Positions 1-64,000 of a stretch of 64,000 nucleotides of DNA are shown piece by piece. The notes beneath the pieces were generated by a model. The model made no database searches. It was given only the letters and a program-made list of their open reading frames with translations, and was not told the DNA's origin. Each line of letters begins with the position of its first letter. Within the stretch, counting starts at the first letter, position 1. The stretch is from a virus, in the IMG/VR virus record IMGVR_UViG_3300045988_131721, positions 1 through 64,000 of that record. One strand, written 5' to 3'. A program made the translations under genes and the position numbers.

Positions 1-70
1 TATGAATGAAATGAATAAATTAAGAAAGAAGAGGAAAGAGTTAATGGTTTATGTTAACTCTTGACGATAA
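1..70. repeat. Left inverted-repeat end (IR-L). 1-42 is the exact reverse complement of 20537-20578. Contains hairpin 36-62.
   Basis: Manual alignment: revcomp(1-42) = aactctttcctcttctttcttaatttattcatttcattcata = 20537-20578. Weaker similarity continues to about 70 versus 20508-20536. The repeat starts at the window edge, so it may extend further left. Confidence 0.9.
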
Positions 71-157
71 CTGCGTAGCACAATTCTATCCCCTTGGTCA
101 TCAAACTAATTACAAAGCAAATTAGTTTTCTTCCTTCCCCTTTATCAAAAGGGGATT

Positions 158-172
158 TTTATTAATTATTTT
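158..172 (-). repeat. 15-mer junction motif AAAATAATTAATAAA (minus-strand copy)
   Basis: The plus strand reads TTTATTAATTATTTT. Orientation follows the minus-strand transcription of this arm. Confidence 0.9.
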
Positions 173-284
173 TAATACTTTCTTATTTTCTAAGAAAATG
201 AATTTTTTATCTTTAAAATATGGCGATAAAACTATATTATTTTAAAGTGTGATTTTTAATTTTATAACCTTTAGAGTTATTTTT

Positions 285-1484
285 TTACATATTTAACCAA
301 ACAATTAATAAATTTCTCATTCTCTTAGATGGTATATATAAATTAATTTCTTTTTCTTCTCTTATTGCGCTCCTAAACAACCATTGAATTAATTCAGATA
401 AACTCCAAATATCTTCATCTATTTTAACTCCTTTGTCAATAAAGAAATTGTTAATTGTTGGTTTATAATATCTATTGATTAAATAAGCACAATTAGTCTT
501 ATCTTTATATTCATTTGTTGCCCTACTGTTGCAAGGAACGAAACCATTTGTGTACCCTTTACCTTTACATTGTTGTTTGTAATCTTCAAAACAAGTCCAC
601 ATATTAAACTGACCTTTTCCTTTAACTATGTTTATAAAGTAATTAACAGTATTCTTTTTAAGTTTTTTTATTAATTCCTTTTTGCTAGATTTATCATACC
701 AACTTTTAGATAGTGCTGTTGTCTTATCTCCTATATCGTTTAATTTCCCTTCGTATATATGTATCAAATCTTTATATTTAGCACCATTAATCTCTTGATA
801 TTCACATAAGTTATAGCTGTTATTAATTTTACTTATTGATTTATATTCATATTCTACACTATTTAAGTCATAGTAATATCTTTGTACTTGACCTTTAAAC
901 ATATATGTTAATATGTAAACCTCTTTAAATGCTGTAAATATATTAATTGGAAATGTCCATAACATTAGTGAATTATTAAAGAAATATACATCTCCATTTT
1001 TAATTGGATTTTTCATACTACTAAATTTACCTTCATATGTATCATCTATCCAATGTGCTTTATTTTCTTCGTCTATTTCAATTATTTTTTCATTTATTAA
1101 TATTTGAATATCTCTTTTGCTTATAGGTATTTGTTCAACAACATCGCATACTTCGTCTAATATAAGTATATACTCACCTTCTCGTATATCATTTATCACT
1201 TCTTGACTTAACCCTCTAAATAAAGAATGTGTTGAAATTACGTTATAACCTTCTTTTACAAGTTCATAGAAGTGATTTGTCTTACTTCCTTTCCCTAGTT
1301 TCTCATTTGGCTTTCTAAACTCTCTTTGGTCACAAGTTTTAATTACTCTATTTATTTCAGATAAAAACGGTGTTATATACATAAATCTTTCAAATAGCTC
1401 ATTATTCATGTATTGTATTGCAAACGAAGTCTTGCCGTACCTACATGGTGCATCTACTACAGTTATTTTACATTGGTTCTTCAT
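285..1484 (-). CDS. P-loop NTPase with an SF2-helicase-like N-terminal domain (inverted paralog of 19171-20373)
   Basis: 399 aa. Walker A-like APCRYGKTS and Walker B-like ILILDEVCD. SD ggaggtga upstream. Collinear similarity to the 400 aa paralog along the whole length. Confidence 0.75.
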   Translation of the reverse strand: MKNQCKITVVDAPCRYGKTSFAIQYMNNELFERFMYITPFLSEINRVIKTCDQREFRKPNEKLGKGSKTNHFYELVKEGYNVISTHSLFRGLSQEVINDIREGEYILILDEVCDVVEQIPISKRDIQILINEKIIEIDEENKAHWIDDTYEGKFSSMKNPIKNGDVYFFNNSLMLWTFPINIFTAFKEVYILTYMFKGQVQRYYYDLNSVEYEYKSISKINNSYNLCEYQEINGAKYKDLIHIYEGKLNDIGDKTTALSKSWYDKSSKKELIKKLKKNTVNYFINIVKGKGQFNMWTCFEDYKQQCKGKGYTNGFVPCNSRATNEYKDKTNCAYLINRYYKPTINNFFIDKGVKIDEDIWSLSELIQWLFRSAIREEKEINLYIPSKRMRNLLIVWLNM

Positions 1485-1498
1485 ATTATCACCTCCTT

Positions 1499-1513
1499 TT
1501 TATTAATTATTTT
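1499..1513 (-). repeat. 15-mer junction motif (minus-strand copy), overlapping the stop of 1507-1716 and preceding the SD of 285-1484
   Basis: The plus strand reads TTTATTAATTATTTT. On the minus strand it reads aga aaa taa tta ata aaa agg agg. Confidence 0.9.
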
Positions 1514-1716
1514 CTACGTTGATAATACTTACATCTTTTTGCATGTATATTTGTAAAGAAAATAATCACCTTTTCTTTTATAGGGCAATATATGTTACAA
1601 TCATAAGTCCATTCTGCAAATTCACAATACATACAATCTATTTTTTCTTTTTTATGTTTTTTATGATGTGTTTTACAATAATCTTTTTTGGCACTTTCTA
1701 AGTTCCATTTTTTCAT
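1507..1716 (-). CDS. Small basic Cys/His-rich protein (putative zinc-binding)
   Basis: Start moved to MKKWNL, which has SD aaggaggtga 6 nt upstream. 69 aa with multiple C and H clusters. Confidence 0.6.
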   Translation of the reverse strand: MKKWNLESAKKDYCKTHHKKHKKEKIDCMYCEFAEWTYDCNIYCPIKEKVIIFFTNIHAKRCKYYQRRK

Positions 1717-1737
1717 ATTATCACCTCCTTGTTTATG

Positions 1738-1770
1738 TATTAACATAAATGTTATAAAAATCACCTATGA
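1738..1770 (-). promoter_or_regulatory. Class-2 promoter-like box (TCATAGGTgATTTTT-N11-GTTAATA) upstream of 1507-1716
   Basis: The reverse complement reads tcataggtgattttt ataacatttat gttaatac. Spacing is the same as in the other copies. Confidence 0.6.
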
Positions 1771-1773
1771 TTT

Positions 1774-2133
1774 TTATTTTTCTTTTATTATTATTTTTTC
1801 TTTCTTGCTATTTTTTAATGTTTCAGTAATCTTATCATTAAATGCTCTTACTTCTTCCTCTAATTCTTGTTGTCTTTTTATTTCTTCTTCTGCTTTAGCA
1901 ATTTTTTTCTCTCTCTTTTTAACTATAGCGTCGTGAATTACTACCATCATTATCAATATAATCATAGGTAGAAACATAAATCCTATAAGAGTAAACATAA
2001 AACCTACCTCACCAAATAAATCTCCTGCAATTAAAGAGAAATAACAAGCTCCAAATAATATAAGTAAAAAAATTACGATTTGTAATAATGAAAAGCTATA
2101 TAAACCAAAATATCTTGCACGTCTAAACCACAT
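1774..2133 (-). CDS. Membrane protein with a charged coiled-coil C-terminus
   Basis: 119 aa. Hydrophobic N-terminal two thirds, then KKREKKIAKAEEEIKRQQELEEE. SD aaaggag upstream. Confidence 0.6.
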   Translation of the reverse strand: MWFRRARYFGLYSFSLLQIVIFLLILFGACYFSLIAGDLFGEVGFMFTLIGFMFLPMIILIMMVVIHDAIVKKREKKIAKAEEEIKRQQELEEEVRAFNDKITETLKNSKKEKIIIKEK

Positions 2134-2176
2134 AATATCAACTCCTTTCTATTTTTTTATTTATTTCTTATCTACG

Positions 2177-2209
2177 TATTAACATAACTGTATTAAAAAT
2201 TACCTATGA
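2177..2209 (-). promoter_or_regulatory. Class-2 promoter-like box upstream of 1774-2133
   Basis: The reverse complement reads tcataggtaattttt aatacagttat gttaatacg. Confidence 0.6.
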
Positions 2210-2302
2210 ATTACAAAAAATATGTTTGTCCTTTAAGATTTTTTATTAAGCTTCTTTAATACCATTACAAAAACACTCCAAATATATGTATTATATTTAT
2301 AT

Positions 2303-2335
2303 AATTAACAACTAATAATGAAAAATTACCTATGA
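2303..2335 (-). promoter_or_regulatory. Class-2 promoter-like box (variant -10-like GTTAATT)
   Basis: The reverse complement reads tcataggtaattttt cattattagtt gttaatta. Confidence 0.5.
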
Positions 2336-2429
2336 ATTATATTATTTAATATATATAGTATTTAATTTAGTATTTAATAGTATTTAAGAAAGCTATTTCT
2401 ATTGATATTCCTTGTGTCTATCATATTAT

Positions 2430-2625
2430 ATATGAGTTTTAAAGGTTTTAATATGTGTTTTTAAGGGATATATATGTTAAATTAAGTATCATTTCGTTTA
2501 TAAATATGTGTTTTTAAGGACATTTTTATTTCCTTAATTACTCATAATAATTTAAATATGTTAAAATAAGGGACTATTAATATGAGATATTAAGGGTTAT
2601 AATATAACTATGAGAAATTAAGGAG
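2430..2625 (+). repeat. Iteron-like direct repeats upstream of the rep gene
   Basis: Seven imperfect copies of about 17 nt, ATATG-N7/8-TAAGG. They start near 2430, 2451, 2472, 2504, 2556, 2580 and 2608. The last overlaps the rep SD. Confidence 0.7.
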
Positions 2626-2633
2626 GTTTTAAT

Positions 2634-3590
2634 ATGAGTAAAAATCAAATACTTATGAAAAATAACACAATAGTTAGTGCTAGATATAACATATCTCTTA
2701 TGCATAATAATATATTTATTTTTATATTGTATAAACTTCAGAAGGCTAAGTCTGGTAATGCATATTGCTATATAAGCAAACAAGAATTTCAAAATCTTAT
2801 TTCAAATAAAACACAGAAAACAGTTCCAGGTATTAAAAAAGTATTAGATAATATGTTAGATGAAAAAATATACTTTAGAGAAGATGGTGAGTGGAGCTGT
2901 AAATATAGTATTATAGCTGGGTATGAATATAATAAAAAAGAAGATTTATTTAAAATAGTTGTCATTGATAAAGTTTATCATCTTCTTATGAATTATAAAG
3001 CTTATACACCTATTAATATGAAAATATTTTTAACTTTAAAATCAATATATAGCCAAAGATTATATGACCTTCTTAGATTATGGAGTAATACAAAAGAAAA
3101 TATAACATATGAACTAGATGAATTAAAAGATTTATTAATGTTAAACGACAAATATAATTTGTATGCTGATTTTAAAAGAAATGTTCTTCAACGAGCTAAA
3201 AAAGAATTAAATAATACTGGAATGTTTGAATTATCATATACTGAAAATAAAAAGGGACGAAGTGTAAAATCTATAACATTTCATGTGAAAGATTTAGATA
3301 AAAGAGTATATTTTAAAAAGAAACAAACTGAACAAATTTCACCATTGTCATACATTCCTAATAAGAGCTTAATATCAAATAATTGTATGTCGTCTCTTCA
3401 AAAAGATTTTGAGTTAATAGATTTCACGTATGAAGATATGAAACAGTCTTTTATTGAATCAGTCAATATAACATTATCTAAATTTAATGTAGATAAAATA
3501 GATTATAATGTATATCCTTACTTTAAAGCTGTGTTAAATAATAAAATTAAGTATTATACTGACTTATTTATAAAGACAAGTATTTTTTAA
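2634..3590 (+). CDS. Plasmid replication initiator, Rep_3/RepB family
   Basis: The N-terminus NNTIVSARYNISLMHNNIFIFILYKLQ fits the Rep_3 signature. Iterons lie immediately upstream. SD aaggagg. Confidence 0.8.
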   Translation: MSKNQILMKNNTIVSARYNISLMHNNIFIFILYKLQKAKSGNAYCYISKQEFQNLISNKTQKTVPGIKKVLDNMLDEKIYFREDGEWSCKYSIIAGYEYNKKEDLFKIVVIDKVYHLLMNYKAYTPINMKIFLTLKSIYSQRLYDLLRLWSNTKENITYELDELKDLLMLNDKYNLYADFKRNVLQRAKKELNNTGMFELSYTENKKGRSVKSITFHVKDLDKRVYFKKKQTEQISPLSYIPNKSLISNNCMSSLQKDFELIDFTYEDMKQSFIESVNITLSKFNVDKIDYNVYPYFKAVLNNKIKYYTDLFIKTSIF

Positions 3591-3598
3591 TTAATCTA

Positions 3599-3627
3599 TT
3601 GACAAAATATATTTTCCATGTTATCAT
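3599..3627 (+). promoter_or_regulatory. Sigma-A-type promoter with no ORF behind it
   Basis: TTGACA at 3599-3604, 17-nt spacer, TGtTATCAT with -10 at 3622-3627. Confidence 0.55.
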
Positions 3628-3633
3628 GATATA

Positions 3634-3735
3634 GTACATTCTCATAAGAATTGCAAATATCGCATATAACTTTAATTAAATTATTATATTTTATTTCCAA
3701 AATGTAATAATCAGCCCTTTTTAGGGCTTTTTCTT
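3634..3735 (+). ncRNA. Candidate small RNA of about 100 nt (promoter-to-terminator unit without an SD-led ORF)
   Basis: Bounded by the promoter at 3599-3627 and the terminator at 3713-3745. No ORF with an SD lies inside. Ends are predicted, not mapped. Confidence 0.35.
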
Positions 3736-3745
3736 TTGTTTTTAT
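3713..3745 (+). terminator. Rho-independent terminator
   Basis: AGCCCT tttt AGGGCT stem followed by tttttcttttgttttt. The T-run is only on the plus strand. Confidence 0.7.
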
Positions 3746-3820
3746 AAAAAATAAGCAATTTTTCTTCATTTTTAACATTTTTATGCATTTTTACTCATTT
3801 TTTACTAAAATTTTAGCATT

Positions 3821-4015
3821 TTATTCGTATTTTTTCTTAACAATCTCACCAAATTCAGGAGCTTTCATTAAAATTTTCTCACGTATTGACCTATTTTTAT
3901 GAATTTCCATCAATGATTCTAACTCTTTTAATGAGTTTTCTCTGATTACTCCACCAATTATTTCTCTTCCATCTCTTGATTTCATTTCCCATTCTACTTC
4001 CCAAATTTCTCTCAT
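3821..4015 (-). CDS. Hypothetical 64 aa protein (paralog of 4268-4462)
   Basis: Shared pattern M.E.WEVEWE.KSRDG...FGEI.KKKYE. SD present. Confidence 0.6.
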   Translation of the reverse strand: MREIWEVEWEMKSRDGREIIGGVIRENSLKELESLMEIHKNRSIREKILMKAPEFGEIVKKKYE

Positions 4016-4027
4016 ACCATCGACCTC

Positions 4028-4210
4028 CTAAAATAATTTTTTGACTATATTATATTCACATCCATACTGTGGTTTTTTATTGCATAGTTCTTTTAACTCT
4101 TCAATTTCTTCTTTGATTTCTTCTTTATTTTTAAGTTTTGCTCTCTTTCTATAAAATGTTTCACAACAATTATCTATATCATATATATATCCGTATAATT
4201 CATATTTCAT
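4028..4210 (-). CDS. Hypothetical 60 aa protein (paralog of 4475-4657)
   Basis: Shared pattern MKY.LY...KNK.EI.EEI..LKE.C.K.P. SD ggagggg upstream. Confidence 0.6.
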   Translation of the reverse strand: MKYELYGYIYDIDNCCETFYRKRAKLKNKEEIKEEIEELKELCNKKPQYGCEYNIVKKLF

Positions 4211-4267
4211 AATTACCCCTCCTTATTTTTTACTATATTTTTACTCATTTTCACTAAATTTAATCGT

Positions 4268-4462
4268 TTATTCGTATTTTTTCTTAATAATTTCACCAAA
4301 TTTAGTAGGTCTTGTAGTAATTAATTCACGCTTATTTCTATGTGCATAGTATTTCATAGATTCTCTTAATTCTTCATATGTGTCTTCTTTTATTATCCCA
4401 CAAGTCATTCTCATTCCATCTCTCGATTTACTTTCCCATTCCACTTCCCAAAGTTCTTTCAT
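4268..4462 (-). CDS. Hypothetical 64 aa protein (paralog of 3821-4015)
   Basis: See 3821-4015. SD aggaggt upstream. Confidence 0.6.
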   Translation of the reverse strand: MKELWEVEWESKSRDGMRMTCGIIKEDTYEELRESMKYYAHRNKRELITTRPTKFGEIIKKKYE

Positions 4463-4474
4463 ATTATAACCTCC

Positions 4475-4657
4475 TTAAAAGAATCTTTTAATAACATCAT
4501 ATGCATATACGTATGAAGGATTTTTACTGCATTTTTCTTTTAATTTATTTATTTCCTCTTCTATTTCTTTTTTATTTTTTGTTTCAATTTCATTCATATA
4601 AATATTTTCATATAAATCATCTCTATCTTCTATAGATTCATATAATGTATACTTCAT
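4475..4657 (-). CDS. Hypothetical 60 aa protein (paralog of 4028-4210)
   Basis: The start overlaps the stop of the FtsK-like gene by 1 nt, suggesting translational coupling. Confidence 0.6.
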   Translation of the reverse strand: MKYTLYESIEDRDDLYENIYMNEIETKNKKEIEEEINKLKEKCSKNPSYVYAYDVIKRFF

Positions 4658-5787
4658 TATTTTACCTCCTCTTTCTTTTTACCATACTTTTCACATATTT
4701 TAAGTACTGTCTCTCTATCAATATAGAAAGTTTGTATTTCTGTACCATACTCTTCATAGTCAAACACTCTCATATTCCCTGCTCCTCTTAATAAATGTAA
4801 ATATCCATAGTTAATTATCATATTAGACCTAATTTCATCTTTACATTTACCACCTATAACGATATTTATATTCTGTTTAGTTATATTAGGTAATATATCT
4901 TTAGAAGGTAATTGGGTAGTTAATATTAAAAACACTCCAGCTCCTGCACCTCTACTAGCTATTAAAGCTAACATATTATGAAAATCTTTATTCTTCATAT
5001 AAGAAGATAACTCTTCTATTACTATAAATCTAATAGGCATTTTTTTAAACTTCCTATATTGCCATATATCAGTGCAATTTCTATAAGTAAACAGTTCATA
5101 TCTTTTATCTATATCTTGTATAGCATCAAATAATATATCTTCAGCTTCATCTCTATTTTCCGTATAATGAATTACATTTTTACAGTTTCTAAATTCAAAT
5201 AAATCTACTCTCTTTTCATTGATTAAATCTAACACAACATCACATTTTCTTTTCATTACTAATTGAGATATAATAACTCTCAAACAATTAGATTTCCCAC
5301 ATCTAGTAGCTCCTGCTAAATACATATGTGCATTAGAAGGTTCGCTAAAATCAATATATCTAATACTACAATCTTCTAAATTAATTCCAATAGGTATTTT
5401 ATATCCTTTAGCTTTATGTTTTTCTAAATCAAAGTCAGCACACACTATCTCTTCCTTTTTAATTCTTAATTGAATATAATATCCATTCTTTTTAAAACTA
5501 ACATCTTCTTTTTCTTTATTTAATAAATGACAAAACTTATTCTTATTATTATTAAAATCGTCTATAGTCATCCCTGTAGGTATTATAAATTCATATATTT
5601 TATAGTTTTCGTCTTCCCATTTATTTCTTAACTTAGGTATATCTCCAGAAACATTCTTCATATTGATATTATTAAAGAAATCAGTAAAATCAATATGTTT
5701 AATATTAAATACATCTAAAGCTGATTTACATAATAATGTTATTGTATCCCAAATAGTATTTGTTAAAGGTTCTATCACATTACTCAT
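4657..5787 (-). CDS. FtsK/SpoIIIE-family dsDNA translocase (TraB/TcpA-like)
   Basis: Walker A GATRCGKS, Walker B FIVIEELS and the FtsK-type GVFLILTTQLPSKD motif. Confidence 0.85.
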   Translation of the reverse strand: MSNVIEPLTNTIWDTITLLCKSALDVFNIKHIDFTDFFNNINMKNVSGDIPKLRNKWEDENYKIYEFIIPTGMTIDDFNNNKNKFCHLLNKEKEDVSFKKNGYYIQLRIKKEEIVCADFDLEKHKAKGYKIPIGINLEDCSIRYIDFSEPSNAHMYLAGATRCGKSNCLRVIISQLVMKRKCDVVLDLINEKRVDLFEFRNCKNVIHYTENRDEAEDILFDAIQDIDKRYELFTYRNCTDIWQYRKFKKMPIRFIVIEELSSYMKNKDFHNMLALIASRGAGAGVFLILTTQLPSKDILPNITKQNINIVIGGKCKDEIRSNMIINYGYLHLLRGAGNMRVFDYEEYGTEIQTFYIDRETVLKICEKYGKKKEEVK

Positions 5788-5905
5788 ATTATCATCTCCT
5801 TTTACTTAACTATATGCAAGTGTGTAGTAAATGTTTCCTAAATATTAAAAAAATATTTTAGTAACATTATTTAAATATATACATATATTATATTGAGGTG
5901 ATAAT

Positions 5906-6499
5906 ATGACTGAAAGAGATATCCAAGTATTAAACTTTATTAATCTAGTTACTATGTGTAGAACAGAACATATAAGAAATTTATTCTTTGCAGGATTAAC
6001 TAATACCACTTGGGATAGAAGAGCTAATAAATTAGTAGAATATAAGCAATTAAAACGCTTTAGAAGTGGAATATATAATAGAGAATATATTTATTATATT
6101 GAAAATAAACCTAATGAAAGATTACTTAGGCATGATATGTATATAACTGAATTGGTATATAATTTATTATTACTAGGCGTGGAAATAATATACGTAGATA
6201 GAAATGTTCAATTAGGTAATGTTATAGCAGATGGTTATATTATAATTAGATATAAAAAAGACAATACTATAATAAGGAAAGGTTTATTAATAGAAGTTCA
6301 ATTGCATGGTAGATTATCAGATTGTATAGATAAATATACAGATATTAATCCTATTAAAGAATATGTGATTGAACAAGGTATGCAAACTATTCCCTCTCTA
6401 CTTATTATAAGCGACTTACAGGGCAAGATTAGAAATAAAATTCTTAAAACTATGTGTGTGAATTGTAACTTAGAGTGTTTAGACAAGTGTATATTATAA
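5906..6499 (+). CDS. Replication-relaxation family protein
   Basis: N-terminal wHTH-like MTERDIQVLNFINLVTMCRTEHIRNLFF...RRANKLVEYKQLKRF. Divergent neighbour of the FtsK-like gene, as is typical for this family. Confidence 0.6.
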   Translation: MTERDIQVLNFINLVTMCRTEHIRNLFFAGLTNTTWDRRANKLVEYKQLKRFRSGIYNREYIYYIENKPNERLLRHDMYITELVYNLLLLGVEIIYVDRNVQLGNVIADGYIIIRYKKDNTIIRKGLLIEVQLHGRLSDCIDKYTDINPIKEYVIEQGMQTIPSLLIISDLQGKIRNKILKTMCVNCNLECLDKCIL

Positions 6500-6508
6500 T
6501 GTAAAATT

Positions 6509-6553
6509 GAGTGTGCGATACAACTATTGCTTGTACTACACACTCTTTTATTT
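6509..6553 (+). terminator. Terminator-like hairpin after 5906-6499
   Basis: GAGTGTG (6509-6515) pairs with CACACTC (6539-6545), followed by ttttattt. The loop is large, so confidence is modest. Confidence 0.4.
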
Positions 6554-6885
6554 GGTATTTCAATGGTTTGACAAGGTAAAACTAATGGGTTTATATAGAT
6601 GAATTAACATGAAATGGCGGTATATTATATCTGATTAAACCCGTATTTTCCCATTTATTTCCAATATATTAAATATACTATTAAATTCCCATTAAATCAA
6701 GTATTAATTTATAAACGTAAAATAACATATTTATAATATCATTTCCCGAGAGTAAGTACAATACGGTAATATCTAATTTTAATACTTTAAATTAGATAAA
6801 AATAAAGTATAATAAAAACTCATTTATTTCCTAGTATTCTTAATTTGTAAACATGTTGATGTTATAAAGATAGGAGTTTATAGAA

Positions 6886-6990
6886 ATGGTTAAAAATGTA
6901 ATTCGGTATTTTTTATGGCATGTAGTTGGTAAACTACTACACAGAATAAAATTTTTGTCAAGCCCCTCCGAATATGATACCACCCCCTAG
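6886..6990 (+). CDS. Possible 34 aa ORF inside the non-coding hub
   Basis: SD taggag 8 nt upstream of the ATG. No homology clue. May be spurious. Confidence 0.25.
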   Translation: MVKNVIRYFLWHVVGKLLHRIKFLSSPSEYDTTP

Positions 6991-7114
6991 ATGTTGAAAT
7001 ATCAACATTTCTTACCCTTTGAAAAAAAATTCCTTCTCCAAAAAGTGCGATTAAGTATTAATTAATCGTACATTCTTAATTTTTTAAAGTGGTTGACTTG
7101 TCCAGTTGACGTGG

Positions 7115-7123
7115 TTATCAACA
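7115..7123 (+). promoter_or_regulatory. DnaA-box-like 9-mer TTATCAACA
   Basis: One mismatch to the TTATCCACA consensus. First of three boxes at an exact 22-bp period. Confidence 0.55.
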
Positions 7124-7136
7124 CTATATCACCTAG

Positions 7137-7145
7137 TTATCAACA
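7137..7145 (+). promoter_or_regulatory. DnaA-box-like 9-mer TTATCAACA
   Basis: Context is cctagTTATCAACAag, 22 bp after the previous box. Confidence 0.55.
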
Positions 7146-7158
7146 AGTATTTTGCTAG

Positions 7159-7167
7159 TTATCCACA
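7159..7167 (+). promoter_or_regulatory. Perfect DnaA box TTATCCACA
   Basis: Context is gctagTTATCCACAag, 22 bp after the previous box. Confidence 0.6.
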
Positions 7168-7322
7168 AGCTGTTAATATGTATAAATATATATACGAAAG
7201 CAAGTATTACCAATACTTACAACTACATTTACAACTACATCTCAAGCTAACAACCTATAAGTCTATATAACCTAGTAATATCAACGCTTTCATACACTTA
7301 TACACTTTTTTCTTAATCTAAG

Positions 7323-7331
7323 TTATCCACA
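7323..7331 (+). promoter_or_regulatory. Perfect DnaA box TTATCCACA
   Basis: Context is ctaagTTATCCACAag. Same orientation as the other three boxes. Confidence 0.6.
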
Positions 7332-8563
7332 AGTAAAATTTTTCTAATTTTTCCATTTTACATTTTTTACCATCTATTCAATTCTTCCTAATAATCTAAA
7401 GTGATTTTTCTGTTTTCCTTTATTTTCCTAAAGTGTTTACCTATAATTGTTTCACAGTTTACCTATATTAGTAATACCATACAACTATTGCAATAACTGT
7501 ATCCTATACCTATAGTGGGTATATTGTAAAGCGTGAAACAGTTGCAATTGCTACATTCTTCTATTTCTTCTATTTGTGTATACCTATGTATGGTATTCAA
7601 TCCTAGTTATATCAACACTTCTATTGTTTTCCTGTATATTTTCCTAAGTCCTGTAATGCTTGATAATACTAGATAGTTAATAAATATACCTATGATAATT
7701 AAGATAATAAAGCATAATGTTAATTTATATTAATTAATTAAGCTATTCTCTTTTGTTCTCTTTATTATATAAAGTATGTATATATTTGTCGAATTACTCT
7801 AAAGCTAGTAATATCAACGATTACAGTATTTTATAATAACTTTACAATATAAAACAATCTTTATATTTTCCCTAATTAAATAAAGCTAATCCTTGATTTA
7901 CCTTAATATTTTAAAGGAGATATTATCATTCTGCTTTATTTAATTAAGTTAAACTTATTAATTAATACCAACTTTATTTATTAAACTTTAAAATCAATTT
8001 TAAAATGGAGTATTCCATAAAAATAATTTTGTACGATAAAATACTTTTTTATAGCTTTACTAAAATAAGTAAATTGTACTATCCACTTTAAAATAATTTA
8101 TGACCCTTTTTTCTACTATCAATAAATAAAGTATTCGACACTATAGACTTTATTTATGTAAACTATTCGACAACAATTCAACCATATAAATTTATTTTTA
8201 TATGTAAAAATTATCTTTTATGATACAATTATATTTTAATGTATAAATTATTTTATATCGTATAAATTTATTTTTATAGCAATCTTAACTTAATAAAATA
8301 AAGTGACCCTATTTTTCACTATCATTAATTAAAGTAAAACTTGTCGAACACTTTAATAATTGACTGCGGAATCTATCTTTTGCTTTAAAAATTAAAGTAT
8401 TTAGCTATAAAAATTTATTTATATATAAACTTTTATTTTTATTGTAGATATCTAAAATATAGCTTAAACAGTTGATATCACTAATTTGTAGCGTTTTTAC
8501 TTATCAACTTCTATCTATATACTTTTTTAGGGAAAAATAAATTTAAAAAAATAAAAAAAATGT

Positions 8564-8593
8564 TTGACAAAAGTATACTAGTCGTACTATCAT
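8564..8593 (+). promoter_or_regulatory. Sigma-A-type promoter, first of a tandem duplicated pair
   Basis: TTGACA at 8564-8569, 18-nt spacer, TATCAT at 8588-8593. Followed by the conserved box gtattagacaagggag. Confidence 0.55.
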
Positions 8594-8670
8594 ATAATTA
8601 AGATAAAACAAAATAATAAAAAGTATAAGTATTAGACAAGGGAGGTTACCCAATTAACCATCGAGCAACA

Positions 8671-8685
8671 AAAATAATTAATAAA
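8671..8685 (+). repeat. 15-mer junction motif AAAATAATTAATAAA
   Basis: Exact copy, placed just upstream of the second tandem promoter. Confidence 0.95.
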
Positions 8686-8701
8686 ATTTTAAAAAAAGTA
8701 T

Positions 8702-8731
8702 TTGACAAATAAGCATAATTCGTACTATCAT
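8702..8731 (+). promoter_or_regulatory. Sigma-A-type promoter, second of the tandem pair
   Basis: TTGACA at 8702-8707, 18-nt spacer, TATCAT at 8726-8731. The same tcgtactatcat and gtattagacaagggag boxes as in the first copy. Confidence 0.55.
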
Positions 8732-8845
8732 TATAATATAAGTATTAGACAAGGGAGAACGCCCAATCGTTCATTAAGTAATAAAAATATAATTTACGGG
8801 ATTAGCTACTCATTAGCTAAAAATAATTAATTAGGAGGAGTAAAA

Positions 8846-9265
8846 ATGAAGGATAAAAAATTAGATTTTTCAAATATGGATATAGAAGAAATATTAAACT
8901 TAGATTTCGACATGGTAGCACCTACAGAACCAGTAACAGAACCAGTGGTTGAATATTTGACAGACATAGAAGAAATAGAAAACAAAATTACAGAAGTCGA
9001 CAGAACAAAAGTCTTAAATTCCAAAGTTCCTTATACAGAATATTTTGAGTCAGAAGAGGAGTTAATAGAAACTTTGAAATTAATTGTTCCAGAAAATGTT
9101 GGGCAACATATAAATGGATTCGCATTCGTTAAAGGATTTTCCAAAACAGTAAGAAACGGAAGAGAACTTTCAAAAAAACAAGTAACACAATGTAAAAGAA
9201 TAGCTAGTCAGATAAAACTTGCATACTTGGAAGAATGCAAAAGACAATTAGGGTATATATTATAA
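8846..9265 (+). CDS. Hypothetical acidic protein (first gene of the plus-strand arm)
   Basis: 139 aa. SD taggagg. N-terminal half very rich in D and E. Confidence 0.7.
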   Translation: MKDKKLDFSNMDIEEILNLDFDMVAPTEPVTEPVVEYLTDIEEIENKITEVDRTKVLNSKVPYTEYFESEEELIETLKLIVPENVGQHINGFAFVKGFSKTVRNGRELSKKQVTQCKRIASQIKLAYLEECKRQLGYIL

Positions 9266-9341
9266 ATATTAAAGAGTTCTAAAGGGTTAACCTCTTAAAA
9301 GCCCTTCTAGTAATAAAATAATAAATTAGGAGGTTTTAAAA

Positions 9342-9776
9342 ATGAAAAAAATAACAGGTGCTAAAATAGATGGAAAAATAGTAAAAGTAATAGAATCAAA
9401 ACCATATGAAGAAGGAAAAATTGAAGTATTTTTCATGTATAACGGTATAACAAGATGTGGAGCAATAGTTTCAGAAGAAGACTTAATAACAGAAAAATTA
9501 ACAGAAATAGAAATAAAAGCTAAAGAATTAATAAATTTAATAAATGAAGAAGTAAATGCTGAAATAGATGTAGATGATTATGACGAATATACATATATAT
9601 ACATAGATGGAAATAATTATATAGTGAATGTACTTATAGATAATGAGGGATATTTATTAGATACGTATAACAAAAACATGGCTGATAAATATAATGATGA
9701 CGAAAATAAATATAAGAATAGAGTAACAAGAAAGACAAGTAAAGGAGTTATAAATTATATAAAAAGATTCATTTAA
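9342..9776 (+). CDS. Hypothetical acidic protein
   Basis: 144 aa. SD taggagg. Confidence 0.7.
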   Translation: MKKITGAKIDGKIVKVIESKPYEEGKIEVFFMYNGITRCGAIVSEEDLITEKLTEIEIKAKELINLINEEVNAEIDVDDYDEYTYIYIDGNNYIVNVLIDNEGYLLDTYNKNMADKYNDDENKYKNRVTRKTSKGVINYIKRFI

Positions 9777-9813
9777 TAATTAATAAAAATAATTAATAAA
9801 AATAATTAATAAA
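9775..9813 (+). repeat. Three overlapping tandem copies of the junction motif (about 12-nt period)
   Basis: Reads aataattaataaaaataattaataaaaataattaataaa, sitting between the stop of 9342-9776 and the SD of 9828. Confidence 0.95.
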
Positions 9814-9827
9814 CAGGGGGATTTAAA

Positions 9828-10271
9828 ATGCTAAAGGGAGAAATAAGAAAAGGGACAGTTCGCAAGACAGAAGGACAAGAAAAGAAATATGTAAAACAGT
9901 TCAAAGGCGACGACTATCAAAGATGTATAATCGCAATAAACAACATGCTACATCAACGTATATATGCAAGCCATCACTTAAGAAAAAAATCAACAGTTAG
10001 CTACAATATGAAGGTTATTTGCTCAATGTTAAAAGATGGAGCATACGATATCATAGAGTATAATTACACTAGAGGGAATGGAAGAATATTATTAGAAAGT
10101 TGGGAAACATTTCCAGTAGATATTGACGGAAAAACAGTTAATTGTGTCATGAAGGTTGTCGTTGAACCAAAAACACAAAAAATTATAACAGTATGGTATA
10201 ATAGCGTTGACGACACTCATACAAGTTTAAATATGAAAAGATATAACAAGGACTTAGAAATTGTGTTCTAG
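9828..10271 (+). CDS. Hypothetical protein (weak resemblance to DUF4258/RelE-like small toxin folds)
   Basis: 147 aa. SD aggggga. The H..LRKK...II.Y....R.L...VV.....II.V.Y pattern is only suggestive. Confidence 0.55.
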   Translation: MLKGEIRKGTVRKTEGQEKKYVKQFKGDDYQRCIIAINNMLHQRIYASHHLRKKSTVSYNMKVICSMLKDGAYDIIEYNYTRGNGRILLESWETFPVDIDGKTVNCVMKVVVEPKTQKIITVWYNSVDDTHTSLNMKRYNKDLEIVF

Positions 10272-10324
10272 TCCTTCCAGCTCAATGCTATCATTTATGA
10301 TAATGAAAACAATTAATAAAATTG

Positions 10325-10353
10325 TTGACAAATATTAAATGATAGTATATAAT
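10325..10353 (+). promoter_or_regulatory. Sigma-A-type promoter
   Basis: TTGACA at 10325-10330, 17-nt spacer, TATAAT at 10348-10353. Preceded by the motif variant acaattaataaa. Confidence 0.65.
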
Positions 10354-10388
10354 ATCGATATAAAATAAATTGATAGGAGTGATGAGTT

Positions 10389-10535
10389 ATGAAGAAAGTA
10401 TATTATAGCTTATATTTAGTAACAGAAGAAAGCGAAGAATTTTTAGCAAAAGTAAAGTCAAAAGGTCTTGCAATAAGAACTAAAATGTTATATAACAAAA
10501 TATATGAAGGCAAAGGAAAAATAATTATTAAATAG
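10389..10535 (+). CDS. Hypothetical 48 aa protein
   Basis: SD taggagtga upstream. Not in the supplied track because it is under 60 aa. Confidence 0.5.
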   Translation: MKKVYYSLYLVTEESEEFLAKVKSKGLAIRTKMLYNKIYEGKGKIIIK

Positions 10536-10607
10536 AGGATTTTAAGCCCTCTAGCTCAAGCTATCGAATGATAGCAAATTATATTAATAAAAAGGAGATA
10601 TAAGATT

Positions 10608-10772
10608 ATGAAAAATAAAATGTTATTTGTATTAGTGTTAGTATTAGGAATTGTTATATTTAAAAATCAAATATCCATAGCATTGATGTATGCAGTTGAC
10701 TGTATAGGTTATGCATTCAACATTAATGTGGTTGATATTATTGATTTGCTTAATACAATATACTATTTATAG
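10608..10772 (+). CDS. Small hydrophobic (membrane) protein, 54 aa
   Basis: SD aaaggag. MKNKMLFVLVLVLGIVIF is an N-terminal TM segment. Confidence 0.55.
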   Translation: MKNKMLFVLVLVLGIVIFKNQISIALMYAVDCIGYAFNINVVDIIDLLNTIYYL

Positions 10773-10858
10773 TATTAAGCAATGATGGCAAAAATAATTA
10801 ATAAAATTGTTGGCAAATCTCAAATGATAGTAAATTATATTAAATAGGAGTGGTAAAT

Positions 10859-11089
10859 ATGAAAATACAAAAATTTGATGGAAGAGTTATTGAAGTAAGT
10901 GACAGTACAGAAACTTATGAATGGACTTCTGGAGAACAAGAATATTCATTAGTATATGACAATGAAGGCGACTTGCTTGGTATAGATATAGACGGCATAA
11001 AACAAAAAATACTAGATGATATAGTAGATAGACCATACTCTTATGACTTCCCTTCTACAATTGACGAATATAACAAGGGCTTATTTTAA
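10859..11089 (+). CDS. Hypothetical acidic protein
   Basis: Start moved to the ATG 9 nt after the SD taggagtgg. 76 aa. Confidence 0.65.
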   Translation: MKIQKFDGRVIEVSDSTETYEWTSGEQEYSLVYDNEGDLLGIDIDGIKQKILDDIVDRPYSYDFPSTIDEYNKGLF

Positions 11090-11147
11090 GCCCTTTGCTC
11101 AAAAGCTATCAAATGATAGTAAATTATATTAAATAGGAGTGGTAAAT

Positions 11148-11681
11148 ATGAATAAAAAAACATTATGGATTATATTAGGTATAACAAGTAATGCTATATT
11201 TCTAATAGGATTATTATTAATAATAGTATCATTTAAATATGATACTTATAAAGAATATGCATATACAGAAACGACTAGCATAAATATACAAAAAGATGAC
11301 AAAATAACAGCTAATGAACGTCCTCTTGATGATAGTCAAGAGCATGACAATAGAGTTAATAAAGATAATAAAGATTATGCTACTAATAACACTAATGATT
11401 ATGTTATAAAAACAACTACAAAAAAATCTACATACAATAATAATAGCAAAAACAATAGTAATGATAATAAAAACTATAGTAACACTAATACTAATAATAG
11501 TAATAATAAGAATGATAGCAATAATAGTAATACTAATAATACTAATAATAGTAATAACAATAATAACTATACAGTTGAATATACAAATACCAGTTATTGT
11601 GGTTTTTGTGGTAAACAATTAACTAATAATAATGGTATTTGTGAAGAATGTAGAGAAATAAGAAGTAAATTAGGAGAATAA
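11148..11681 (+). CDS. Membrane-anchored Asn-rich protein with a C-terminal zinc ribbon
   Basis: N-terminal TM (LWIILGITSNAIFLIGLLLIIV), a long poly-N/S/T tract, and C-terminal CGFCGK...CEEC. Confidence 0.65.
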   Translation: MNKKTLWIILGITSNAIFLIGLLLIIVSFKYDTYKEYAYTETTSINIQKDDKITANERPLDDSQEHDNRVNKDNKDYATNNTNDYVIKTTTKKSTYNNNSKNNSNDNKNYSNTNTNNSNNKNDSNNSNTNNTNNSNNNNNYTVEYTNTSYCGFCGKQLTNNNGICEECREIRSKLGE

Positions 11682-11753
11682 TTTTTCTCCTTTGCTCAAG
11701 ACTATTATAAATGATAATAAAAAATAATTAATAAAATTTTAGGAGGTTTTAAA

Positions 11754-11990
11754 ATGAACAACGATTTAATGAGATTAAGAAGTTTAATAGGGAGCGAATT
11801 AGATTATAATGACGTAATTCGTGAAATGATAGATAAAGACGAAGAGGTAATAATCGACAACGTAAATCGTAGTAGCAACTTTGAAGAATATGGACTTTGC
11901 AATTTGTATCTAGTATATTACAACGACCCAATAAGCAGGGCATATGGTATATGGGTTGATGCTAATAATATAATCCGTGTAATATCATAA
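11754..11990 (+). CDS. Hypothetical protein
   Basis: 78 aa. SD taggagg directly after a 15-mer copy. Confidence 0.65.
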   Translation: MNNDLMRLRSLIGSELDYNDVIREMIDKDEEVIIDNVNRSSNFEEYGLCNLYLVYYNDPISRAYGIWVDANNIIRVIS

Positions 11991-12062
11991 GGGCGTTTAA
12001 GCCCTGGTTCTTAGTCATCAAAATGATGACAGTATATATTAATATTTTGGAGGTAATAATAT

Positions 12063-12293
12063 ATGCGTATAGAAGGTTATATATTGGACTGTGATAATAA
12101 TAACTTAGCTAATAGCGTATTAGAATATTTAAAAAGAAAAACAAATAATTTAACTTATGAATATGAAGAGGATATTTACAGTTTATTTGTAAAAGGTGAT
12201 ATAGTATCAGATGATACAGAAATATATATTAACAATTTTATAGATTTTTTAGAAAATAATAATATGTGTTTTTTGGGTATGTTTAGGGAGTAA
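12063..12293 (+). CDS. Hypothetical acidic protein
   Basis: 76 aa. SD ttggagg. Confidence 0.65.
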   Translation: MRIEGYILDCDNNNLANSVLEYLKRKTNNLTYEYEEDIYSLFVKGDIVSDDTEIYINNFIDFLENNNMCFLGMFRE

Positions 12294-12348
12294 TTCCCAA
12301 GTTCTAAATTGTCTAAAATGATACTAAAATACATTAATAAATATTTAT

Positions 12349-12376
12349 AGACTGGAATTTTATCCAGTCTTTTTTA
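12349..12376 (+). terminator. Rho-independent terminator
   Basis: AGACTGGA atttta TCCAGTCT followed by ttttt. Confidence 0.8.
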
Positions 12377-12818
12377 TTGTCTATAAAATGATAATGATTT
12401 TCATTAACATTAAATATCAACTCCAGAAGTTATTTTTATAAAAGCTCAATAAAATTGACCTCTTAAACGCCCTTCTAAGGCGTTTTAAAATGATTAAGGT
12501 ATAAATACCTTATGGGATATTAAATTCCTTTATAATGGATTATATAGGATATTTTATATTTTTATCTATAATTGATAATACTTTTCATTTATATATTTAT
12601 TCTCATTTAAAAATGATACTAAAATATATTAATTTATGAATTGATAATAAATATCAAATAAAATTATTTGTTATTGAGAATAATAATCATAACTATAAAA
12701 ATTAATTTATATATAAAATAATATATTTTTAAAAAGTTTATATTTATTATTGATTTATAGAATTGAATATGATACTATATAACCATAGTAATAAATAAGA
12801 AGTTTTAAAAAGATAGTA

Positions 12819-12878
12819 AAAATAATTAATAAAATTAATAAAAAAGCTCTTGACAACGATAGTTAAATCATATATAAT
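12819..12878 (+). promoter_or_regulatory. 15-mer motif plus a consensus sigma-A promoter
   Basis: Motif at 12819-12833, TTGACA at 12850-12855, 17-nt spacer, TATAAT at 12873-12878. Confidence 0.75.
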
Positions 12879-12910
12879 AATATTAGATAATTAAATAAGG
12901 AGTTGATATT

Positions 12911-13423
12911 ATGTTAAGTTTACAAAAAGCAAATAAAATATTGGAATTAGTTAAATCAGAAGGTATAAAGCTAGATAATATAAAATTAATAAAAGATGAT
13001 AAATTTTCATATAGTACAAATGGTGTGATAACAATTCAAAATTGTAATTTTAACATAAATTCTAAATGGTATGAATTTATGATTGAATACTTAGAAAAAG
13101 AATATAATTTAGACTCTAATGTTTATATGTTTTATGACTTTTTAGAAACATTTTCATTTTTACATGAGGTAGGGCACGCAACACAAGGATTAAAGAATAA
13201 TGAAAAATATGATGATGAATACTTTTTATATAAAAATACAATATATAAAAGTTATGAAGAAGCTTACAAAACTTATAGAAATTTGACACTAGAAAAACAA
13301 GCTGATAAATTTGCGGTATCATTCATTAAAAATCATAAACTTGAAATCTGGGCAATAATGAATGATATAAGTGTAAAAGAGGCTGAAGAAGAGTCTCAAT
13401 TTTGGGAAACAAATTTATATTAA
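12911..13423 (+). CDS. Putative zinc metallopeptidase-like protein
   Basis: 170 aa with an HEVGH (HExxH) motif. SD aaggag. Confidence 0.5.
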   Translation: MLSLQKANKILELVKSEGIKLDNIKLIKDDKFSYSTNGVITIQNCNFNINSKWYEFMIEYLEKEYNLDSNVYMFYDFLETFSFLHEVGHATQGLKNNEKYDDEYFLYKNTIYKSYEEAYKTYRNLTLEKQADKFAVSFIKNHKLEIWAIMNDISVKEAEEESQFWETNLY

Positions 13424-13455
13424 TCCTAATAGCTCAAGCTATTAGGATGATATTA

Positions 13456-13507
13456 AAAATAATTAATAAAAAAGCTCTTGACAAAATAAAATGATGTGTG
13501 ATATAAT
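13456..13507 (+). promoter_or_regulatory. 15-mer motif plus an extended -10 sigma-A promoter
   Basis: Motif at 13456-13470, TTGACA at 13478-13483, TGaTATAAT ending at 13507. Confidence 0.75.
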
Positions 13508-13542
13508 ATAAAGTATAATAATAAATAAAAGGGGTTGATAAT

Positions 13543-13818
13543 ATGAAAACAAATAAACAAAGAATTGAAGAAAAATTAAATAAAGAAGGTTTTACAATAG
13601 GTTGTTATGACAGTAATATAGATAAATTAAATTATAACAACGTAAAGAAAATATTAGACAACTTATGTTTTGGAGCTACTGATATACAAGTATCTTTAAA
13701 TAGAAAAAAATATATAATAGAAATAAGTGATGTAGATAACGAATATGATTTTAAGATGACTGCTAAAAGCACTTATCTAGACAAATATGGAGATGATGAA
13801 TATTATGAAAAATGGTAA
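13543..13818 (+). CDS. Hypothetical protein
   Basis: 91 aa. SD aaagggg. Confidence 0.65.
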   Translation: MKTNKQRIEEKLNKEGFTIGCYDSNIDKLNYNNVKKILDNLCFGATDIQVSLNRKKYIIEISDVDNEYDFKMTAKSTYLDKYGDDEYYEKW

Positions 13819-13861
13819 AGGGAGTTAATCCCTTCCAGCTCATAAAAATAATTAATAAGAT

Positions 13862-13896
13862 AACACTTGACTTTTATATAAGTTGAGTGTTATAAT
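13862..13896 (+). promoter_or_regulatory. Sigma-A promoter embedded in an imperfect inverted repeat (operator-like)
   Basis: TTGACT at 13867-13872 and TGtTATAAT ending at 13896. IR arms AACACTTGACTT (13862-13873) and AAGTTGAGTGTT (13880-13891) match at 10 of 12 positions. Confidence 0.55.
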
Positions 13897-13929
13897 ATAA
13901 GTGAGATAATTGAAAGGGGATAAATGATA

Positions 13930-14418
13930 ATGAATAATATTAAAAAATTCTTAAATCTATTAAATGATGAAACAATAGAAGGTAAGATAATAGACTGTTA
14001 TTGTACGATTCATAAGCAAGCATGGTATGATGGAAAGATAAAAACTAAAATAGTACTAGATTTAAATGGAGTAATAACAGCTACAAATGAAGTAAAAGAT
14101 AATCAATTACTAATAATAGAACTCAATGAGTATGTAGAAGTGCCAGAAATAGAATTTGGTGATATAGAATTACAAGATGATTATCAAGAATTTGTAGATT
14201 ATCTAATGGAAGAATGTGAAGAAATATTTGAAAGTAATATAGATAAACAACAGTATATTTGGGATAATGCGACATGGAGTGAATATAAGGATTTCAATGA
14301 ATTAGGTTATGAAGATGAGGAATTATGCACTTGGAATTATATTTGTGATATGGAAGACTCAAATTTCATATATAATGTTATCTCAGAATTAATAAGTAGA
14401 CTAGAAATGATGATATAA
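13930..14418 (+). CDS. Highly acidic protein (paralog of 14567-15091)
   Basis: Shared FLNLL..E.I...I...YC..HK..W.DG pattern. The second ATG was chosen for SD spacing; 13924 is also possible. Confidence 0.65.
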   Translation: MNNIKKFLNLLNDETIEGKIIDCYCTIHKQAWYDGKIKTKIVLDLNGVITATNEVKDNQLLIIELNEYVEVPEIEFGDIELQDDYQEFVDYLMEECEEIFESNIDKQQYIWDNATWSEYKDFNELGYEDEELCTWNYICDMEDSNFIYNVISELISRLEMMI

Positions 14419-14566
14419 GTTATTATTATATGGTAGTATGGAAAAATCTATACTACCATATATAAAATGATAATAAAAATAATTAATAAAATTATTAAAA
14501 AGTTATTGTAATTTAAAATTAAATATGTTATACTTTAAGTATAATAAAAATAAAGGGGTGGTAAAT

Positions 14567-15091
14567 ATGAAAAAATCTGAAAGATTCTTAAATTTATTAA
14601 GAGAAGAAAAGATACAAGAAGAGATTAAAGAGTTATATTGCGAACTCCATAAAAACCTTTGGACTGACGGTTATGTAAAACATGACATAATCTTATCTAA
14701 AGATGGCACAGTAGATTATACAACTTATATTGGTAATGAAACACGAATGGACGTATACAATGGGGATAGCATAGTTATAATAACAATAAATGAATATCCA
14801 GATGTACCAGATGAAGATTTAGGAGAATTAGTAGAAGTCTGGAATTATGACGAATACATTGAATGGTTACATGATGAAGTTATAGATGAATATGATTGTG
14901 AAACAGAAGAAGAAATACAAGAATATGCAGAAGACTATTATGATGATTGGCAAAAATATTCAGAATTCGATTATGAAACATATCAAGAATGTCAATTGGA
15001 AGTCTGGGAATCTCTGTGTGAACAATACGATTTAGAAGTAATAGAATACAAAATATATGCAGTCATGGAAAACTTAGAAGACATCATATAA
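14567..15091 (+). CDS. Highly acidic protein (paralog of 13930-14418)
   Basis: Start moved to the ATG after SD aaaggggtgg. The C-terminal half is very rich in D, E and Y. Confidence 0.65.
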   Translation: MKKSERFLNLLREEKIQEEIKELYCELHKNLWTDGYVKHDIILSKDGTVDYTTYIGNETRMDVYNGDSIVIITINEYPDVPDEDLGELVEVWNYDEYIEWLHDEVIDEYDCETEEEIQEYAEDYYDDWQKYSEFDYETYQECQLEVWESLCEQYDLEVIEYKIYAVMENLEDII

Positions 15092-15183
15092 TATTTCAAT
15101 TAAGAAATAATTAATAAGAGGATTAATTAATCCTCTTAAGCTCTTGGCAATGATAGTAAAATATATTAATTGGAGGTGTTACT

Positions 15184-15753
15184 ATGTGGGATGAAAATAA
15201 AATAAGAGATTATATGTTAGAAGTTACTAATAAGATGACTGCTAGAGATAAGGAAATAGTGTTAAAATATGTAGAAACATTGCCTATAAAAATAGATGGT
15301 AGATTGACTAAAAATATGGCTTATGTATCGATGAGTATAGATATTGAAACAAAAGAGGTAATTAATGCTGTGCAATTCAAATTCAGTAAAAGATTATTCT
15401 ATTATAATGATGATGAAATTAAACATGTTATAGGACATGAATTAATGCATTTACTTGTTAATTTAAAATATAAAAAAGATATGGAACATAATAAAATATG
15501 GAAAATTTATTGTAATAAATATGGTATTCCAGATAATCAGTATTTTGAAAATGATATTGATATTGAAAAGGATGCTTATAGATATCATGTATATTGTAAG
15601 CTATGTGGCAAATATCTAGGAGGATATTCAAGACTATCACAAAATCAAGTGATGAAATTAATATATATGAGTAAACATGGAACTGATGACGGAAATATAA
15701 GAATATATGATAACAAATTAGGCAAAGATATTGAATTTAAGTTTTCTTTATAA
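15184..15753 (+). CDS. SprT-like zinc metalloprotease domain protein
   Basis: HVIGHELMHLL (HExxH) followed by a C..C zinc-ribbon-like YCKLCGKY. Paralog of 16796-17407. Confidence 0.65.
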   Translation: MWDENKIRDYMLEVTNKMTARDKEIVLKYVETLPIKIDGRLTKNMAYVSMSIDIETKEVINAVQFKFSKRLFYYNDDEIKHVIGHELMHLLVNLKYKKDMEHNKIWKIYCNKYGIPDNQYFENDIDIEKDAYRYHVYCKLCGKYLGGYSRLSQNQVMKLIYMSKHGTDDGNIRIYDNKLGKDIEFKFSL

Positions 15754-15760
15754 TTAGTTG

Positions 15761-15809
15761 AAAATAATTAATAAAACTATTGACAAATGATAACTAAATA
15801 TGATATTGT
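15761..15809 (+). promoter_or_regulatory. 15-mer motif plus a sigma-A-type promoter
   Basis: Motif at 15761-15775, TTGACA at 15780-15785, TGaTATTGT ending at 15809. Confidence 0.6.
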
Positions 15810-15833
15810 TTATATAAGGAGATGATAATTATT

Positions 15834-16133
15834 ATGGATAAAAACGTATGTATAAATTGTGATTATAATAAGATGTGGGGAGGTAATTGCGAATATGAAC
15901 AAGAGGAAAAATGTATCTATGCTACAGCAAGATTTTTGACTCATGATGATAGAATAAATATAGAAAAAAAATTAATTATGATACAATATCTATTAGATGA
16001 TATAGTAGATATTGATAAAGAAAATACAATGGAAGATTTAACTGATGGTCTTTCAGAGATATTGCATAACATGAGATACGAAGTCAAATATAGAATTAGG
16101 GATTTTGAATATATGAAGAAAGACAACAATTAA
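15834..16133 (+). CDS. Hypothetical Cys-containing protein
   Basis: Start moved to the ATG after SD aaggag. N-terminal C..C...C......C. Confidence 0.6.
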   Translation: MDKNVCINCDYNKMWGGNCEYEQEEKCIYATARFLTHDDRINIEKKLIMIQYLLDDIVDIDKENTMEDLTDGLSEILHNMRYEVKYRIRDFEYMKKDNN

Positions 16134-16220
16134 GGAGGGTTTTAAATAACCTTCCAGCTCTTGAATGATAATAAAAATAATTAATATCAAGATAAAGATA
16201 ATTGAAAGGGAGAGGATAAT

Positions 16221-16658
16221 ATGAGTAAATATATAACATTACCTAGCACAGTAACAATGACTACTTTAGCATTAACAAAAAGTTTATTAACTAAACCAGT
16301 ATCAGCATTACCAGTAATAACATACATTACTCCAGCAACTGTTAAACCACACATAAGCAAAGTAATTTGCACTCTAAAAGCATCTAGTACTCCAGCAACA
16401 ATGTTGCCTTATCTTGTAGGTTATAAAATAGCATTGCGTGGTACTCACCACAAATACGTATGTGTGCATAGTGTCAAAATTCCTACATCTTTGTTGATAG
16501 TATCAACAACATCAACTGGTATTATTACTTATACAGGTATGAGCTACAGTGGTGGTTATTCACATTATCCAGTACATGTATTTCCATACACTAGCACAAC
16601 AACATTAACTGGTTTAATAAAGATGCTAAAAAGTGGTATGTATACATTACTACCATAA
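16221..16658 (+). CDS. Compositionally aberrant Thr/Ser/Pro/Leu-rich basic protein with no D, E, N, Q or W
   Basis: 145 aa. SD gggagagg 8 nt upstream and a hairpin gcaggt...acctgc downstream. A/T-biased third codon positions support this frame. Confidence 0.5.
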   Translation: MSKYITLPSTVTMTTLALTKSLLTKPVSALPVITYITPATVKPHISKVICTLKASSTPATMLPYLVGYKIALRGTHHKYVCVHSVKIPTSLLIVSTTSTGIITYTGMSYSGGYSHYPVHVFPYTSTTTLTGLIKMLKSGMYTLLP

Positions 16659-16706
16659 TATAAAAGGTTTGCAGGTAATCCTTTAAAACCTGCTAAAAAG
16701 ATTATC

Positions 16707-16778
16707 AAAATAATTAATAAAAATAATTAATAAATTTTTTAAAAGCTCTTGGCAATGATAGTAAAAATAATTAATAAA
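16707..16778 (+). repeat. Three junction-motif copies (two overlapping plus one) around a degenerate promoter
   Basis: Exact copies at 16707-16721, 16720-16734 and 16764-16778, with gctcttggcaatgatagtaaa between them. Confidence 0.9.
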
Positions 16779-16795
16779 TAATATTGGGGGATTGA

Positions 16796-17407
16796 ATGAT
16801 GGGGAAAAGTGTTAATAAGACCTGGACATCAGACGAAATAAGAAATTACATGAAGGATTTTGTATTAAAAATGGATAAAGATGATAGAGAAACAATTGGT
16901 GATGTAATTGATATTATTCCAATATCAATAGACGGTAGACTTAAATCAAGCATGGGCTATTTTAGTGGCAAATATAAGAGAAGTGGTGAGTTTATATCAC
17001 CAGTGAAATTTAAATTTAGTAAATGGATTAACTCATATGATAATGATACGGTTAAACATATTATCCAACATGAATTAATCCATTTATTGTCTGACAAGAA
17101 ACATGGTAGAAATACAAGTCATTATAAAGAATGGAAAGAACTTTGCTGTAAATACAAAGTGAATGATGATGAATTTTTTACACCTAATCTAGAATTAGAA
17201 AAAGATTATCACCGTTATCATATATATTGTAATGAATGTGGAAAATTAGTTGGCACTAGAGATAGATTATCAAAAGAGAAAATAATTCAATTGTTATTAT
17301 ATGGAAGACATCAAGATGATTATGGTAAATTAAGAATATATGATAATAAAGAAAAAGGATATATTAAATTAAACAATATAATGGTAAATGATGGTGAAAA
17401 TAATTAA
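16796..17407 (+). CDS. SprT-like zinc metalloprotease domain protein
   Basis: HIIQHELIHLL plus YCNECGK. Paralog of 15184-15753. Ends ...GENN with its stop inside the 15-mer. Confidence 0.65.
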   Translation: MMGKSVNKTWTSDEIRNYMKDFVLKMDKDDRETIGDVIDIIPISIDGRLKSSMGYFSGKYKRSGEFISPVKFKFSKWINSYDNDTVKHIIQHELIHLLSDKKHGRNTSHYKEWKELCCKYKVNDDEFFTPNLELEKDYHRYHIYCNECGKLVGTRDRLSKEKIIQLLLYGRHQDDYGKLRIYDNKEKGYIKLNNIMVNDGENN

Positions 17408-17445
17408 TAAAACTGTTGACAAATGATAGTGAAATATGATATAAT
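17397..17445 (+). promoter_or_regulatory. 15-mer motif plus an extended -10 sigma-A promoter
   Basis: Motif at 17397-17411, TTGACA at 17416-17421, TGaTATAAT ending at 17445. Confidence 0.75.
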
Positions 17446-17477
17446 TAATGATATAAAACATAAGGAGGTTGGTAATT

Positions 17478-17960
17478 ATGAATAAAAAATTATCAGTACT
17501 AATATTAACAGGGATGTTATCAATATCTATGATAGGATGCAAAGATGTTGAACTTGATTCTGTGCCAGAAAATACAACTCAACAAATGGATGAGGAAGCA
17601 AAAGATAAACAAAAACAACAACTGGTAGAAATAGCATATTATTTAACCGAAAATAAGGTGGATGAAATATTCTATGGAAAAGATTACGTTTATAAAATGG
17701 AAAAAGATGGTTTAGTATTAACTAACTATTTCCAATATGATGAGGTATCTAATGCTATATATACTGGTAAATGGGATAATCTGTTAGATACATTAAAAGA
17801 AACATCTAGTACCTTAAAAGAATACTTAAACGACAAAGGTTACACTAATGTTAGCTTTACAATTCAAATTTGTGACGCAAAGGATAGGGAGGGAACTTGT
17901 TATTTGATAATAAAAGATGGTGAAATTGTATTTAACATAGCAGATAACATGAATCAATAA
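17478..17960 (+). CDS. Lipoprotein
   Basis: Signal peptide with lipobox: MNKKLSVLILTGMLSISMIGC. Start moved to the ATG after SD aaggagg. Confidence 0.7.
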   Translation: MNKKLSVLILTGMLSISMIGCKDVELDSVPENTTQQMDEEAKDKQKQQLVEIAYYLTENKVDEIFYGKDYVYKMEKDGLVLTNYFQYDEVSNAIYTGKWDNLLDTLKETSSTLKEYLNDKGYTNVSFTIQICDAKDREGTCYLIIKDGEIVFNIADNMNQ

Positions 17961-17995
17961 AAGAACTAAAATGATGACAAATAATATTAATTGAT

Positions 17996-18026
17996 AGGCT
18001 AGATTTTATTCTAGTCTATTCTTTTA
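17996..18026 (+). terminator. Rho-independent terminator
   Basis: AGGCTAGA ttttat TCTAGTCT (one G-U pair) followed by attctttta. Confidence 0.6.
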
Positions 18027-18126
18027 TAGTTCAAAAAGATTTTAAAAATTATTAATAAAACCATTGACAAAATGTACCACATGATATATACTTATACATA
18101 TAAGATATAAAGGGGAGGAAAAGATA

Positions 18127-19023
18127 ATGAAAAATGTTAATAACATGGAAAAGGTTATAAATAATTATGTTAAATATCTACAAGATATTAAAAACTTATC
18201 TCCAAAATCTATTAAATCATATATTCCAGTAGTAAAGGAAATGATTAAAGATTGTAACTTTAAAACAATTGAAGATATACAAAACTCTAATGTGGTAATA
18301 TTACAAAACTGGTTGAATAGAAAAAAAAATGAAGGATTAAGCAGTCAAAGTATTAATCGACGTATTGCTAGTTGTAAGAGTTTTTATAGTTATCTATATG
18401 CATTTAGGATTATTAATTTTAATGCTAGTAAGGAATTAAAACAATTAAGAATTGAAAGTAAAGGTAAGACAGGAGATACAGGGCAAGTAGACAAAATAAG
18501 AACTTATTTAGAAAATGAATGTAAAAGAAAACCTAATTATATGAATATGAGAAATAGATTAATCGTTGAAGTCATGCTTAATTGTGCATTGAGAAATAGT
18601 GAATTAAGACAATTAAATATAGATACTATCAATCCAAATACTGGAGAATTTACAGTAATTCAAAAAGGTGGTGGCATTAAACCTTGCGTGTTATCTAGTA
18701 AAACATTACAACTATATAATGAATACATGATAGAACGTAATAGAATCCCTTCTAAGGATAATTCTCTATTCCTTAGTAGTTATAAAAGTAGAATAAGTAT
18801 TGGTGGCTTAGAAAAGCTTATACACAAGATAACAGAGGTCACAGGGTTAAAACTCAATCCCCACGATTTACGTCATATTTCAGCTACAAAATACGTGGAA
18901 GCTGGGTTTAGTTGTGATGAGGTCGCAAAACTACTAGGGCACTCAAGTAGTAATACAACCTTCAGATTTTACTACCATCAAGACATAGATAATAAAAAGA
19001 AAATGGTTGATAATGTGTGGTAA
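18127..19023 (+). CDS. Tyrosine recombinase / phage integrase family (XerC/D-like)
   Basis: N-terminal SAM-like domain. Catalytic-domain boxes ALRNSELRQL, HDLRHISAT and LLGHSSSNTTFRFYYH. Confidence 0.9.
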   Translation: MKNVNNMEKVINNYVKYLQDIKNLSPKSIKSYIPVVKEMIKDCNFKTIEDIQNSNVVILQNWLNRKKNEGLSSQSINRRIASCKSFYSYLYAFRIINFNASKELKQLRIESKGKTGDTGQVDKIRTYLENECKRKPNYMNMRNRLIVEVMLNCALRNSELRQLNIDTINPNTGEFTVIQKGGGIKPCVLSSKTLQLYNEYMIERNRIPSKDNSLFLSSYKSRISIGGLEKLIHKITEVTGLKLNPHDLRHISATKYVEAGFSCDEVAKLLGHSSSNTTFRFYYHQDIDNKKKMVDNVW

Positions 19024-19034
19024 ATAATTTGAAT

Positions 19035-19067
19035 CCATAGGTAATTTTGCATTTGTTAATGTTAATA
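19035..19067 (+). promoter_or_regulatory. Class-2 promoter-like box upstream of 19171-20373
   Basis: Reads cCATAGGTAATTTTg catttgttaat GTTAATA. Confidence 0.55.
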
Positions 19068-19170
19068 TAATGATAACAATTAATAAAGTGGATAAAGTTT
19101 TGTTGTGTCACAATTAAAAACAACGTTACTTATCCTCTTTATTAAATTATAATATAAAGGAGATGATATT

Positions 19171-20373
19171 ATGAAAGAGCAATGTAAAATAACAGTGGTG
19201 GATTGTCCACCTGGAGCTGGTAAAACTTCATACGCAATAAAATACATGAAAGAGGAGATATTTGATAGATTTATTTTTATAACTCCATTCTTAACTGAAT
19301 TAGATAGAATTGAAAAAGAATGCGATAATAGAGAATTTAAGAAACCTAATGAAAGATTAGGAAAAGGAAGTAAGAAAAATCATTTCTATGAATTATTAAA
19401 AGAAGGATATAACATTGTATCAACTCATAGTTTATTCAAAGGAATATCAAAAGAAGTTATAGATGAGATAGAAAAAGGAGAATATATTTTATTTTTGGAC
19501 GAAGTTTTCGATGTAATAGAAGACCTTCATATATCGAAATCCGACATTAGCATGTTATTAGAACATGGAACAATAGAGGTTGATAGTGAAGATAAAGTAC
19601 ATTGGATAGATTCTAATTATACAGGTAAATTTACCAGCCTAAAAAATTCATGTGAAAATGGAGATGTTTATCTATTCGAGAATACTATGATATTGTGGAC
19701 ATTCCCAGTCAATATATTTAAAGCATTTAAACATATCTATATACTAACTTATAAATTTAAATCACAAATTCAAGCGTATTATTATGATATGAATCAAGTA
19801 GAATATGAATATAAGTCAGTTACAGATATAGGAGATAGACAATATAGATTGACAAATTATAAAGAAGAAGGTGGAAACAAATATAAAGATTTAATAAATA
19901 TTTATGATGGAAAATTAAATAATATAGGAGATAAAACAACAGCGTTATCTAAATCATGGTATATGAAAGCAGATAAAAAAGAAATAATGAAGGAACTTAA
20001 AAATAATACTGAAAATTATTTCAAACACATTATAAAAGGAAAATCATCAGACAATATGTGGACTTGCTTTAAAGATTATAAAAATCAATGCAAAGGGAAC
20101 GGATATACTAAAGGATTTGTGCCTTTGAGCATAAGAGCAACGAATGATTACAGAAATAAAAAGAATTTAGCTTATTTAGTTAATATTTATAATAATCCTA
20201 TGATAAATAAATTCTTTAGAGATAAAGGTGTTATTATTAATGAAGATGATTATGCACTATCAATGGTTATACAATGGTTATTTAGAAGTACTATAAGAGA
20301 CAATAAAGAAATTAATATCTATATTCCAAGTAAAAGAATGAGAAACTTATTAATTAAATGGTTGGATAAATAA
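19171..20373 (+). CDS. P-loop NTPase with an SF2-helicase-like N-terminal domain (inverted paralog of 285-1484)
   Basis: 400 aa. Walker A CPPGAGKTS and Walker B ILFLDEVFD. Confidence 0.75.
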   Translation: MKEQCKITVVDCPPGAGKTSYAIKYMKEEIFDRFIFITPFLTELDRIEKECDNREFKKPNERLGKGSKKNHFYELLKEGYNIVSTHSLFKGISKEVIDEIEKGEYILFLDEVFDVIEDLHISKSDISMLLEHGTIEVDSEDKVHWIDSNYTGKFTSLKNSCENGDVYLFENTMILWTFPVNIFKAFKHIYILTYKFKSQIQAYYYDMNQVEYEYKSVTDIGDRQYRLTNYKEEGGNKYKDLINIYDGKLNNIGDKTTALSKSWYMKADKKEIMKELKNNTENYFKHIIKGKSSDNMWTCFKDYKNQCKGNGYTKGFVPLSIRATNDYRNKKNLAYLVNIYNNPMINKFFRDKGVIINEDDYALSMVIQWLFRSTIRDNKEINIYIPSKRMRNLLIKWLDK

Positions 20374-20507
20374 ACCTTCCAAAACTAAAATTTACCCTTT
20401 GAAATAATACGAAAAATATAGTATATTTTGAAGGGTAAAAAATCATTTTCTTATAAGAGAGATATTAAAAACAGTCAATAATTATAATTGCACTTGCAGT
20501 GGGCTAT

Positions 20508-20578
20508 TCGTCAAGAGTTTAATTCAAAACCGATTAAACTCTTTCCTCTTCTTTCTTAATTTATTCATTTCATTCATA
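20508..20578. repeat. Right inverted-repeat end (IR-R). 20537-20578 is the exact reverse complement of 1-42. Contains hairpin 20513-20543.
   Basis: See IR-L. The stem is kept in both copies (AAGAGTTTAAT/ATTAAACTCTT here, AAGAGTTAA/TTAACTCTT at left), but the loops differ. Confidence 0.9.
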
Positions 20579-20624
20579 AATACGAAAGATTAATAATAAA
20601 ATATTAATTAAAGGAGATAATAAA

Positions 20625-21212
20625 ATGAATAATGAAAAATTAATAGAATTATCAAATAAAACAAACATTATATATAGACAACATCAAGTATATGAATTAA
20701 ATAATATGTATTTCTATATATTACAAGCCAACGAAGAATACATTCAATGGAGATGTAAACATAATATTCTATGGTCTATAGAAACAAGTGAAGAGTTTTA
20801 TAATAAATTAGTTAATCCAATAGAGATTAAAATATTGAACAACAAGAAACCTAAAGAATTAAAAGGTAAAAAGAAAATAACAACAATTAATAAAGATGCA
20901 GATTATAAAGTACAAGTATTTGTTGATGACGATTATAATTTATATTATCAAGATAATCATGCATTTGCTAGTTGTGAATTAAAAATAGCAAATAATAAAG
21001 TTGAAACAGTATGGAACAGTTGTAAATGTTGGTTTAAGATAATAGGTTTATATGAACGTATAAATAATCACATAGTTGACATTTTAAGGGACTTAAATCA
21101 ACGCAGTGAATATTTATATCCTAAAAATAATGTAGCCGATAATATAGCGTTAAGTAGGTTATATGAGCAAATACTGAAAGTATATTTAGATTATATATAT
21201 AAAAATAATTAA
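20625..21212 (+). CDS. Hypothetical protein
   Basis: 195 aa. SD aaaggag. Ends ...YKNN in a motif variant. Confidence 0.65.
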   Translation: MNNEKLIELSNKTNIIYRQHQVYELNNMYFYILQANEEYIQWRCKHNILWSIETSEEFYNKLVNPIEIKILNNKKPKELKGKKKITTINKDADYKVQVFVDDDYNLYYQDNHAFASCELKIANNKVETVWNSCKCWFKIIGLYERINNHIVDILRDLNQRSEYLYPKNNVADNIALSRLYEQILKVYLDYIYKNN

Positions 21213-21233
21213 TTAATAAAGGAGATGTGATTT

Positions 21234-22034
21234 ATGAGCAATAAAGTAAAAAAATTATTTGATGAATTAATAGAAAAATATAATTTGAGAGCAATAAAAA
21301 TAGGTGATGAAACATGGTATGCAATGAATGATTTACCATTAAGTAGACAAACTTTATCAAACACAAGAAAGAAACTTGAGGATTTTAGCGTACATTCTAA
21401 ATGTACTCCGAATTTCTTAGAACAAAACACGAAATTGGTAACAAATTCAGAGGTAAAATTAAATGTAATCCGAAACTTTGACAAAGTTAATAATGCGGGT
21501 GAAATATTCGGAAACTTTACAATGATAAATTATATAATCATGAACAGTAGACTTGGTGCAGAATATAAAATAGAAATGATATATCTTTTAGATGAAATAA
21601 GAAGAAATGGATTTTATGTAGATGACAATATATCTAAAGAACAATTAGATTCACTTCAAAATAAACTTAATAAATTAAAGGATAGATTACATTATGAAAG
21701 ACGTAGAAAGGCTTATGGAGCCACTCAGATAGTTAAAAAGATAAACATAGATAATTTGTTACCAAGCACACTATTTAGATATTTAGATGAATATTTGAAT
21801 TTAGGAGATTATACAATAGTAAATAAAAATAGAAGATTTAGACCTAATGATAATTTTGTTAACAAATGTGCTGATTTAGGTGTAGCCAGAATTGGAGTAA
21901 ACAATAATATAATATTCTTTAGTGAATTTGCAGAACAAGTAAATAAAAACAAAGACATCCTTAATATATTGAAAATAATTAATAAAGAAGAATTACAAAT
22001 AAGAGAGAAGGGAATTGAAAACAGAATTAAATAA
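21234..22034 (+). CDS. Hypothetical DNA-binding/antirepressor-like protein (N-terminus paralogous to 25372-25527)
   Basis: 266 aa. Shared NKV..LFDELI.KYNLRAI. Contains an in-frame 15-mer copy at about 21970-21984 encoding KIINK. Confidence 0.6.
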   Translation: MSNKVKKLFDELIEKYNLRAIKIGDETWYAMNDLPLSRQTLSNTRKKLEDFSVHSKCTPNFLEQNTKLVTNSEVKLNVIRNFDKVNNAGEIFGNFTMINYIIMNSRLGAEYKIEMIYLLDEIRRNGFYVDDNISKEQLDSLQNKLNKLKDRLHYERRRKAYGATQIVKKINIDNLLPSTLFRYLDEYLNLGDYTIVNKNRRFRPNDNFVNKCADLGVARIGVNNNIIFFSEFAEQVNKNKDILNILKIINKEELQIREKGIENRIK

Positions 22035-22045
22035 CTATTGCTTTC

Positions 22046-22072
22046 AAGAGGTTTTATACCTCTTATTTTTTT
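22046..22072 (+). terminator. Rho-independent terminator
   Basis: AAGAGGT tttat ACCTCTT followed by attttttt. Confidence 0.8.
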
Positions 22073-22218
22073 GCTTATTTTAAAAAATAATTAATAAAAG
22101 TTGGTATATTTAAACTCCAATCTGTGTATAATATATAAAGAAAATTAATAAAGTTAGTTGTCATTAAGGATATCATATGTTATAATAAGCAAGGCAGACA
22201 ACTAAGGAAGGAGTTAAA

Positions 22219-23091
22219 ATGACTAAGATGTGTGATAAACAAATTAAAATGAATAGAATGGAAAATAAAGTGAATGATTTAATTAATGAAATAGGTGAAA
22301 AAAATATAAATGAAGAAGTAATAAAAGATTTTGCTATAAAAAATCTAAAGACAATTAATAGAAGTAGTTTCTACGATGGATTTAGAATTTTAAAAGAAGT
22401 ATTAGATACAAAGGGAATTAAATACGATTTAAAAGAAGATGAATTAATGGAAAAATGTTTATATTTTGACGAATCTAAATACTTCACAAAAACTCAAATA
22501 TTAGATATAATCAATTCACTTATAAATGCACAAGACAAATTATTAATATACATGATATTTAATAAAGTATTAGGTAAGAAATTTAAAGACCTATTAGAAA
22601 TTAAGGTTTCTGACGTAGCTGAAGATTATAGTTATATAAATGTAAATGGAAATAAAATACTATGTGATGATATAATGAAAGAGTTGGTTAAAGATACAAT
22701 AGAACAAGAAGTATATGTTAATACAACGAGAAGTAGAAATGTGCTTTATTATGATTTAAATATGCATAGTGAATATTTATTTAAGACATTATGTAATAGA
22801 TATACTAACAATGGTTTAGAACCAATGAAACGTAGTAATTTAAGTGGAAAATTAACTGTTTTAACAAAGGAATTACAACATGGAGGATTAAATGTTACCT
22901 TAACAGCTACAGGAATATACCAATCGGCTGTCATGTATGACATGTTTGTATTACAAGTATTAGATAATATTACATGGACTATACCAAATACAAAGAGCTA
23001 TCTTGATATAAATGGATACAATATGAATGCTAACGAGTTAAGTTTAAAGTATCATCGTTTATATTACGGATGTAATTCATCAAGAAACTAG
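22219..23091 (+). CDS. Hypothetical protein
   Basis: 290 aa. SD aaggaagg. No motif recognised with confidence. Confidence 0.6.
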   Translation: MTKMCDKQIKMNRMENKVNDLINEIGEKNINEEVIKDFAIKNLKTINRSSFYDGFRILKEVLDTKGIKYDLKEDELMEKCLYFDESKYFTKTQILDIINSLINAQDKLLIYMIFNKVLGKKFKDLLEIKVSDVAEDYSYINVNGNKILCDDIMKELVKDTIEQEVYVNTTRSRNVLYYDLNMHSEYLFKTLCNRYTNNGLEPMKRSNLSGKLTVLTKELQHGGLNVTLTATGIYQSAVMYDMFVLQVLDNITWTIPNTKSYLDINGYNMNANELSLKYHRLYYGCNSSRN

Positions 23092-23112
23092 AAGATTTCT
23101 CTAGTTTCTTTT
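23083..23112 (+). terminator. Rho-independent terminator overlapping the stop of 22219-23091
   Basis: AGAAACTAGA agatttc TCTAGTTTCT followed by tttatttg. Confidence 0.8.
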
Positions 23113-23118
23113 ATTTGT

Positions 23119-23150
23119 TTATAGGTAATTTTCAATACTAATTGTTAATA
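23119..23150 (+). promoter_or_regulatory. Class-2 promoter-like box (10-nt spacer variant)
   Basis: Reads TtATAGGTAATTTTc aatactaatt GTTAATA. Confidence 0.5.
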
Positions 23151-23238
23151 TATTAGTATAGGAGGTGGTTAAATTGAATGTGGATTAAAAATAATTAATA
23201 AAGTTAATAAAATAATAAATAAAATAGGAGGAGATATT

Positions 23239-24087
23239 ATGGATAAAATATTAGTAAAAGGGACTCAAAACTTTTTAGGGAAAGAAATTCCAGTGATAAC
23301 GGGAGGATTTAGTGAAGGGCAAAAGGTTGTATTAGCCAAAACAATAGCTGAAATACATGGTGTGGAATTAAGAGAAGTTAATCAATTAATAAACAATAAT
23401 ATAGATGAATTTGATTTTGGAATTGACATTTTAGATTTAAAAAACACTAAATATTTCAACATCATTACTAATGATTTAGAAATTAAGGTATCTAATAATA
23501 CTAAAAATTTTTACTTATTATCAGAGCAAGGCTATCATGCTTTAGTATCATTAATGAGAACAGATAAAGCTAAGGCAATAAGAAAACAATTAAGACGAGA
23601 GTATTTTGCTATGAGAGAAATTATAAATTCTAATGAACAATTAAAAGCTATGGCATTGTTAAAAGCAACAGAAGGTAAAACTGTAGAAGAAAGATTGAAT
23701 GGGATAGTGACGTATGCAGAGTTAAAAGTAGAAGAAGAAACGCAACCATTATTAGAAAAGATAGATGATTTAGAACCATTAGCCGATAGATATAATATAT
23801 ATCTTGATACAGACGGATTAACCGATATATCATCTTTTAGTAAAAGCTTGGGTATAAAAAAATTAGGTCGTAACAATCTTTACAAATGGATGAGAGAAAA
23901 TAAGTATTTAGATAAAGATAACAAACCGTACCAGAAGTACATAGAACAAGAATTATTTTTGCTTAAACCTAATGGAAGTCACAAAGTTAAGAATGAAGTT
24001 ATTCCAGATTTTAAGGTGTTTCTTACTAAAAAAGGAGTTGATAAATTTATTAACAAGTTTATAAAAATTGGATTACTCAAAAAATAA
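23239..24087 (+). CDS. Phage antirepressor-type protein (ORF6N-like N-domain plus KilAC/ANT-like C-domain)
   Basis: The N-terminal VVLAKTIAEIHGVELREVNQLINNNIDEF pattern and the C-terminal LGIKKLGRNNLYKWMRENKYL pattern are typical of these families. Confidence 0.65.
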   Translation: MDKILVKGTQNFLGKEIPVITGGFSEGQKVVLAKTIAEIHGVELREVNQLINNNIDEFDFGIDILDLKNTKYFNIITNDLEIKVSNNTKNFYLLSEQGYHALVSLMRTDKAKAIRKQLRREYFAMREIINSNEQLKAMALLKATEGKTVEERLNGIVTYAELKVEEETQPLLEKIDDLEPLADRYNIYLDTDGLTDISSFSKSLGIKKLGRNNLYKWMRENKYLDKDNKPYQKYIEQELFLLKPNGSHKVKNEVIPDFKVFLTKKGVDKFINKFIKIGLLKK

Positions 24088-24100
24088 TTAATAAAGTTTC

Positions 24101-24129
24101 AGAAGGTAGTTGACACCTTCTATTTTTTT
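24101..24129 (+). terminator. Rho-independent terminator
   Basis: AGAAGGT agttgac ACCTTCT followed by attttttt. Confidence 0.75.
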
Positions 24130-24190
24130 ACATAAATTTATTGACAAATATATCCAAATGTACTATTATTATATAAAAGGGGTGATAGAT

Positions 24191-24280
24191 ATGAAATATA
24201 TAATATGCATAGGTGGTATGATAGAATTGAGTATAATATTTGGATTTCTATTATTTTTATTTGATTTTAGAAATAATTAA
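24191..24280 (+). CDS. 29 aa hydrophobic peptide
   Basis: SD aaagggg. MKYIICIGGMIELSIIFGFLLFLFDFRNN, with its stop inside a 15-mer copy. Confidence 0.4.
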   Translation: MKYIICIGGMIELSIIFGFLLFLFDFRNN

Positions 24281-24347
24281 TAAAACAGTTGATAAATTAT
24301 AATAAATATCATATAATGTATATATAAGATAAAAACAAGGGGGATAA

Positions 24348-24659
24348 ATGATAAATATGATAATAGAACCTATGAACTGTGCAGGGGGAAATGTAATAGA
24401 ACAAAATAAAGAAAGAATTAGAAGAATAAAAATTAATCAACAAAGAGGTGATATTTCAATAAATAATCTATATAGTAAATATAACTACGAAGGATTTAAA
24501 GCTTTTTTATGTAACAATGTGTTATTTGAAAATATACCAGATTCAGAAGTTATTAGGATATATAATTGTATAAGCAAAGAGCAGTTTAAAGAATGGTATG
24601 AAATAAGAGGAACTAAAGGGGCATATGATTTAATAGCATATTATAAAATTTATAAATAA
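24348..24659 (+). CDS. Hypothetical protein
   Basis: 103 aa. SD aaggggg. An alternative start at 24357 is possible. Confidence 0.6.
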   Translation: MINMIIEPMNCAGGNVIEQNKERIRRIKINQQRGDISINNLYSKYNYEGFKAFLCNNVLFENIPDSEVIRIYNCISKEQFKEWYEIRGTKGAYDLIAYYKIYK

Positions 24660-24668
24660 TTAATAATG

Positions 24669-24698
24669 TTGACAAAATAGTAAGGGATATGTTATACT
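24669..24698 (+). promoter_or_regulatory. Sigma-A-type promoter directly after a 15-mer copy
   Basis: TTGACA at 24669-24674 and TGtTATACT ending at 24698. Confidence 0.65.
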
Positions 24699-24734
24699 TA
24701 ATACATAATAATAAATAAAAAGGAGTTGGTAAAT

Positions 24735-25091
24735 ATGAAGAAAGTTGATTTATTTGATTCAAATAAAAATTATATATACGAAGGGGAATTAGTGACAATA
24801 ATAGATGAACTTGCAGGATATATAGAAGAAAATGGTAAAGAGAAAATAATTTTACCATCACAAACTGAATGTTTAGGGAATAAAGTAGAAGAATTTAAAA
24901 CAGGAAAACAATATGTATTTGATAAGAGATTAATATCAAAACATCTAGGAGAATTGAGTGGATGGCAAATAGAAATAGATGGTAAACCAGTCAAAGTTGA
25001 AAATAAAAAAAATGGTTATTGTTTCAATGATAAAGGTGAAGTCTACATAGTATTTGCTTCGTGGTGTGTTTGTGTTTCAGAAGAAGATTAA
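24735..25091 (+). CDS. Hypothetical protein
   Basis: Start moved to the ATG after SD aaaggag. 118 aa. Confidence 0.65.
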   Translation: MKKVDLFDSNKNYIYEGELVTIIDELAGYIEENGKEKIILPSQTECLGNKVEEFKTGKQYVFDKRLISKHLGELSGWQIEIDGKPVKVENKKNGYCFNDKGEVYIVFASWCVCVSEED

Positions 25092-25130
25092 AATAATATA
25101 CAAAAGATAAAATAAAGGGGGAAAATTGAT

Positions 25131-25343
25131 ATGAAATTAGGGATTATAGATTTATATGAATCATATGAAGTTGTTATAGAAGATATATTAGACAGTATAA
25201 AATACACAGAAGAAAGAAATTCTAATTTTAACAGTGAATTTTTAGATGAATTTATTAATTTTTTAGAAACAAGAAAAGATTGTGTTAACAGATTGAATCA
25301 ACGTGAGAGATATTATAACAGAATGAGAAATTTAGAAAAATAA
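25131..25343 (+). CDS. Hypothetical protein
   Basis: 70 aa. SD aaaggggg. Stop in the 15-mer. Confidence 0.65.
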   Translation: MKLGIIDLYESYEVVIEDILDSIKYTEERNSNFNSEFLDEFINFLETRKDCVNRLNQRERYYNRMRNLEK

Positions 25344-25371
25344 TTAATAAATAAGAAAGGATTGAGTATAT

Positions 25372-25527
25372 GTGAATAAAGTACAAGTTTTATTTGATGA
25401 GTTAATTAAGAAATATAATTTAAGAGCGATAATAATGAATGTAAAAACTTTGAATGATTTAGCAAAAGCATTTCCAAAAATGACTTTTACAGAGTTATTT
25501 GAATTAATTAACAAATATAAAAAATAA
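25372..25527 (+). CDS. 51 aa protein paralogous to the N-terminus of 21234-22034 (GTG start)
   Basis: NKVQVLFDELIKKYNLRAI matches NKVKKLFDELIEKYNLRAI. SD aaaggattgag. The supplied antisense ORF 25344-25547 is judged spurious. Confidence 0.55.
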   Translation: MNKVQVLFDELIKKYNLRAIIMNVKTLNDLAKAFPKMTFTELFELINKYKK

Positions 25528-25540
25528 TTAATAAAACGTG

Positions 25541-25569
25541 TTGACAAATAACGGTAAATATCATATACT
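25541..25569 (+). promoter_or_regulatory. Sigma-A-type promoter after a 15-mer copy
   Basis: TTGACA at 25541-25546, 17-nt spacer, TATACT at 25564-25569. Confidence 0.65.
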
Positions 25570-25600
25570 TATAATATAAGATAAAACAGGGGAATATAAT

Positions 25601-26100
25601 ATGAATAAATATAATTGGAAAGAAGAAATTAAAAAAATAAAAAAGCAAATATTATATCATCTGAAGAAGGTTTATCTGATGTAACACCATATATTAAAAT
25701 AAATGACATTGAAATAGAAGGTATAATAAGTACACCGTTAAGTGAATATAAATTTATGGATGAATTCATAGAGTGGCTTGGAAGTAGAGGTGAAACATTC
25801 TTTGGAATAAGCAAAGAATTAAAAGAAAATTGGAATAAAAATACAATAAACTTAAAACAATTTAAAGAGGAATGTGTAGCTATTCATTGTGATACTAGAG
25901 AAAAATCATTAGATTTATTAAGTTTTTTAGATAAAAATAATATCGAATGGTCTTCTGGTAATAGATTAATTTGTGATGATGAGTATTATGTATATGGTGA
26001 AAACACTTGTTATACTTACGATGTAAATGGAATTTGCTATGGTAGTGTGTCTTGCTATAATAGATTAGATTATAAAATAATAAATTGGGAAATTGTATAA
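25601..26100 (+). CDS. Hypothetical protein needing a -1 frameshift at A_AAA_AAG (25639-25645). Paralog of 26414-26845.
   Basis: The zero-frame ORF 25601-25684 is only 27 aa. The -1 frame is open from 25633 to 26100. The N-terminus MNKYNWK and the internal FMDEFIEWLGSRGETFFGISKEL both match the single-frame paralog. Confidence 0.55.
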
Positions 26101-26158
26101 ATAATATATTAACAAATAATTTGGTTATAATATAATTATTAATATAAGGGAGGTAGAT

Positions 26159-26410
26159 ATTATAAAAAATATATTAGATAAATATAAAGAGTTAACTTTT
26201 ACTGTGGAGGATGATACTTACTATGTAAGTCAAGCGATACGTCAATATGACATTTTAAAATCTTATTTCAATGGTGAAGAATCTAAAGAAGACACTATAG
26301 ACACTCTTGCTAATGAATGTGATTGTCCAGAAGCGTATAAAGTAACAGGTTGTAAAAAGATGACATGCAAAGAATGTTGGGAAAAAATTATAGATTATAA
26401 GGAGGAATAA
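26159..26410 (+). CDS. Hypothetical Cys-containing protein, probably with a non-ATG (ATT) start
   Basis: The frame is open from 26120. SD agggagg lies 5 nt before the ATT at 26159. The track start (GTG at 26204) has no SD. Confidence 0.5.
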   Translation: MIKNILDKYKELTFTVEDDTYYVSQAIRQYDILKSYFNGEESKEDTIDTLANECDCPEAYKVTGCKKMTCKECWEKIIDYKEE

Positions 26411-26413
26411 TAT

Positions 26414-26845
26414 ATGAATAAAGAAAATTGGAAAAAATTTAAAGAAGGGGAATTAATAATCCATTTTGAAGAAATTAATGATGTAAGAGATTTTTACGAA
26501 CAAAGTAAAATTTGTTTACCAGAAGAAGAAAATTTATTTTCATTATTATACACAATGTATAATAACTATGGATATAACTCTTGCATAAGACGTGAATATA
26601 AAAAGGATTATAGAGATTTACTTGTTTATGGAGATGTTAGTTTTTATAAAAATAAATATAGTCACCTACCTATTATAACTTGGAAAGATTTTGTTAAGCA
26701 ACCTAAAACACACAATATAGAAATTAATGGTGTTGTTATATCTGAAATGGATGAAGAAAAATTTATTGATGAATTTATAACATGGGTAGAAAGTATTGGA
26801 GGAAGTTATTTAGGAATAACAAAAGAAATAGAAGAAAATAATTAA
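26414..26845 (+). CDS. Hypothetical protein (paralog of the 25601-26100 product)
   Basis: 143 aa. SD aaggagg. Ends ...EENN in the 15-mer. Confidence 0.65.
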   Translation: MNKENWKKFKEGELIIHFEEINDVRDFYEQSKICLPEEENLFSLLYTMYNNYGYNSCIRREYKKDYRDLLVYGDVSFYKNKYSHLPIITWKDFVKQPKTHNIEINGVVISEMDEEKFIDEFITWVESIGGSYLGITKEIEENN

Positions 26846-26868
26846 TAATAAAAGGAAGGAATGTAATT

Positions 26869-27072
26869 ATGAAATTTTTAGAATTAATGTATTGTAATGG
26901 TGTGATGGAGTGTATGAAAACAAACTATGATTACAAATTAGGAGATACGATATATGTGAATGATTATCACGATTTATTTAAATGTGTAAAAATAACAAGA
27001 GAATTTAACGATATATATTATCATTTTAAACAGGGTAAGGTAACTTATGATTTTGAATGGGAGGTTATATAA
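26869..27072 (+). CDS. Hypothetical protein
   Basis: 67 aa. SD aaggaagg. Confidence 0.6.
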   Translation: MKFLELMYCNGVMECMKTNYDYKLGDTIYVNDYHDLFKCVKITREFNDIYYHFKQGKVTYDFEWEVI

Positions 27073-27119
27073 TATGAATAAATTAATAGAAATAGACGAT
27101 TAAAAATAATTAATAAAAT

Positions 27120-27161
27120 CTTGCCAAAGGTATTGACTTTTGGCAAGTAAGTTCATATAAT
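27120..27161 (+). promoter_or_regulatory. Sigma-A promoter of the sigma-factor operon, wrapped in a perfect 9-bp inverted repeat (operator candidate)
   Basis: CTTGCCAAA (27120-27128) pairs with TTTGGCAAG (27139-27147). -35 TTGACT at 27133-27138, 17-nt spacer, TATAAT at 27156-27161. Confidence 0.65.
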
Positions 27162-27196
27162 ATATAATATAAGATATAATAAAGGGGGAATAAAAA

Positions 27197-27748
27197 ATGG
27201 AAGATAAAGCCTATACGGATTTAATGATATCATTGACGGAAAGAATATTTAAAAAGAATTACAATTATATGTTAGACGCAAAGGATGATATGATTGGCGA
27301 TGCTTTCTTAAATCTTTGGAGTGCCAAAGACAAATATGATAGCAATAAGGCTAAAATTAATACCTACATGACCAAAATAATTAACAATTCATTTAAGAAA
27401 TATATCAGAGATAATATTTATCGACATCAAGATAAATATATTCATATAGAGCAAGAAAGCGAAGAAGGATATATATTAGGTTTAGAGGATATTATAGGAG
27501 CTGTGGATGTCAATTATAATGACGTTGAATTTAAAGAACTTATAAATAGATTTGATAAATACATAGAAGAAAAAAATAGGCATCAAAGTAGGAAAACAAA
27601 TCTTGAAGAGTTACATTATATAATAAGGAAATGTGACGAAGGATATACGCAGGTTGAAATAGCAAATACTTTAAAGGTTAGTCAAAATACAATTAAAAAG
27701 AAGATACATAAAATGAGAGACATAATAACTGAAATTAAAAATAATTAA
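27197..27748 (+). CDS. Small alternative sigma factor (sigma-70 family, ECF/TcdR-like size)
   Basis: 183 aa. Region 2-like DDMIGDAFLNLW and region 4 HTH GYTQVEIANTLKVSQNTIKKKIHKMR. Ends ITEIKNN in the 15-mer. Confidence 0.75.
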   Translation: MEDKAYTDLMISLTERIFKKNYNYMLDAKDDMIGDAFLNLWSAKDKYDSNKAKINTYMTKIINNSFKKYIRDNIYRHQDKYIHIEQESEEGYILGLEDIIGAVDVNYNDVEFKELINRFDKYIEEKNRHQSRKTNLEELHYIIRKCDEGYTQVEIANTLKVSQNTIKKKIHKMRDIITEIKNN

Positions 27749-27776
27749 TAAACTAGGGATAACGGGGGATAACAAT

Positions 27777-28343
27777 ATGAGTGTAATGATAACTGATGTA
27801 GAATACACAAGTGTAATATTAGAATTAACTGGTAAGATATACAATAAAAGTTATAATGGATTCAATTCCATTAAAGATGATATGATTCAATATGCCTTGC
27901 TTCAATGCTGGGCAAGTAAAAATAAATATGATAAAACTAAAGGGGATGTAAAATCATTTACAGCATCAATAATATATAATTCATACAATTTATATATTAG
28001 AGATAATATATATAAGCATAAAGACAAATTAACTTCTATGGATGCTAATATATCTAACGATGAAGAAGAAAATTCTCTATTAGATACTATAGGGAAAATA
28101 GATTTAGAATATCAAAATATCGAATATATAGAATTATTAAAAGAATTTGATGATGTAATTGCAATGCGTAATAAAGGGAAATTTAATAAAATAAATGCTA
28201 AAGAATTACATATAATTAAAGATATGTTAATGGATGGATACAAACAATCTGAAATAGCTAAAAAGTTAAATGTAAGCAGTGTGACAATTAATAGAAAAAT
28301 TAATTTAATTAAAGATATAATTACAGAAATTAAAAATAATTAA
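27777..28343 (+). CDS. Small alternative sigma factor, paralog of 27197-27748
   Basis: 188 aa. DDMIQYALLQCW and the HTH GYKQSEIAKKLNVSSVTINRKINLIK. Same C-terminus ITEIKNN. Confidence 0.75.
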   Translation: MSVMITDVEYTSVILELTGKIYNKSYNGFNSIKDDMIQYALLQCWASKNKYDKTKGDVKSFTASIIYNSYNLYIRDNIYKHKDKLTSMDANISNDEEENSLLDTIGKIDLEYQNIEYIELLKEFDDVIAMRNKGKFNKINAKELHIIKDMLMDGYKQSEIAKKLNVSSVTINRKINLIKDIITEIKNN

Positions 28344-28359
28344 TAAAGGAGAGATAAAT

Positions 28360-28473
28360 ATGAATGGACTAATAATGATAGAAAATGATAAAAACTTTAT
28401 ACCTGTTTATAAAACAGACAAAAACATAAAAGTTGTAAAATCAATTAATACAAAGAAATACAATATTACCTAA
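28360..28473 (+). CDS. 37 aa ORF, possibly the 5' part of a split gene
   Basis: SD aaaggagag. The following ORF frame (28490-28768) is open back to 28439 in the +1 frame. Confidence 0.35.
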   Translation: MNGLIMIENDKNFIPVYKTDKNIKVVKSINTKKYNIT

Positions 28474-28489
28474 AGAATTAAAATGTGAA

Positions 28490-28768
28490 ATGGATGATTT
28501 TATTAAAGAAGCTAAAGAAATAAAAGGTCTAGTGCATGTTAAAAAGAAAGATAGTAATACATATGTAAAACAAATAAAACGATATTTAGGTATAAATAAA
28601 ATATCAGATGATAAGTATGGGTATAATACAATTAAAGATATGTTTTTATCTAAATTTGAAGTAGATAAGTTTGAAGATATAACTGTATCACCAGAGAATA
28701 TATTGGAGTTAGATAAAATATGTAAATCTTATACAAGGAAATTTGAACAGATAAGTATATTTGATTAA
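28490..28768 (+). CDS. Hypothetical protein
   Basis: 92 aa. No SD directly upstream. Confidence 0.45.
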   Translation: MDDFIKEAKEIKGLVHVKKKDSNTYVKQIKRYLGINKISDDKYGYNTIKDMFLSKFEVDKFEDITVSPENILELDKICKSYTRKFEQISIFD

Positions 28769-28840
28769 AAATAATTAATAAAAGGTATTGATTTTTTATA
28801 TGAAAAGTGATATAATTATATGTAGAAGGAGGTAGATATT

Positions 28841-29617
28841 ATGAAAAATATAAATCGAGAAGAATTAAATAAAATATTAAAGGAACATGAATTATGGTTA
28901 GAAGGAGAAGGAGGAAAATGTGCCGATTTAAGTAACACTGATTTAAGTAATACCGATTTAAAATGTGCTAATTTAAAAAATGCTAATTTAAGAGGTGTTA
29001 ATTTAAGTAACACTGATTTAAGTAATATTAATTTAAGTAATGCTAATTTAAAATATGCCAATTTAAGATTTACTGATTTAAGTGGTGCTGATTTAAGTGG
29101 TGCTGATTTAAGATGTGCTAAGTTAATTAATGCTGATTTAAGATTTACTGATTTGAGTAGTGCTAATTTAAGATTTACTGATTTGAGTAATGCCGATTTA
29201 AGATTCACTGATTTAAGATTTACTGATTTAAGTGGTGCTGATTTAAGTGATGCTGATTTAAAAGATATAAAAACAAATATTCATACTATCGGTTATAATC
29301 TAGCTTGTCCAGAAAAAGGTGGTTTTATAGGATATAAGAAAGCTAGTGGATGTCTAATCGAATTATTGATATTAGAAGATGCTAAAAGAAGTAGTGCAAC
29401 TACAGCGAAATGTAGATGTGATAAAGCTAAAGTATTGGAAATAAGAGATATTAAAACAGGGAAGAAAGTAAATAAGGTAAATAGTGACTATAATGTTAAT
29501 TTTATATACGAAGTTGGAGAAATAATACATGTAGATGATTTTGATAATAATAGATGGAATGAGTGTAGTACTGGAATACATTTCTTTGTGAATAAAGAAA
29601 ATGCAATAAATTATTAA
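28841..29617 (+). CDS. Pentapeptide-repeat protein with a C-terminal globular domain
   Basis: About 22 consecutive A(D/N)LxX pentapeptides (ADLSNTDLSNTDLKCANLKNANLRG...). The C-terminal domain carries a GIHFF motif related to the N-domain of 34452-35333. Confidence 0.85.
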   Translation: MKNINREELNKILKEHELWLEGEGGKCADLSNTDLSNTDLKCANLKNANLRGVNLSNTDLSNINLSNANLKYANLRFTDLSGADLSGADLRCAKLINADLRFTDLSSANLRFTDLSNADLRFTDLRFTDLSGADLSDADLKDIKTNIHTIGYNLACPEKGGFIGYKKASGCLIELLILEDAKRSSATTAKCRCDKAKVLEIRDIKTGKKVNKVNSDYNVNFIYEVGEIIHVDDFDNNRWNECSTGIHFFVNKENAINY

Positions 29618-29651
29618 TAAGACATTGAAGTAAAAATAATTAATAAAAACA

Positions 29652-29679
29652 TTGACAATATAAATAAAAGTATTATAAT
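29652..29679 (+). promoter_or_regulatory. Sigma-A-type promoter after a 15-mer copy
   Basis: TTGACA at 29652-29657, 16-nt spacer, TATAAT at 29674-29679. Confidence 0.65.
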
Positions 29680-29702
29680 TATATGTATAAGGGGTAAATA
29701 TT

Positions 29703-29873
29703 ATGTTTAATATTAATGATTGGATTTATTACCGACCAAAGAAAGGAACTAAGAAAATAAAATGTAGAGTTATAGGGGTTACATACGACTTGACTAACTT
29801 TAAGTATATACTGGAAACCAATGACGAAAGAGTTATCGAAAATGTAAGCATAACAAAGTTAAGCGATAGATAA
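29703..29873 (+). CDS. Hypothetical 56 aa protein
   Basis: SD aaggggt. The supplied antisense ORF 29729-29980 is judged spurious. Confidence 0.5.
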   Translation: MFNINDWIYYRPKKGTKKIKCRVIGVTYDLTNFKYILETNDERVIENVSITKLSDR

Positions 29874-29900
29874 AAATAATTAATAAAAGGAGAAATTGAT

Positions 29901-30320
29901 ATGAATAAACAAAATTTAAAAAATGGTATGGGTGTAGAATTTAGAAATGAAACAATTGAGTATTTAATAGATGATAACATATATATTAAATGCGACGATT
30001 TGATGCAGTTAGAGGGAAGTAAAGATTGGTTTTTAAAAGAATATAATGATGATTTAACACATAAATTTAATTATGAATGGGATATAGTTAAAGTATTTAC
30101 TATTGAAGGACAAATATTATGGAAAAGAGATAAACAACAAATTAATGATTTGATAGATTTTATAAAAAATGAGGACATAGAGGTTGTTAAAGAATTTTTT
30201 AAATTATATGGTATAGAATTTACTAAAACTAAAGAACCTAAAACAGAGAGTATGAGAGTTAGTAAAATTGGGAGAGAAGATTTAGAAGAAAAAATTAGAA
30301 AAATAATAGATATAATATAA
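29901..30320 (+). CDS. Hypothetical protein (N-domain paralogous to 37916-38485)
   Basis: Shared MNK..LKNGM.FE.RN........YNDD....N.E.DI..V......W.R pattern. Confidence 0.65.
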   Translation: MNKQNLKNGMGVEFRNETIEYLIDDNIYIKCDDLMQLEGSKDWFLKEYNDDLTHKFNYEWDIVKVFTIEGQILWKRDKQQINDLIDFIKNEDIEVVKEFFKLYGIEFTKTKEPKTESMRVSKIGREDLEEKIRKIIDII

Positions 30321-30332
30321 GGAGGTGAATAT

Positions 30333-30701
30333 ATGAGCCAAGTTATGTATATAATTGTAAATCAAGATTTAAACATGAATGCAGGACAAATAGGCACTTA
30401 TACAGCATGGTCTGTACTTGATTATATACATTGGAAGTTACCTGCAAATATAGGTAACTATGATAATTTAAAGATATATCGAGCTTTAGATAAACGAATA
30501 TCTGATTTCAAAGAGTATGGGGGTGAAATAATCATATTTAAAGCACATGAAAAAGATTTACTTAAATTAGAAAGAGAAGGTTATTTGGCAATAAGAACTA
30601 AAGGTTTAACTGGAACTAATTCAGATAATATAGTTACTGTTAATTTAGGTATATATAATAAAGATATACCTAAATGGATTAAAAAATTTGAAACTTTATA
30701 A
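30333..30701 (+). CDS. Possible PTH2-like (peptidyl-tRNA hydrolase 2 fold) protein
   Basis: MYIIVNQDLNMNAGQIGTYTAWS and IIIFKAHEKDLLKLE...GLTGTN..NIVTVNLG resemble the PTH2 pattern. Judged by eye only. Confidence 0.4.
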   Translation: MSQVMYIIVNQDLNMNAGQIGTYTAWSVLDYIHWKLPANIGNYDNLKIYRALDKRISDFKEYGGEIIIFKAHEKDLLKLEREGYLAIRTKGLTGTNSDNIVTVNLGIYNKDIPKWIKKFETL

Positions 30702-30729
30702 AAATAATTAATAAAAGGGGAGATGAGTT

Positions 30730-30909
30730 ATGATGGAAGAATTAATAGAAAAAATGGAAAGATTGGAAGAGTTAGTAATAAATACTATATGTGATAGTCA
30801 AAGTATATGCAATTACTATTGTGAAACTTGCGATGTGCATAAAGATATAAATGAAATAAAAGAAGAATTTGAAGATTTGAAACAGTTATTAGAATTATCA
30901 AATATGTAA
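30730..30909 (+). CDS. Hypothetical 59 aa Cys-containing protein
   Basis: SD aaagggg. The supplied antisense ORF 30785-31207 is judged spurious. Confidence 0.5.
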   Translation: MMEELIEKMERLEELVINTICDSQSICNYYCETCDVHKDINEIKEEFEDLKQLLELSNM

Positions 30910-30935
30910 AAATAATTAATAAAGGAAGTGATAAC

Positions 30936-31688
30936 TTGGAAGAATTAGAAAGAAAAGATGTTATAATAATAAAAATGGAAAAAGAAAAAATAGTAAAACA
31001 AGTAATAAAACCACCCTTCATTTTTGAAACAAACCAAAATTCAATAGTCATTCCAACTAAAGAATTGATAAAAATGAAGGATAGTGACTTTAGAGTTTTA
31101 CTTGGAATAAGTGGATTAACTAATTGTGAAGATGTAGAGCAAGAAGGTAATAATGCTAGATACATAGATTTAAAGAAATTAGATAAGTATGTTATAGATT
31201 TGACCAAAACTATAGGTATAGATATATCTAATTTTAATAAAAAAATTAGAACAATGTTAAGAAAAAATTCAGATGAATTTAAACTGATACAATATATAAA
31301 CGATAAAGGAAATAAAGTAAATTGTTATGAGATTAATTATGAAAGTGGTGGATTTGTAACAATACCTAAAGCTAAAGCTGAAAGAGCCTTGTTAACATTA
31401 GGAAATAATCCTATTAAAATGTATTGCAATTTATTATGGTTGTGTCAATTTGACGGTAAATTTAAACCTACTCATGTTACACAACCAACATTAGCTACAT
31501 TAATGGGATTAAGTCCTAATAGTGAAAGAATAGTTAAGGCTAGTATGCAGACATTAATAAATGAAGACTTTATAGAAGTAAATAAAATTAAGCAAGCAGT
31601 TACAGTTATAGATAAAAATGGATTACCAGTAACACAAACTAGAACTAAACTAGAGTATAATATAATAGTAGAAGAAGAGAATTTTTAA
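30936..31688 (+). CDS. Hypothetical protein with a probable wHTH (TTG start)
   Basis: SD aaggaagtga 4 nt before the TTG. HVTQPTLATLMGLSPNSERIVKASMQTLINEDFI looks like a winged helix. Confidence 0.55.
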   Translation: MEELERKDVIIIKMEKEKIVKQVIKPPFIFETNQNSIVIPTKELIKMKDSDFRVLLGISGLTNCEDVEQEGNNARYIDLKKLDKYVIDLTKTIGIDISNFNKKIRTMLRKNSDEFKLIQYINDKGNKVNCYEINYESGGFVTIPKAKAERALLTLGNNPIKMYCNLLWLCQFDGKFKPTHVTQPTLATLMGLSPNSERIVKASMQTLINEDFIEVNKIKQAVTVIDKNGLPVTQTRTKLEYNIIVEEENF

Positions 31689-31721
31689 ATGTGTAAATTG
31701 AAGTGAAAACTGAAAATTTAC

Positions 31722-31763
31722 TCTATAATAATCTATAATAATATCTATAATATATCTATAATA
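31722..31763 (+). repeat. Four phased copies of TCTATAATA (10-12 bp period)
   Basis: Copies at 31722, 31732, 31744 and 31755. Confidence 0.8.
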
Positions 31764-31898
31764 ACCTCGCACTTTTGTATGGGGGTAGGTGGAATTTAGG
31801 TAGTGTAAAAATGGAAAAAAGTAATAGCTGAATGGTAAAATTTGCCTAACTGTTGAAATTACTAGCTTTAAGGAATATAATTAAAAACAATTAACAAA

Positions 31899-31931
31899 TC
31901 GTAGGTATTTTTCTAAGAATAATTGTCGATG
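31899..31931 (+). promoter_or_regulatory. Degenerate class-2 promoter-like box
   Basis: Reads TCgTAGGTAtTTTTc taagaataatt GTcgATg: 12 of 15 and 4 of 7 matches with the correct 11-nt spacing. Confidence 0.3.
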
Positions 31932-31951
31932 TATAAATGGGAGTGGTGGTC

Positions 31952-32728
31952 ATGAGTAAGATTGATAGAATAGGAGAAAAGAATATTAATAATTTCGGTA
32001 GTGAAATGGTTATAATAGAATACAAGAATGTACACGATATAGATGTATATTTTCCAGAATATGATTGGATTTTTAAAAGTGCAACATATCAATCTTTTAA
32101 AAAAGGAAGTATTAAATGCCCTTATGATAGAAGTATATATGGTGTAGGATATATTGGTGAAGGTGAATATAAAATATGGGAAAATGATAAAACAACTAAG
32201 GTTTATGATACTTGGCAAAGTATGCTAAAAAGATGTTATAACGAGAAATATCATAAGAAACGTCCAACATATATCGGTTGTGAAGTGTATAAAGATTGGT
32301 TGAATTTTCAAAACTTTGCTAAATGGTATAAGGATAATTATTATGAGGTTGGTAATGAAAAGATGTGCTTGGATAAGGATATATTATTTAAAGGAAATAA
32401 AATATATTCACCAGATACATGTATATTTGTACCAGAAACAATAAATAAATTATTTATTAAAAATGATAAAAATAGAGGAGAATCAGTTATAGGTGCAACA
32501 CTTTGTAAAAATGGTAAATATCAAGCACAATGTAATATTATTAACCCAGAAACTGGAAAATCAAAACAAGAATATTTAGGTAGATACGATACTCAAGAAA
32601 AAGCTTTTCAAGTTTATAAATACCACAAAGAACGTAACATAAAACAAATAGCTGATTATTATAAGATACATATTCCACAGAAATTATATGATGCAATGTA
32701 TAATTATGAAGTTGAGATTGATGATTAA
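31952..32728 (+). CDS. Free-standing homing-endonuclease-like protein (HNH-related core plus AP2-type DNA-binding domain), family A copy 1
   Basis: Start moved to MSKIDRIG (SD gggagtgg). The GKYQAQ...GKSKQEYLGRYDTQEKAFQVY segment is AP2-like. Paralogs at 42822 and 62435. Confidence 0.6.
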   Translation: MSKIDRIGEKNINNFGSEMVIIEYKNVHDIDVYFPEYDWIFKSATYQSFKKGSIKCPYDRSIYGVGYIGEGEYKIWENDKTTKVYDTWQSMLKRCYNEKYHKKRPTYIGCEVYKDWLNFQNFAKWYKDNYYEVGNEKMCLDKDILFKGNKIYSPDTCIFVPETINKLFIKNDKNRGESVIGATLCKNGKYQAQCNIINPETGKSKQEYLGRYDTQEKAFQVYKYHKERNIKQIADYYKIHIPQKLYDAMYNYEVEIDD

Positions 32729-32746
32729 AAATAATTAATAAAAGCA

Positions 32747-32774
32747 TTGACAAATAATTTTATTATGATATAAT
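32747..32774 (+). promoter_or_regulatory. Sigma-A-type promoter after a 15-mer copy
   Basis: TTGACA at 32747-32752 and TGaTATAAT ending at 32774. Confidence 0.65.
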
Positions 32775-32797
32775 TATTAATATAAGGTGGTGATTAG

Positions 32798-32996
32798 ATG
32801 ATTGAAAATGGGAAGATTTAAATTATTCTAGAGAAAATGTGAAATTATTAATTGATATTTGTAATGATTACAAGCCAAGTATTCAAATCAATATGTTTGA
32901 GGATTAATTACTCCTTTAACTAATGCAGAACCCCTTAAACAAGCATTTACAAGATATTTTGGATATTTCAATAAGAGTAGAGAACAGCTTATATAA
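32798..32996 (+). pseudogene. Probable decayed gene (three consecutive open segments in three frames)
   Basis: After a good promoter and SD, the ATG frame stops after 7 codons. Reading continues as WEDLNYSRENVKLL... (32809-32907), then ITPLTNAEPLKQAF... (32907-32996). Confidence 0.4.
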
Positions 32997-33077
32997 ATAA
33001 AAATTTTACAATATTTGTGAAGATATGTAACATATTTTTTGTAAATACATAATATATATTAAAAAGGGGTTGATATT

Positions 33078-33989
33078 ATGAATAAAAATACAAGTGTAGC
33101 GATAGATATAGGTAATATTACATCTATTGGTGTGTCAAATGAAAAAGAAGTTGTTATCGAATCAAGAATAAAAGAATATTATGGAGGTATCGATGATTTA
33201 ACATCACATGAAATTTTTGAATTTGACGGTAAAAAATATATAATTAACGAAGGAAAATTTGAATTTGATATTTTGAAATTTAAAAAAGATAATTATTTAA
33301 TGTTACTTTATTATTGTATTAGTAAATGTACTAATTTAAATAATATTAATCTTGTTACTTGTATCCCTGCTAGTAGATATAAATCTCGTAAAGACGAAAT
33401 GAAAGAATTTATAAAAAGTAATAGTAAAAAAACTGTAGTAATTGAAGGAAAGAAAAGAATAATAAACATTGAAAATATAGAAGTCTTTCCAGAGGGGTAT
33501 GCATTCAAAACAGATAAAAATATAATAAATAAAATATCAAAAAATGCCGATACAACATTTATAGACCTTGGAGGATTGACCAATGATATTGTAGAATTTG
33601 ATTCTGATATGAGATTAAAAAATGCTAACAGTATAAATATCGGATTGTTAACATTATATAATTCTGTAAAAGAATATATTAATACAACATATGATTTAGA
33701 TTTATCTATTGAAGAATGTAAAGCAATATTTAATAATGAACAAACATTATTAGTTGATAGTAAATTTGAATATAAAAATGAATTAGTTAAAAGATTTATA
33801 GTTAATTTAATAAATGAAATTAAAGCTGTTTGTCCTAATTTAAAAAATTCAAATATATTCTGTCTAGGTGGTGGAAGTAATATAATAGGTAGTACAATAA
33901 AAAAACTTTATCCACAGACAATTGTTTGTAATGATATAAAATTACAAACAAGATGTTTATTAAATATAGCTAATAAGTTATATAAGTAG
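33078..33989 (+). CDS. parM: ParM/Alp-type actin-like plasmid segregation ATPase
   Basis: Phosphate-1 AIDIGNITSIG, phosphate-2 FIDLGGLTNDI and adenosine motif CLGGGSNIIG. Confidence 0.8.
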   Translation: MNKNTSVAIDIGNITSIGVSNEKEVVIESRIKEYYGGIDDLTSHEIFEFDGKKYIINEGKFEFDILKFKKDNYLMLLYYCISKCTNLNNINLVTCIPASRYKSRKDEMKEFIKSNSKKTVVIEGKKRIINIENIEVFPEGYAFKTDKNIINKISKNADTTFIDLGGLTNDIVEFDSDMRLKNANSINIGLLTLYNSVKEYINTTYDLDLSIEECKAIFNNEQTLLVDSKFEYKNELVKRFIVNLINEIKAVCPNLKNSNIFCLGGGSNIIGSTIKKLYPQTIVCNDIKLQTRCLLNIANKLYK

Positions 33990-33999
33990 GTGAGTAATT

Positions 34000-34248
34000 A
34001 TGACAAAGACGATTAGAGAGGTTAGATTGACTTTTAATGAAAAAGATAAAGATATATCTGAATGGTTAAAAGGAAAATCAAGTCAAACAGCTTACATTAA
34101 AGACATTCTTCGATTACACATGCAGATTGAACAATCGTATTTAGCTAATGGCATGAATATAGAACAAAGTGTTTCACGTGAAACTGTAAATGTAGAAGAA
34201 AAGAAACAAGATGAGTTTGATTTTGATTTGAGTGATTTGAATTTATAA
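34000..34248 (+). CDS. ParR-like small DNA-binding adaptor (putative ribbon-helix-helix)
   Basis: 82 aa, immediately downstream of parM. Basic N-terminus and acidic C-terminal tail. Confidence 0.5.
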   Translation: MTKTIREVRLTFNEKDKDISEWLKGKSSQTAYIKDILRLHMQIEQSYLANGMNIEQSVSRETVNVEEKKQDEFDFDLSDLNL

Positions 34249-34308
34249 GGGGATTAATTTCCCCTCTAATTTTTAAAAAGGGAGGATATAAATAATATAA
34301 AATAATAA

Positions 34309-34341
34309 TCATAGGTAATTTTTATAAAGCTTATGTTAATA
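34309..34341 (+). promoter_or_regulatory. Class-2 promoter-like box
   Basis: Reads TCATAGGTAATTTTT ataaagcttat GTTAATA. Confidence 0.6.
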
Positions 34342-34362
34342 CAGTAATATAAGGTGGTAAAT

Positions 34363-34401
34363 ATGAAAAACTTAAAGTTTAGGGCATGGGATAAAGAATA
34401 A
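34363..34401 (+). pseudogene. 5' remnant of a YopX-family gene
   Basis: MKNLKFRAWDKE followed by a stop. KFRAWDK is the characteristic YopX N-terminus. The rest of the gene is absent. Confidence 0.5.
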
Positions 34402-34451
34402 AAAGAATGGATGGAACAAAAAATTATTATTAATGAAAAGGAGAGAAAGAT

Positions 34452-35333
34452 ATGAAAGGATATAAAGTATTTAATTCAGATTGGACTTGCAGAGGTTTCC
34501 AATATAAAGTAGGAGAAACATATAAATATGAAGGAAAAATAAGTATATGTGAAACAGGATTCCATTTTTGTAAAAAACTAATTGATTGTTTTAATTATTA
34601 CACTTTTGACCCAGAAAACAAAGTAGCTATAATAGAAGCTACTGGTGAAGTTAAAGAAAGTAATTATTCAAATAATAAATGTGTAACAAATGAAATAAAA
34701 ATAATAAGAGAATTAAACTGGCATGAAGTATTAGATATGGTTAATTTTAATAAAGGTAACACAGGTATTAAAAACACAGGTAGTTATAATTCTGGTAATT
34801 ACAATACTGGTATTAAAAACACAGGCGATTATAATTCTGGAGATTATAATACTGGTGACTTTAATTCTGGTGATTACAATACTGGTAAATTTAATTCTGG
34901 TAGATTTAATACTGGTAAGTTCAATGCAGGAAATTATAACAGAGGCAGTTTTAACATTGGAGATTGTAATTTAGGCAATAAAAAAGCAGGATGCTTTTGT
35001 ACTGATGATAAATATGAAACAATTAAATTATTTAATAAAGAGAGTGATTGGACATTAAACACATGGAAGGATAGTCATGCATTCAGAATAATGAATAATT
35101 ATTTTGAATTAACTTTATGGATTAATGAATATAAAATGACAGATGAAGAAAAAGAAAAACATCCAGATTATAAAGTTGCTAGAGGTTATTTAAAAGAATT
35201 AAGTTATGCAGAGGCATGGAAAAATATGTGGAATCATATAAATGATAAAGAAAAAGAGGTATTTACTTTATTACCTAACTTCGATAAAGATATCTTTAAA
35301 GAAATAACTGGAATAGATATAGAAGAAAATTAA
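34452..35333 (+). CDS. Repeat protein: GFHFC-motif N-domain plus G-x-Y/F-N-S/T-G pentapeptide-like repeats
   Basis: About 12 repeats (NTGSYNSGNYNTGIKNTGDYNSGDYNTGDFNSGDYNTGKFNSGRFNTGKFNAGNYNRGSFN). The N-domain is related to the C-domain of 28841-29617. Confidence 0.7.
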   Translation: MKGYKVFNSDWTCRGFQYKVGETYKYEGKISICETGFHFCKKLIDCFNYYTFDPENKVAIIEATGEVKESNYSNNKCVTNEIKIIRELNWHEVLDMVNFNKGNTGIKNTGSYNSGNYNTGIKNTGDYNSGDYNTGDFNSGDYNTGKFNSGRFNTGKFNAGNYNRGSFNIGDCNLGNKKAGCFCTDDKYETIKLFNKESDWTLNTWKDSHAFRIMNNYFELTLWINEYKMTDEEKEKHPDYKVARGYLKELSYAEAWKNMWNHINDKEKEVFTLLPNFDKDIFKEITGIDIEEN

Positions 35334-35417
35334 AGGATTAAGAAAAGTTAATAAAAATAATTAATAAAAAGTATTGACAATATAAATAAAAGTAAAAACG
35401 AAATATTCACAAATAAA

Positions 35418-35882
35418 TTGGAAGAGTTGATATTGGAGGAAGTAAAGGAAAAAGTTGAAAAATTAAAAGGACTTGATGTATTAGAGGTTACTTTGAAATT
35501 AACATCTGAAAAACTATATGAATATATAGATACGAATATAGGAGATGCTAAACATTTTACATTATTAGCTAAGTTAGATGGAAATTATAATATATCAATA
35601 CTGTATTATTACAAAAATAAGATTATACAAGCAGTGACTACAGAAAAAAATACTGGAGCAATTGACATTTATACTCTATTAAGAATATGTCTCTTACAAA
35701 ATACTAATACACCTTCAGTTGAATTTACAATTCATAAATGTGAACTTCATGGAAAAGAGACATTAGACCCATCTGAACTTTCTGAATTGAACAGCTTATT
35801 AAGTTGCGAACACGAATCTTGCGAATCATGTGATTATTATGATATTGAAGAAGTTAATTTATTAGATGATAAAAATAATTAA
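35418..35882 (+). CDS. Hypothetical protein (uncertain TTG start, no clear SD)
   Basis: The upstream promoter copy has lost its -10 and SD relative to the sister copy at 29633-29700. Ends ...DKNN in the 15-mer. Confidence 0.45.
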   Translation: MEELILEEVKEKVEKLKGLDVLEVTLKLTSEKLYEYIDTNIGDAKHFTLLAKLDGNYNISILYYYKNKIIQAVTTEKNTGAIDIYTLLRICLLQNTNTPSVEFTIHKCELHGKETLDPSELSELNSLLSCEHESCESCDYYDIEEVNLLDDKNN

Positions 35883-35947
35883 TAAGGGTTATTTTTAATT
35901 AGTTTATGTTAATATATAAGTATAAATTAATAAAGGAGGAATATAAT

Positions 35948-36304
35948 ATGAATAAATATTTAATTGAAATGGCAGACGGAGGTATAATAGATATATGCGA
36001 CGATATAGAATGCGATGATTACGGTTGTCCTACTTGTGGATTTAATGGACACTATACAAATCATATGAAAATAACATTAGAAAAGAATATTTTAGAAATA
36101 GAATTTGGAGGAATGTATACATTTGATATACCAGATTACTTGGATATAATGAAGATATTTACTCAAAATAATGACAATATCAAAAATATGACAGAAGAAG
36201 AGTTTATAGACTTTCTTAAAGAAGAGTTAGATAATTTAACTTGTTATGAAGTAGAAATGAGTAGAAAAGAAAAAATATATAAAAAAGATAAAGAAATATG
36301 GTAA
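35948..36304 (+). CDS. Hypothetical protein with a C..C zinc-ribbon-like motif
   Basis: Start moved to the ATG after SD aaaggagg. Confidence 0.6.
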   Translation: MNKYLIEMADGGIIDICDDIECDDYGCPTCGFNGHYTNHMKITLEKNILEIEFGGMYTFDIPDYLDIMKIFTQNNDNIKNMTEEEFIDFLKEELDNLTCYEVEMSRKEKIYKKDKEIW

Positions 36305-36333
36305 TGTATAAGTATAAATAAAGAGGTATAAAT

Positions 36334-36558
36334 ATGAATAAAGCTATTGATTATTTAAAGAGAGAGCTTGAGGTTGAATTAATAGAAGATGGATTTTTCT
36401 ATTCGATATTTGAAAGTGATAAATATAGAGTGAAACTTATATTTAGAGATAGAACATTCAAAAGGGATGGTTATCAAATACACATAAATGATTATTTTGT
36501 TAAATTTACTAAATGGAGTGATTTATACGGAATTGTTGATTTATTTAAAAATAATTAA
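36334..36558 (+). CDS. Hypothetical protein
   Basis: 74 aa. Ends FKNN with its stop inside the 15-mer at 36548-36562. Confidence 0.6.
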   Translation: MNKAIDYLKRELEVELIEDGFFYSIFESDKYRVKLIFRDRTFKRDGYQIHINDYFVKFTKWSDLYGIVDLFKNN

Positions 36559-36562
36559 TAAA
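36548..36562 (+). repeat. 15-mer junction motif followed directly by an SD (no promoter)
   Basis: Reads aaaataattaataaa ggagg aattatt ATG. Confidence 0.95.
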
Positions 36563-36574
36563 GGAGGAATTATT

Positions 36575-37282
36575 ATGGATGAAGTTTACAAACCAACAAT
36601 TAAGAAATTTTTAGGGAAAGAAGTGAGAGTGATTACGGTTGGATTAAAACAATATATAATTTTAAAAGATATGTTTGATGTTTTAGGTAGAGTTAAAGCT
36701 GATGGTACTTGGACTAATGAGAAAAATAAATTATTAACCTTCTTAAATGAATTAAATAAAATAGAGTACCACCAAACTTTAGTGGCACAATTAAAACAAG
36801 GTAAATCAAAAGTAGAAAAAGAGGTAGATTGTTTATTAATAGATGCTACACCATTGATATTAACTCAATTTAAACCTACAGCTAGAAAAGGAGAGCAAGC
36901 GTTAAATGAATGGATAGAATTTATGAAATGGGTAGATAACTTACTTAGAGAACATGAGGCTTATAAAGTTATATTAAAAGACAAAGAAGAACAAAAATCA
37001 ATATCTAAGGCGATAAGTGAAGAAACAAATGGGAAAATGGTTGTTATAAATACTCAAATAAGCATAATAATGGCAAAATTAATCGGAGTATACGAACAAG
37101 GAATAAAGAAAATAAATAAAGACGAATTAAAAATATATCAACCTCAAGTAACTATAGATTTGATAGAAGTTAGACAAGAGGCATTAAAAATATTTGAACA
37201 ACAATATCTAGTATTAGAAGATTATAAACAAGCTAGTGATTTTACTGTTGCTTATATGAAAAAGAAATATCATTTAGATTAA
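36575..37282 (+). CDS. Bro-N domain protein
   Basis: Start moved to MDEVYK. FLGKEVRVITVGLKQYIILKDMFDVLGR fits the Bro-N pattern. Confidence 0.6.
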   Translation: MDEVYKPTIKKFLGKEVRVITVGLKQYIILKDMFDVLGRVKADGTWTNEKNKLLTFLNELNKIEYHQTLVAQLKQGKSKVEKEVDCLLIDATPLILTQFKPTARKGEQALNEWIEFMKWVDNLLREHEAYKVILKDKEEQKSISKAISEETNGKMVVINTQISIIMAKLIGVYEQGIKKINKDELKIYQPQVTIDLIEVRQEALKIFEQQYLVLEDYKQASDFTVAYMKKKYHLD

Positions 37283-37301
37283 AAATAATTAATAAAATAC
37301 A

Positions 37302-37329
37302 TTGACAAATAATTTAGTTATGATATAAT
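37302..37329 (+). promoter_or_regulatory. Sigma-A-type promoter after a 15-mer copy
   Basis: TTGACA at 37302-37307 and TGaTATAAT ending at 37329. Confidence 0.65.
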
Positions 37330-37352
37330 TATTAGTATAAGGAGGAATAAAT

Positions 37353-37424
37353 ATGAGTGGTATAGCAATATTACTAATAGTAATATTGCTTTTAACGATT
37401 ATAGATTGTATGTTGAGAGGATAG
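37353..37424 (+). CDS. 23 aa hydrophobic peptide
   Basis: SD aaggagg. MSGIAILLIVILLLTIIDCMLRG. Confidence 0.4.
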   Translation: MSGIAILLIVILLLTIIDCMLRG

Positions 37425-37436
37425 GAGGATTAAAAT

Positions 37437-37901
37437 ATGAATAAAATTAATGAATATCTTGATATGAAAATCAATAGAGAATTCTATAAAGGAAATTTTT
37501 ATGAAGATTTAATTTTAGATTTGGCTTACACAGTTAAACGTCCATATGCTAGTATAAGAGTTTTAACGAATGACCTTAATAGATTGATAAAAAATGCATA
37601 TCATAATATAAAAAATGAAAAAATTATAAAAATAAAATTTAAAAAATACGGAGATAGAATATATATTACTTATAATGTTTTACTTAATAACGAAGAAAAG
37701 AAAATTGTACTAACTGGAATTAATATAGAGAAAGATAATAATTGGAAACACGAAAGAGGAAATAGAGATGATTCATGGGTTATTGACTTAGATAAGAAAG
37801 GGGATATAGAGAATATAAAAGACGAAGATTTTTATAGAGAGTTTGTAAAGATAGGACTACATAGCGACAATAAAGCAAAGTATTCTTTTTTATATAATTA
37901 A
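37437..37901 (+). CDS. Hypothetical protein
   Basis: 154 aa. SD taggagg. Confidence 0.65.
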   Translation: MNKINEYLDMKINREFYKGNFYEDLILDLAYTVKRPYASIRVLTNDLNRLIKNAYHNIKNEKIIKIKFKKYGDRIYITYNVLLNNEEKKIVLTGINIEKDNNWKHERGNRDDSWVIDLDKKGDIENIKDEDFYREFVKIGLHSDNKAKYSFLYN

Positions 37902-37915
37902 GGAGGTATATTAAT

Positions 37916-38485
37916 ATGAATAAAAATGATTTAAAAAATGGAATGTTTTTTGAAATGAGAAATAAAAGTAGATTTCTAATATTAAATAATGAAATATATC
38001 TTGAGGGTATAAATCTTTATGAATATTCCTCAAATTTGCATTATTTTTTAGTAAGTTATAACGATGACATGTGCAGTATGAATGACAATGAATATGACAT
38101 AATGATTGTAAAAGATGTCGACGATAATGTTATATGGGAAAGAAGAGAAATAGATTGGAGCAAAATATCTGTTGACACTAAAGTATTAGTTAGAAATTCT
38201 AAATACGGAGAATGGCATAGAAGATATTTTGCTAAATATAAAGATGGATGTGTATATTGTTTTGATAACGGAGCAAATTCATGGAATAGTAATGAAATAT
38301 CACTTTGGAAATATTGTAAACTAGCAGAAGAACCTAGCGACAAAGTGACTATAGAAGAATTAGATAATCAATTTAAAAAGAGTTGTGGAAGACAAAATTG
38401 TTGTAATTGTGATTATGAATCTATAGATAGAGAGTGTGAGTTTCTATGGTTAATGGATAATTATAATGTAACTAGAAAGGAATAA
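37916..38485 (+). CDS. Hypothetical protein (N-domain paralogous to 29901-30320, Cys-rich C-terminus)
   Basis: 189 aa. SD aaggagg. Confidence 0.65.
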   Translation: MNKNDLKNGMFFEMRNKSRFLILNNEIYLEGINLYEYSSNLHYFLVSYNDDMCSMNDNEYDIMIVKDVDDNVIWERREIDWSKISVDTKVLVRNSKYGEWHRRYFAKYKDGCVYCFDNGANSWNSNEISLWKYCKLAEEPSDKVTIEELDNQFKKSCGRQNCCNCDYESIDRECEFLWLMDNYNVTRKE

Positions 38486-38488
38486 CAT

Positions 38489-38647
38489 ATGAAAATTAAA
38501 TGTAGTTTAGGGGAGTTTATAACATTTTATGACGAATCAGATAAAGAAATAATAACAATACAAAGTGACGATATTAAAAATACATTAAAAGATATTTTTA
38601 TCTTATTAGATTATTGTGATATAAAATATATTTATGAGGAGGATTAA
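38489..38647 (+). CDS. Hypothetical 52 aa protein
   Basis: Tightly packed between 38485 and the ligase start at 38651. Confidence 0.45.
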   Translation: MKIKCSLGEFITFYDESDKEIITIQSDDIKNTLKDIFILLDYCDIKYIYEED

Positions 38648-38650
38648 TAC

Positions 38651-39952
38651 ATGGGAGAATTATTTATTAAATTAGAAAAATTACAAAATATAAGTGGAAC
38701 AAACAAAAAAAAGAAATTCATAAAAGAAAATCGAGACGACCAATTATTCTTAGATACTTTAGATTTTTTATTAAATCCATATAAAATTACGAACATATCT
38801 AAGAAAAAAATTAATAAAAAAGTGCAAATTATAGATAATCAATTAAAAGACTTAAATGAATTTTACGATTATCTAATTGACAAATCGACAGGAAAAGATA
38901 AAGATATAGCAATTATACAAGCATTTATAAGAGAACATGAAGAATTTAGAGAGCAATTAGAAGAATTAGCTTGTAAAAGTATGAGATTAGGAGTACAAGG
39001 TAAATTAGTTAACCAAGCATTGGGATATGAGCTTATACCTTTATTTAGTCCAATGTTAGGTGATTCATACTTTAAAAATGAAAATAAAGTAAAGGGTAAA
39101 TTTATATTAACAACTAAGCTGGACGGCACAAGAATCTTATTATTGAAGGAAAATGGGAAGGTTAAAGCTATGTCACGACAAGGTCAAATTATAGAAGGAT
39201 TAGATGATATAATTCGAAATGTAGAAGAAATGAATTTCAATAATGGAGTGTTAGATGGTGAATTAATAGCTGAAGGTGATTTTATAGATAGTGCAGAAAT
39301 GTATAAAGAAACTATGAAACGCAGTAGAATTAAAGGTAGAAAAACGGGATTAAAAGTAATGGTATATGATTACATAAAAAATATAAATGATTTCCATCGA
39401 GGAGTAGATAATACTCCTTGTATAGAACGAAAATCAACCGTAGAAAATTTAATAAAACAATCAAATTGTAAACATATAGAATATTTAGAACCTTTGTATA
39501 TTGGTGACGATAAAGAAGAAATAATTGAACAATTAAAAATTGCTGAAAAAAATAATGATGAAGGAGTTATGCTAAACACTTATTATGGTAAATACGAATG
39601 TAAGAGAAGTAAAGAGTTATTAAAATGTAAATTATTTAAAGATGCAGATGTATTAGTAACTGATATATTAGAAGGGGAAGGTAGGCTTGAAGGCGTCTTA
39701 GGAAAAATAGAAATTAAATTTAAATACAAAGATAAAATTTATACTAATTACGTTGGGTCTGGGTTTGATGACGAAGAAAGAAGTTATTATTGGAAAAATA
39801 AAGATGAATTAATAGGTAAAGTAATAACTATAAATTATTTTGAAGTAACTAAAAACAAACAAGGTGACTATGGACTTAGATTTGGAACTTGGAAAGGAAA
39901 AGAATATATACGAAGTGATAAAACTGATATAGATGATACCAATATTGAATAG
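38651..39952 (+). CDS. ATP-dependent DNA ligase
   Basis: Adenylation motif I TTKLDGTR, motif IV DEGVMLN, motif V LLKCKLF. Confidence 0.85.
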   Translation: MGELFIKLEKLQNISGTNKKKKFIKENRDDQLFLDTLDFLLNPYKITNISKKKINKKVQIIDNQLKDLNEFYDYLIDKSTGKDKDIAIIQAFIREHEEFREQLEELACKSMRLGVQGKLVNQALGYELIPLFSPMLGDSYFKNENKVKGKFILTTKLDGTRILLLKENGKVKAMSRQGQIIEGLDDIIRNVEEMNFNNGVLDGELIAEGDFIDSAEMYKETMKRSRIKGRKTGLKVMVYDYIKNINDFHRGVDNTPCIERKSTVENLIKQSNCKHIEYLEPLYIGDDKEEIIEQLKIAEKNNDEGVMLNTYYGKYECKRSKELLKCKLFKDADVLVTDILEGEGRLEGVLGKIEIKFKYKDKIYTNYVGSGFDDEERSYYWKNKDELIGKVITINYFEVTKNKQGDYGLRFGTWKGKEYIRSDKTDIDDTNIE

Positions 39953-40008
39953 GGGATAAATATAGAAAATGGAACGATATAAATTATATAAAAGGGGTGT
40001 TGAATAGT

Positions 40009-40170
40009 ATGGATAAAAAACAAATAAGTACAACAGGTGCAAATGTATTAACAATAGGTGGAGTTGGAGCTATGCTAGCCATAGCTGGATTAAGTTTACC
40101 AGTTAGTGGTGTTATAATGGCATATACAATAGCAGGTTGCTATCATTTATCTAAAAAGGATGTTAAATAG
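40009..40170 (+). CDS. Small Gly/Ala-rich membrane peptide, 53 aa
   Basis: SD aaagggg. LTIGGVGAMLAIAGLSLPVSGVIMAYTIAG. Confidence 0.45.
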   Translation: MDKKQISTTGANVLTIGGVGAMLAIAGLSLPVSGVIMAYTIAGCYHLSKKDVK

Positions 40171-40251
40171 TTGTCATATAAAACTTATACTTAGACACCA
40201 AAACCTTTGTATGAGTTTTATATACAATAATTTTATACAGGAGGAGATTAG

Positions 40252-41040
40252 ATGTTTGAAAATGAAAGATATAAATTATATCGAGGGGATTGTTTAGAAA
40301 TAATGGATGAATTAATTAGTTTAGGTATAAAATTTGATGCTATAATCACAGACCCTCCTTACGGAAAATTAAATAAAAACAAAACAAAATGGGATAATCC
40401 AATTCCTTATAATAAAATGTGGGAAAGACTTGAAAAGTTAACAAAAGAAACCACACCTATAATATTATTTGGAGCTGAACCATTTAGTAGTGAATTGAGA
40501 TTGAGCAATATTAAAGATTTTAAGTATGATTGGATATGGGAAAAAAGTAATCCTTCAAATATAGGTAATGCCAATAGACAACCATTAAATTATCATGAAA
40601 TTATAAGTGTATTTTATAAAAAGCAATGTAAATACAATAAACAAATGATTCCTAGAAAAAGTAAAAGAATAGAACAGGCACATAAAACAGGTTATGTATT
40701 TCATAATTCAACGAGTGAACAAAACGCATTGGGATATATAGAAGTTAATAGTAGTAAATATAATGCTAATTTAAAAAATCCTAGTACAATATTAAAGTTT
40801 AACTCTTTAAGACCTAATAGCAAAGAATTTGTTAAACATCCTACTCAAAAGCCAGTAACATTGCTTGAGTATCTTGTAAAAACTTATACTGATAAAGGGG
40901 ATTTGGTATTAGACTTTACTATGGGTAGTGGAAGTACAGGTGTAGCCTGTATGAATTTAAATAGAAGATTCGTAGGTATAGAACTTGATGAAAACTATTT
41001 TAACATAGCTAAAAATAGAATAGAAAATATTTCATTATAA
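40252..41040 (+). CDS. DNA methyltransferase (N6-adenine/N4-cytosine type, beta class), orphan
   Basis: Catalytic DPPY (IITDPPYGK) precedes the AdoMet motif VLDFTMGSGSTG. No adjacent restriction gene was recognised. Confidence 0.85.
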   Translation: MFENERYKLYRGDCLEIMDELISLGIKFDAIITDPPYGKLNKNKTKWDNPIPYNKMWERLEKLTKETTPIILFGAEPFSSELRLSNIKDFKYDWIWEKSNPSNIGNANRQPLNYHEIISVFYKKQCKYNKQMIPRKSKRIEQAHKTGYVFHNSTSEQNALGYIEVNSSKYNANLKNPSTILKFNSLRPNSKEFVKHPTQKPVTLLEYLVKTYTDKGDLVLDFTMGSGSTGVACMNLNRRFVGIELDENYFNIAKNRIENISL

Positions 41041-41112
41041 TTTATTTATGCCATTTTAGAGTTTGTCGCAATTTAGTGATATTTTAATATATTTTTATTA
41101 GGAGGAGATATT

Positions 41113-41697
41113 ATGAAAAGATGTATTAAAATTACAGATAGTAATGAAGTGTGTGATAAAGATATAAAATCGGTAACATTCGTTTGTGAAAATTGTGAAG
41201 TTATTAAAATACCGATTGAAAATTTTACAAAATTAAATATATCAAAAGTAGATAATGAATATTATAATTTTGAATGTGTTATTAAGAAAATAGACAATAT
41301 TGAATATCGTTCACTTACAAATGACTTGAGTCCTTTTAATAGATTGTCTATGTCTGATGATATAGTGAGAATTGAATTAGAACTTATAGATGGCACAATA
41401 AAATTAATACGACCTGTTTGGGAAGGAACGGATTTTAATAATTATTGTCAAGAATCATGTTTATTAAAATTTAATAAAATAAAAATAAATATAAATGAAA
41501 AAGTTAAACAAGCTAAAATAAAAAGAAATATAGGAGAAAAAGCTATAAAAATATTAGATTACATTTACCAAGATACAGGTGTGAATTTTTGTAACGATTG
41601 TGTTTATCATGAGGACTGTAAAAAAATGAAACAAAATAAAGACATTGACGTATGTGATGTATTGTATTTTTTATCAAATTCATATGAAAATAATTAA
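41113..41697 (+). CDS. Hypothetical Cys-rich protein
   Basis: 194 aa. Ends SYENN in the 15-mer. Confidence 0.6.
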   Translation: MKRCIKITDSNEVCDKDIKSVTFVCENCEVIKIPIENFTKLNISKVDNEYYNFECVIKKIDNIEYRSLTNDLSPFNRLSMSDDIVRIELELIDGTIKLIRPVWEGTDFNNYCQESCLLKFNKIKININEKVKQAKIKRNIGEKAIKILDYIYQDTGVNFCNDCVYHEDCKKMKQNKDIDVCDVLYFLSNSYENN

Positions 41698-41706
41698 TAA
41701 AATGCA

Positions 41707-41734
41707 TTGACAAATAACATAGCTGTGATATACT
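41707..41734 (+). promoter_or_regulatory. Sigma-A-type promoter driving only a 5-codon ORF before the next class-2 box
   Basis: TTGACA at 41707-41712 and TGaTATACT ending at 41734, followed by aaggagg and ATG AAA TAT AAA TTT TAA. Confidence 0.55.
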
Positions 41735-41776
41735 TATTTGTATAAGGAGGAGATAATATGAAATATAAATTTTAAA

Positions 41777-41809
41777 TCATAGGTAATTTTAACAACAGTT
41801 TTGATAATA
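41777..41809 (+). promoter_or_regulatory. Class-2 promoter-like box (GATAATA variant)
   Basis: Reads TCATAGGTAATTTTa acaacagtttt GaTAATA, followed by aggtgattaaa ATG TAA (41832-41837). Confidence 0.55.
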
Positions 41810-41897
41810 CTATAATAAGAAGGTGATTAAAATGTAAACTTATTGAAATACCTCGACAAAAATAGTAAGGGATTAAAAATAATTAATAAAAGGGAGA

Positions 41898-42734
41898 GTG
41901 AGAAATATGAGTAATATAATTGATATAAATAAAGGAAAGAAAGTTGAAACAATTCCCAGTTATGAAGTAGCTAAGATGATGGGAAAAGAACATAAGGAAA
42001 TAATGTGGATGATAGAAGGAAATGAAAAACGTGGGATAGTTGGTATAAAACCGACTATAGAGATAAGTGCAGAATTGCACCTATCTGATTACTTTATAAA
42101 ATCAAGTTACAAAGATAGTATGAATAGAGAAAAATCTTCTTATGAATGTACTAAAATGGGTTGTGAAATGTTAGCAAACAAAATGACAGGTGAAAAAGGT
42201 ATAATATTTACAGCAAAATATGTAAAAAGATTTAATGAGATGGAATCAGCACAAATGCAAACAATAGACACAACAGAATTATCACCTAATCTTCAGTCAT
42301 TCAAAATGTTATTTGATAGTATGGTTGAACAAGAATTAAAACAGAAACAAATGGAAAAAGATATAAAAGGACTTCAAAATTCATTGGATAATATACAAGA
42401 CTTAATATCATTGTCGAAAGATAATTGGAGAGCAGATGTGAAAAATATGGTAAATAAGATAACATATAAAACTGGTATAAATCATAAGGTTGTATATGAT
42501 GAAATATATAAAGAAATAGATAGTAGATTTGGAGTAAATTTAAATACTAGATTAAAAAATAGAAAAAATAATGCTATTAAAAATGGTGTAAGTAAAACAA
42601 AAGCAGATAAAATAAATAAATTAGACATAATAAACGAAGACAAGTTGTTAATTGAGGCAATATTAATCGTAATAAAAGATTTAGCGATTAAATACGGTTT
42701 ATATGAAGAAAATAATTTAATAATAAATATGTAA
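41898..42734 (+). CDS. Rha-family phage regulatory protein
   Basis: IPSYEVAKMMGKEHKEIMWMIEG fits the Rha N-terminal pattern. Confidence 0.65.
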   Translation: MRNMSNIIDINKGKKVETIPSYEVAKMMGKEHKEIMWMIEGNEKRGIVGIKPTIEISAELHLSDYFIKSSYKDSMNREKSSYECTKMGCEMLANKMTGEKGIIFTAKYVKRFNEMESAQMQTIDTTELSPNLQSFKMLFDSMVEQELKQKQMEKDIKGLQNSLDNIQDLISLSKDNWRADVKNMVNKITYKTGINHKVVYDEIYKEIDSRFGVNLNTRLKNRKNNAIKNGVSKTKADKINKLDIINEDKLLIEAILIVIKDLAIKYGLYEENNLIINM

Positions 42735-42821
42735 TTAAAAATAATTAATAAAGGGGTTGATTGAAATGGGGTAAAAATAGATAGGATTGGTGAAACAGGA
42801 GTTAATACATTTGGAAGTAAA

Positions 42822-43544
42822 ATGGTGATAATAAGATATAGGACAAATAAAGATATGGATGTTTATTTTCCAAAATATAATTGGACTTTTTATAATACAA
42901 ATTATATTACTTTTAAAAAAGGTGAAATATTTTGCCCATATGAAAGAAGGTTTTGTAGAGTAGGTTATTTAGGAGAAGGAAAATATAAAATGAGTGAAAA
43001 AGGTAAACATACGAGAACTGGGTCTGTTTGGATGAGTATGTTAAATAGATGTTATAATGAAAAACTTCATATAAAACATCCAAGTTATAAAAAATGTCAT
43101 GTTAGTGAAGAATTTCATAATTTTCAAAACTTTGGTGATTGGGATAATGATAACTATTATGAAATTGAAGGTGAAAGAATGCATTTAGATAAAGATATAT
43201 TAATAAAGCATAACAAAATTTATTCACCAGAAACTTGTATATATGTACCACAAACTATAAATGGTTTATTTACCAAACGTGATAAAGGTAGAGGTGAGTC
43301 GTGTATCGGTACAAGTCCTCTTAAAAATGGTAAATATCAAGTGAACTGTTGTTTACTTAATCCAGAAACTGGTAAGTCTAAAAATGAATATTTGGGATTA
43401 TATGAAACGCAAGAAAAAGGATTTGAGATTTATAAATATTATAAAGAGAGAAATATTAAACAAGTTGCTGATTATTACAAAAATATAATTCCACAGGAAT
43501 TATATCAAGCTATGTATTTTTATGAAGTAGAAATTGATGATTAA
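42822..43544 (+). CDS. Homing-endonuclease-like protein, family A copy 2, with a frame-disrupted 5' end
   Basis: Homology to the other copies (KIDRIGETGVNTFGSKM) extends upstream to 42765 without an in-frame start. The SD-led ATG at 42766 is out of frame (ATG GGG TAA). Confidence 0.55.
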   Translation: MVIIRYRTNKDMDVYFPKYNWTFYNTNYITFKKGEIFCPYERRFCRVGYLGEGKYKMSEKGKHTRTGSVWMSMLNRCYNEKLHIKHPSYKKCHVSEEFHNFQNFGDWDNDNYYEIEGERMHLDKDILIKHNKIYSPETCIYVPQTINGLFTKRDKGRGESCIGTSPLKNGKYQVNCCLLNPETGKSKNEYLGLYETQEKGFEIYKYYKERNIKQVADYYKNIIPQELYQAMYFYEVEIDD

Positions 43545-43581
43545 TAAGAAAATAATTAATAAACTTAGGAGGGTGTGTATT

Positions 43582-44724
43582 ATGGAAAAAATAATAAAAT
43601 TCAATACAGAACTAACAGAAGAGTTAGGAGAATATGTTTTAGACGAATTGTTAGACGTATACAACAAAAATAAAGAAATAATAGCTTGTAATGAACGTTT
43701 AAAATACAAAGAAGATTATTTACCTATGTACGACAGGGTTACATTCCTTATAAATAGTCCAGGTGGAAGTTTATACTCTTTCATGCAGATAAAAGATTGG
43801 ATTGAGAAAATAAGAAATGAACAAGGCGTAATATTCGTAAGCCACACATCTTCGATAGCTTATAGTGCAGGATTTTATCTTATGATGTGTATGGATTATA
43901 GATATATGGGTGAATGGTCACAAGTATTATATCATGAATTAGGTATAGGTAATCAAATGAAATTATCAGATTGGAATGCTGAAACAAACAGGATGAATAA
44001 AATCCAAACTAAATTAGATAAATTAGTTACTGATAATTGTGATTTAACACAAGATATATTAGATAGTTATAAAGGGAAAGACCTTATAATGGATTATGAC
44101 GAAGCTTTAGAATATGGAATAGTCAAAGAAGAACCTAGCGAAGAGGAACGATTAGCAAAAGCATTAGAAGATATGGATAAAGAAGATATGACAGAATCAG
44201 AATGGAACGCTTTTATGGAAGAGATGAAATCGTATGTAAATATCATACCAGACGAACCTAAACCTTCAGAAAAAGAAATACAAGATAAAATAAAAGAAAT
44301 AGAGGGAGATACAGAGCCAGATATGACATTAGGGGAAGCTGTTAAAGAGGTATTAGGCGAAGACTTTAGATGTAATGAAGAAGTTGAATGTGATGAGTTT
44401 GAAAATAGATGTTGTTATATGTGTGAGAACTTTGATGAATGTGATAGATTATGCGGATATGCAGAAAGAGCAGAGATGTGTGAACATATGGAGAATAAAT
44501 TAGATGAATTAGATAATGAATGTAAATGTGAAGTACCTTGTGAAGAAAATAAACAAGAAGATATAAAAGAATGTGAGGAACCAACTGAATGTGGGTTACA
44601 TCGTGGAACTAATATTTGTTGCCATTTCTGTCCAGACTTTAATAAATGTACAGACTTTCATAAATGTGCAGGCACTGATGACGTCTTTGATTGTGAATAT
44701 TTTAGAGAAGAATCGGAGGATTAA
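43582..44724 (+). CDS. ClpP-like serine protease fused to a long acidic, Cys-rich C-terminal extension
   Basis: LINSPGGSLYSF, SIAYSAGFYL (Ser) and VLYHELGIG (His). The last 140 aa or so contain more than 25 Cys among D/E-rich sequence. Confidence 0.7.
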   Translation: MEKIIKFNTELTEELGEYVLDELLDVYNKNKEIIACNERLKYKEDYLPMYDRVTFLINSPGGSLYSFMQIKDWIEKIRNEQGVIFVSHTSSIAYSAGFYLMMCMDYRYMGEWSQVLYHELGIGNQMKLSDWNAETNRMNKIQTKLDKLVTDNCDLTQDILDSYKGKDLIMDYDEALEYGIVKEEPSEEERLAKALEDMDKEDMTESEWNAFMEEMKSYVNIIPDEPKPSEKEIQDKIKEIEGDTEPDMTLGEAVKEVLGEDFRCNEEVECDEFENRCCYMCENFDECDRLCGYAERAEMCEHMENKLDELDNECKCEVPCEENKQEDIKECEEPTECGLHRGTNICCHFCPDFNKCTDFHKCAGTDDVFDCEYFREESED

Positions 44725-44726
44725 TA

Positions 44727-45143
44727 ATGAAAGTGCTAGGCGTAGATGGTGACGTAAATTTGATTATGGGGATTAGTTTAATTGAAGATGAAAAGTTAAT
44801 TAAATTTGAAATAGTGCAAGGTTTGGATGAAGTTATGAAATTAATAAATAAAGAGAATGTTGATTTGGTTAAAGTAAATACAGTAGGATTCTGGCAAGTG
44901 ATTTATAAAAAAATAACTTATGAAGTTGGAACGAATGCAATAGTAAAATGCGTAAAGATTAATAGAGAAGAAGAACATAAAGGAATTGAAAAAATAATAA
45001 AAATAGATTTGTGGGATTTAATACAAAATAATATTCAAATAGATTATTCTGGAAAATTTAAAATTAAAATAAATACCATGAATTATAAAGACGTAACTAA
45101 AATAATGAGTTTAATAACGGCATTATCGGAAAATTACTATTAA
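44727..45143 (+). CDS. Hypothetical protein
   Basis: 138 aa. SD ggagga. MKVLGVDGD is faintly RuvC/RNase H-like, but this is unsupported. Confidence 0.55.
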   Translation: MKVLGVDGDVNLIMGISLIEDEKLIKFEIVQGLDEVMKLINKENVDLVKVNTVGFWQVIYKKITYEVGTNAIVKCVKINREEEHKGIEKIIKIDLWDLIQNNIQIDYSGKFKIKINTMNYKDVTKIMSLITALSENYY

Positions 45144-45209
45144 AATAATTAATAAATTTTATAATACAAAGAGGGAGGAATCAATCCTCCTAGAAAGGAG
45201 AATAAAGAT

Positions 45210-45341
45210 ATGAGTAAATATTGTATTCATTGTGGAAAGAAATTAAAAAATGGAGAGCTAAGTTATTGCGAAAGTTGCTATGAAGAATTGAGAACTAAAG
45301 GAATGTTTACAACTGAAAAAGAAAAAATATCAAAGAAGTAG
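45210..45341 (+). CDS. 43 aa zinc-ribbon protein
   Basis: SD aaaggag. CIHCGK...CESC. Confidence 0.5.
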   Translation: MSKYCIHCGKKLKNGELSYCESCYEELRTKGMFTTEKEKISKK

Positions 45342-45413
45342 TTATATACTATAAAGATAAAGTGTCAGAAAGATTTATTAATAGCATACAAAACTATAAA
45401 GGAGAGATAAAGC

Positions 45414-47300
45414 ATGAATAGACATTGCAAAGTTTGTGGTCGAAAGTTAACTGATGGAGATAATATAAAAAGGGAATTATGTAATAAGCATTATTTACAG
45501 ATAAAAAAGTATGGATTTAATTTAGATGATAATCAAAGAAACGAATATGATTTAAATGAATATGAAATAAAAGGCAACATGGCTTATTTGAAATTATATG
45601 ACAATTTTCAAGAGGAATTAAATGAGAAAGCAATTATAGATGATTGTACAGTTGAATTAATAAATAAATATAGATGGGATAAAAATAGAACGTGTATAAC
45701 AACAAATATAAATGGTAAAATAATACCTCTTGAAAATTATATTCTTAATACTAATGAAAAGGTTAATTTTAAAAATGGAAATAATTTAGATTTTAGATTA
45801 AATAATTTAATGGTAATTCACAAAGATGTAAAAGATAAAAAAATAGACAAAAGAAAAAAAGGTAAAATTGATATAATAAGTTATGGATTTTCAAGTCAAC
45901 AAGTTACAGGAAGTAGTTGGGGAGTTTATTATGATAATATTAAAGAAAATAAAAGAGATATGTTACTTATTGAATGTGGGTTAGTACAAGGTAAAGATGT
46001 AGTTACCGATTATAACAATAATAAAAAAATGATTTCTAATATACCGTTTGAAAGATGTGGGCAAATGATATTTTCACACTGTCATCTTGACCACTTAATG
46101 AATGCTGTAGCATCAATAAAAAAAGGATTTAATGGTATAGTATATATGACTAAAACTCAAAGAATATTAGCTGAAAAATTATTGTTAGATGGTGCTTATA
46201 TTCATGAAAGAAATGTAAAAGAATTAAAAAATAAAGGTAAATCACCAGAATTATTTTATGATGAGTCTTCAGTATATTTATTTTTAAATAAAGTTAAAAT
46301 TGTAGAAATGAATGAAAAAATAAAAATCAATAATAATATTACATTTAGATTTAGAAATAACTCTCATGTATTAGGTGCTACTCAAATTGAATTATGGATT
46401 ACTAAGCCTAATAATCAAATAAAACATATTTTATATACAGGTGATTTAGGTACAAATCACAATTTTGAATTCCAACCTTTTCTAAAACAAAATGAGATAA
46501 TCAAGTCATGTGACTTAGCATTATTTGAAAGTACATACTCAGATATAAAAAGAAGTTTTACTAAAAAAGATTGTATAATAGAAAGAGAAGATTTTAAAAA
46601 TACATTATTAGAAACTATAAAAAACAAGTCAAGATGTTTAGTACCGACTTTCTCTTTTAGCAGAGGACAAATGTTAATGTGTTGGATTTATGATTGGTTT
46701 AAGGATTTAGAAGATAATTTTCAAGTTATAATAGATAGTAAACTTTTCCAAGAAATTAATAATGCATATACTCAAATATTAGAAGATGAAGAATTAGAAT
46801 ATTGGTCAACAGTTATTTCATGGGATAAATTTAAATTTGTTGGAGATTATGAAGAAACATTAGAATTATCTACTAAAAACGATGGTATACCAAGAATAAT
46901 TTTATCTTCTTCCGGATTTATGGAGGCTGGTAGGGTAAGAACTTGGGCAAGTAAAATACTAAATAATAAAGATGATACAATATGTTTTGTTGGTTATTCA
47001 TCGGCAAATAGTCTTGCAAATAAAATACAAAATCAAAAAGAAGACGTATTTATTATAGATGGTATAAAATGTATTAGGAGATGTAATATAAAAATATACA
47101 GAACATTTTCATCTCATATACAATATGATGAACTTTTAGATTATTTTTATAGATTAAAAACAAACAAAATAATACTTCATCATGGTGAATTAGATTCAAA
47201 AAATGAATTTAAAAAATATGCTACAAAATTATTAAGAGAAAAAGGAATAACTACTAAAATAATATGTACAGATAAAGATAATACTGAATTTAGTTTATAG
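45414..47300 (+). CDS. Metallo-beta-lactamase / beta-CASP family nuclease with an N-terminal zinc-ribbon plus degenerate HNH-like module
   Basis: MBL motif 2 HCHLDH, then NNSHVLGA, YTGDLG, ESTY and LHHGE. The N-terminus has CKVCGRK...C and NGNNLDFRLNNL. Confidence 0.7.
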   Translation: MNRHCKVCGRKLTDGDNIKRELCNKHYLQIKKYGFNLDDNQRNEYDLNEYEIKGNMAYLKLYDNFQEELNEKAIIDDCTVELINKYRWDKNRTCITTNINGKIIPLENYILNTNEKVNFKNGNNLDFRLNNLMVIHKDVKDKKIDKRKKGKIDIISYGFSSQQVTGSSWGVYYDNIKENKRDMLLIECGLVQGKDVVTDYNNNKKMISNIPFERCGQMIFSHCHLDHLMNAVASIKKGFNGIVYMTKTQRILAEKLLLDGAYIHERNVKELKNKGKSPELFYDESSVYLFLNKVKIVEMNEKIKINNNITFRFRNNSHVLGATQIELWITKPNNQIKHILYTGDLGTNHNFEFQPFLKQNEIIKSCDLALFESTYSDIKRSFTKKDCIIEREDFKNTLLETIKNKSRCLVPTFSFSRGQMLMCWIYDWFKDLEDNFQVIIDSKLFQEINNAYTQILEDEELEYWSTVISWDKFKFVGDYEETLELSTKNDGIPRIILSSSGFMEAGRVRTWASKILNNKDDTICFVGYSSANSLANKIQNQKEDVFIIDGIKCIRRCNIKIYRTFSSHIQYDELLDYFYRLKTNKIILHHGELDSKNEFKKYATKLLREKGITTKIICTDKDNTEFSL

Positions 47301-47328
47301 GTAATAATTGTGGAGGACGTGGTAATAT

Positions 47329-48804
47329 ATGTATTATAATGAGGAACATAAAAATATTGTAGAGAAAAGAGGTGATGGTTATACCTATATCGGGAGTTAT
47401 AAATGTAACGAAGTAACATTAGATGGCAAAAATAAAAATGGCAAACAAAATTATATAAGAGTAAAATGTCCGTATTGTGGTAGTGAGTATGACATAAAGT
47501 TAAGTAGTTTTAAATCGGGTAGTCAATGTGCTAATTGTTGTAATAAATATGAAAACTCGTTTGCTTATCATATTCAAATTGAATTAGAAGAATCCCTTAA
47601 TAAATATTGGGATTGGAGCAATAATGAAGAAAATCCATATTTAATATATAAAAATAGTACTAAAAAAGTTAATATAAAATGTACTAAAATTAATTATCAT
47701 GGTGATTATATTATCACACCTAATAGTTTTTATAGAGGCACAAGATGTCCGTATTGTGTTGGTAAAAAAGTTCATCCTAAAGATTCATTTGGTCAATGGT
47801 TGATTGCCACTTATGGAGATAATGCAATAGAAAAATATTGGTCACCTAAAAATATAGTTGACCCATTTGAAATTTCACCACAAAGTAATAAAAAAGTTTG
47901 GATATTATGTCAAGAAAAAGACTATCATAATGATAATGGTGGATATTTGGTAATCCCGTATAGTTTTTATAGAGGCACAAGATGTCCTTATTGTAGTCGT
48001 ACAAATGGTAAAGTGCATCCAAAAGATAGTTTCGGGCAATGGTTGATAAATGTATTCGGCGAAGATGCGATAGATAAATATTGGTCATCTAAAAATAATG
48101 TTAACCCATTTGAAATAGCTCCAAATACTCATAGAAAAATTTGGATACTGTGTCAAGATAAAAATTATCATAATAATGAAGGAGGTTATAAAACGACAGC
48201 CGAAAAATTTCATCATGGTAGAAGATGTCCATATTGCAATAAAAATAGTGGTAAAGTACATCATAAAGATAGTTTTGGTTCGCTATATCCAGAAAAGGCT
48301 AAGTATTGGAGTAAGAATAATAAAAAGTCATCTTTTGAGATAAGTCCTAAAAGCAATCGAAAACATAAATTCATATGTGAAAAATGTGGTGAAGAATTTG
48401 AAAGAAGTTTAGATAATTTAAATGTAAAAGATTTAGGTGTAGTTTGCAATGATTGTAGAAGTTCACAATTAGAGCAGTTAACAAAAGAAATATTAGACAA
48501 ATACTACATAAAATATTACAGAGAATATAGTTATTCGGACTTAATAGGTGTAGGTAATGGATATTTGAGATTTGACTTCTATTTACCAGATTATAATACT
48601 CTAATTGAATGTCAAGGACAGCAACATGAAGAATGGATAGAGACATGGATAACAAAAGATAATTTTGAGTTGATAAAAATACATGACCAACGTAAGAAGG
48701 ATTATTGTAAAAGGAATGGAATAAAACTAATAGAAATATGGTATTATGAAATAAATGATGTAGAAGAAATTATAAAGAAAGAATTAAATCTAGAAAATAA
48801 TTAA
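47329..48804 (+). CDS. Homing-endonuclease-like protein, family B copy 1: repeated treble-clef zinc ribbons plus a Vsr/PD-(D/E)xK-like C-domain
   Basis: Four repeats of RCPYC..K.VHPKDSFG...KYWS.KN..PFEI.P. The C-terminal LRFDFYLPDYNTLIECQGQQH is nuclease-like. Confidence 0.55.
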   Translation: MYYNEEHKNIVEKRGDGYTYIGSYKCNEVTLDGKNKNGKQNYIRVKCPYCGSEYDIKLSSFKSGSQCANCCNKYENSFAYHIQIELEESLNKYWDWSNNEENPYLIYKNSTKKVNIKCTKINYHGDYIITPNSFYRGTRCPYCVGKKVHPKDSFGQWLIATYGDNAIEKYWSPKNIVDPFEISPQSNKKVWILCQEKDYHNDNGGYLVIPYSFYRGTRCPYCSRTNGKVHPKDSFGQWLINVFGEDAIDKYWSSKNNVNPFEIAPNTHRKIWILCQDKNYHNNEGGYKTTAEKFHHGRRCPYCNKNSGKVHHKDSFGSLYPEKAKYWSKNNKKSSFEISPKSNRKHKFICEKCGEEFERSLDNLNVKDLGVVCNDCRSSQLEQLTKEILDKYYIKYYREYSYSDLIGVGNGYLRFDFYLPDYNTLIECQGQQHEEWIETWITKDNFELIKIHDQRKKDYCKRNGIKLIEIWYYEINDVEEIIKKELNLENN

Positions 48805-48812
48805 TAAACCTA

Positions 48813-48840
48813 TTGACAAATAATTTGGTTATGATATAAT
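48813..48840 (+). promoter_or_regulatory. Sigma-A-type promoter after a 15-mer copy
   Basis: TTGACA at 48813-48818 and TGaTATAAT ending at 48840. Confidence 0.65.
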
Positions 48841-48863
48841 GTATTTATAGGAAGGTGATAAAA

Positions 48864-49025
48864 ATGAAAAAGATAAAATTTACATTGAAAGGCGAAGAAT
48901 TCAATAAAGTAGGTAAAATAGAGAACATACATGAACATCTACAAGAAGTTAAAAGAGGCACTGGAATAAAGAAAAGTAAAAAAACTTATACTAGAAAAGA
49001 TAAACATAAAAAGAAATTATATTAA
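48864..49025 (+). CDS. 53 aa very basic protein
   Basis: SD gaaggtga. C-terminus KKSKKTYTRKDKHKKKLY. Confidence 0.5.
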   Translation: MKKIKFTLKGEEFNKVGKIENIHEHLQEVKRGTGIKKSKKTYTRKDKHKKKLY

Positions 49026-49037
49026 GGAAGTGTTGAT

Positions 49038-49205
49038 ATGAGTATAGAAGAATTAAAAGATTTATTACATAAGTTAGACTCTAATGAAGTATGTGAGTTA
49101 TTATCTAATAAACAATGTGAGAAGTGCTTTTGTTACACCAAAGAAAAAGAATGTATCATTAAAATATTTAGCGAGGGAATGTTAAATGAAATAGGAAGTA
49201 AATAA
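49038..49205 (+). CDS. 55 aa Cys-containing protein
   Basis: SD aaggaagtg. Confidence 0.5.
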   Translation: MSIEELKDLLHKLDSNEVCELLSNKQCEKCFCYTKEKECIIKIFSEGMLNEIGSK

Positions 49206-49235
49206 AAATAATTAATAAAAAGGAGAAATATTAAT

Positions 49236-49412
49236 ATGATAAAATTAATAACTAATGGTAGTTTAAAAGTAGTGAAAGTTTATAACACAATGTACTCTGC
49301 AAGAATGGATTTGAGACAAAGAAATGCAGAAAAATACTTAGTTGAATATTGTGATAAAATATATGGTATCAATAGATTCTTAGCATTAATAGAAGGAGGT
49401 GAAGAGAAATGA
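49236..49412 (+). CDS. 58 aa hypothetical protein
   Basis: SD aaaggag after a 15-mer copy. Confidence 0.5.
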   Translation: MIKLITNGSLKVVKVYNTMYSARMDLRQRNAEKYLVEYCDKIYGINRFLALIEGGEEK

Positions 49413-49558
49413 ATTTAAAAGATTTGATTATAAGATGTATTATTATAATCTTATCTCTAGTATTAATTTTTCGAGTAGAATTTGTAACTCCTTATGTAGT
49501 AGTTTTAGTATCATTAATAATAGGAGAGATAATATATAGTTTAAGATATAAAAAATAA
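49409..49558 (+). CDS. 49 aa membrane peptide
   Basis: ATGA overlap with the previous ORF. Two hydrophobic stretches. Confidence 0.45.
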   Translation: MNLKDLIIRCIIIILSLVLIFRVEFVTPYVVVLVSLIIGEIIYSLRYKK

Positions 49559-49562
49559 TAAT

Positions 49563-49595
49563 TCATAGGTAATTTTATATGTGGTTATGTTAATA
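49563..49595 (+). promoter_or_regulatory. Class-2 promoter-like box
   Basis: Reads TCATAGGTAATTTTa tatgtggttat GTTAATA, followed by aggtgattaaa ATG TAA (49619-49624). Confidence 0.6.
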
Positions 49596-49684
49596 TACTA
49601 ATATAAGAGGTGATTAAAATGTAAAATATATGAAGTGCCAAAATAAAATATTAATAAAAATAATTAATAAAGGTGGTGGTGATT

Positions 49685-50389
49685 ATGAATTTTGAAGATT
49701 TTATAATTGATAAGAATATAGAAATGAAATCAAATGAGCTAAATGAATTATTAAATACCTGGAGGACTGAAGAAGGCAAAAAATCTAAAGAACATAAAGA
49801 ATTCATGAGAGATATAAGAAAAGAAATGAAATTATTAGAATCGTTAGGTTTTGAGGTTGGTGGAAATTTTCCACCGACTACTTATATAGATAAACAAGGA
49901 AAAGAAAGAGGTTGCTATCTATTAAATAAAGAAGGAATATTACAAATGAGTACAAAGGAATCAGCTTATGTTAGAGCAAAAGTAATAGACTATATTAGAA
50001 CCCTTGAAACTTATATAGAAGAAACTGGACAGTCTGAAGAATTTAAATATTACAGAAGAACAGGTAAGATTATAAGACGTGGATTAACCGATACAATTAA
50101 AAAGGTATATAGAAATACGGATAAATTTATATATGCAAAATATACTAATTTAGTTTATACAATAGTATTCGATAAATCAGCTAGTGAAATAAGACTTGGG
50201 AAAGGTTTAAAGAAAAACCAAGCATTAAGAGATAATTTCACATCAGAAGAATTAGATGAAATATTGGAAGTTGAAAATAAATTAAAATCATTAATTGAAG
50301 TGTATGAAATGGAAGGTGTATGTTTAGACTTAATATATGAGAGAGCTAAAAATACTATATTAAGAGTATATCATAAAATAGCAATATAA
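49685..50389 (+). CDS. Rha-family phage regulatory protein
   Basis: HKEFMRDIRK...YIDKQGKERGCYLLNKEGILQMSTKES..VRAKVIDYIRTLE fits the Rha core. Confidence 0.6.
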   Translation: MNFEDFIIDKNIEMKSNELNELLNTWRTEEGKKSKEHKEFMRDIRKEMKLLESLGFEVGGNFPPTTYIDKQGKERGCYLLNKEGILQMSTKESAYVRAKVIDYIRTLETYIEETGQSEEFKYYRRTGKIIRRGLTDTIKKVYRNTDKFIYAKYTNLVYTIVFDKSASEIRLGKGLKKNQALRDNFTSEELDEILEVENKLKSLIEVYEMEGVCLDLIYERAKNTILRVYHKIAI

Positions 50390-50428
50390 AATATTAATAA
50401 AAATAATTAATAAAGGAGAGATGTGTAT

Positions 50429-51571
50429 ATGAGTAATTTAAATTTCGTTATGATTGGAAAATTATCAATAGCACCAGATAGACCAAATAAACCAGCATTT
50501 AGTGATAAGTTATTAGATAGTGGGTGCAATATCCGAGAGTTAAACCTACAAATGAAATGCGACAAAGATAATTTTAATCTTCAAATAAAATCTTTTATGA
50601 GTAATGCAAAGAAAAACAGTGATGGAAGCATAAATGTAGATAATAGTATAATATATACTATATTAGACAAAGGTGATAAAAAGTTTGAATCTGTTAACTT
50701 TAAATATAAAGATAAAGAAAAATATGAAGACGATATTGCAAACTTCAAGAGATATGTATTCGTAGACGGAGACGATAGATTAGAATGTTCTAACACCTTC
50801 GATTATGCTACTGCTGTATATACAACATTAAAATCAGATGCTTATAAAGATAAAGTATTTAGAGTTGATGGTGAAATAGAATATTCAAATTATAAGAATC
50901 CTAAAACTGGAATAGAAAATACATATACCAATTATAATGTTGAACGTATATATTTAGTTAATGACGATACAGAACAAAAAGCAACTTGTACGCTAGATGT
51001 ATATATGACAGCAGATTGTATAGACGATACCGATATAGAGGAAACAGGTAGTTTTAAACTTATGTGTTATATACCTCAATATATGAGTAAGAAAAAAGGA
51101 GAGTTTGGATATTATCAAGTATTAGATTATCCTTTAAATATTGATAAAGATAAACAATCTAAAAAATTCAATGCATTACAAAAATTATTAACAAGTAATT
51201 TTGAAGATAATGAGTTGTGTAAAATGGGATTCAAATGTAATTTAATAAATAGGATTAAGGAAGTCGATTTTGATATAAAAACAATGATAACCGATGAAGA
51301 GCGAGAACTATTAGAATTTAAAATAATTACAGAAAGTGAATTAGAAGCAAAATATGGTAAAGGACAAGGTGGCAGAGAAACCAAAATGGAAGTTGAAGGT
51401 ATAACTCGTGGATACACTACAGGAGCAATACCAGTACCTCTAACATTAAGTCAGTTATTAAGTAAAGGTGATGAAGAATTAAAAGAAAATAAGATATTAA
51501 CAAGTGATGAAAACGATGACTTAGATTTATTCTCAAACGATGATGACGAGGACGAATTATTCGATTTTTAG
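50429..51571 (+). CDS. Putative atypical single-stranded DNA-binding protein
   Basis: Starts NFVMIGKLSI (SSB-like) and ends in an acidic tail, DDLDLFSNDDDEDELFDF, like SSB C-terminal tips. Sits beside a Sak4-like ATPase. Confidence 0.4.
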   Translation: MSNLNFVMIGKLSIAPDRPNKPAFSDKLLDSGCNIRELNLQMKCDKDNFNLQIKSFMSNAKKNSDGSINVDNSIIYTILDKGDKKFESVNFKYKDKEKYEDDIANFKRYVFVDGDDRLECSNTFDYATAVYTTLKSDAYKDKVFRVDGEIEYSNYKNPKTGIENTYTNYNVERIYLVNDDTEQKATCTLDVYMTADCIDDTDIEETGSFKLMCYIPQYMSKKKGEFGYYQVLDYPLNIDKDKQSKKFNALQKLLTSNFEDNELCKMGFKCNLINRIKEVDFDIKTMITDEERELLEFKIITESELEAKYGKGQGGRETKMEVEGITRGYTTGAIPVPLTLSQLLSKGDEELKENKILTSDENDDLDLFSNDDDEDELFDF

Positions 51572-51633
51572 ATTGAAAATAATTAATAAAATTATAAAGA
51601 GGGATTAATTCCCTCTAGGAAGGAGTTGGTAAT

Positions 51634-51861
51634 GTGGAAGAGTTGAAGTTATATGTTGATTATATCAATACAAAAGATTTATATTTGATTCAATTATATA
51701 AAATAGATGAGAATGAGGAAGTTTTAGAATACTTAGAAAGATATACAACTCATAATGTATACGGTGCTGTAAATAAAGTAAAAGAAATAACAAATAGATA
51801 TCCTAATGTCACAATAATAAGTGAAGATATAAGTTTTAATACATATTGTATGAATAAATAA
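51634..51861 (+). CDS. Hypothetical protein (GTG start)
   Basis: SD aggaaggag 8 nt upstream. Confidence 0.5.
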   Translation: MEELKLYVDYINTKDLYLIQLYKIDENEEVLEYLERYTTHNVYGAVNKVKEITNRYPNVTIISEDISFNTYCMNK

Positions 51862-51869
51862 ATTTTAAA

Positions 51870-51902
51870 TCATAGGTAATTTTTTATAAGGAATTGTTAA
51901 TA
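51870..51902 (+). promoter_or_regulatory. Class-2 promoter-like box
   Basis: Reads TCATAGGTAATTTTT tataaggaatt GTTAATA, followed by aggtgattaaa ATG TAG (51926-51931). Confidence 0.6.
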
Positions 51903-51998
51903 CGATAATATAAGAGGTGATTAAAATGTAGAATATATTAGTTATAAGATATAAATAAAAATAACAAATTAAAAATAATTAATAAAAAGGTGATTGAG

Positions 51999-53252
51999 AT
52001 GTATCAGAATGAGGAACATAAGAGAGGAGTAATTGAAAGGGGAGATGGTTACGAATATATAGGAAGTTATAAATTAAATGAAGTGACTATAGATGGTAAG
52101 AATAAAAAACATAATGCTACTTATATTAGAGTTAAATGTCCATATTGCAGAAGTGAATATGACGTGGCTTTGAGCAGTTTTGTAGGAAAATTAAAAACAA
52201 AATGTACCAATTGTTGCAATACTTATGAAAATTCTTTTGCTTATTATATTGAAAAAGAATTAAATGAAAAATTAGAGGATTATTGGGACTTTGAGGAGAA
52301 TGGAAGAAGAGGTATAAATCCTTATTGTGTAACTAAACATAATAGCAGTATTAAAATTTCAATTTGGTGTAAAAATAAGTGGTATCATGGTAGTTATTTT
52401 ACTACCACATCACATTTTACAGAAAATAAAAGATGCCCTTACTGTGCTAATCAAAAGGTTCACCCGTTAGATAGTTTTGGACAATATTTAATTAATACCT
52501 ATGGAAAAGATGCCATAAAAAAATATTGGAGTGATAAAAATATAAATTCCCCTTTTAAAATAAGCAAAGGAAGTGGAAAACCAATATATTTATATTGTCA
52601 AGATAAAGATTATCATAATGATTATGGAGGTTATTCTGTAGTTCCATATCAATTTATGAGAGGGGATAGATGTCCATATTGTACACATAAATCGGGAAAA
52701 GTTCATCCTAAAGATTCATTTGGAAACCTGTATCCCGAAAAGGCTAAATATTGGTCACCCAATAATAAAAAATCACCTTTTGAAGTAACTTCTAGAAGTG
52801 GTAAAAAATATAAATTTATTTGTGAAAAATGTGGTGAAGAGTTTGAAAGAGATTTAGCGAATCTAAATAGAAATAATATTGGAATTGTGTGTAAAAAATG
52901 TAATTCTTCACAATTAGAAACAAAAACTAAAAATATATTAGAAAAACATAATATTAAATATGAAATAGAAAAATCATTTTTTAATTTATATGGTGTAGGT
53001 GGTAAATTATTGAGATTTGATTTTTATTTATCAGATTATAATTTACTAATTGAATGTCAAGGAACTCAACATAAATCATGGCAGAAAACTTGGGTGACAA
53101 AAGAAGATTTTGAAAGACAATTAGAACATGACAAAAGAAAGAAACAATATGCTAAAGAAAATAATATCGATTTATTAGAAATTTGGTATTATGATATAGA
53201 TAATATAGAAAATATATTGATGCATAGATTGAATTTAAATAAAAATAATTAA
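51999..53252 (+). CDS. Homing-endonuclease-like protein, family B copy 2
   Basis: Start moved to MYQNEEHK. Same zinc-ribbon repeats and LRFDFYLSDYNLLIECQGTQH C-domain as 47329-48804. Ends NKNN in the 15-mer. Confidence 0.55.
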   Translation: MYQNEEHKRGVIERGDGYEYIGSYKLNEVTIDGKNKKHNATYIRVKCPYCRSEYDVALSSFVGKLKTKCTNCCNTYENSFAYYIEKELNEKLEDYWDFEENGRRGINPYCVTKHNSSIKISIWCKNKWYHGSYFTTTSHFTENKRCPYCANQKVHPLDSFGQYLINTYGKDAIKKYWSDKNINSPFKISKGSGKPIYLYCQDKDYHNDYGGYSVVPYQFMRGDRCPYCTHKSGKVHPKDSFGNLYPEKAKYWSPNNKKSPFEVTSRSGKKYKFICEKCGEEFERDLANLNRNNIGIVCKKCNSSQLETKTKNILEKHNIKYEIEKSFFNLYGVGGKLLRFDFYLSDYNLLIECQGTQHKSWQKTWVTKEDFERQLEHDKRKKQYAKENNIDLLEIWYYDIDNIENILMHRLNLNKNN

Positions 53253-53256
53253 TAAA
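53242..53256 (+). repeat. 15-mer junction motif supplying the stop codon and followed directly by an SD
   Basis: Reads aaa aat aat taa taaa aggagag. Confidence 0.95.
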
Positions 53257-53270
53257 AGGAGAGATGTGTA

Positions 53271-54359
53271 ATGATTAAAATACAAATGAATGAAACAAAA
53301 AAAGGGATGGAACAACTTAGAATTTATTTAAGAGGCGAAAGCAAGACTGGCAAAAGCACGTTATTCAGAGATATGATACTAGAAAAATATAATGGAGATG
53401 CTAGTAAAGGATTGCTTTGTCAAATTGGAAATGAAACAGGTGCGAATTTTCTAAGCGATTTACAAACAACACATATAGATAATTACAAAGATTTAATTGA
53501 ATTACAAAAACTCCTAATAACTGGTAAAGGCAAGGAACATAATATAGAAATGGTATGTTTCGATACAATTGACGAAATAACTGAAATATTTGAAAAGGAA
53601 GTTTGCAGACTTTCACAAATAGAAACAGGTAAGGTTTGTAAAACAATCAATAGTGCGTATTCGGGCTATGGTATGGGAATGGAAAAGACTAAATCATTAA
53701 TGAAATCTTATTTCACTAAACTTCATCGTGCTGGATTTGGAATTTTTTGTATCAGCCACAGTAAGGTAAAAAATATAAAACCAAAAGGCTGTAATGAAGA
53801 TGAGAGTTATATGGTGTTATCTTCATCATTATCTAATGCTTATAATAGTGTATTTGAAGATATATTTGATGCAATATTAACTATAACAGTTGAAAGAAAT
53901 GTAGTTGATGGAAAAATAGAAAACACTGAAAGAAGATTATATTTCAGAAGTGATGGATATGTTATGGGAGGTTGTAGATTTAATAATAAGGTAATACCTC
54001 AATACATAACTATCAATGACGACTCAAGACAATTTGCAAGAGATTTTATCAATACATTAGAAGATGCTATGAGAAATTCTTCTTCTACACCATTAACACA
54101 AGAACAATTTAAAGAATTACAAAAAGAAGAAAAGAAACAAGCTGAAAAAGATTTAAAACAAGTACAACAAGAAGTTGAACAACAAGAAAAGGAAGAACAA
54201 CAAAAATCAGTAGATGAATTAAAATCTCAATTAAAAGACAAACTTAAAGATACAAATGCTAAGAATATAGTAAAAGAATTCATGAAAGAAAAAGGTGTCA
54301 AAAGTGTTGCATCATTAGATGCTGAACAATTACAAGAAATATTAGCTAAATTACAATAA
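53271..54359 (+). CDS. Sak4-like / AAA_24-type RecA-fold ATPase (recombination mediator)
   Basis: Walker A GESKTGKS and Walker B MVCFDTIDE. Coiled-coil Q/E/K-rich C-terminus. Confidence 0.6.
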   Translation: MIKIQMNETKKGMEQLRIYLRGESKTGKSTLFRDMILEKYNGDASKGLLCQIGNETGANFLSDLQTTHIDNYKDLIELQKLLITGKGKEHNIEMVCFDTIDEITEIFEKEVCRLSQIETGKVCKTINSAYSGYGMGMEKTKSLMKSYFTKLHRAGFGIFCISHSKVKNIKPKGCNEDESYMVLSSSLSNAYNSVFEDIFDAILTITVERNVVDGKIENTERRLYFRSDGYVMGGCRFNNKVIPQYITINDDSRQFARDFINTLEDAMRNSSSTPLTQEQFKELQKEEKKQAEKDLKQVQQEVEQQEKEEQQKSVDELKSQLKDKLKDTNAKNIVKEFMKEKGVKSVASLDAEQLQEILAKLQ

Positions 54360-54467
54360 TAAATAGTGGAGAAATTAATCTCCACTCCCCTGTGGGAGTG
54401 ATTAAATGTTTGGAGCGTGTAATAGAAAACCTAAACAAATTATAGATTTAAAGAGGAGGATTAATAT

Positions 54468-55388
54468 ATGATTAAATTAATAACACATAACGATTTAGAT
54501 GGGATAGGATGCGAAGTAGTATTTAAGCTTTTATATGGTGATAAAGTGGATGTCTTTTCAGTAGGAAATAATGAAGTCAATAACATCGTAGAGCAATCAT
54601 TGGAAGAACTAAGATTTGGAATTTACGAGCAATTATTTATAACAGATTTATCTATAAATGAAGAATTGGCAGAGATAATAAATAAAGAAGGTTTAAAAGT
54701 ACAATTATTAGACCATCATCCGTCAGCAACTCATTTAAATAAATATTCATTTGCAAATGTAACAACACACATGTTAGATGGATTAAAAGATAGTGGTACA
54801 CATCTATCTTTTATTTATTTGTTAGATAAATTACTAAATAAAGGATTGTATAATGAATCTCTTGAAGATTTTGTTGAATTAGTAAGACAATATGACACTT
54901 GGGAATGGAAAGAAATATTTAGAAACGAAGAAGCTAAACAGTTAAGTGATTTGCTTTATATATTAGGTAGAGAAAAATTCGTTAATGATATGGTGCATAG
55001 AATAAAAAATAATGAAGAATTATTTAGTAGAACAGATAAAGCAATATTAAAAATAAAACAAAAAGAAATAGATAATTACATTAATATAAAAGAAAAAGAA
55101 CTTATAATTAAAGATTTTAAACTTTATAAAATAGGTATAGTTATGGCTGACTCTTACACAAGTGAATTAGGAAATATATTATGTGAAAGACATGAAGAAT
55201 TAGATTTTGTAGCTATAATTAAAAAAGAAACGGTATCATTAAGAACTGTTAAAGATGATGTTAATTTAACAGATATAGCTAAACAATTTGGTGGAGGAGG
55301 TCATCCAAAAGCTAGTGGTTTTCCATTAAGCAATGTTAAATTAAATAATTTTATAAATGATATTTTTGATATAAAGGAAGGAGAATAA
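54468..55388 (+). CDS. DHH/DHHA1 phosphoesterase (NrnA/RecJ-core-like)
   Basis: Motif I HNDLDGIGC, motif III LLDHHPS and the DHHA1 motif GGGGHPKASGF. Confidence 0.8.
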   Translation: MIKLITHNDLDGIGCEVVFKLLYGDKVDVFSVGNNEVNNIVEQSLEELRFGIYEQLFITDLSINEELAEIINKEGLKVQLLDHHPSATHLNKYSFANVTTHMLDGLKDSGTHLSFIYLLDKLLNKGLYNESLEDFVELVRQYDTWEWKEIFRNEEAKQLSDLLYILGREKFVNDMVHRIKNNEELFSRTDKAILKIKQKEIDNYINIKEKELIIKDFKLYKIGIVMADSYTSELGNILCERHEELDFVAIIKKETVSLRTVKDDVNLTDIAKQFGGGGHPKASGFPLSNVKLNNFINDIFDIKEGE

Positions 55389-55390
55389 AT

Positions 55391-55660
55391 ATGAAAAGAT
55401 TAATTAGTAATTATATTGATAAAAAATTTTACAAATTAGGATGGGTGAAAAGAGAAGAAAATAAATATATAATAGCTTATGAAAAACATATTAAAAAGTA
55501 TGATTATATGCATCATATAGATATAATACATAAACGAAATGGTAATCATCTAATTCAATCATATTGTGATACAGAGACAAATAACCTATTTAGTTATATG
55601 GTAGGGTTAAATTTTAAAGAAATATTATTATCGATTTTAAAAATGAAATTAATATTTTAG
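55391..55660 (+). CDS. Hypothetical protein
   Basis: 89 aa. SD aaggaagg. Confidence 0.6.
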   Translation: MKRLISNYIDKKFYKLGWVKREENKYIIAYEKHIKKYDYMHHIDIIHKRNGNHLIQSYCDTETNNLFSYMVGLNFKEILLSILKMKLIF

Positions 55661-55668
55661 GAGGTATT

Positions 55669-56016
55669 ATGTGTAAATTTTGTGAAGGATTATTCAACGA
55701 TAAGCGTGAAGTAGAATGGTATATGAGAAGTGAATATGCTGACGATAATTTTTGTGAAAAGGTCTTTAATAATTCATGTGATAATTGTAAAAAATGTAGT
55801 AATCAATATATATTAAAAGGTTATTTATTTGACAATAGAGCATATATTGTATGTGATTATAAATTTACGAACGGGGATATATTAATGTGGAATTCTACAG
55901 AACCATTACCTGTAAATTATTGTCCTTATTGTGGGAGAAAATTAAGCAAAAGTATCATTGATTTCAATAATATAGGTTGTAATATAATAAATATGTTAGA
56001 TAAGGAAGGTGATTAA
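55669..56016 (+). CDS. Zinc-ribbon protein
   Basis: CKFC...CDNCKKC...CPYCGRK. C-terminus similar to the next ORF. Confidence 0.6.
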   Translation: MCKFCEGLFNDKREVEWYMRSEYADDNFCEKVFNNSCDNCKKCSNQYILKGYLFDNRAYIVCDYKFTNGDILMWNSTEPLPVNYCPYCGRKLSKSIIDFNNIGCNIINMLDKEGD

Positions 56017-56214
56017 ATGTGCATTTATTGTGAGCAAGGTAAGGGCATATGTGACAATAGAAAAGAATTAGGAATAGAATTACATTCGGGTACAAGTGAA
56101 TTAGTAGCATATGGATTAGATGATAATAATTGGGATATAAGTGTTAAGTGTGAAATAAATTTCTGTCCTATGTGTGGTAAAAAAATAAGAAAAGAAAATA
56201 AAGAAGGTGATTAA
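56017..56214 (+). CDS. Zinc-ribbon protein
   Basis: CIYC...CPMCGKK. Both ORFs end in KEGD. Confidence 0.6.
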   Translation: MCIYCEQGKGICDNRKELGIELHSGTSELVAYGLDDNNWDISVKCEINFCPMCGKKIRKENKEGD

Positions 56215-56775
56215 ATGGCAAAACCTAAAATGGTCATTTGCAAATACTGCAAGACTAAGATAGATAAAAATACAGCATTTAGAGAAGAGTATCTTAATGA
56301 CAATGGTGAAATAAAAAATAGATACTTTTGTAGCGAGAAATGTTATGACAAAAAACAAAATGAGATTAAGAAAAAAGAATGGGAGAAAGAAATAAAAAAA
56401 GAAAATAGGGAGAAAATAAGAAGTATATGTAATTTAAATGAGAAAGAAAAGAATATATATTTTCAAAGTACTTATAAAAGTATTACTGATAATTTTTCAC
56501 AAGAAGATATATATGAATTTATTAATAAATATGAGAAAGATATGTTAGATATATTAAACAATATAGATTTTAAAACTGTTAATTCAAGAATTAAATATTG
56601 TTTATCAATGTTAGAAAATCAATTACAACATTATATAGCCGAGAATCAATTAGATAAACAAGAATCTAAAGAAAAAATAGAAGAAGTAGAACCAAGTTTT
56701 GTAGATGATTTCGATATAGTAGTTAATGTAAAGAAAAAAGCGCCTAGGGATATTGACGACATATTAGGATTATAA
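56215..56775 (+). CDS. Hypothetical protein with an N-terminal zinc ribbon
   Basis: CKYCKTK...CSEKC. 186 aa. Confidence 0.6.
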   Translation: MAKPKMVICKYCKTKIDKNTAFREEYLNDNGEIKNRYFCSEKCYDKKQNEIKKKEWEKEIKKENREKIRSICNLNEKEKNIYFQSTYKSITDNFSQEDIYEFINKYEKDMLDILNNIDFKTVNSRIKYCLSMLENQLQHYIAENQLDKQESKEKIEEVEPSFVDDFDIVVNVKKKAPRDIDDILGL

Positions 56776-56790
56776 GGAGGTAATAATCTT

Positions 56791-57087
56791 ATGAATGAAA
56801 TATATAAAAAGGAAATTAAAGAATTATTCGATGAATATTATAGACTTTCACCAATAACTAACGACGACTTCAAAAGAGTTATAAAGAAACAAGCTGAAGA
56901 TATGAATATTGAAAATTTGGAAAATCTAGATGAAATAAGCAAAGCGTGTTGTAATAATTTTAAAAATAATATAGATATGTTAAAAGACATATATAACAGT
57001 ATATGGGGATTCACTTTAAATAATGAGGAAGAACTAATTTATTATATAAGTTTAATTAGAGGTATATTGAATATGTTAAAACAATAA
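56791..57087 (+). CDS. Hypothetical protein
   Basis: 98 aa. SD aaggagg. Confidence 0.6.
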   Translation: MNEIYKKEIKELFDEYYRLSPITNDDFKRVIKKQAEDMNIENLENLDEISKACCNNFKNNIDMLKDIYNSIWGFTLNNEEELIYYISLIRGILNMLKQ

Positions 57088-57100
57088 GGAGGTCTAATTT

Positions 57101-57322
57101 ATGGAAAATATATTAGAGTTTCAAATGAGAAAAGAGCAGGAATATTTAAATAATTTGTTAGATAGTATAAATAATTTATTAAATAATGAATTTGAATTTA
57201 GCGAAGATACTAAGGCGCAATTAGAAATTGAGAAAAAAATAATATTGGCAAAATTAAGCGTATGGAAAACAGTAGAGAGGGCTGTAGAAGAATTAAAGAA
57301 CGATATTATATTTGAAAAATAA
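57101..57322 (+). CDS. Hypothetical coiled-coil protein
   Basis: 73 aa. SD aaggagg. Confidence 0.6.
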   Translation: MENILEFQMRKEQEYLNNLLDSINNLLNNEFEFSEDTKAQLEIEKKIILAKLSVWKTVERAVEELKNDIIFEK

Positions 57323-57348
57323 TTAATAACAAAATAGGAGTTGATATT

Positions 57349-58473
57349 ATGGATGAAAAAAATAGAAAGAGATATTTTCTTGCAAACGAGGATTTATATC
57401 AATTAACGGTAGATTTTGAATGTTTATTATTTGCTTTTGAAAAATTAGACCTTCTAACTTCTACAAAACTAAAACCAGACATTGAAGAATGTATCTTAAT
57501 TAGTGATTTTAGTGCTTATCAATTCATAGATTATGAAGAATTAGAAAATTCCAATAAAGATACCTTAACAAGAATAGCAATATTATTATGTAAACAAATA
57601 TTAAAATTTAAATATGGAGAATCAATGAGTATACCTATTATTGAAGATTATGAAAAAGCTTATGATAGATGGAAGTTGAATAACATAAGTAAAAAAGAAA
57701 CAAAAGAATGTAAATTAGACGATGTAATACTTGACAAAGAAATAAAAGCAGATGTGCTTAGTACAATAAACTTTGTAAAAAATATGGAAAAATATAAAGA
57801 GATTGGATGTGAATTACCAAGTGGTATATTACTAGAAGGGTCACCAGGTACTGGAAAAACATTACTTGCTAAATCAATAGCTAGCGAATCTAATATGAAT
57901 TTTAAATCAATAGTAGCATCAGATTTTGCCGAAAAATACGTAGGGGAGTCAAGTAAAAAGGTGCAAAAAATATTTGATGACTTAAAAAATAAAGGTGGAG
58001 GAATTCTTTTTATAGATGAAATTGACGCTATAGGTGTAAATCGTGAAGGTGACGATAACAAGGAATATAGAAGTGCAATGAACAAACTATTATCTTGTAT
58101 GAATGAAGCAAGTGATAATAAGATTATAGTTATAGGAGCAACGAATTTAGTAGAACAATTAGACCCAGCATTAATTAGAGAAGGGAGATTTGATAAGGTT
58201 ATAACTATTCCATTGCCTTCTTACGAATTAAGAATTGAACTATTTAAATTATATGTTAACAAACTTAAACATGAGGACGATATAGATTACGAATTATTGG
58301 CTAAAATAACAGAAGGACAAACTGGAGCATTTATTCATACAGTTTGTAATCATAGTGGTATATATGCCGTAGATAAAGGTTTACATAAAATTAATCAAAG
58401 TTGTTTATTACATACAATAGAAAGAATGGTTAGAGATAAAAAAGTAAAAAAATCAACTATTGGATTTAAATAA
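57349..58473 (+). CDS. AAA+ ATPase (FtsH/Cdc48-type AAA module) with a unique N-domain
   Basis: Walker A GSPGTGKT, Walker B ILFIDEIDA and second region of homology GATNLVEQLDPALIREGRFD. No protease domain. Confidence 0.8.
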   Translation: MDEKNRKRYFLANEDLYQLTVDFECLLFAFEKLDLLTSTKLKPDIEECILISDFSAYQFIDYEELENSNKDTLTRIAILLCKQILKFKYGESMSIPIIEDYEKAYDRWKLNNISKKETKECKLDDVILDKEIKADVLSTINFVKNMEKYKEIGCELPSGILLEGSPGTGKTLLAKSIASESNMNFKSIVASDFAEKYVGESSKKVQKIFDDLKNKGGGILFIDEIDAIGVNREGDDNKEYRSAMNKLLSCMNEASDNKIIVIGATNLVEQLDPALIREGRFDKVITIPLPSYELRIELFKLYVNKLKHEDDIDYELLAKITEGQTGAFIHTVCNHSGIYAVDKGLHKINQSCLLHTIERMVRDKKVKKSTIGFK

Positions 58474-58499
58474 CATTAGGAATAAAATAAATATAAGAG

Positions 58500-59558
58500 G
58501 TGATTATTATAAAAAGTAAAAGAAGAATAATTTATGAAATATATTTTCCTGCCTTCTGTAAAGACTTAAAGGATTTAACAAATAAAACATCATATTTCAA
58601 GGAACTAGGAGTAACAACCTTATGGCTGACTCCTATATTTCCTTCTTGTAACCAACATGGATACGATATAATAGATTACACAGATATTAAAAAAGAATAC
58701 GGAACATTAGAAGATTTCGATAGATTTGTAGAAGTAGCACATGAAAATAACTTAGAAGTTTTATTAGATTTAGTATTATGTCATACAAGTACACAAAATG
58801 AATTATTTAAAGAAAGTATAAAAGGGCAAAATGATTGTTACTTCTGGAGTGATAAACAACAAAATAATCAATGGAGAATATGTCATGATAATCAGAAATA
58901 TTATTTAGCAAAATGGAGTTATGACATGCCACAGTTAAACAATCAATCTGAAACAGTAAGAGATATGATAAAGGACATAATAAAGTTTTGGTTAATAGAC
59001 CATAATATAGACGGATTTAGACTGGATGCCATAATCTATGCATCTGGTAATTCAATTGAATTTTGGAAATGGTTTTGTGACGAAGTTTATAAAATAAAAC
59101 CAAACGCTTATATAGTTGGAGAAGCTTGGGATACATATGAAATAAGTAATAAATATGCCAAAGAAACAGGAATGAAAAGTTTCAATTTTGAGCAAGCAGG
59201 GTGGATAAAACATTCCTTAAACACAGGAAATCCATTAGTAATTAAAAATGACCCAAAATATGATGTTAACTTCTTGTGTAATCATGATATGAGCAGAATT
59301 AGCAATTCTGTAGGACATGATATGAATAAGTTATTTAAAGCCGTTGATATGTTATTTTCATTAGATGGTGATGTTTGTATATATTACGGTGATGAAATAA
59401 ATATGGGATTAAACCAAGATTGTCATGTTGAACAAGGAGGATACGGCGACTGGAAAGTTAGAGGAAAAATGGACTGGCATGAAGCAAAAAGACAAAGAAA
59501 AGACCCTAATAGCTTGTTTAATTATTATAAAAAGAAAATAAAGGAATATAAAAAATAA
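58500..59558 (+). CDS. Glycoside hydrolase family 13 (alpha-amylase catalytic domain) protein, short form
   Basis: GH13 regions DLVLCHTS, DGFRLDA, GEAWD and FLCNHDM. The start is uncertain: no in-frame ATG, only GTG/ATT/ATA near the SD aagagg. Confidence 0.7.
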   Translation: MIIIKSKRRIIYEIYFPAFCKDLKDLTNKTSYFKELGVTTLWLTPIFPSCNQHGYDIIDYTDIKKEYGTLEDFDRFVEVAHENNLEVLLDLVLCHTSTQNELFKESIKGQNDCYFWSDKQQNNQWRICHDNQKYYLAKWSYDMPQLNNQSETVRDMIKDIIKFWLIDHNIDGFRLDAIIYASGNSIEFWKWFCDEVYKIKPNAYIVGEAWDTYEISNKYAKETGMKSFNFEQAGWIKHSLNTGNPLVIKNDPKYDVNFLCNHDMSRISNSVGHDMNKLFKAVDMLFSLDGDVCIYYGDEINMGLNQDCHVEQGGYGDWKVRGKMDWHEAKRQRKDPNSLFNYYKKKIKEYKK

Positions 59559-59566
59559 TTAATAAA

Positions 59567-59600
59567 TAGCTCAAGTTAAATCGACTTGAGCTATATTTGT
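59567..59600 (+). terminator. Rho-independent terminator
   Basis: TAGCTCAAGT taaatcg ACTTGAGCTA followed by tatttg. Confidence 0.7.
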
Positions 59601-59670
59601 AGGTATAAATTATCAATGAATAAATTAAAAGGGCTTAGAATGGCATTTAAAAGGTCAAAATTTTTATCAA

Positions 59671-59703
59671 TCATAGGTAATTTTTGGTGAATTAATGTTA
59701 ATA
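59671..59703 (+). promoter_or_regulatory. Class-2 promoter-like box
   Basis: Reads TCATAGGTAATTTTT ggtgaattaat GTTAATA. Confidence 0.6.
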
Positions 59704-59731
59704 CGGTAATATAAGAGAGGAGTGATAGAAA

Positions 59732-59800
59732 ATGTATTATAATGAGGAACATAAAAAAAAGAGTAATTGAAAGTGGGGATGGTAATTATTGAATATAGAA
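59732..59800 (+). pseudogene. 5' remnant of a family-B homing-endonuclease-like gene
   Basis: MYYNEEHKK, then an A8 run and a frameshift; VIESGDGNY continues in another frame. Compare MYYNEEHKNIVEKRGDGYTY at 47329. Confidence 0.6.
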
Positions 59801-59840
59801 AAAGTACAGATTGAAAATAATTAATAAAGGGGTGATAAAT

Positions 59841-61400
59841 ATGAAAATATTATACGAAGAATTGCCAGACTATCTACAAAAAAATAGAAAAAGCATTGAA
59901 GGAACTGTTTTGGGAGTTTTATTCCAAGACATAATGAGTGTTAAAGAATATAACTTAGACGATATATTTATAACACATGAAGGAATGGTATTATATAGAA
60001 TCGTTAAAACGCTTTCAGATAATAATGTATTGAAAGTTAGTGATTTAGATATTAAACTTCAATGTGAACCTTCTCTAGTTAAAGAGTATACTGACTTAGG
60101 TGGTTTTAAAATGGTAGAAATATTAATGAGAACAACAGAATTAGAAAATGCCAATTCATACATTGATTCGTTGCTTAAACATAATATGTTAATATCATTT
60201 TGGGAAGATGGGTTGGATTTAACAAAAGAGATAACTATAACAACTAAAAAAGGTGAAACTCAAATTAGTTGGTTAAATTTGGCTGATAAAATGACTACGG
60301 ATGAATTATTAAATTTTAAAGAAAGTAGAGACACTTCTTATCTGCCAATTAGTATTAATTCGGATGTAAAGGAACACGTTGGTGAAATAAGCATGGACTT
60401 TATAGAAAACTTAGAAAATGGTAATGAAGTTGGATTTTTATTTGAAAATGTCTTATCTTCTAAGTTTTTACCAACTATAAGTAAAGAAATACTAGGATTA
60501 AGAAAGAGAACATTGAATTTTATTGCCAGTTCTATAAATATTGGGAAAAGTACATTATTATCTAATCTAGCCTTATCTTTAGCATCTAATGGGTATAGAA
60601 CGTTGTTGATGACAAACGAGGAAGACATAAGTGCTTTCAAGATTAAATTCCTAACTTATTTGGTAAATAATGAGGTAGGATATAAAAAAATAAATCAAAA
60701 GAAAATTAAATCTGGTGGATTAACTGACGAAGATAAACTAGCACTTAGGGAGGCAAGAAATATATATAATGAAAAAATAGCAGACAATTTAATAATTGTA
60801 AGTACTAATACAATGAACATGGGTAGTATGAAAAAAATAATTAGGAAATATTCATTAAGTAGTAAAGGTTTAGATGTGTTTCTATTTGATACATTCAAAA
60901 TGAGTAACGGCACAGATGATGATTGGAAAGCCTTAGTAAAACAATCTCGTGAAATCCATGAATTAACAAAGATTTATGATATATGTGCTGTAATGACTTA
61001 TCAATTAGCAATGAGTAATCAAGGAGCTTTATTTCTAGATATCTCAATGATGGCGAATAGTAAACAAATTGGGGAAGTGGCTAGTGAAATTTTTTTAATG
61101 AGAACTTTATATAAAGAAGAGTTAGATAAGGATTCTAAAGCATATTGTAAACCTTTTAAAAGAGTAAAGAAAGGCGATAGATGGGTCGAAGAAGAGGTTG
61201 AGTTGAGTCCAGATTCAAATTATAGGATATTTTTTATAGGAAAATCGAGAAGTACAACTGTGTCAAGCGATAGTAATACAGCTTTCATATTACATATGAA
61301 TACATATAGCACAAAGATTAGTGAAGTATGTTTTTGCCACCCACAACGAATGAATATAAACAATATTAATCAACAAAATAATAAATTTGGTAAAAAGTAG
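59841..61400 (+). CDS. dnaB: DnaB-like replicative DNA helicase
   Basis: Start moved to the ATG after SD aaagggg. Walker A SSINIGKST and Walker B-like VFLFDTF. Length and N-domain are typical of DnaB. Confidence 0.7.
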   Translation: MKILYEELPDYLQKNRKSIEGTVLGVLFQDIMSVKEYNLDDIFITHEGMVLYRIVKTLSDNNVLKVSDLDIKLQCEPSLVKEYTDLGGFKMVEILMRTTELENANSYIDSLLKHNMLISFWEDGLDLTKEITITTKKGETQISWLNLADKMTTDELLNFKESRDTSYLPISINSDVKEHVGEISMDFIENLENGNEVGFLFENVLSSKFLPTISKEILGLRKRTLNFIASSINIGKSTLLSNLALSLASNGYRTLLMTNEEDISAFKIKFLTYLVNNEVGYKKINQKKIKSGGLTDEDKLALREARNIYNEKIADNLIIVSTNTMNMGSMKKIIRKYSLSSKGLDVFLFDTFKMSNGTDDDWKALVKQSREIHELTKIYDICAVMTYQLAMSNQGALFLDISMMANSKQIGEVASEIFLMRTLYKEELDKDSKAYCKPFKRVKKGDRWVEEEVELSPDSNYRIFFIGKSRSTTVSSDSNTAFILHMNTYSTKISEVCFCHPQRMNINNINQQNNKFGKK

Positions 61401-61413
61401 GTGACAAACCTAT

Positions 61414-62442
61414 ATGAAAGAGTATTTAAAAAATAATCCAGAACAAATTGAAAAAATATTAAGTTATTACAATTATCATAGTATTAATATAACAGATAAA
61501 GAGATTAGGTGTGCAAAAGTAGGAGGAGATAACCCTAGTGGCTGGAGAATCAAATTAAATGATAATTTATCAGCTACAGACTTTACAACGTCTTATAACG
61601 GTGACCTATTCGGTTTAATAGCTACTCATACAGGTTTGACTTATAGAGAAGTTATCAAAACAATTACAATAATGTTAGGTAAGAAAATAGAAGGTAATTA
61701 TCAACCAGAGGAAGAGGTACTATTTGATGGTTTCTTCGATGACTTATATATTCCATATGAAGATGAAGAAAAGGAAGTGACTTATGACGAAAGTGTTTTA
61801 GATAAATATAATAATGGTTATAAATGGTTTAAACGTTTTGCAGATGATGGTATATTACCTTCAAGTCAGCTGAAATTCCAAATAGGATTCGATAAGGGGA
61901 GTAATAGGCTTATTATTCCTTGGAGGAATGAAAATGGAAAGCTAGTGGGGACTATGGGCCGTATAGATTCGGATGAGCCTACGAATTATAAATACCTTCC
62001 ACTTGTAGCATTCTCTAAGCACAAATTTCTATACGGCTTGTACCAAAACAGGACATACATCAAAGAAAGTAAGGAAGTGTTTATATTTGAAAGTGAGAAG
62101 AGTGTGATGCAATGTGATAGCTTTGGAGTGCATAATGCAGTCGCATTAGGCGGTAATAGTATTTCTACTACTCAAGTTGAAAAGTTATTAAAAATAGGAG
62201 TTGAACATTTTATAATCGCATTAGATGAAGGATTAGACACAGAAATAATTAAAAAAAATATTAAAACTATCAAATCATGTTGTTTTATGAGAGATATTAA
62301 AATAGGGTTTATTTTAGATAAAGACAATAAATATATGATGAAAGGTAGTAAGGTCTCGCCTACAGACCAAGGAGGGGAAATATTTAAAAAATTGATAAAA
62401 GAATGTTTAATAATTAATAAAGGGATGATGAAATATGAGTAG
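61414..62442 (+). CDS. Toprim-domain DNA primase
   Basis: Toprim signature VFIFESEKSVMQCDSFGVHNAVALGG and FIIALDEGLD. No canonical zinc finger seen. Confidence 0.55.
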   Translation: MKEYLKNNPEQIEKILSYYNYHSINITDKEIRCAKVGGDNPSGWRIKLNDNLSATDFTTSYNGDLFGLIATHTGLTYREVIKTITIMLGKKIEGNYQPEEEVLFDGFFDDLYIPYEDEEKEVTYDESVLDKYNNGYKWFKRFADDGILPSSQLKFQIGFDKGSNRLIIPWRNENGKLVGTMGRIDSDEPTNYKYLPLVAFSKHKFLYGLYQNRTYIKESKEVFIFESEKSVMQCDSFGVHNAVALGGNSISTTQVEKLLKIGVEHFIIALDEGLDTEIIKKNIKTIKSCCFMRDIKIGFILDKDNKYMMKGSKVSPTDQGGEIFKKLIKECLIINKGMMKYE

Positions 62443-63214
62443 AAAAACAACAGATAGAACTGGTGAGAAAAGATTAAACAACTTCGGGAGTGAAATGGTT
62501 ATCGTAGATTATAGAGGATGTATGGACGTTGATGTATACTTTCCAGAATACGATTGGGTTTATAAAAGTGTAACATATCAAAAGTTTAAAGACGGAGGTG
62601 TAAAATGTCCATATGAAAGAAGTGTATATGGGGTTGGCTATTTTGGGAATGGTGAATATAAAGCGTGGGAAAATGGTAAAAATACTAGAATTTATAATAC
62701 GTGGTATGACATGTTGAAAAGATGTTACGATAAAGAATATCATAAAAAACAACCTACATATAAAAATTGTACAGTTTGCGATGAATGGTTAAACTTCCAA
62801 AATTTTGCTAGGTGGTATGAAGAGAATTATTATGAAATAGAAGGTGAAGTAATGTGTTTAGATAAAGATATTTTATTTAAAGGTAATAAAATTTACAGTC
62901 CTGAAACTTGCGTAATTGTACCACAAGCTATTAATAAATTATTCACTAAGAGACAAAATGATAGAGGTGATTCGGCTATAGGTACGAGTCCTGTAGATGG
63001 TAAATATATGGTAAGATGTCACATGATTAATCCTAAAACTGGTAAATCTAAAAGAAAATATTTAGGAATTTATGATACTCAAGAGAAAGCATTTAAAATA
63101 TACAAGTATTACAAAGAAAAGAATATAAAAATGGTAGCAGATTATTTCAGAGAACAGATACCAGACAAATTATATGATGCACTATATAATTATGAAGTAG
63201 AGATAGATGATTAA
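62435..63214 (+). CDS. Homing-endonuclease-like protein, family A copy 3
   Basis: Overlaps the primase 3' end by 8 nt. A 15-mer core (62410-62421) and an SD are embedded in the primase coding sequence. AP2-like GKYMVRC...GKSKRKYLGIYDTQEKAFKIY. Confidence 0.6.
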   Translation: MSRKTTDRTGEKRLNNFGSEMVIVDYRGCMDVDVYFPEYDWVYKSVTYQKFKDGGVKCPYERSVYGVGYFGNGEYKAWENGKNTRIYNTWYDMLKRCYDKEYHKKQPTYKNCTVCDEWLNFQNFARWYEENYYEIEGEVMCLDKDILFKGNKIYSPETCVIVPQAINKLFTKRQNDRGDSAIGTSPVDGKYMVRCHMINPKTGKSKRKYLGIYDTQEKAFKIYKYYKEKNIKMVADYFREQIPDKLYDALYNYEVEIDD

Positions 63215-63238
63215 AAATAATTAATAAGGAGTGATTTT

Positions 63239-64000
63239 ATGAGTGAAAATAAAAAAGAGAAATATAGTTTTAGTAAACTTAGTTGTTATGGGAATTGTCC
63301 TAAAAATTATTATTTAACTTATATAGAACATGTTAAAAGAAGTCAAAATATTTATGGGAGTGCAGGTGGTGATGCTCACGAACTGGTACAAGCCCTAGAA
63401 ATAGGAGAAATGACAAATGAACAAGCCGTTGAAGAATGGGAATCAAAAATGGATATATATGAATTCTGTGGTGAAGCTAATTTTCCAACAATTAATGCTA
63501 AGAAAAATTATATAACAGATGTAACGGCTTATTTCAGAAATTTTAAACCAATACCTATAAATGGTAGGGAAGTATTAATAGAGAAGGAGTTTGAAGTTGA
63601 GATTGAAGGAATTATTATTCGTGGATTCGTCGATTTAACATTGATTGACCACAACAAAAAAGAGATTGAAGTGATTGATTATAAAACATCAAGCAAGAGT
63701 GGATTTACAAATAAAAATCTAATTAAAAAATGTTATCAATTGATTTTATATTCATTAGCATTACAAAAGTTATATCCAAATTATAAAATAGTTAGAAATG
63801 CCTTTGATATGTTGAAGTATGGAAAACATAAAGAGACAGGTAGAGTTAAGGAAAGAAAAGATATTCCACCAGGAAAAGAAAAAGAGTATGAACGTTATTT
63901 TATTGAAATACCATTTAATCAAGAAAATATAGACTTATTTAAAAAATTTGTAAATAAATCTATGGATGATATTAATAAGGCTAAAGAAGAAGATTTATGG
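63239..64000 (+). CDS. PD-(D/E)xK nuclease, Cas4/RecB-like (partial, runs off the window)
   Basis: N-terminal YSFSKLSCYGNCPKNYYLTY and the core GFVDL...IEVIDYKTS. No stop before 64000. Confidence 0.65.
   Translation, partial: MSENKKEKYSFSKLSCYGNCPKNYYLTYIEHVKRSQNIYGSAGGDAHELVQALEIGEMTNEQAVEEWESKMDIYEFCGEANFPTINAKKNYITDVTAYFRNFKPIPINGREVLIEKEFEVEIEGIIIRGFVDLTLIDHNKKEIEVIDYKTSSKSGFTNKNLIKKCYQLILYSLALQKLYPNYKIVRNAFDMLKYGKHKETGRVKERKDIPPGKEKEYERYFIEIPFNQENIDLFKKFVNKSMDDINKAKEEDLW

What the first reader, a model, noticed from the sequence alone, without database searches (positions are those of the whole stretch)
1738..59703. Second promoter-like family TCATAGGTAATTTTT-N11-GTTAATA (10 strong copies), possibly the regulon of the tandem phage sigma factors
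Ten copies share two conserved blocks separated by a variable spacer of fixed length (11 nt in nine copies, 10 nt in one).
- Minus strand: 1738-1770, 2177-2209, 2303-2335.
- Plus strand: 19035-19067, 23119-23150, 34309-34341, 41777-41809, 49563-49595, 51870-51902, 59671-59703.
- Degenerate copies: 31899-31931 and 47295-47327.

Conserved blocks with a free spacer, always oriented toward the next gene, are the architecture of a promoter. It is clearly not the TTGACA/TATAAT class that is abundant elsewhere in the window.

Downstream genes include both inverted P-loop NTPase paralogs, the KilAC-type protein, the GxYNxG repeat protein, both Rha proteins, a family-B endonuclease and the DnaB helicase.

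The only sigma-like genes in the window are the paralog pair at 27197-28343. They are 183 and 188 aa, in the size range of TcdR/BotR/UviA-type clostridial sigmas. They sit behind a sigma-A promoter with a palindromic operator. This suggests a two-tier cascade: host sigma-A promoters first, then sigma-dependent class-2 promoters.
Basis: partly seen in the sequence, partly recalled or inferred. Interest (0 to 1): 0.75.

Follow-up and report, generated by a model that had tools for sequence, protein, structure and literature searches.

The report
Phage middle promoters for phage sigma factors
Ten near-identical two-block sequences in this uncultured ~135-kb phage are very probably the phage's own middle-gene promoters, most likely read by host RNA polymerase carrying a small phage-encoded sigma factor: a new example of a familiar phage strategy, not a new kind of system.

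Summary
Ten copies of TCATAGGTAATTTTT-N11(10)-GTTAATA exist where 0.02 are expected. All are intergenic and point at the next gene. The two "degenerate" copies are not above chance.

The motif is conserved, at about 10-12 exact copies per genome, in at least 13 related ~135-kb uncultured phage contigs. It forms no multi-copy set in any of 185,579 bacterial species genomes.

Its TTAATA sits exactly where TATAAT sits in the window's sigma-A-type promoters, 6 nt before a shared TATAAGGAGG start region. Its layout (GGTAATT plus a T-tract, 16 nt, TAATA) mirrors published ECF-sigma promoters.

The two small ORFs are real ECF-like sigma factors and lie behind sigma-A-type promoters in nearly all relatives checked. 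The motif drives replication, recombination, Rha/antirepressor and mobile nuclease genes. Just outside the window it also drives a 395-aa sigma-like regulator next to the terminase gene. The cascade therefore probably has three tiers, not two.

A sub-lineage carrying a third sigma type and no intact sigma-2 carries a variant motif.

The TcdR/BotR assignment fails: only the -10 block resembles that family. Dependence on the phage sigmas remains inferred, not shown.

The parts
1738..1770 (-). P2 copy (TCATAGGTGATTTTT-N11-GTTAATA). The Shine-Dalgarno (SD) sequence and ATG of a ~70-aa ORF follow directly, then the 399-aa P-loop protein 285-1484.
2177..2209 (-). P2 copy, perfect consensus, upstream of the 119-aa membrane-like ORF 1774-2133.
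2303..2335 (-). P2 copy (GTTAATT variant), in tandem 126 nt upstream of the 2177 copy. The tandem pair is conserved in relatives.
19035..19067 (+). P2 copy upstream of the 400-aa P-loop protein 19171-20373. Its leader holds a strong conserved hairpin.
23119..23150 (+). P2 copy with a 10-nt spacer (T4 instead of T5), preceded by a terminator hairpin at 23082-23110. Upstream of the KilAC/ANT protein 23239-24087.
34309..34341 (+). P2 copy, perfect consensus, preceded by a terminator-like hairpin at 34248-34265. Upstream of the DUF7666/pentapeptide protein 34452-35333.
41777..41809 (+). P2 copy (GATAATA variant), 70 nt downstream of a sigma-A-type promoter at 41707. Start-stop ATG-TAA at 41832-41837. 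Upstream of the Rha protein 41898-42734.
49563..49595 (+). P2 copy. Start-stop ATG-TAA at 49619-49624. Upstream of the Rha protein 49673-50389.
51870..51902 (+). P2 copy, perfect consensus. Start-stop ATG-TAG at 51926-51931. Upstream of the DUF4379 zinc-finger (nuclease-like) protein 51990-53252.
59671..59703 (+). P2 copy, perfect consensus. It is followed by a 12-codon remnant (from 59732) of a DUF4379 gene start, then the DnaB-like helicase 59811-61400.
27197..27748 (+). sigma-1: 183-aa ECF-like sigma-70-family protein.
   Evidence: (TIGR02937 62.1 bits against a cut-off of 42.9)
27777..28343 (+). sigma-2: 188-aa paralog, 43% identical to sigma-1. It is the best candidate reader of P2.
   Evidence: (47.9 bits against a cut-off of 42.9)
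27120..27161 (+). Sigma-A-type promoter of the sigma genes (TTGACT-N17-TATAAT, 27133-27161). Its -35 lies between the inverted-repeat arms CTTGCCAAA/TTTGGCAAG (27120-27147).
31899..31931 (+). Claimed degenerate copy. It is not above chance. It may be a decayed P2, because it precedes an HNH-type nuclease gene that is P2-driven in relatives.
47295..47327 (+). Claimed degenerate copy. It is not above chance (14.1 bits). It overlaps the end of gene 45414-47300 and ends 1 nt before the ATG at 47329, so it cannot act as a promoter for that gene.

Best explanation
P2 is this phage family's own class of sigma-70-type promoters for middle (delayed-early) genes.

Proposed mechanism: host core RNA polymerase takes up a small phage-encoded ECF-like sigma. 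This is most likely the sigma-2-type paralog (27777-28343), possibly together with sigma-1. The sigma's region 4 reads AGGTAA with its adjoining T5 tract as the -35 element. Its region 2 reads (G)TTAATA as the -10 element, 16-17 bp away. Transcription then starts about 6-7 nt further on, at TATAAGGAGG, so the mRNA begins almost directly with a Shine-Dalgarno sequence. Either the gene starts there, or a one-codon start-stop mini-ORF is followed by a 50-130-nt unstructured AT-rich leader and a second Shine-Dalgarno sequence.

Proposed order of events:
1. Host sigma-A reads the many TTGACA/TATAAT promoters, including the one in front of the sigma genes.
2. The phage sigma switches on P2 units: helicase-primase, Pol III alpha, ribonucleotide reductase, Sak4, methylases, Rha/antirepressor proteins and free-standing nuclease genes.
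3. One P2 unit just outside the window makes a 395-aa sigma-like/LuxR-HTH protein that probably turns on the packaging and structural genes.

Shown: the motif, its statistics, placement, register, conservation and gene content; the sigma-family membership of the ORFs; and the co-occurrence patterns. Inferred: the transcription start site, the dependence on sigma, which paralog acts, and the timing.
For: - Two invariant blocks with an information-free spacer of fixed length. 10 of 10 copies are intergenic and co-oriented, and two have terminators directly upstream.
- Register: sigma-A-type promoters read TATAAT-N5/6-TATAAGGAGG and P2 reads TTAATA-N6-TATAAGGAGG. Both classes therefore place a -10-like hexamer at the same distance from a shared start region and Shine-Dalgarno sequence.
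- Neither possible register keeps sigma-A's key A-11 and T-7 positions.
- The layout GGTAATT-N16-TAATA with a T5 tract beside the -35 block parallels sigma-E (GGAACTTTT, 16 nt preferred, TCAAA, 5/6-nt discriminator; PMC1312014) and the -35-proximal T-tract of Bacillus subtilis ECF promoters (PMC5758882).
- Both ORFs pass the NCBIfam sigma70-ECF cut-off and hit PHROG sigma families. In the fold search, all 50 best PDB matches are sigma factors, mostly ECF.
- Conservation: 95 stretches with exact copies, mostly in ~135-kb relatives. Of 159 unique instances, 150 have a co-oriented gene of at least 40 aa within 400 nt. The downstream genes are typical middle functions.
- The exact motif forms no multi-copy set in any bacterial genome: 23 stretches in 596 Gb, all single copies except one 2.8-kb MAG contig with two.
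- All eight relatives with a sigma locus carry tandem sigma paralogs. Sigma-1 sits behind a sigma-A-type promoter in the window and 7 of these 8 relatives.
- The variant P2' (AATAAAGGTGAYTTTT-N11-GTTAAWW) occurs only in three contigs. The two of these whose sigma locus was seen have a third sigma type and lack an intact sigma-2.
- Sigma-1 swaps its N- and C-domains freely among genomes whose P2 is identical, whereas sigma-2 stays conserved.
Against: - There are no transcript 5' ends and no expression data.
- Dependence on sigma is inferred from architecture and co-occurrence only.
- The P2'/sigma-3 correlation rests on one sub-lineage, so it is effectively one evolutionary event.
- Contig 135797 keeps at least 4 canonical P2 copies although no sigma-2 was found within 10 kb of its sigma-1.
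- The host is unknown. An exact-match scan cannot rule out a degenerate host regulon.
- The resemblance to ECF promoters is in layout, not sequence identity.
Confidence: 0.6

Rival explanations
1. P2 is read by host sigma-A holoenzyme with help from a phage activator bound to the TCATAGGTAATTTTT block at -35. This would resemble T4 MotA/AsiA middle promoters or a class II activator. TGnTAATAY would serve as an extended -10.
For: The G of GTTAATA is invariant and is preceded by T in 80% of copies. In the register TG-T-TAATAY an A falls at -11. The upstream block is 15 nt, longer than a usual -35 hexamer. The window encodes several candidate DNA-binding proteins (Rha, ANT).
Against: In that register position -7 is T in only about 60% of copies, although it is normally near-invariant for sigma-A. 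The window's true sigma-A-type promoters are near-consensus TATAAT, so the systematic deviation looks like a different specificity. The extra length of the upstream block is explained by a T-tract of the kind published for ECF promoters (PMC5758882). The phage also carries ECF-like sigmas that would otherwise have no visible target.
Confidence: 0.13
2. P2 is recognised by the 395-aa sigma-like/LuxR-HTH protein (phrog_5767) encoded just outside the window. The small sigmas serve another, unidentified promoter class.
For: PHROG annotates this family as a sigma factor. It has a region-4-like HTH. It is present in every relative examined, and its recognition helix differs between the P2 and P2' lineages.
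Against: Its own gene lies behind a P2 copy in all relatives, so it would need another way to be switched on first. No sigma region 2 is detectable, yet P2 has a -10-like block at ECF spacing. Its position immediately before the terminase is typical of late-gene regulators. Its homologs occur in phiCD211-like Clostridioides difficile phages, in which a tblastn search of GenBank phages found no homolog of sigma-1. No third promoter class for the small sigmas was seen in the window.
Confidence: 0.1
3. P2 is read by a host alternative sigma factor, such as a sigma-H-like or ECF sigma of the unknown low-GC Firmicute host. The phage sigmas are unrelated to it.
For: From my own knowledge, the -35 block resembles the Bacillus sigma-H -35 consensus (RNAGGAWWW, compared with ATAGGTAAT here). 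The host genome is not identified, so its regulons could not be inspected.
Against: No genome among 185,579 species shows more than a chance single copy, apart from one 2.8-kb MAG contig with two copies. P2 copies are almost identical to each other, as phage-specific promoters are, rather than degenerate like host regulons. For sigma-H the spacing is 2-3 nt too long and the -10 block differs (my knowledge, not tested). The motif changes together with the phage's sigma repertoire in one lineage.
Confidence: 0.07
4. P2 is not primarily a promoter. It is a portable cassette boundary or recognition site that travels with mobile genes such as homing endonucleases and TnpB.
For: Many P2 copies precede HNH, DUF4379 or TnpB-type genes. 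One sits before an HNH gene inserted into the late operon of relatives. The copy at 59671 carries a remnant of a DUF4379 gene start.
Against: P2 never appears in reverse or intragenic orientation. It also precedes core genes: DnaB, Pol III alpha, ribonucleotide reductase, Sak4 and the late-regulator operon. It sits at a fixed distance from the start region and Shine-Dalgarno sequence shared with sigma-A-type promoters. Mobile genes carrying their own phage promoter fit the promoter reading.
Confidence: 0.05

Closest known systems
ECF (group 4) sigma promoters, e.g. E. coli sigma-E (GGAACTTTT-16 nt-TCAAA) and B. subtilis sigma-V/W/X/M with a -35-proximal T-tract
   Same: A small two-domain sigma. 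A two-block promoter with a G-rich -35 core directly followed by a T4-5 tract. A spacing of 16 nt between GGnAnTT and the -10 pentamer. A short discriminator (PMC1312014, PMC5758882).
   Different: The block sequences differ (AGGTAA and GTTAATA rather than the AAC and CGT motifs). The sigmas are phage-encoded. No anti-sigma partner was seen. The sigma genes are not autoregulated but sit behind a sigma-A-type promoter.
Bacillus phage SPO1 cascade (host sigma-A early, phage gp28 middle, gp33/34 late)
   Same: A Firmicute-type phage with many strong sigma-A early promoters. Phage-encoded sigma(s) serve a highly uniform middle promoter class, and a further factor serves late genes (PMC13401047 abstract; the rest is my own knowledge).
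   Different: No sequence relationship was found: tblastn of sigma-1 against GenBank phages gave nothing. The consensus sequences differ. Here two or three paralogous small sigmas lie in tandem, and the late factor is a 395-aa HTH protein.
phiEco32 / 7-11 phage sigma (gp36) and its middle/late promoters
   Same: An ECF-like phage sigma redirects host core polymerase to a phage-specific promoter class (PMC8948821, PMC4331800 abstracts).
   Different: Those are Gram-negative podophages with a single sigma and an unrelated consensus.
TcdR/BotR/TetR/UviA group-5 clostridial sigmas
   Same: Similar size (~180-190 aa) and an AT-rich clostridial-type setting. The -10 elements GTTATA and GTTAAT (PMC4031146) match the first six bases of GTTAATA.
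   Different: The -35 is TTTACA there and AGGTAA plus a T-tract here. The SRQ marker in region 4.2 is absent. Only the generic sigma70-ECF model is passed.
T4 middle promoters (MotA box plus sigma-70 -10) and T4 free-standing homing endonuclease genes with their own promoters
   Same: A phage-specific box replaces the host -35. Mobile nuclease genes carry their own copy of a phage promoter.
   Different: T4 keeps a host-type -10 and uses an activator plus co-activator. Here the -10 block is non-host-like and phage sigmas are present.

Membership tests
Sigma-70-family two-block promoter (alternative-sigma class) | Two conserved blocks separated by a non-conserved spacer of fixed length (about 16-17 bp between the hexamer cores) | tested here: met
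   The spacer carries almost no information. It is N11 in 9 of 10 window copies and in all 159 instances collected at N11.
Sigma-70-family two-block promoter (alternative-sigma class) | Intergenic, upstream of and co-oriented with genes | tested here: met
   10 of 10 copies in the window. 150 of 159 unique instances have a co-oriented gene within 400 nt.
Sigma-70-family two-block promoter (alternative-sigma class) | Transcripts start 5-8 nt downstream of the -10 block | not testable with these tools
   Only indirect evidence: the distance to the shared TATAAGGAGG start region equals that of the sigma-A-type promoters.
Regulon of the phage ECF-like sigmas (27197-28343) | The ORFs are sigma-70-family proteins with regions 2 and 4 | tested here: met
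   TIGR02937 scores of 62.1 and 47.9 bits against a cut-off of 42.9. Pfam Sigma70_r2, r4 and ECF hits. PHROG sigma families. Fold hits are all sigma factors.
Regulon of the phage ECF-like sigmas (27197-28343) | Motif and sigma genes co-occur across relatives, and the motif changes when the sigma repertoire changes | tested here: inconclusive
   All eight sigma loci come from the phage family that bears the motif or its variant. The P2' variant occurs only in three contigs; the two whose sigma locus was seen have sigma-3 and lack an intact sigma-2. This is one lineage only, and contig 135797 keeps some canonical P2.
Regulon of the phage ECF-like sigmas (27197-28343) | Transcription from the motif requires the sigma | not testable with these tools
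   Needs in vitro transcription or reporter assays.
TcdR/BotR/TetR/UviA group-5 sigma system | -35 element TTTACA | tested here: not met
   The -35 block is (TCAT)AGGTAATTTTT. Consensus taken from PMC4031146.
TcdR/BotR/TetR/UviA group-5 sigma system | -10 element GTTATA or GTTAAT | tested here: met
   GTTAATA contains GTTAAT (PMC4031146).
TcdR/BotR/TetR/UviA group-5 sigma system | SRQ motif in sigma region 4.2 | tested here: not met
   Sigma-1 reads ...KVSQNTIKKK..., sigma-2 reads ...NVSSVTINRK..., sigma-3 reads ...GCTKNCIHKK....
Housekeeping sigma-A promoter | TTGACA-N17-TATAAT, with A at -11 and T at -7 | tested here: not met
   The -35 block is unrelated. In the TTAATA register position -11 is T. 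In the TAATAY register position -7 is T in only about 60% of copies. The window's sigma-A-type promoters are near-consensus.
ECF-type promoter architecture | A -35 core followed by a T-tract; about 16 nt to the -10 pentamer | tested here: met
   GGTAATT + TTT + N11 + GT + TAATA gives 16 nt. The T5 tract is 73-100% conserved. Compared with PMC1312014 and PMC5758882. The canonical AAC and CGT bases themselves are absent.
Dispersed mobile repeat (MITE/REP-like) | Copies in either orientation relative to genes, inside genes, or with terminal inverted repeats | tested here: not met
   No reverse or intragenic copies in the window or in about 1 Mb of relatives' DNA.
Single-subunit (T7-like) phage RNA polymerase promoter | One continuous conserved block of about 20 bp, and a phage RNA polymerase gene | tested here: not met
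   The motif is bipartite with a free spacer. No RNA polymerase gene appeared among the window and relative proteins that were annotated. Not every ORF was scanned.

The most novel reading that the evidence does not exclude
The phage family evolves its transcription programme by shuffling modules. Two or three tandem ECF-like sigma paralogs exchange their region-2 and region-4 domains; all four combinations of two N-domain and two C-domain types exist. Replacing sigma-2 with a divergent sigma-3 goes together with rewriting the middle promoters from P2 to P2'. At the same time the promoter-plus-start-region cassette (with its start-stop mini-ORF) acts as a portable expression unit that free-standing nuclease genes carry with them, and that core genes such as dnaB capture when the nuclease gene decays.
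Probability: 0.25. Interest if true: 0.65.

Novelty: new member of a known kind. Interest (0 to 1): 0.45.

Why it matters
If correct, this gives a ready-made, highly specific sigma/promoter pair from an uncultured family of large gut-type Firmicute phages with no close GenBank relative. It also lets the timing of gene expression in these ~135-kb genomes be read from sequence alone: sigma-A-type promoters early, P2 middle, and a separate late regulator.

Orthogonal ECF sigma/promoter pairs are useful parts for synthetic biology in low-GC Gram-positive bacteria.

The natural P2/P2' and sigma-2/sigma-3 variation, together with the domain-swapped sigma-1 forms, offers a small natural experiment on how sigma specificity and promoters change together.

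It does not overturn any current view of phage transcription.

Tried and rejected
- Megablast of 20 kb of the window against GenBank phages found no match.
- tblastn of sigma-1 against GenBank phages found no match.
- A sigma-profile scan of 185,579 species genomes found nothing, so the host was not identified.
- Rfam (gathering thresholds) and tRNA scans of the window found nothing.
- Folding the start-stop leaders showed no structure beyond shuffles, with z-scores from -0.7 to +1.5, so a riboswitch-like leader is rejected.
- My first variant-motif scan used a spacer one base too long and returned only chance hits. It was repeated correctly.
- The hypothesis 'canonical P2 is read by the sigma-1 region-4 type ...SQNT.KKKIH...' was refuted. 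Contigs 125645 and 120820 are rich in P2 but lack that type.
- The search for a late-promoter motif upstream of the packaging operon was inconclusive. The alignment shows terminator-like hairpins and a conserved block, but there are too few sites to define a motif.
- A search for a third promoter class in the window's unexplained intergenic regions found only weaker sigma-A-like variants.
- TAATAT, just downstream of GTTAATA, was rejected as the real -10 element. The start site would then fall beyond the conserved Shine-Dalgarno sequence.

Full report
**1. The observation**

The window is 25.4% G+C. The pattern TCATAGGTAATTTTT-N11-GTTAATA has 9 hits at up to 3 mismatches, at exactly the coordinates and strands given. 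Dinucleotide shuffles predict 0.02.

A weight matrix scanned with spacers of 9-13 nt recovers the tenth copy at 23119-23150. Its 10-nt spacer comes from a T4 run instead of T5. The ten copies score 23.8-34.1 bits, against a maximum of 18.6 in shuffles.

The two "degenerate" copies score 14.1 bits (47295) and below 12 bits (31899), which is no better than shuffled sequence. Copy 47295 ends one base before the ATG at 47329, so it cannot provide a ribosome-binding site for that gene.

All ten strong copies are intergenic in a window that is about 83% coding. The two nominal overlaps are gene-calling artefacts. All ten point at the next gene. Terminator hairpins lie directly upstream of the copies at 23119 and 34309.

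**2.

Downstream of GTTAATA comes Y-N-N-TAATATAAG and then a Shine-Dalgarno sequence.

The window's sigma-A-type promoters have the form AAAATAATTAATAAA ... TTGACA-N16/17-TATAAT. In them TATAAT is followed after 5-6 nt by the same TATAAGGAGG. In P2, TTAATA is followed after 6 nt by TATAAGGAGG. The second block of P2 is therefore in register with a -10 hexamer. The likely start site is at TATAAGG, and the transcripts begin almost directly with a Shine-Dalgarno sequence.

The alternative, that TAATAT downstream is the real -10, would put the start beyond the conserved Shine-Dalgarno sequence. I reject it.

**3. Relatives**

An exact-pattern scan of IMG/VR found 95 stretches, nearly all from ~114-140-kb contigs of one phage family, with roughly 10-12 exact copies per genome.

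Over 159 unique instances from the window and its relatives:
- 150 have a co-oriented gene of at least 40 aa within 400 nt.
- Gene starts fall into two groups: 21-43 nt after the motif (direct), or mostly 67-170 nt after it (with a leader).
- In 60 instances the first start codon linked to a Shine-Dalgarno sequence is immediately followed by a stop codon. Across all instances that first start most often lies 22-24 nt after the motif.

In the window these start-stops are at 41832, 49619 and 51926. The leaders show no structure beyond shuffled controls. I infer, without having shown it, that the 5'-proximal ribosome-binding site acts as a ribosome-loading or 5'-stabilising element of the kind described in Bacillus.

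**4. What P2 drives**

In the window P2 precedes:
- two paralogous P-loop proteins (phrog_2467)
- a KilAC/ANT protein
- a DUF7666-pentapeptide protein
- two Rha proteins
- a DUF4379 zinc-finger protein
- the DnaB-like helicase with the primase gene behind it.

Across relatives it also precedes Pol III alpha, ribonucleotide reductase, Sak4, DNA methylases, HNH-type nucleases and a TnpB-like gene. This is a typical middle-gene set plus mobile genes.

The copy at 59671 is followed by a 12-codon remnant of a DUF4379 gene. In relatives that gene is intact behind the same P2 copy. So dnaB appears to have inherited the promoter of a decayed mobile gene.

**5. The sigma genes**

- Both ORFs pass the NCBIfam sigma70-ECF cut-off, at 62.1 and 47.9 bits against 42.9.
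- Both hit Pfam sigma regions 2 and 4 and PHROG sigma families.
- They are 43% identical to each other.
- An AlphaFold model of sigma-1 (pLDDT 81.5) matches only sigma factors among its 50 best PDB hits, mostly ECF. The E-values are weak, as expected for two flexibly linked domains.
- Homologs (58 for sigma-1, 71 for sigma-2) occur only in this phage family.
- The window has no other sigma homolog.
- In the window and 7 of 8 relatives, sigma-1 lies behind a sigma-A-type promoter whose -35 sits between inverted-repeat arms. Those arms differ between relatives, and in most of them the two arms stay complementary.
- No P2 copy lies immediately upstream of the sigma genes.

**6. Comparison with known promoters**

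TcdR-family sigmas read -35 TTTACA and -10 GTTATA or GTTAAT, and carry an SRQ motif in region 4.2 (PMC4031146). Here only the -10 resembles that. The -35 block and the region-4.2 helices do not fit, so membership is rejected.

The layout instead parallels ECF promoters. GGTAATT, then TTT, then N11, then GT, then TAATA gives a 16-nt spacing with a T5 tract abutting the -35 core. For comparison, sigma-E reads GGAACTTTT, prefers 16 nt, then TCAAA, with a 5/6-nt discriminator (PMC1312014). A -35-proximal T-tract stimulates Bacillus subtilis ECF sigmas (PMC5758882). This also explains why the first block is 15 nt long.

Neither register of the second block keeps sigma-A's A-11 and T-7.

**7. Host or phage factor?**

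The exact motif gave 23 stretches in 596 Gb of bacterial and archaeal genomes. All are single copies in unrelated taxa, except one 2.8-kb gut Firmicutes MAG contig with two copies, which looks like phage DNA. This argues against a host regulon. An exact-match scan would miss a degenerate one, however, and the host is unknown.

**8. A third regulator outside the window**

In relatives that are syntenic with the window's left end, a P2 copy drives an operon with a methylase or HNH gene and a 395-aa protein. That protein matches phrog_5767 ("sigma factor", E = 3e-69 to 3e-78) and has a LuxR/region-4-type HTH but no detectable region 2. The operon continues with an HU-like protein and an exonuclease. 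Terminator-like hairpins follow, and then the terminase, portal and protease genes.

Its homologs (about 35% identity) sit in phiCD211-like Clostridioides difficile phages and in some Staphylococcus and Enterococcus phages.

In the 10 kb of the packaging/structural operon examined in relatives, most have no P2. The copies found there are one in front of an inserted HNH gene in three relatives and one further copy in L127 that I did not examine. The cascade is thus more likely three-tiered, with P2 as the middle tier.

**9. Which sigma?**

Sigma-1 comes in all four combinations of two N-domain types and two C-domain types (recognition helices ...SQNT.KKKIH... and ...SSTN.NKKVN...). These occur among genomes whose P2 is identical. 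This refuted my interim idea that a particular sigma-1 region 4 reads P2.

Sigma-2 is conserved in every P2-rich genome examined, with family-wide identity of at least 61%.

A variant motif, P2' (AATAAAGGTGAYTTTT-N11-GTTAAWW), occurs only in contigs 123101 (8 exact copies), 135797 (4) and 108657 (3). In 123101 sigma-2 is truncated. In 135797 no sigma-2 was found near sigma-1. Both carry a third type, sigma-3, which is 44-45% identical to sigma-2.

This fits sigma-2 reading P2 and sigma-3 reading P2'. It is one lineage only, however. Contig 135797 keeps several canonical P2 copies. The 395-aa protein's recognition helix also differs between the two lineages.

**10. Verdict**

The promoter reading is strongly supported by indirect evidence. 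Assignment to the phage ECF-like sigmas is the best-supported explanation but is unproven. The TcdR-type label is wrong. The cascade probably has three tiers.

This is a new member of the known class of phage-specific promoters read by a phage-encoded sigma. The secondary features worth noting are sigma domain shuffling, the P2/P2' switch, start-stop leaders, and promoter carriage by mobile nuclease genes.

Noticed in passing
window-wide, e.g. 27739-27752, 28334-28347, 49658-49671: AAATAATTAATAAA occurs 69 times at up to 1 mismatch, where 3.7 are expected. Nearly all copies are on the coding strand of the local genes. It lies just upstream of sigma-A-type -35 boxes, directly before Shine-Dalgarno sequences, and often supplies the last codons plus a double stop of the preceding gene (...KNN**). 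It could be an UP-like element, a cassette boundary or a recombination junction.
   Followed up: partly
window 27120-27147; L096-L103 upstream of sigma-1: The -35 box of the sigma-gene promoter sits between inverted-repeat arms. The arm sequences differ between relatives, and in most relatives the two arms stay complementary (CTTGCCAAA/TTTGGCAAG, TTTACTAGAA/TTCTAGTAAA, TTCTCATTAGA/TCTAATGAGAA). This could be a co-evolving operator or a hairpin.
   Followed up: partly
relatives: L026 11512-12699, L064 6178-7362 (-), L130 4936-6123; about 1.5-3 kb beyond the window's left end: A 395-aa protein matching phrog_5767 'sigma factor', with a LuxR/region-4 HTH. It is P2-driven and lies just before the terminase. 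It is about 35% identical to a protein of phiCD211-like Clostridioides difficile phages. Probably the late-gene regulator.
   Followed up: partly
window 41832-41837, 49619-49624, 51926-51931; 60 of 159 instances in relatives: One-codon start-stop mini-ORFs (ATG-TAA or ATG-TAG) behind a Shine-Dalgarno sequence; the first SD-linked start is usually 22-24 nt after the motif. An unstructured AT-rich leader follows, then the real gene.
   Followed up: partly
window 19078-19147: The leader of the 19035 copy forms a long hairpin (-24 kcal/mol, z = -4.2) that is conserved in relatives (L027, L080). There is no T-run after it. It may be an attenuator or a processing site.
   Followed up: no
window 2400-2633: Three to five iteron-like repeats (CCCTTAAAAACACATAT-like) lie in the divergent intergenic region beside a replication-initiator-like gene (2634-3590; phrog_4402 and phrog_2172). 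This is a probable replication origin and is conserved in L130 and L133.
   Followed up: partly
contigs 123101, 135797, 108657 (L099, L133, L141, L151-L180): The variant promoter P2' (AATAAAGGTGAYTTTT-N11-GTTAAWW, followed by ATATAA) is restricted to these three contigs. The two whose sigma locus was seen carry a third sigma paralog and lack an intact sigma-2.
   Followed up: yes
alignment A1; sigma loci L096-L103: Sigma-1 orthologs are mosaics. Two N-terminal (region 2) types and two C-terminal (region 4) types occur in all four combinations.
   Followed up: partly
window 59732-59770: A remnant (MYYNEEHKKKSN*) of a DUF4379 nuclease-like gene start lies between the P2 copy and dnaB. The intact paralog starts at 47329, and relatives have an intact gene at this position.
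   Followed up: partly
window 3596-4657 (-): A tandem array of five small ORFs (60-64 aa). Four form two alternating paralog pairs (MREIWEVEWE... and MKYELYGYIY... types). They lie downstream of an FtsK/SpoIIIE-like gene (4657-5787).
   Followed up: no
relatives: L130 16964-18629; L064 2184-2532: Long structured-looking non-coding stretches flank an HNH gene inside the late operon, and another lies between two terminase fragments. These may be group I introns or intein-like insertions.
   Followed up: no
relatives: L130 8500-8691: Two to three terminator-like hairpins lie directly before the first gene of the packaging operon. The last one, with its T-run, ends about 10 nt before the Shine-Dalgarno sequence. 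This hints at antitermination or another special form of late control.
   Followed up: no
window 28841-29617 and 34452-35333: Two pentapeptide-repeat proteins (DUF5758 and DUF7666 types). Their 15-nt periodic DNA repeats dominate the repeat finder's output.
   Followed up: no

Follow-up and report, generated by a model that had tools for sequence, protein, structure and literature searches.

The repressor boxes of the phages SPbeta and phi3T are the likely counterparts of the DNA word described here. ChAP-seq and EMSA show MrpR on a 15-bp element, SPBRE, and PaimR and PyosX are repressed approximately 5-fold by this protein (PMC10516654); SroF occupies as a monomer a 26-bp asymmetric A-tract box found at many sites genome-wide (10.1101/2025.11.27.690993). 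We re-derived these known boxes by scanning both phages, which gave ~13 SPBREs in SPbeta and, over 50 kb of phi3T, ~20 boxes or more, all sense-oriented. The SPBREs are fused to Shine-Dalgarno (SD) sequences at yopM, yopV and yonX-2, and at aimR and yonX a 3-nt gap separates them from the downstream -35 box; the phi3T boxes occur in the same contexts. We compared them with a repeated word in a 64-kb stretch of DNA (henceforth the window), part of an uncultivated, ~135-kb, 25%-GC SPbeta-like human-gut phage.

A strand-locked word at gene junctions

Repetition of the 15-letter word is genuine and greatly exceeds chance. Its core ATAATTAATAA has 57 exact copies, 55 on the plus strand (8674-63227) and 2 on the minus strand (159-169 and 1500-1510, both inside the minus-transcribed arm), whereas dinucleotide shuffles averaged 2.62 copies and never exceeded 8. 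The full 15-mer AAAATAATTAATAAA was found 47 times (45 plus, 2 minus) against 0.03 expected, and one-mismatch copies numbered 12 on the plus strand and 0 on the minus strand. As comparison DNA, 41 kb of a C. botulinum phage-plasmid of similar composition (27% GC) but no relation contained 1 copy. These counts agree with the preliminary description, which had reported about 55 strand-locked plus copies, orientation tracking transcription and a frequency beyond chance, and had named similar counts in shuffled or unrelated AT-rich clostridial DNA as the counterevidence to look for, a possibility that the C. botulinum DNA rules out. A logo of 531 unique family contexts places the conserved unit at 16-17 nt, T(69%)A(71%)AAA-ATAATTAATAA-A; outside this unit the flanks are not conserved in those contexts.

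Heuristic gene calls gave 81 plus-arm genes and hence 80 junctions, of which 43 (54%) carry the exact core; the earlier wording, "almost every" junction, was thus too strong. The two contexts it distinguished, namely the UP-element position of near-consensus promoters and fusion to an SD, were both recovered: 52% of copies are flush against an SD, and in the remaining context a -35 box follows the motif after 4-5 or 15-16 nt. The window has 8 perfect TTGACA-N16-18-TATAAT promoters, and each is preceded by the motif (7 exact, 1 with one mismatch). Across the family, the offsets of TTGAC from the motif are sharply bimodal (4-5 nt and 15-16 nt), the two classes being separated by about one helical turn. 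The motif had also been said to supply stop codons, and 23 stop codons do fall within the 17-mer, but these involve only 23 of the 57 copies; NN* C-termini were counted in nine proteins rather than at least ten. Given this limited overlap, together with tight spacing to the downstream SD or -35 box, stop supply is apparently incidental to having a TAA-rich word where junctions are compact. The tandem arrays and the copies inside coding sequences described earlier were found (Table 1).

Table 1. Motif copies and associated genes in the window. Distances run downstream from the copy; perfect, TTGACA-N16-18-TATAAT; L097 and L098, relatives.
Position	Strand	Feature
158..172	-	Exact 15-mer, leftward arm; then hairpin
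1499..1513	-	Copy; SD, 1 nt; start of gene 285-1484(-)
8671..8685	+	Copy; A-tract, then TTGACA, 16 nt
9773..9813	+	Tandem array, 3 copies, 13-nt period; first overlaps stop of 9342-9776, last 2 nt from SD of 9828-10271
10306..10320	+	One-mismatch copy AAAACAATTAATAAA; 4 nt upstream of perfect TTGACA-17-TATAAT promoter
10791..10805	+	Copy; TTGGCA, 4 nt
11721..11735	+	Copy; SD, 5 nt (gene 11754-11990)
12819..12833	+	Copy, half-copy and A-tract; perfect promoter -35, 16 nt
13456..13470	+	Copy; perfect promoter -35, 7 nt
13845..13859	+	Variant (..AAG); TTGACT, 7 nt
14476..14490	+	Copy; weak -35 TTGTAA, 15 nt
15104..15118	+	Variant GAAATAATTAATAAG; then hairpin, then TTGGCA
15761..15775	+	Copy; TTGACA, 4 nt
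16707..16734	+	Tandem pair (2 copies), 13-nt period; TTGGCA, 14 nt past pair
16764..16778	+	Copy; TTGGCA-N9 before; SD, 9 nt (gene 16796-17407)
17397..17411	+	Copy; NN* stop of 16796-17407; perfect promoter -35, 4 nt
18045..18059	+	One-mismatch copy AAAATTATTAATAAA; 4 nt upstream of TTGACA-17-TATACT
18127..19023	+	Bona fide tyrosine integrase gene, upstream of repressor-like gene
21972..21986	+	In-frame copy within CDS 21234-22034 (KIINK); no gene start after
22084..22098	+	Copy between intrinsic terminator and promoter region of repressor-like gene
22219..23091	+	Candidate motif reader, 290-aa SroF/MrpR/YopR-family protein, integrase-like fold
23188..23223	+	Exact copy and degenerate second copy (AAAATAATAAATAAA), then SD of 23239-24087
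24081..24095	+	Copy; holds stop of 23239-24087; then terminator-like hairpin
24270..24284	+	Variant GAAATAATTAATAAA; TTGATA, 4 nt
24653..24667	+	Variant TAAATAATTAATAAT; holds stop of 24348-24659; TTGACA, 1 nt
25337..25351	+	Copy; holds stop of 25131-25343
25521..25535	+	Copy; TTGACA, 5 nt
26835..26849	+	Variant (..AAT); NN* stop of 26414-26845; SD, 3 nt
27103..27117	+	Copy; TTGACT, 15 nt; upstream of sigma-like gene 27197-27748
27738..27752	+	Copy; NN* stop of 27197-27748; then SD of 27777-28343
28333..28347	+	Copy; NN* stop of 27777-28343; flush with SD
28768..28782	+	Copy; TTGATT, ~5 nt, extended -10
29633..29647	+	Copy; perfect promoter -35, 4 nt
29873..29887	+	Copy flush with SD (gene 29901-30320); upstream stop overlaps 5' edge
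30701..30715	+	Copy; SD, 1 nt (gene 30730-30909)
30909..30923	+	Copy flush with SD (gene 30936-31688)
32728..32742	+	Copy; perfect promoter -35, 4 nt
35354..35368	+	Copy; TTGACA, 5 nt; mosaic breakpoint vs L097 and L098
35872..35886	+	Variant (..AAG); NN* stop of 35418-35882
36548..36562	+	Copy; NN* stop; flush with SD (gene 36575-37282); breakpoint vs L098
37282..37296	+	Copy; perfect promoter -35, 5 nt
41687..41701	+	Copy; NN* stop of 41113-41697; TTGACA, 5 nt
41876..41890	+	Copy; SD, 1 nt (gene 41907-42734); downstream of CATAGGTAATTT cassette
42738..42752	+	Copy; left edge of cassette 42753-43548 (missing from L097 and L098)
43549..43563	+	Copy; right edge of cassette 42753-43548; SD, 3 nt
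45142..45156	+	Copy; then hairpin, then SD (gene 45210-45341)
48794..48808	+	Copy; NN* stop of 47329-48804; perfect promoter -35, 4 nt
49205..49219	+	Copy; SD, 1 nt; extra gene inserted here in L097
49657..49671	+	Copy flush with SD; edge of cassette reordered in L097
50400..50414	+	Copy flush with SD; edge of cassette reordered in L097
51576..51590	+	Copy; then hairpin, then SD; cassette boundary
51972..51986	+	Copy; SD, 1 nt (HNH gene 51999-53252)
53242..53256	+	Copy; NN* stop; flush with SD (gene 53271-54359)
57316..57330	+	Variant (..AAC); holds stop of 57101-57322; SD, 5 nt
59552..59566	+	Copy; holds upstream gene's stop; then hairpin
59814..59828	+	Copy flush with SD (DnaB-like gene 59841-61400)
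62407..62421	+	Variant TTAATAATTAATAAA, in frame, 3' end of CDS 61414-62442; flush with SD of overlapping next gene 62435-63214
63214..63228	+	Variant (..AAG) overlapping stop of 62435-63214 and next SD

The repressor-like protein and its relatives

Judging by predicted structure, profile search and precomputed Pfam matches, the 22219-23091 product is a homologue of the SroF/MrpR/YopR repressors, a family whose known members act as monomers on long, asymmetric, AT-rich boxes. Its AF2 model (pLDDT 89) has phi3T SroF (9rgl; DNA-bound 9rd5), YopR (8bpz, 8bj6) and MrpR (8a0a) as the top 7 Foldseek PDB matches (probability 1.0, E 2e-8 to 1e-6), after which Cre and integrases rank at only ~1e-3. The profile of alignment A1 matches 9rd5_H (E=3.8e-6), and precomputed PF22823 (MrpR_C_cat) is present on 37/37 full homologues; a local hmmscan against Pfam gave no match for the window protein. 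At the sequence level this protein is only 13-16% identical to SroF and YopR. Its C-terminal domain has no conserved catalytic Arg/His, and no Arg or His is invariant there among the homologues. The motif copy preceding the gene is placed as autoregulation would predict. In diverged lineages (L118, L137 and L138) integrase and repressor-like genes are adjacent, a pairing that resembles yopP...yopR of SPbeta.

The same word recurs in at least 17 related contigs, where its density is 0.5-1.4 copies per kb and every copy lies on the gene strand. In the motif-bearing IMG/VR contigs no other multi-hit protein is as uniformly conserved as the repressor-like protein (93-98%, n=7); the values are 35-41% for a beta-CASP protein and 32-96% for sigma-like proteins. 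Repressor and motif co-vary over about five lineages: where repressor identity is at least 59% the 15-mer is the same (26 copies in L116), L119 (48%) has an altered 5' flank, and L137, L138 and L118 (40%, 39% and 37%) have different strand-locked junction words, with 0-2 copies of the window core. However, any other reader of the motif would have diverged alongside the lineages too.

Candidate operator and competing readings

The motif's statistics and positions, its family-wide conservation, the protein homology and the architecture shared with experimentally bound SPbeta and phi3T boxes together make it likely that (T)AAAAATAATTAATAAA (15-17 bp) serves as operator for a SroF/MrpR/YopR-type master repressor that the phage itself encodes (22219-23091). 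We infer that this protein binds the motif and represses through that binding. A single monomer, an integrase-like two-domain clamp, would encircle one asymmetric A-tract-rich site, which would explain why the site has polarity. Essentially every strong sigma-A promoter has a copy directly ahead of its -35 box, where bound repressor would deny RNA polymerase its upstream contacts. Copies flush with the ribosome-binding sites of promoter-less genes would, when bound, stop read-through polymerases, a roadblock role like that of mycobacteriophage stoperators. Jointly, this dense operator array of approximately one site per kb would silence a ~135-kb temperate phage or phage-plasmid; if so, an operator copied before about half of the phage's genes would keep a dormant virus silent.

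Some features sit uneasily with an operator: a 24-bp footprint is too long for every copy of an array with 13-nt spacing to be occupied, and promoters with the 15-16-nt gap would escape steric occlusion. A motif acting at the RNA or translational level would also predict the SD contacts seen in most copies (52%). Among the candidates listed in the preliminary description, the evidence favours recognition of the DNA by a protein, whereas a pure UP element fails both for the SD-fused majority and where a promoter's own A-tract separates the motif from the -35 box. The proposed module-boundary sequence has real support, since cassette indels and reorderings between relatives break exactly at the motif, although as a consequence of the motif rather than its primary function. 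Under the operator reading, cassette breakpoints, stop-codon supply and UP-element-like composition would all follow incidentally from the placing of a word rich in TAA and A-tracts at very compact junctions.

Comparison with SPbeta and phi3T

The preliminary description held that no single known element class explains the motif. The data do not bear this out: the SPBRE and SroF boxes are strand-locked in the same way and occupy the same two settings, next to a -35 box or fused to an SD, and a homologue of their repressor is encoded in the window. The best reading is that the motif is the counterpart of both. Less easily reconciled with this reading, SroF contacts 24 bp, whereas the window motif is conserved over only 16-17 bp, and at ~1 site per kb the motif is ~5-10 times as dense as the SPbeta boxes and about twice as dense as those of phi3T. 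Common to the phi3T box and the window motif is TAAAAATAA..TTA; the reverse complement of the box, GAATAAAAATAAAATTA, aligns to TAAAAATAA--TTAATAAA of the window, and the L118 variant AATAAATATAAAATTAATAAA matches that same reverse complement at 15/16 positions.

The junction word in the window and in related phages

We counted the A/T-only 15-mer of the gene junctions (AAAATAATTAATAAA; henceforth the junction word) and its 11-nt core (ATAATTAATAA) on both strands of the window. The core occurs 57 times: 55 copies lie on the plus strand between 8674 and 63227, close to the hand count of about 55 in the preliminary description, and the other two (159-169 and 1500-1510) lie on the minus strand inside the minus-transcribed arm, as had been described. 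That such a number is beyond chance was also borne out: 100 dinucleotide-preserving shuffles gave a mean of 2.62 cores and a maximum of 8, and the full 15-mer was observed 47 times vs. 0.03 expected. AT-richness does not explain the count, since 41 kb of an unrelated C. botulinum phage-plasmid of 27% GC holds a single copy. Copies of the 15-mer with one mismatch number 12 in the window, all of them on the plus strand, and the tandem arrays and two copies within coding sequences were recovered as reported earlier. The word has no dyad symmetry and is a mirror repeat (AAATAAT followed by TAATAAA).

Two earlier statements stood only in part. The word had been placed at almost every gene junction, whereas the exact core is present at 43 of the 80 plus-arm junctions, i.e., about half, as defined by heuristic gene calls. 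The claim that it often supplies the stop codon agrees with the 23 stop codons that fall within it, but proteins ending in Asn-Asn-stop (NN*) account for nine of these, below the ten or more that had been claimed.

Scanning IMG/VR for the exact pattern brought up at least 17 related contigs of 114–140 kb with 0.5–1.4 copies per kb, and each related locus was essentially one-stranded for the word, which is thus conserved in related phages. Two IMG/VR contigs with a beta-CASP protein 37–38% identical to that of the window have the word 13 and 17 times in 22 kb, and never off the gene strand. Indeed, orientation tracks transcription throughout: 55 of 55 copies are on the plus strand in the plus arm of the window, both minus-arm copies are on the minus strand, and the same holds for all related loci. 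In the opposite arm of the relatives, towards the terminase and structural genes, the word occurs on the gene strand at 0.2–0.9 copies per kb and is mostly fused to a Shine-Dalgarno sequence (SD).

The logo of 531 unique contexts reads T(69%)A(71%)AAA-ATAATTAATAA-A, a span of 16–17 bp, and across these contexts no conservation was seen outside it, flanks included. An SD-like tetramer follows within 6 nt in 52% of contexts, with a peak at 0. Distances to a downstream TTGAC are sharply bimodal, at 4–5 nt (68 contexts) and 15–16 nt (25 contexts), the gap in the latter class being filled by the promoter's own T-tract/A-tract between the word and the -35 box. All eight perfect TTGACA-N16-18-TATAAT promoters of the window have the word just upstream (seven exact, one with a single mismatch). 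Sigma-A promoters in the window have very short leaders, with TATAAT 10–13 nt from the SD.

The replicon and its other features

The window probably covers some half of a temperate SPbeta-like phage or phage-plasmid, uncultivated and ~135 kb in size, to judge by its low GC content (25% for the replicon), its domain matches, the lack of a close relative in the collections searched and the occurrence of identical or near-identical contigs of 100–140 kb in human-gut metagenomes. PHROG and Pfam matches comprised a Rep3 initiator, an FtsK-like ATPase, a ParM-like ALP_N domain, an integrase, a DNA ligase, a DnaB helicase and HNH endonucleases, together with the SPbeta-specific domains YonV_C, YorH, YopX and YonG_N. 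No close relative turned up in the phage collection by megablast of 10 kb, tblastn against phages and plasmids found distant relatives only (25–45% identity), and a scan of genome contigs with the 628-aa protein returned only a Sphingobacteriaceae MAG, irrelevant and lacking the motif. Rfam and tRNA scans of the window gave no match in either. GC skew and gene orientation change over at a ~2-kb non-coding stretch (6.5–8.6 kb) with DnaA boxes, which is probably the replication origin.

Features of the window, with coordinates and strand where assigned
Feature	Coordinates	Strand	Details
Rep3 initiator gene	2634-3590		near the origin-like region
Two tandem small-gene pairs (60 aa + 64 aa, repeated)	3596-4657	-	directly 3' of the FtsK-like gene
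FtsK-like gene	4657-5787		near the origin-like region
Origin-like region	6543-8560		two TTATCCACA DnaA boxes (~7160, ~7325), repeated CTAGTTATCAACAAG and TAGTAATATCAACG units, many AT-rich inverted repeats
Duplicated unit	8544-8789		promoter (8544-8593 / 8682-8731), then 53-nt repeat TATAAGTATTAGACAAGGGAG..CCCAAT (8624-8676 / 8737-8789)
Integrase gene	18127-19023		
Candidate repressor gene	22219-23091	+	290 aa, SroF/MrpR/YopR family
Sigma-like gene pair	27197-27748, 27777-28343		Sigma70_r2, r4 and ECF matches; both end EIKNN* via the motif
Multi-copy gene family	31952-32728, 42855-43544, 62435-63214		5' end of second member apparently frameshifted at 42765
Beta-CASP/RMMBL nuclease gene	45414-47300		628 aa, metallo-beta-lactamase fold, RNase J/CPSF73-like; position conserved, 35–41% identity across the family
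Second strand-locked cassette	19036, 34310, 41778, 49564, 51871, 59672	+	
Second strand-locked cassette	2334, 2208	-	

The second strand-locked cassette has the form CATAGGTAATTT-N13-TGTTAATA-...-AATATAAG-AGGTGATTAAA-ATG; the ATG is directly followed by a stop in three copies or more (an ATG-TAA or ATG-TAG mini-ORF), and ~45 nt further on come the 15-mer and then the real gene. The cassette is also found in the loci L002 and L003, and could serve as the promoter read by the two phage sigma-like proteins, as a leader or as an attenuator. Paralogues of the sigma-like genes are numerous and divergent across the phage family. The duplicated unit holds no ORF and matches nothing in Rfam; it could encode a small RNA or form a leader. 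The multi-copy genes (~45 tblastn matches across the family loci) encode proteins with an N-terminus GRNKIDRIGE... and a C-terminus VEIDD*, and the homologue in L119, one of the repressor-bearing relatives, has a faint AP2 match; they are likely to be free-standing, homing-endonuclease-like mobile genes. One member is a present/absent cassette bounded by motif copies. The small-gene arrangement next to the FtsK-like gene is conserved in three other loci (L110-L112).

Rearrangement is apparent in the related contig L097, in which the stretch 15262-17679 corresponds to 49672-51575 of the window: two cassettes bounded by the motif, one with a pRha-like gene (49685-50389) and one with the gene at 50423-51571, stand in the opposite order with novel genes between them, and the contig is otherwise 92–99% identical nearby. 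Finally, the C. botulinum plasmid p1 (NZ_CP063960.1, 20069-61133) has its own word, (T)AAAAATAAATTAAAAT, with 8–10 copies on the gene strand and none on the opposite strand, 14–22 nt 5' of TTGACA boxes or near SDs. Because a phage-plasmid this distant has its own strand-locked word, such junction-word architecture may be widespread in large, low-GC temperate phages.

The candidate repressor and other possible readers of the word

The master repressor of SPbeta-like phages is MrpR/YopR/SroF. A local Pfam-A hmmscan of the candidate repressor of the window gave no match at E ≤ 0.01, yet all its full homologues carry the precomputed Pfam family PF22823 (MrpR_C_cat), PF22823.3 being assigned to every homologue in a large protein collection. 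Given that the local scan gave nothing, we established homology from a profile search, the predicted structure and the precomputed Pfam matches. Specifically, phmmer against the PDB ranked YopR, MrpR and SroF chains first, if weakly, and a profile of 18 homologues matched the DNA-bound phi3T SroF chain 9rd5_H with E=3.8e-6. The top seven Foldseek PDB matches of an AlphaFold2 model (pLDDT 89) were SroF, YopR and MrpR (probability 1.0, E 2e-8 to 1e-6), and Cre and integrases appeared in the same search at ~1e-3 only. No Arg or His is invariant in the C-terminal domain among the homologues, which fits a protein that has kept the recombinase fold and lost catalysis. Among motif-bearing IMG/VR loci it was the most uniform of the proteins with multiple hits (93–98% identity), vs. 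32–96% for the sigma-like proteins and 35–41% for the beta-CASP nuclease. The repressor-like gene is preceded by an integrase gene, which lies directly next to it in the lineages L118, L137 and L138 and at a distance of 3 kb in the window. This makes it a candidate for an sro-operon-like context, which in the known system goes with arbitrium and Sar antirepressor partners.

In SPbeta, ChAP-seq and EMSA showed MrpR on a 15-bp box (SPBRE) in about 10 promoter regions, and the protein represses PaimR and PyosX ~5-fold (PMC10516654). For phi3T, SroF is reported to bind as a monomer encircling a 26-bp asymmetric A-tract box, with sites scattered genome-wide (10.1101/2025.11.27.690993). Binding of such a box by the repressor has been demonstrated for SPbeta and phi3T only (PMC10516654; 10.1101/2025.11.27.690993). 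Re-derived from the SPbeta genome, the SPBRE is (t)AGACAAAtAC-AAAWAATATGTATATAA. Its ~13 copies are all sense to the downstream gene, including the leftward yonP and yonO, and are SD-fused (yopM, yopV and the second yonX copy) or 3 nt 5' of the -35 box (aimR and yonX), and some form the spacer and -10 behind a TAGACA. At least about 20 boxes in 50 kb of phi3T follow the same polarity rule and occur in the same contexts as in SPbeta and the window, and, read on the opposite strand, the phi3T box (GAATAAAAATAAAATTA) has TAAAAATAA..TTA in common with the window word. This suggests that transcription-locked polarity and SD fusion are general properties of the SPBRE/SroF box class; the available portions of the two reports contain no statement of a polarity rule (PMC10516654; 10.1101/2025.11.27.690993), and a literature search for the motif string gave unrelated matches only.

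We compared word and repressor across lineages. In the IMG/VR contigs and in two further relatives (L116 and L117), whose repressors are respectively 94–98% and 59–60% identical to that of the window, the 15-mer is identical (26 copies in 21 kb in L116). At 48% repressor identity (L119) the core AATAATTAATA is retained and the 5' flank altered. At 40% (L137) the word is GTAYAAAATAAATAAA, its core AAAATAAATAA occurring 13 times on the plus strand and never on the minus strand (~1.2 expected), and at 39% (L138) it is AATTAATAAAATAAA. At 37% (L118) the window core is absent and the word, AATAAATATAAAATTAATAAA, is a variant with a 2-bp insertion, of which 15 of 16 positions agree with the phi3T box. 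The junction words of all these lineages occur in SD-fused and -35-adjacent contexts alike. Words thus differ where repressors are 37–48% identical, although the sample of lineages is small and any other reader of the word would diverge alongside.

The counts, positions and conservation of the word, the homology of the protein and the architecture shared with boxes bound in SPbeta and phi3T are direct observations; from these we infer binding and repression in the window phage, and consider it probable that the resident SroF-type repressor uses the word as its operator. Each asymmetric site would be occupied by a single monomer. At promoters the site lies directly 5' of the -35 box, a position that is repressive by experiment at PaimR of SPbeta (PMC10516654). 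At genes without a promoter it lies between the upstream cistron and the SD, where the repressor, clamped on the DNA, would form an oriented roadblock; in Cluster A mycobacteriophages, an unrelated, monomeric two-domain repressor forms such a roadblock at stoperators, whose function depends on site orientation (PMC9283540). UP-like composition and an AU-rich leader may be secondary benefits once the repressor is off.

The same word could also be read by the host, with no dedicated phage protein, i.e., as an UP element on DNA, where the A/T word is contacted by the RNA polymerase alpha C-terminal domain, and as an AU-rich leader or enhancer on mRNA, where it leaves an unstructured stretch just 5' of the SD. 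The UP consensus has an established proximal subsite, and the 4–5-nt gap puts the word at about -55 to -41 with its terminal AAA on that subsite; the close SD spacing, and the presence of the word 5' of probable high-expression late genes in relatives, also speak for host reading. However, neither function needs an exact 15-mer, let alone 47 identical copies, or a word invariant between phages with proteins 35–60% identical, and promoters of the 15–16-nt class have their own tract at the place in question. Moreover, the word switches between lineages of like composition, promoter and SD types, in apparent co-variation with the repressor, and equivalent words in SPbeta and phi3T are repressor-bound by experiment (PMC10516654; 10.1101/2025.11.27.690993). 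We regard host reading as unlikely, and find it improbable that the word is mainly a boundary at which cassettes are exchanged, inserted, deleted or reordered through short-homology or site-specific recombination between co-infecting relatives. Some observations fit such exchange: a cassette of SD, gene and motif (42753-43548) is absent from the related contigs L097 and L098 with its junction exactly within the 15-mer and no other flanking homology, cassettes 49672-50399 and 50415-51575 are order-swapped in L097, which also has an extra gene at 49205, and 22 of 86 HSP ends fall within 5 nt of a copy (expected for 2.2% of random and 11.3% of intergenic positions). Yet the enrichment over intergenic positions is only ~2-fold, and is inflated because the shared word stretches alignments up to itself; viable crossovers would land at the motif anyway, since junctions are ~30 nt long and half motif. 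Recombination between linkers also leaves the tight -35 spacing and the coupling to every strong promoter unexplained, and 15 bp is short for general homologous recombination. The support is genuine as a consequence of the motif. In an integron-like variant, the word would be more than an operator: a recombinase-fold protein, either the SroF-like protein or the bona fide integrase (18127-19023) together with it, would dock at each cassette boundary, and units of SD, gene and motif would be inserted, excised and reordered at the 15-mer. This would account for the motif-to-motif indel and the swapped 49.7–51.6-kb cassettes in near-identical relatives, but we hold it to be very improbable.

Two further readings invoke other phage proteins. 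The word contains AATAAT, with five of six matches to TATAAT, and might be a -10-only phage promoter read by the sigma-like proteins, with starts at its 3' edge in the style of T4 late promoters. Both small proteins match sigma models, the leaders of sigma-A promoters in the window are very short, and some copies in L119 are the real -10 of a TTGACA-17-TATAAT promoter. By contrast, the 531 contexts show no -35-like or other upstream conservation, an SD 0–1 nt past the word would leave a leader of only ~12–18 nt, and the word is invariant between phages in which the sigma-like proteins show poor conservation. Despite a like junction architecture, no sigma gene is annotated in most of SPbeta or in the 50 kb of phi3T retrieved, nor did Pfam match a sigma domain in 10 kb of L118 or L137, and the second strand-locked cassette (CATAGGTAATTT-N13-TGTTAATA) is the better promoter candidate for these proteins; a -10 role is thus very unlikely. 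Least credible, to the point of being a far-fetched reading, is an RNA processing or binding site, in which the mRNA word AAAAUAAUUAAUAAA would be read by a phage RNA-binding protein or nuclease (e.g., the beta-CASP/RMMBL protein) that cuts or regulates polycistronic transcripts at cistron boundaries. In favour are the beta-CASP and RMMBL domains of that protein and the strand-locking of the motif with transcription between cistrons, but the nuclease is only 35–41% identical among phages sharing an identical motif, the copy at 22084-22098 lies between an intrinsic terminator and a promoter, and others lie 5' of transcription starts in untranscribed spacers. Nor is a beta-CASP gene annotated in the SPbeta and phi3T stretches retrieved, despite their like architecture, and there the word is bound on DNA (PMC10516654; 10.1101/2025.11.27.690993).

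Four other ideas were rejected. A promoter for a YonO-type RNA polymerase is out, as YonO has a single late promoter in SPbeta. A Chi- or KOPS-like replication-polarity signal, prompted by the arms diverging from the DnaA-box region and by the FtsK-like gene, is out because the spacing of the word to the SD or -35 is exact to the nucleotide and polarity in SPbeta and phi3T follows transcription units. Pairing with the 16S rRNA 3' tail could involve only the last AAA, which might lengthen the SD helix, leaving 15 conserved nucleotides unexplained, and a three-frame stop module is out because the word has TAA in two frames only.

Comparison with known elements and repressor systems

Elements with some of the traits of the junction word are known from several systems. 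UP elements are likewise A/T-rich, lie at about -57 to -41 and have offsets about one helical turn apart (cf. 4–5 and 15–16 nt), but they are degenerate and confined to promoters, whereas the word is exact (47 identical copies) and most of its copies abut an SD with no promoter. Integron attC sites are imperfect inverted repeats folding into a hairpin, unlike a word with no dyad symmetry and unconserved flanks. The start-associated sequences (SAS) of Cluster K phages are closer: a 13-bp asymmetric word in a single orientation, 3–7 bp from the start codons of non-structural genes, sometimes containing the upstream stop codon and kept across subclusters before unrelated genes (PMC3203893). They differ from the window motif in that the SD lies within the SAS, a translational role is proposed, and there is no -35 association and no known cognate protein (PMC3203893).

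The Cluster A stoperators (L5 gp71 type) are the closest model for the way in which the SD-fused copies would act. There, a monomeric two-domain repressor binds an asymmetric 13-mer at more than 20 sites, in promoters and short intergenic spaces, with an orientation that tracks transcription and is needed for function (PMC9283540). The window motif likewise consists of asymmetric sites that follow transcription at promoters and in intergenic spaces. Nevertheless, the stoperator repressor combines an HTH with a stoperator domain, a fold unrelated to the integrase-like candidate of the window, and its sites are GC-rich and its hosts actinobacterial, so that the analogy is one of mechanism, not of membership. 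If the operator reading is true, it suggests that SroF and L5 gp71, with unrelated folds, converged on one genome-silencing design, in which a monomer binds an asymmetric site whose polarity follows transcription.

So far, work on the integrase-fold SroF/MrpR system has been confined to SPbeta and phi3T. Should the word indeed be its operator in the window phage, the system would reach far beyond Bacillus, into widespread, uncultivated ~135-kb phages of the human gut, and could run at stoperator-like density, with ~1 oriented site per kb at promoters and ribosome-binding sites. The word is a cheap signature with which to find and orient these phages in metagenomes and an aid to calling gene starts, and matching operators to repressor clades could allow immunity groups to be predicted. 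What results is a link, solid and open to test, between a motif so far without a reader and a repressor family described only recently; the kind of system is not new.

The Bacillus SPbeta-like phages with SPBRE or SroF boxes (SPbeta and phi3T; repressors MrpR, YopR and SroF) share with the window a homologous integrase-fold repressor gene, an asymmetric, A-tract-rich box in multiple copies, a sense strand that is always the gene strand, and a placement 3–5 nt 5' of the -35 box or fused to the SD. The differences lie in the word itself, in its extent (a conserved core of 16–17 bp in the window vs. 24–26 bp contacted), in the host (a 25%-GC gut bacterium vs. Bacillus), in its additional presence among the late genes (terminase and structural arm) of relatives, and in density, at ~1 per kb in the window vs. 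~0.1 per kb in SPbeta and ~0.4–0.5 per kb in the early region of phi3T. The SPBRE/SroF box is a known class of element, and what is new here is the phage family, the word and its much higher density.
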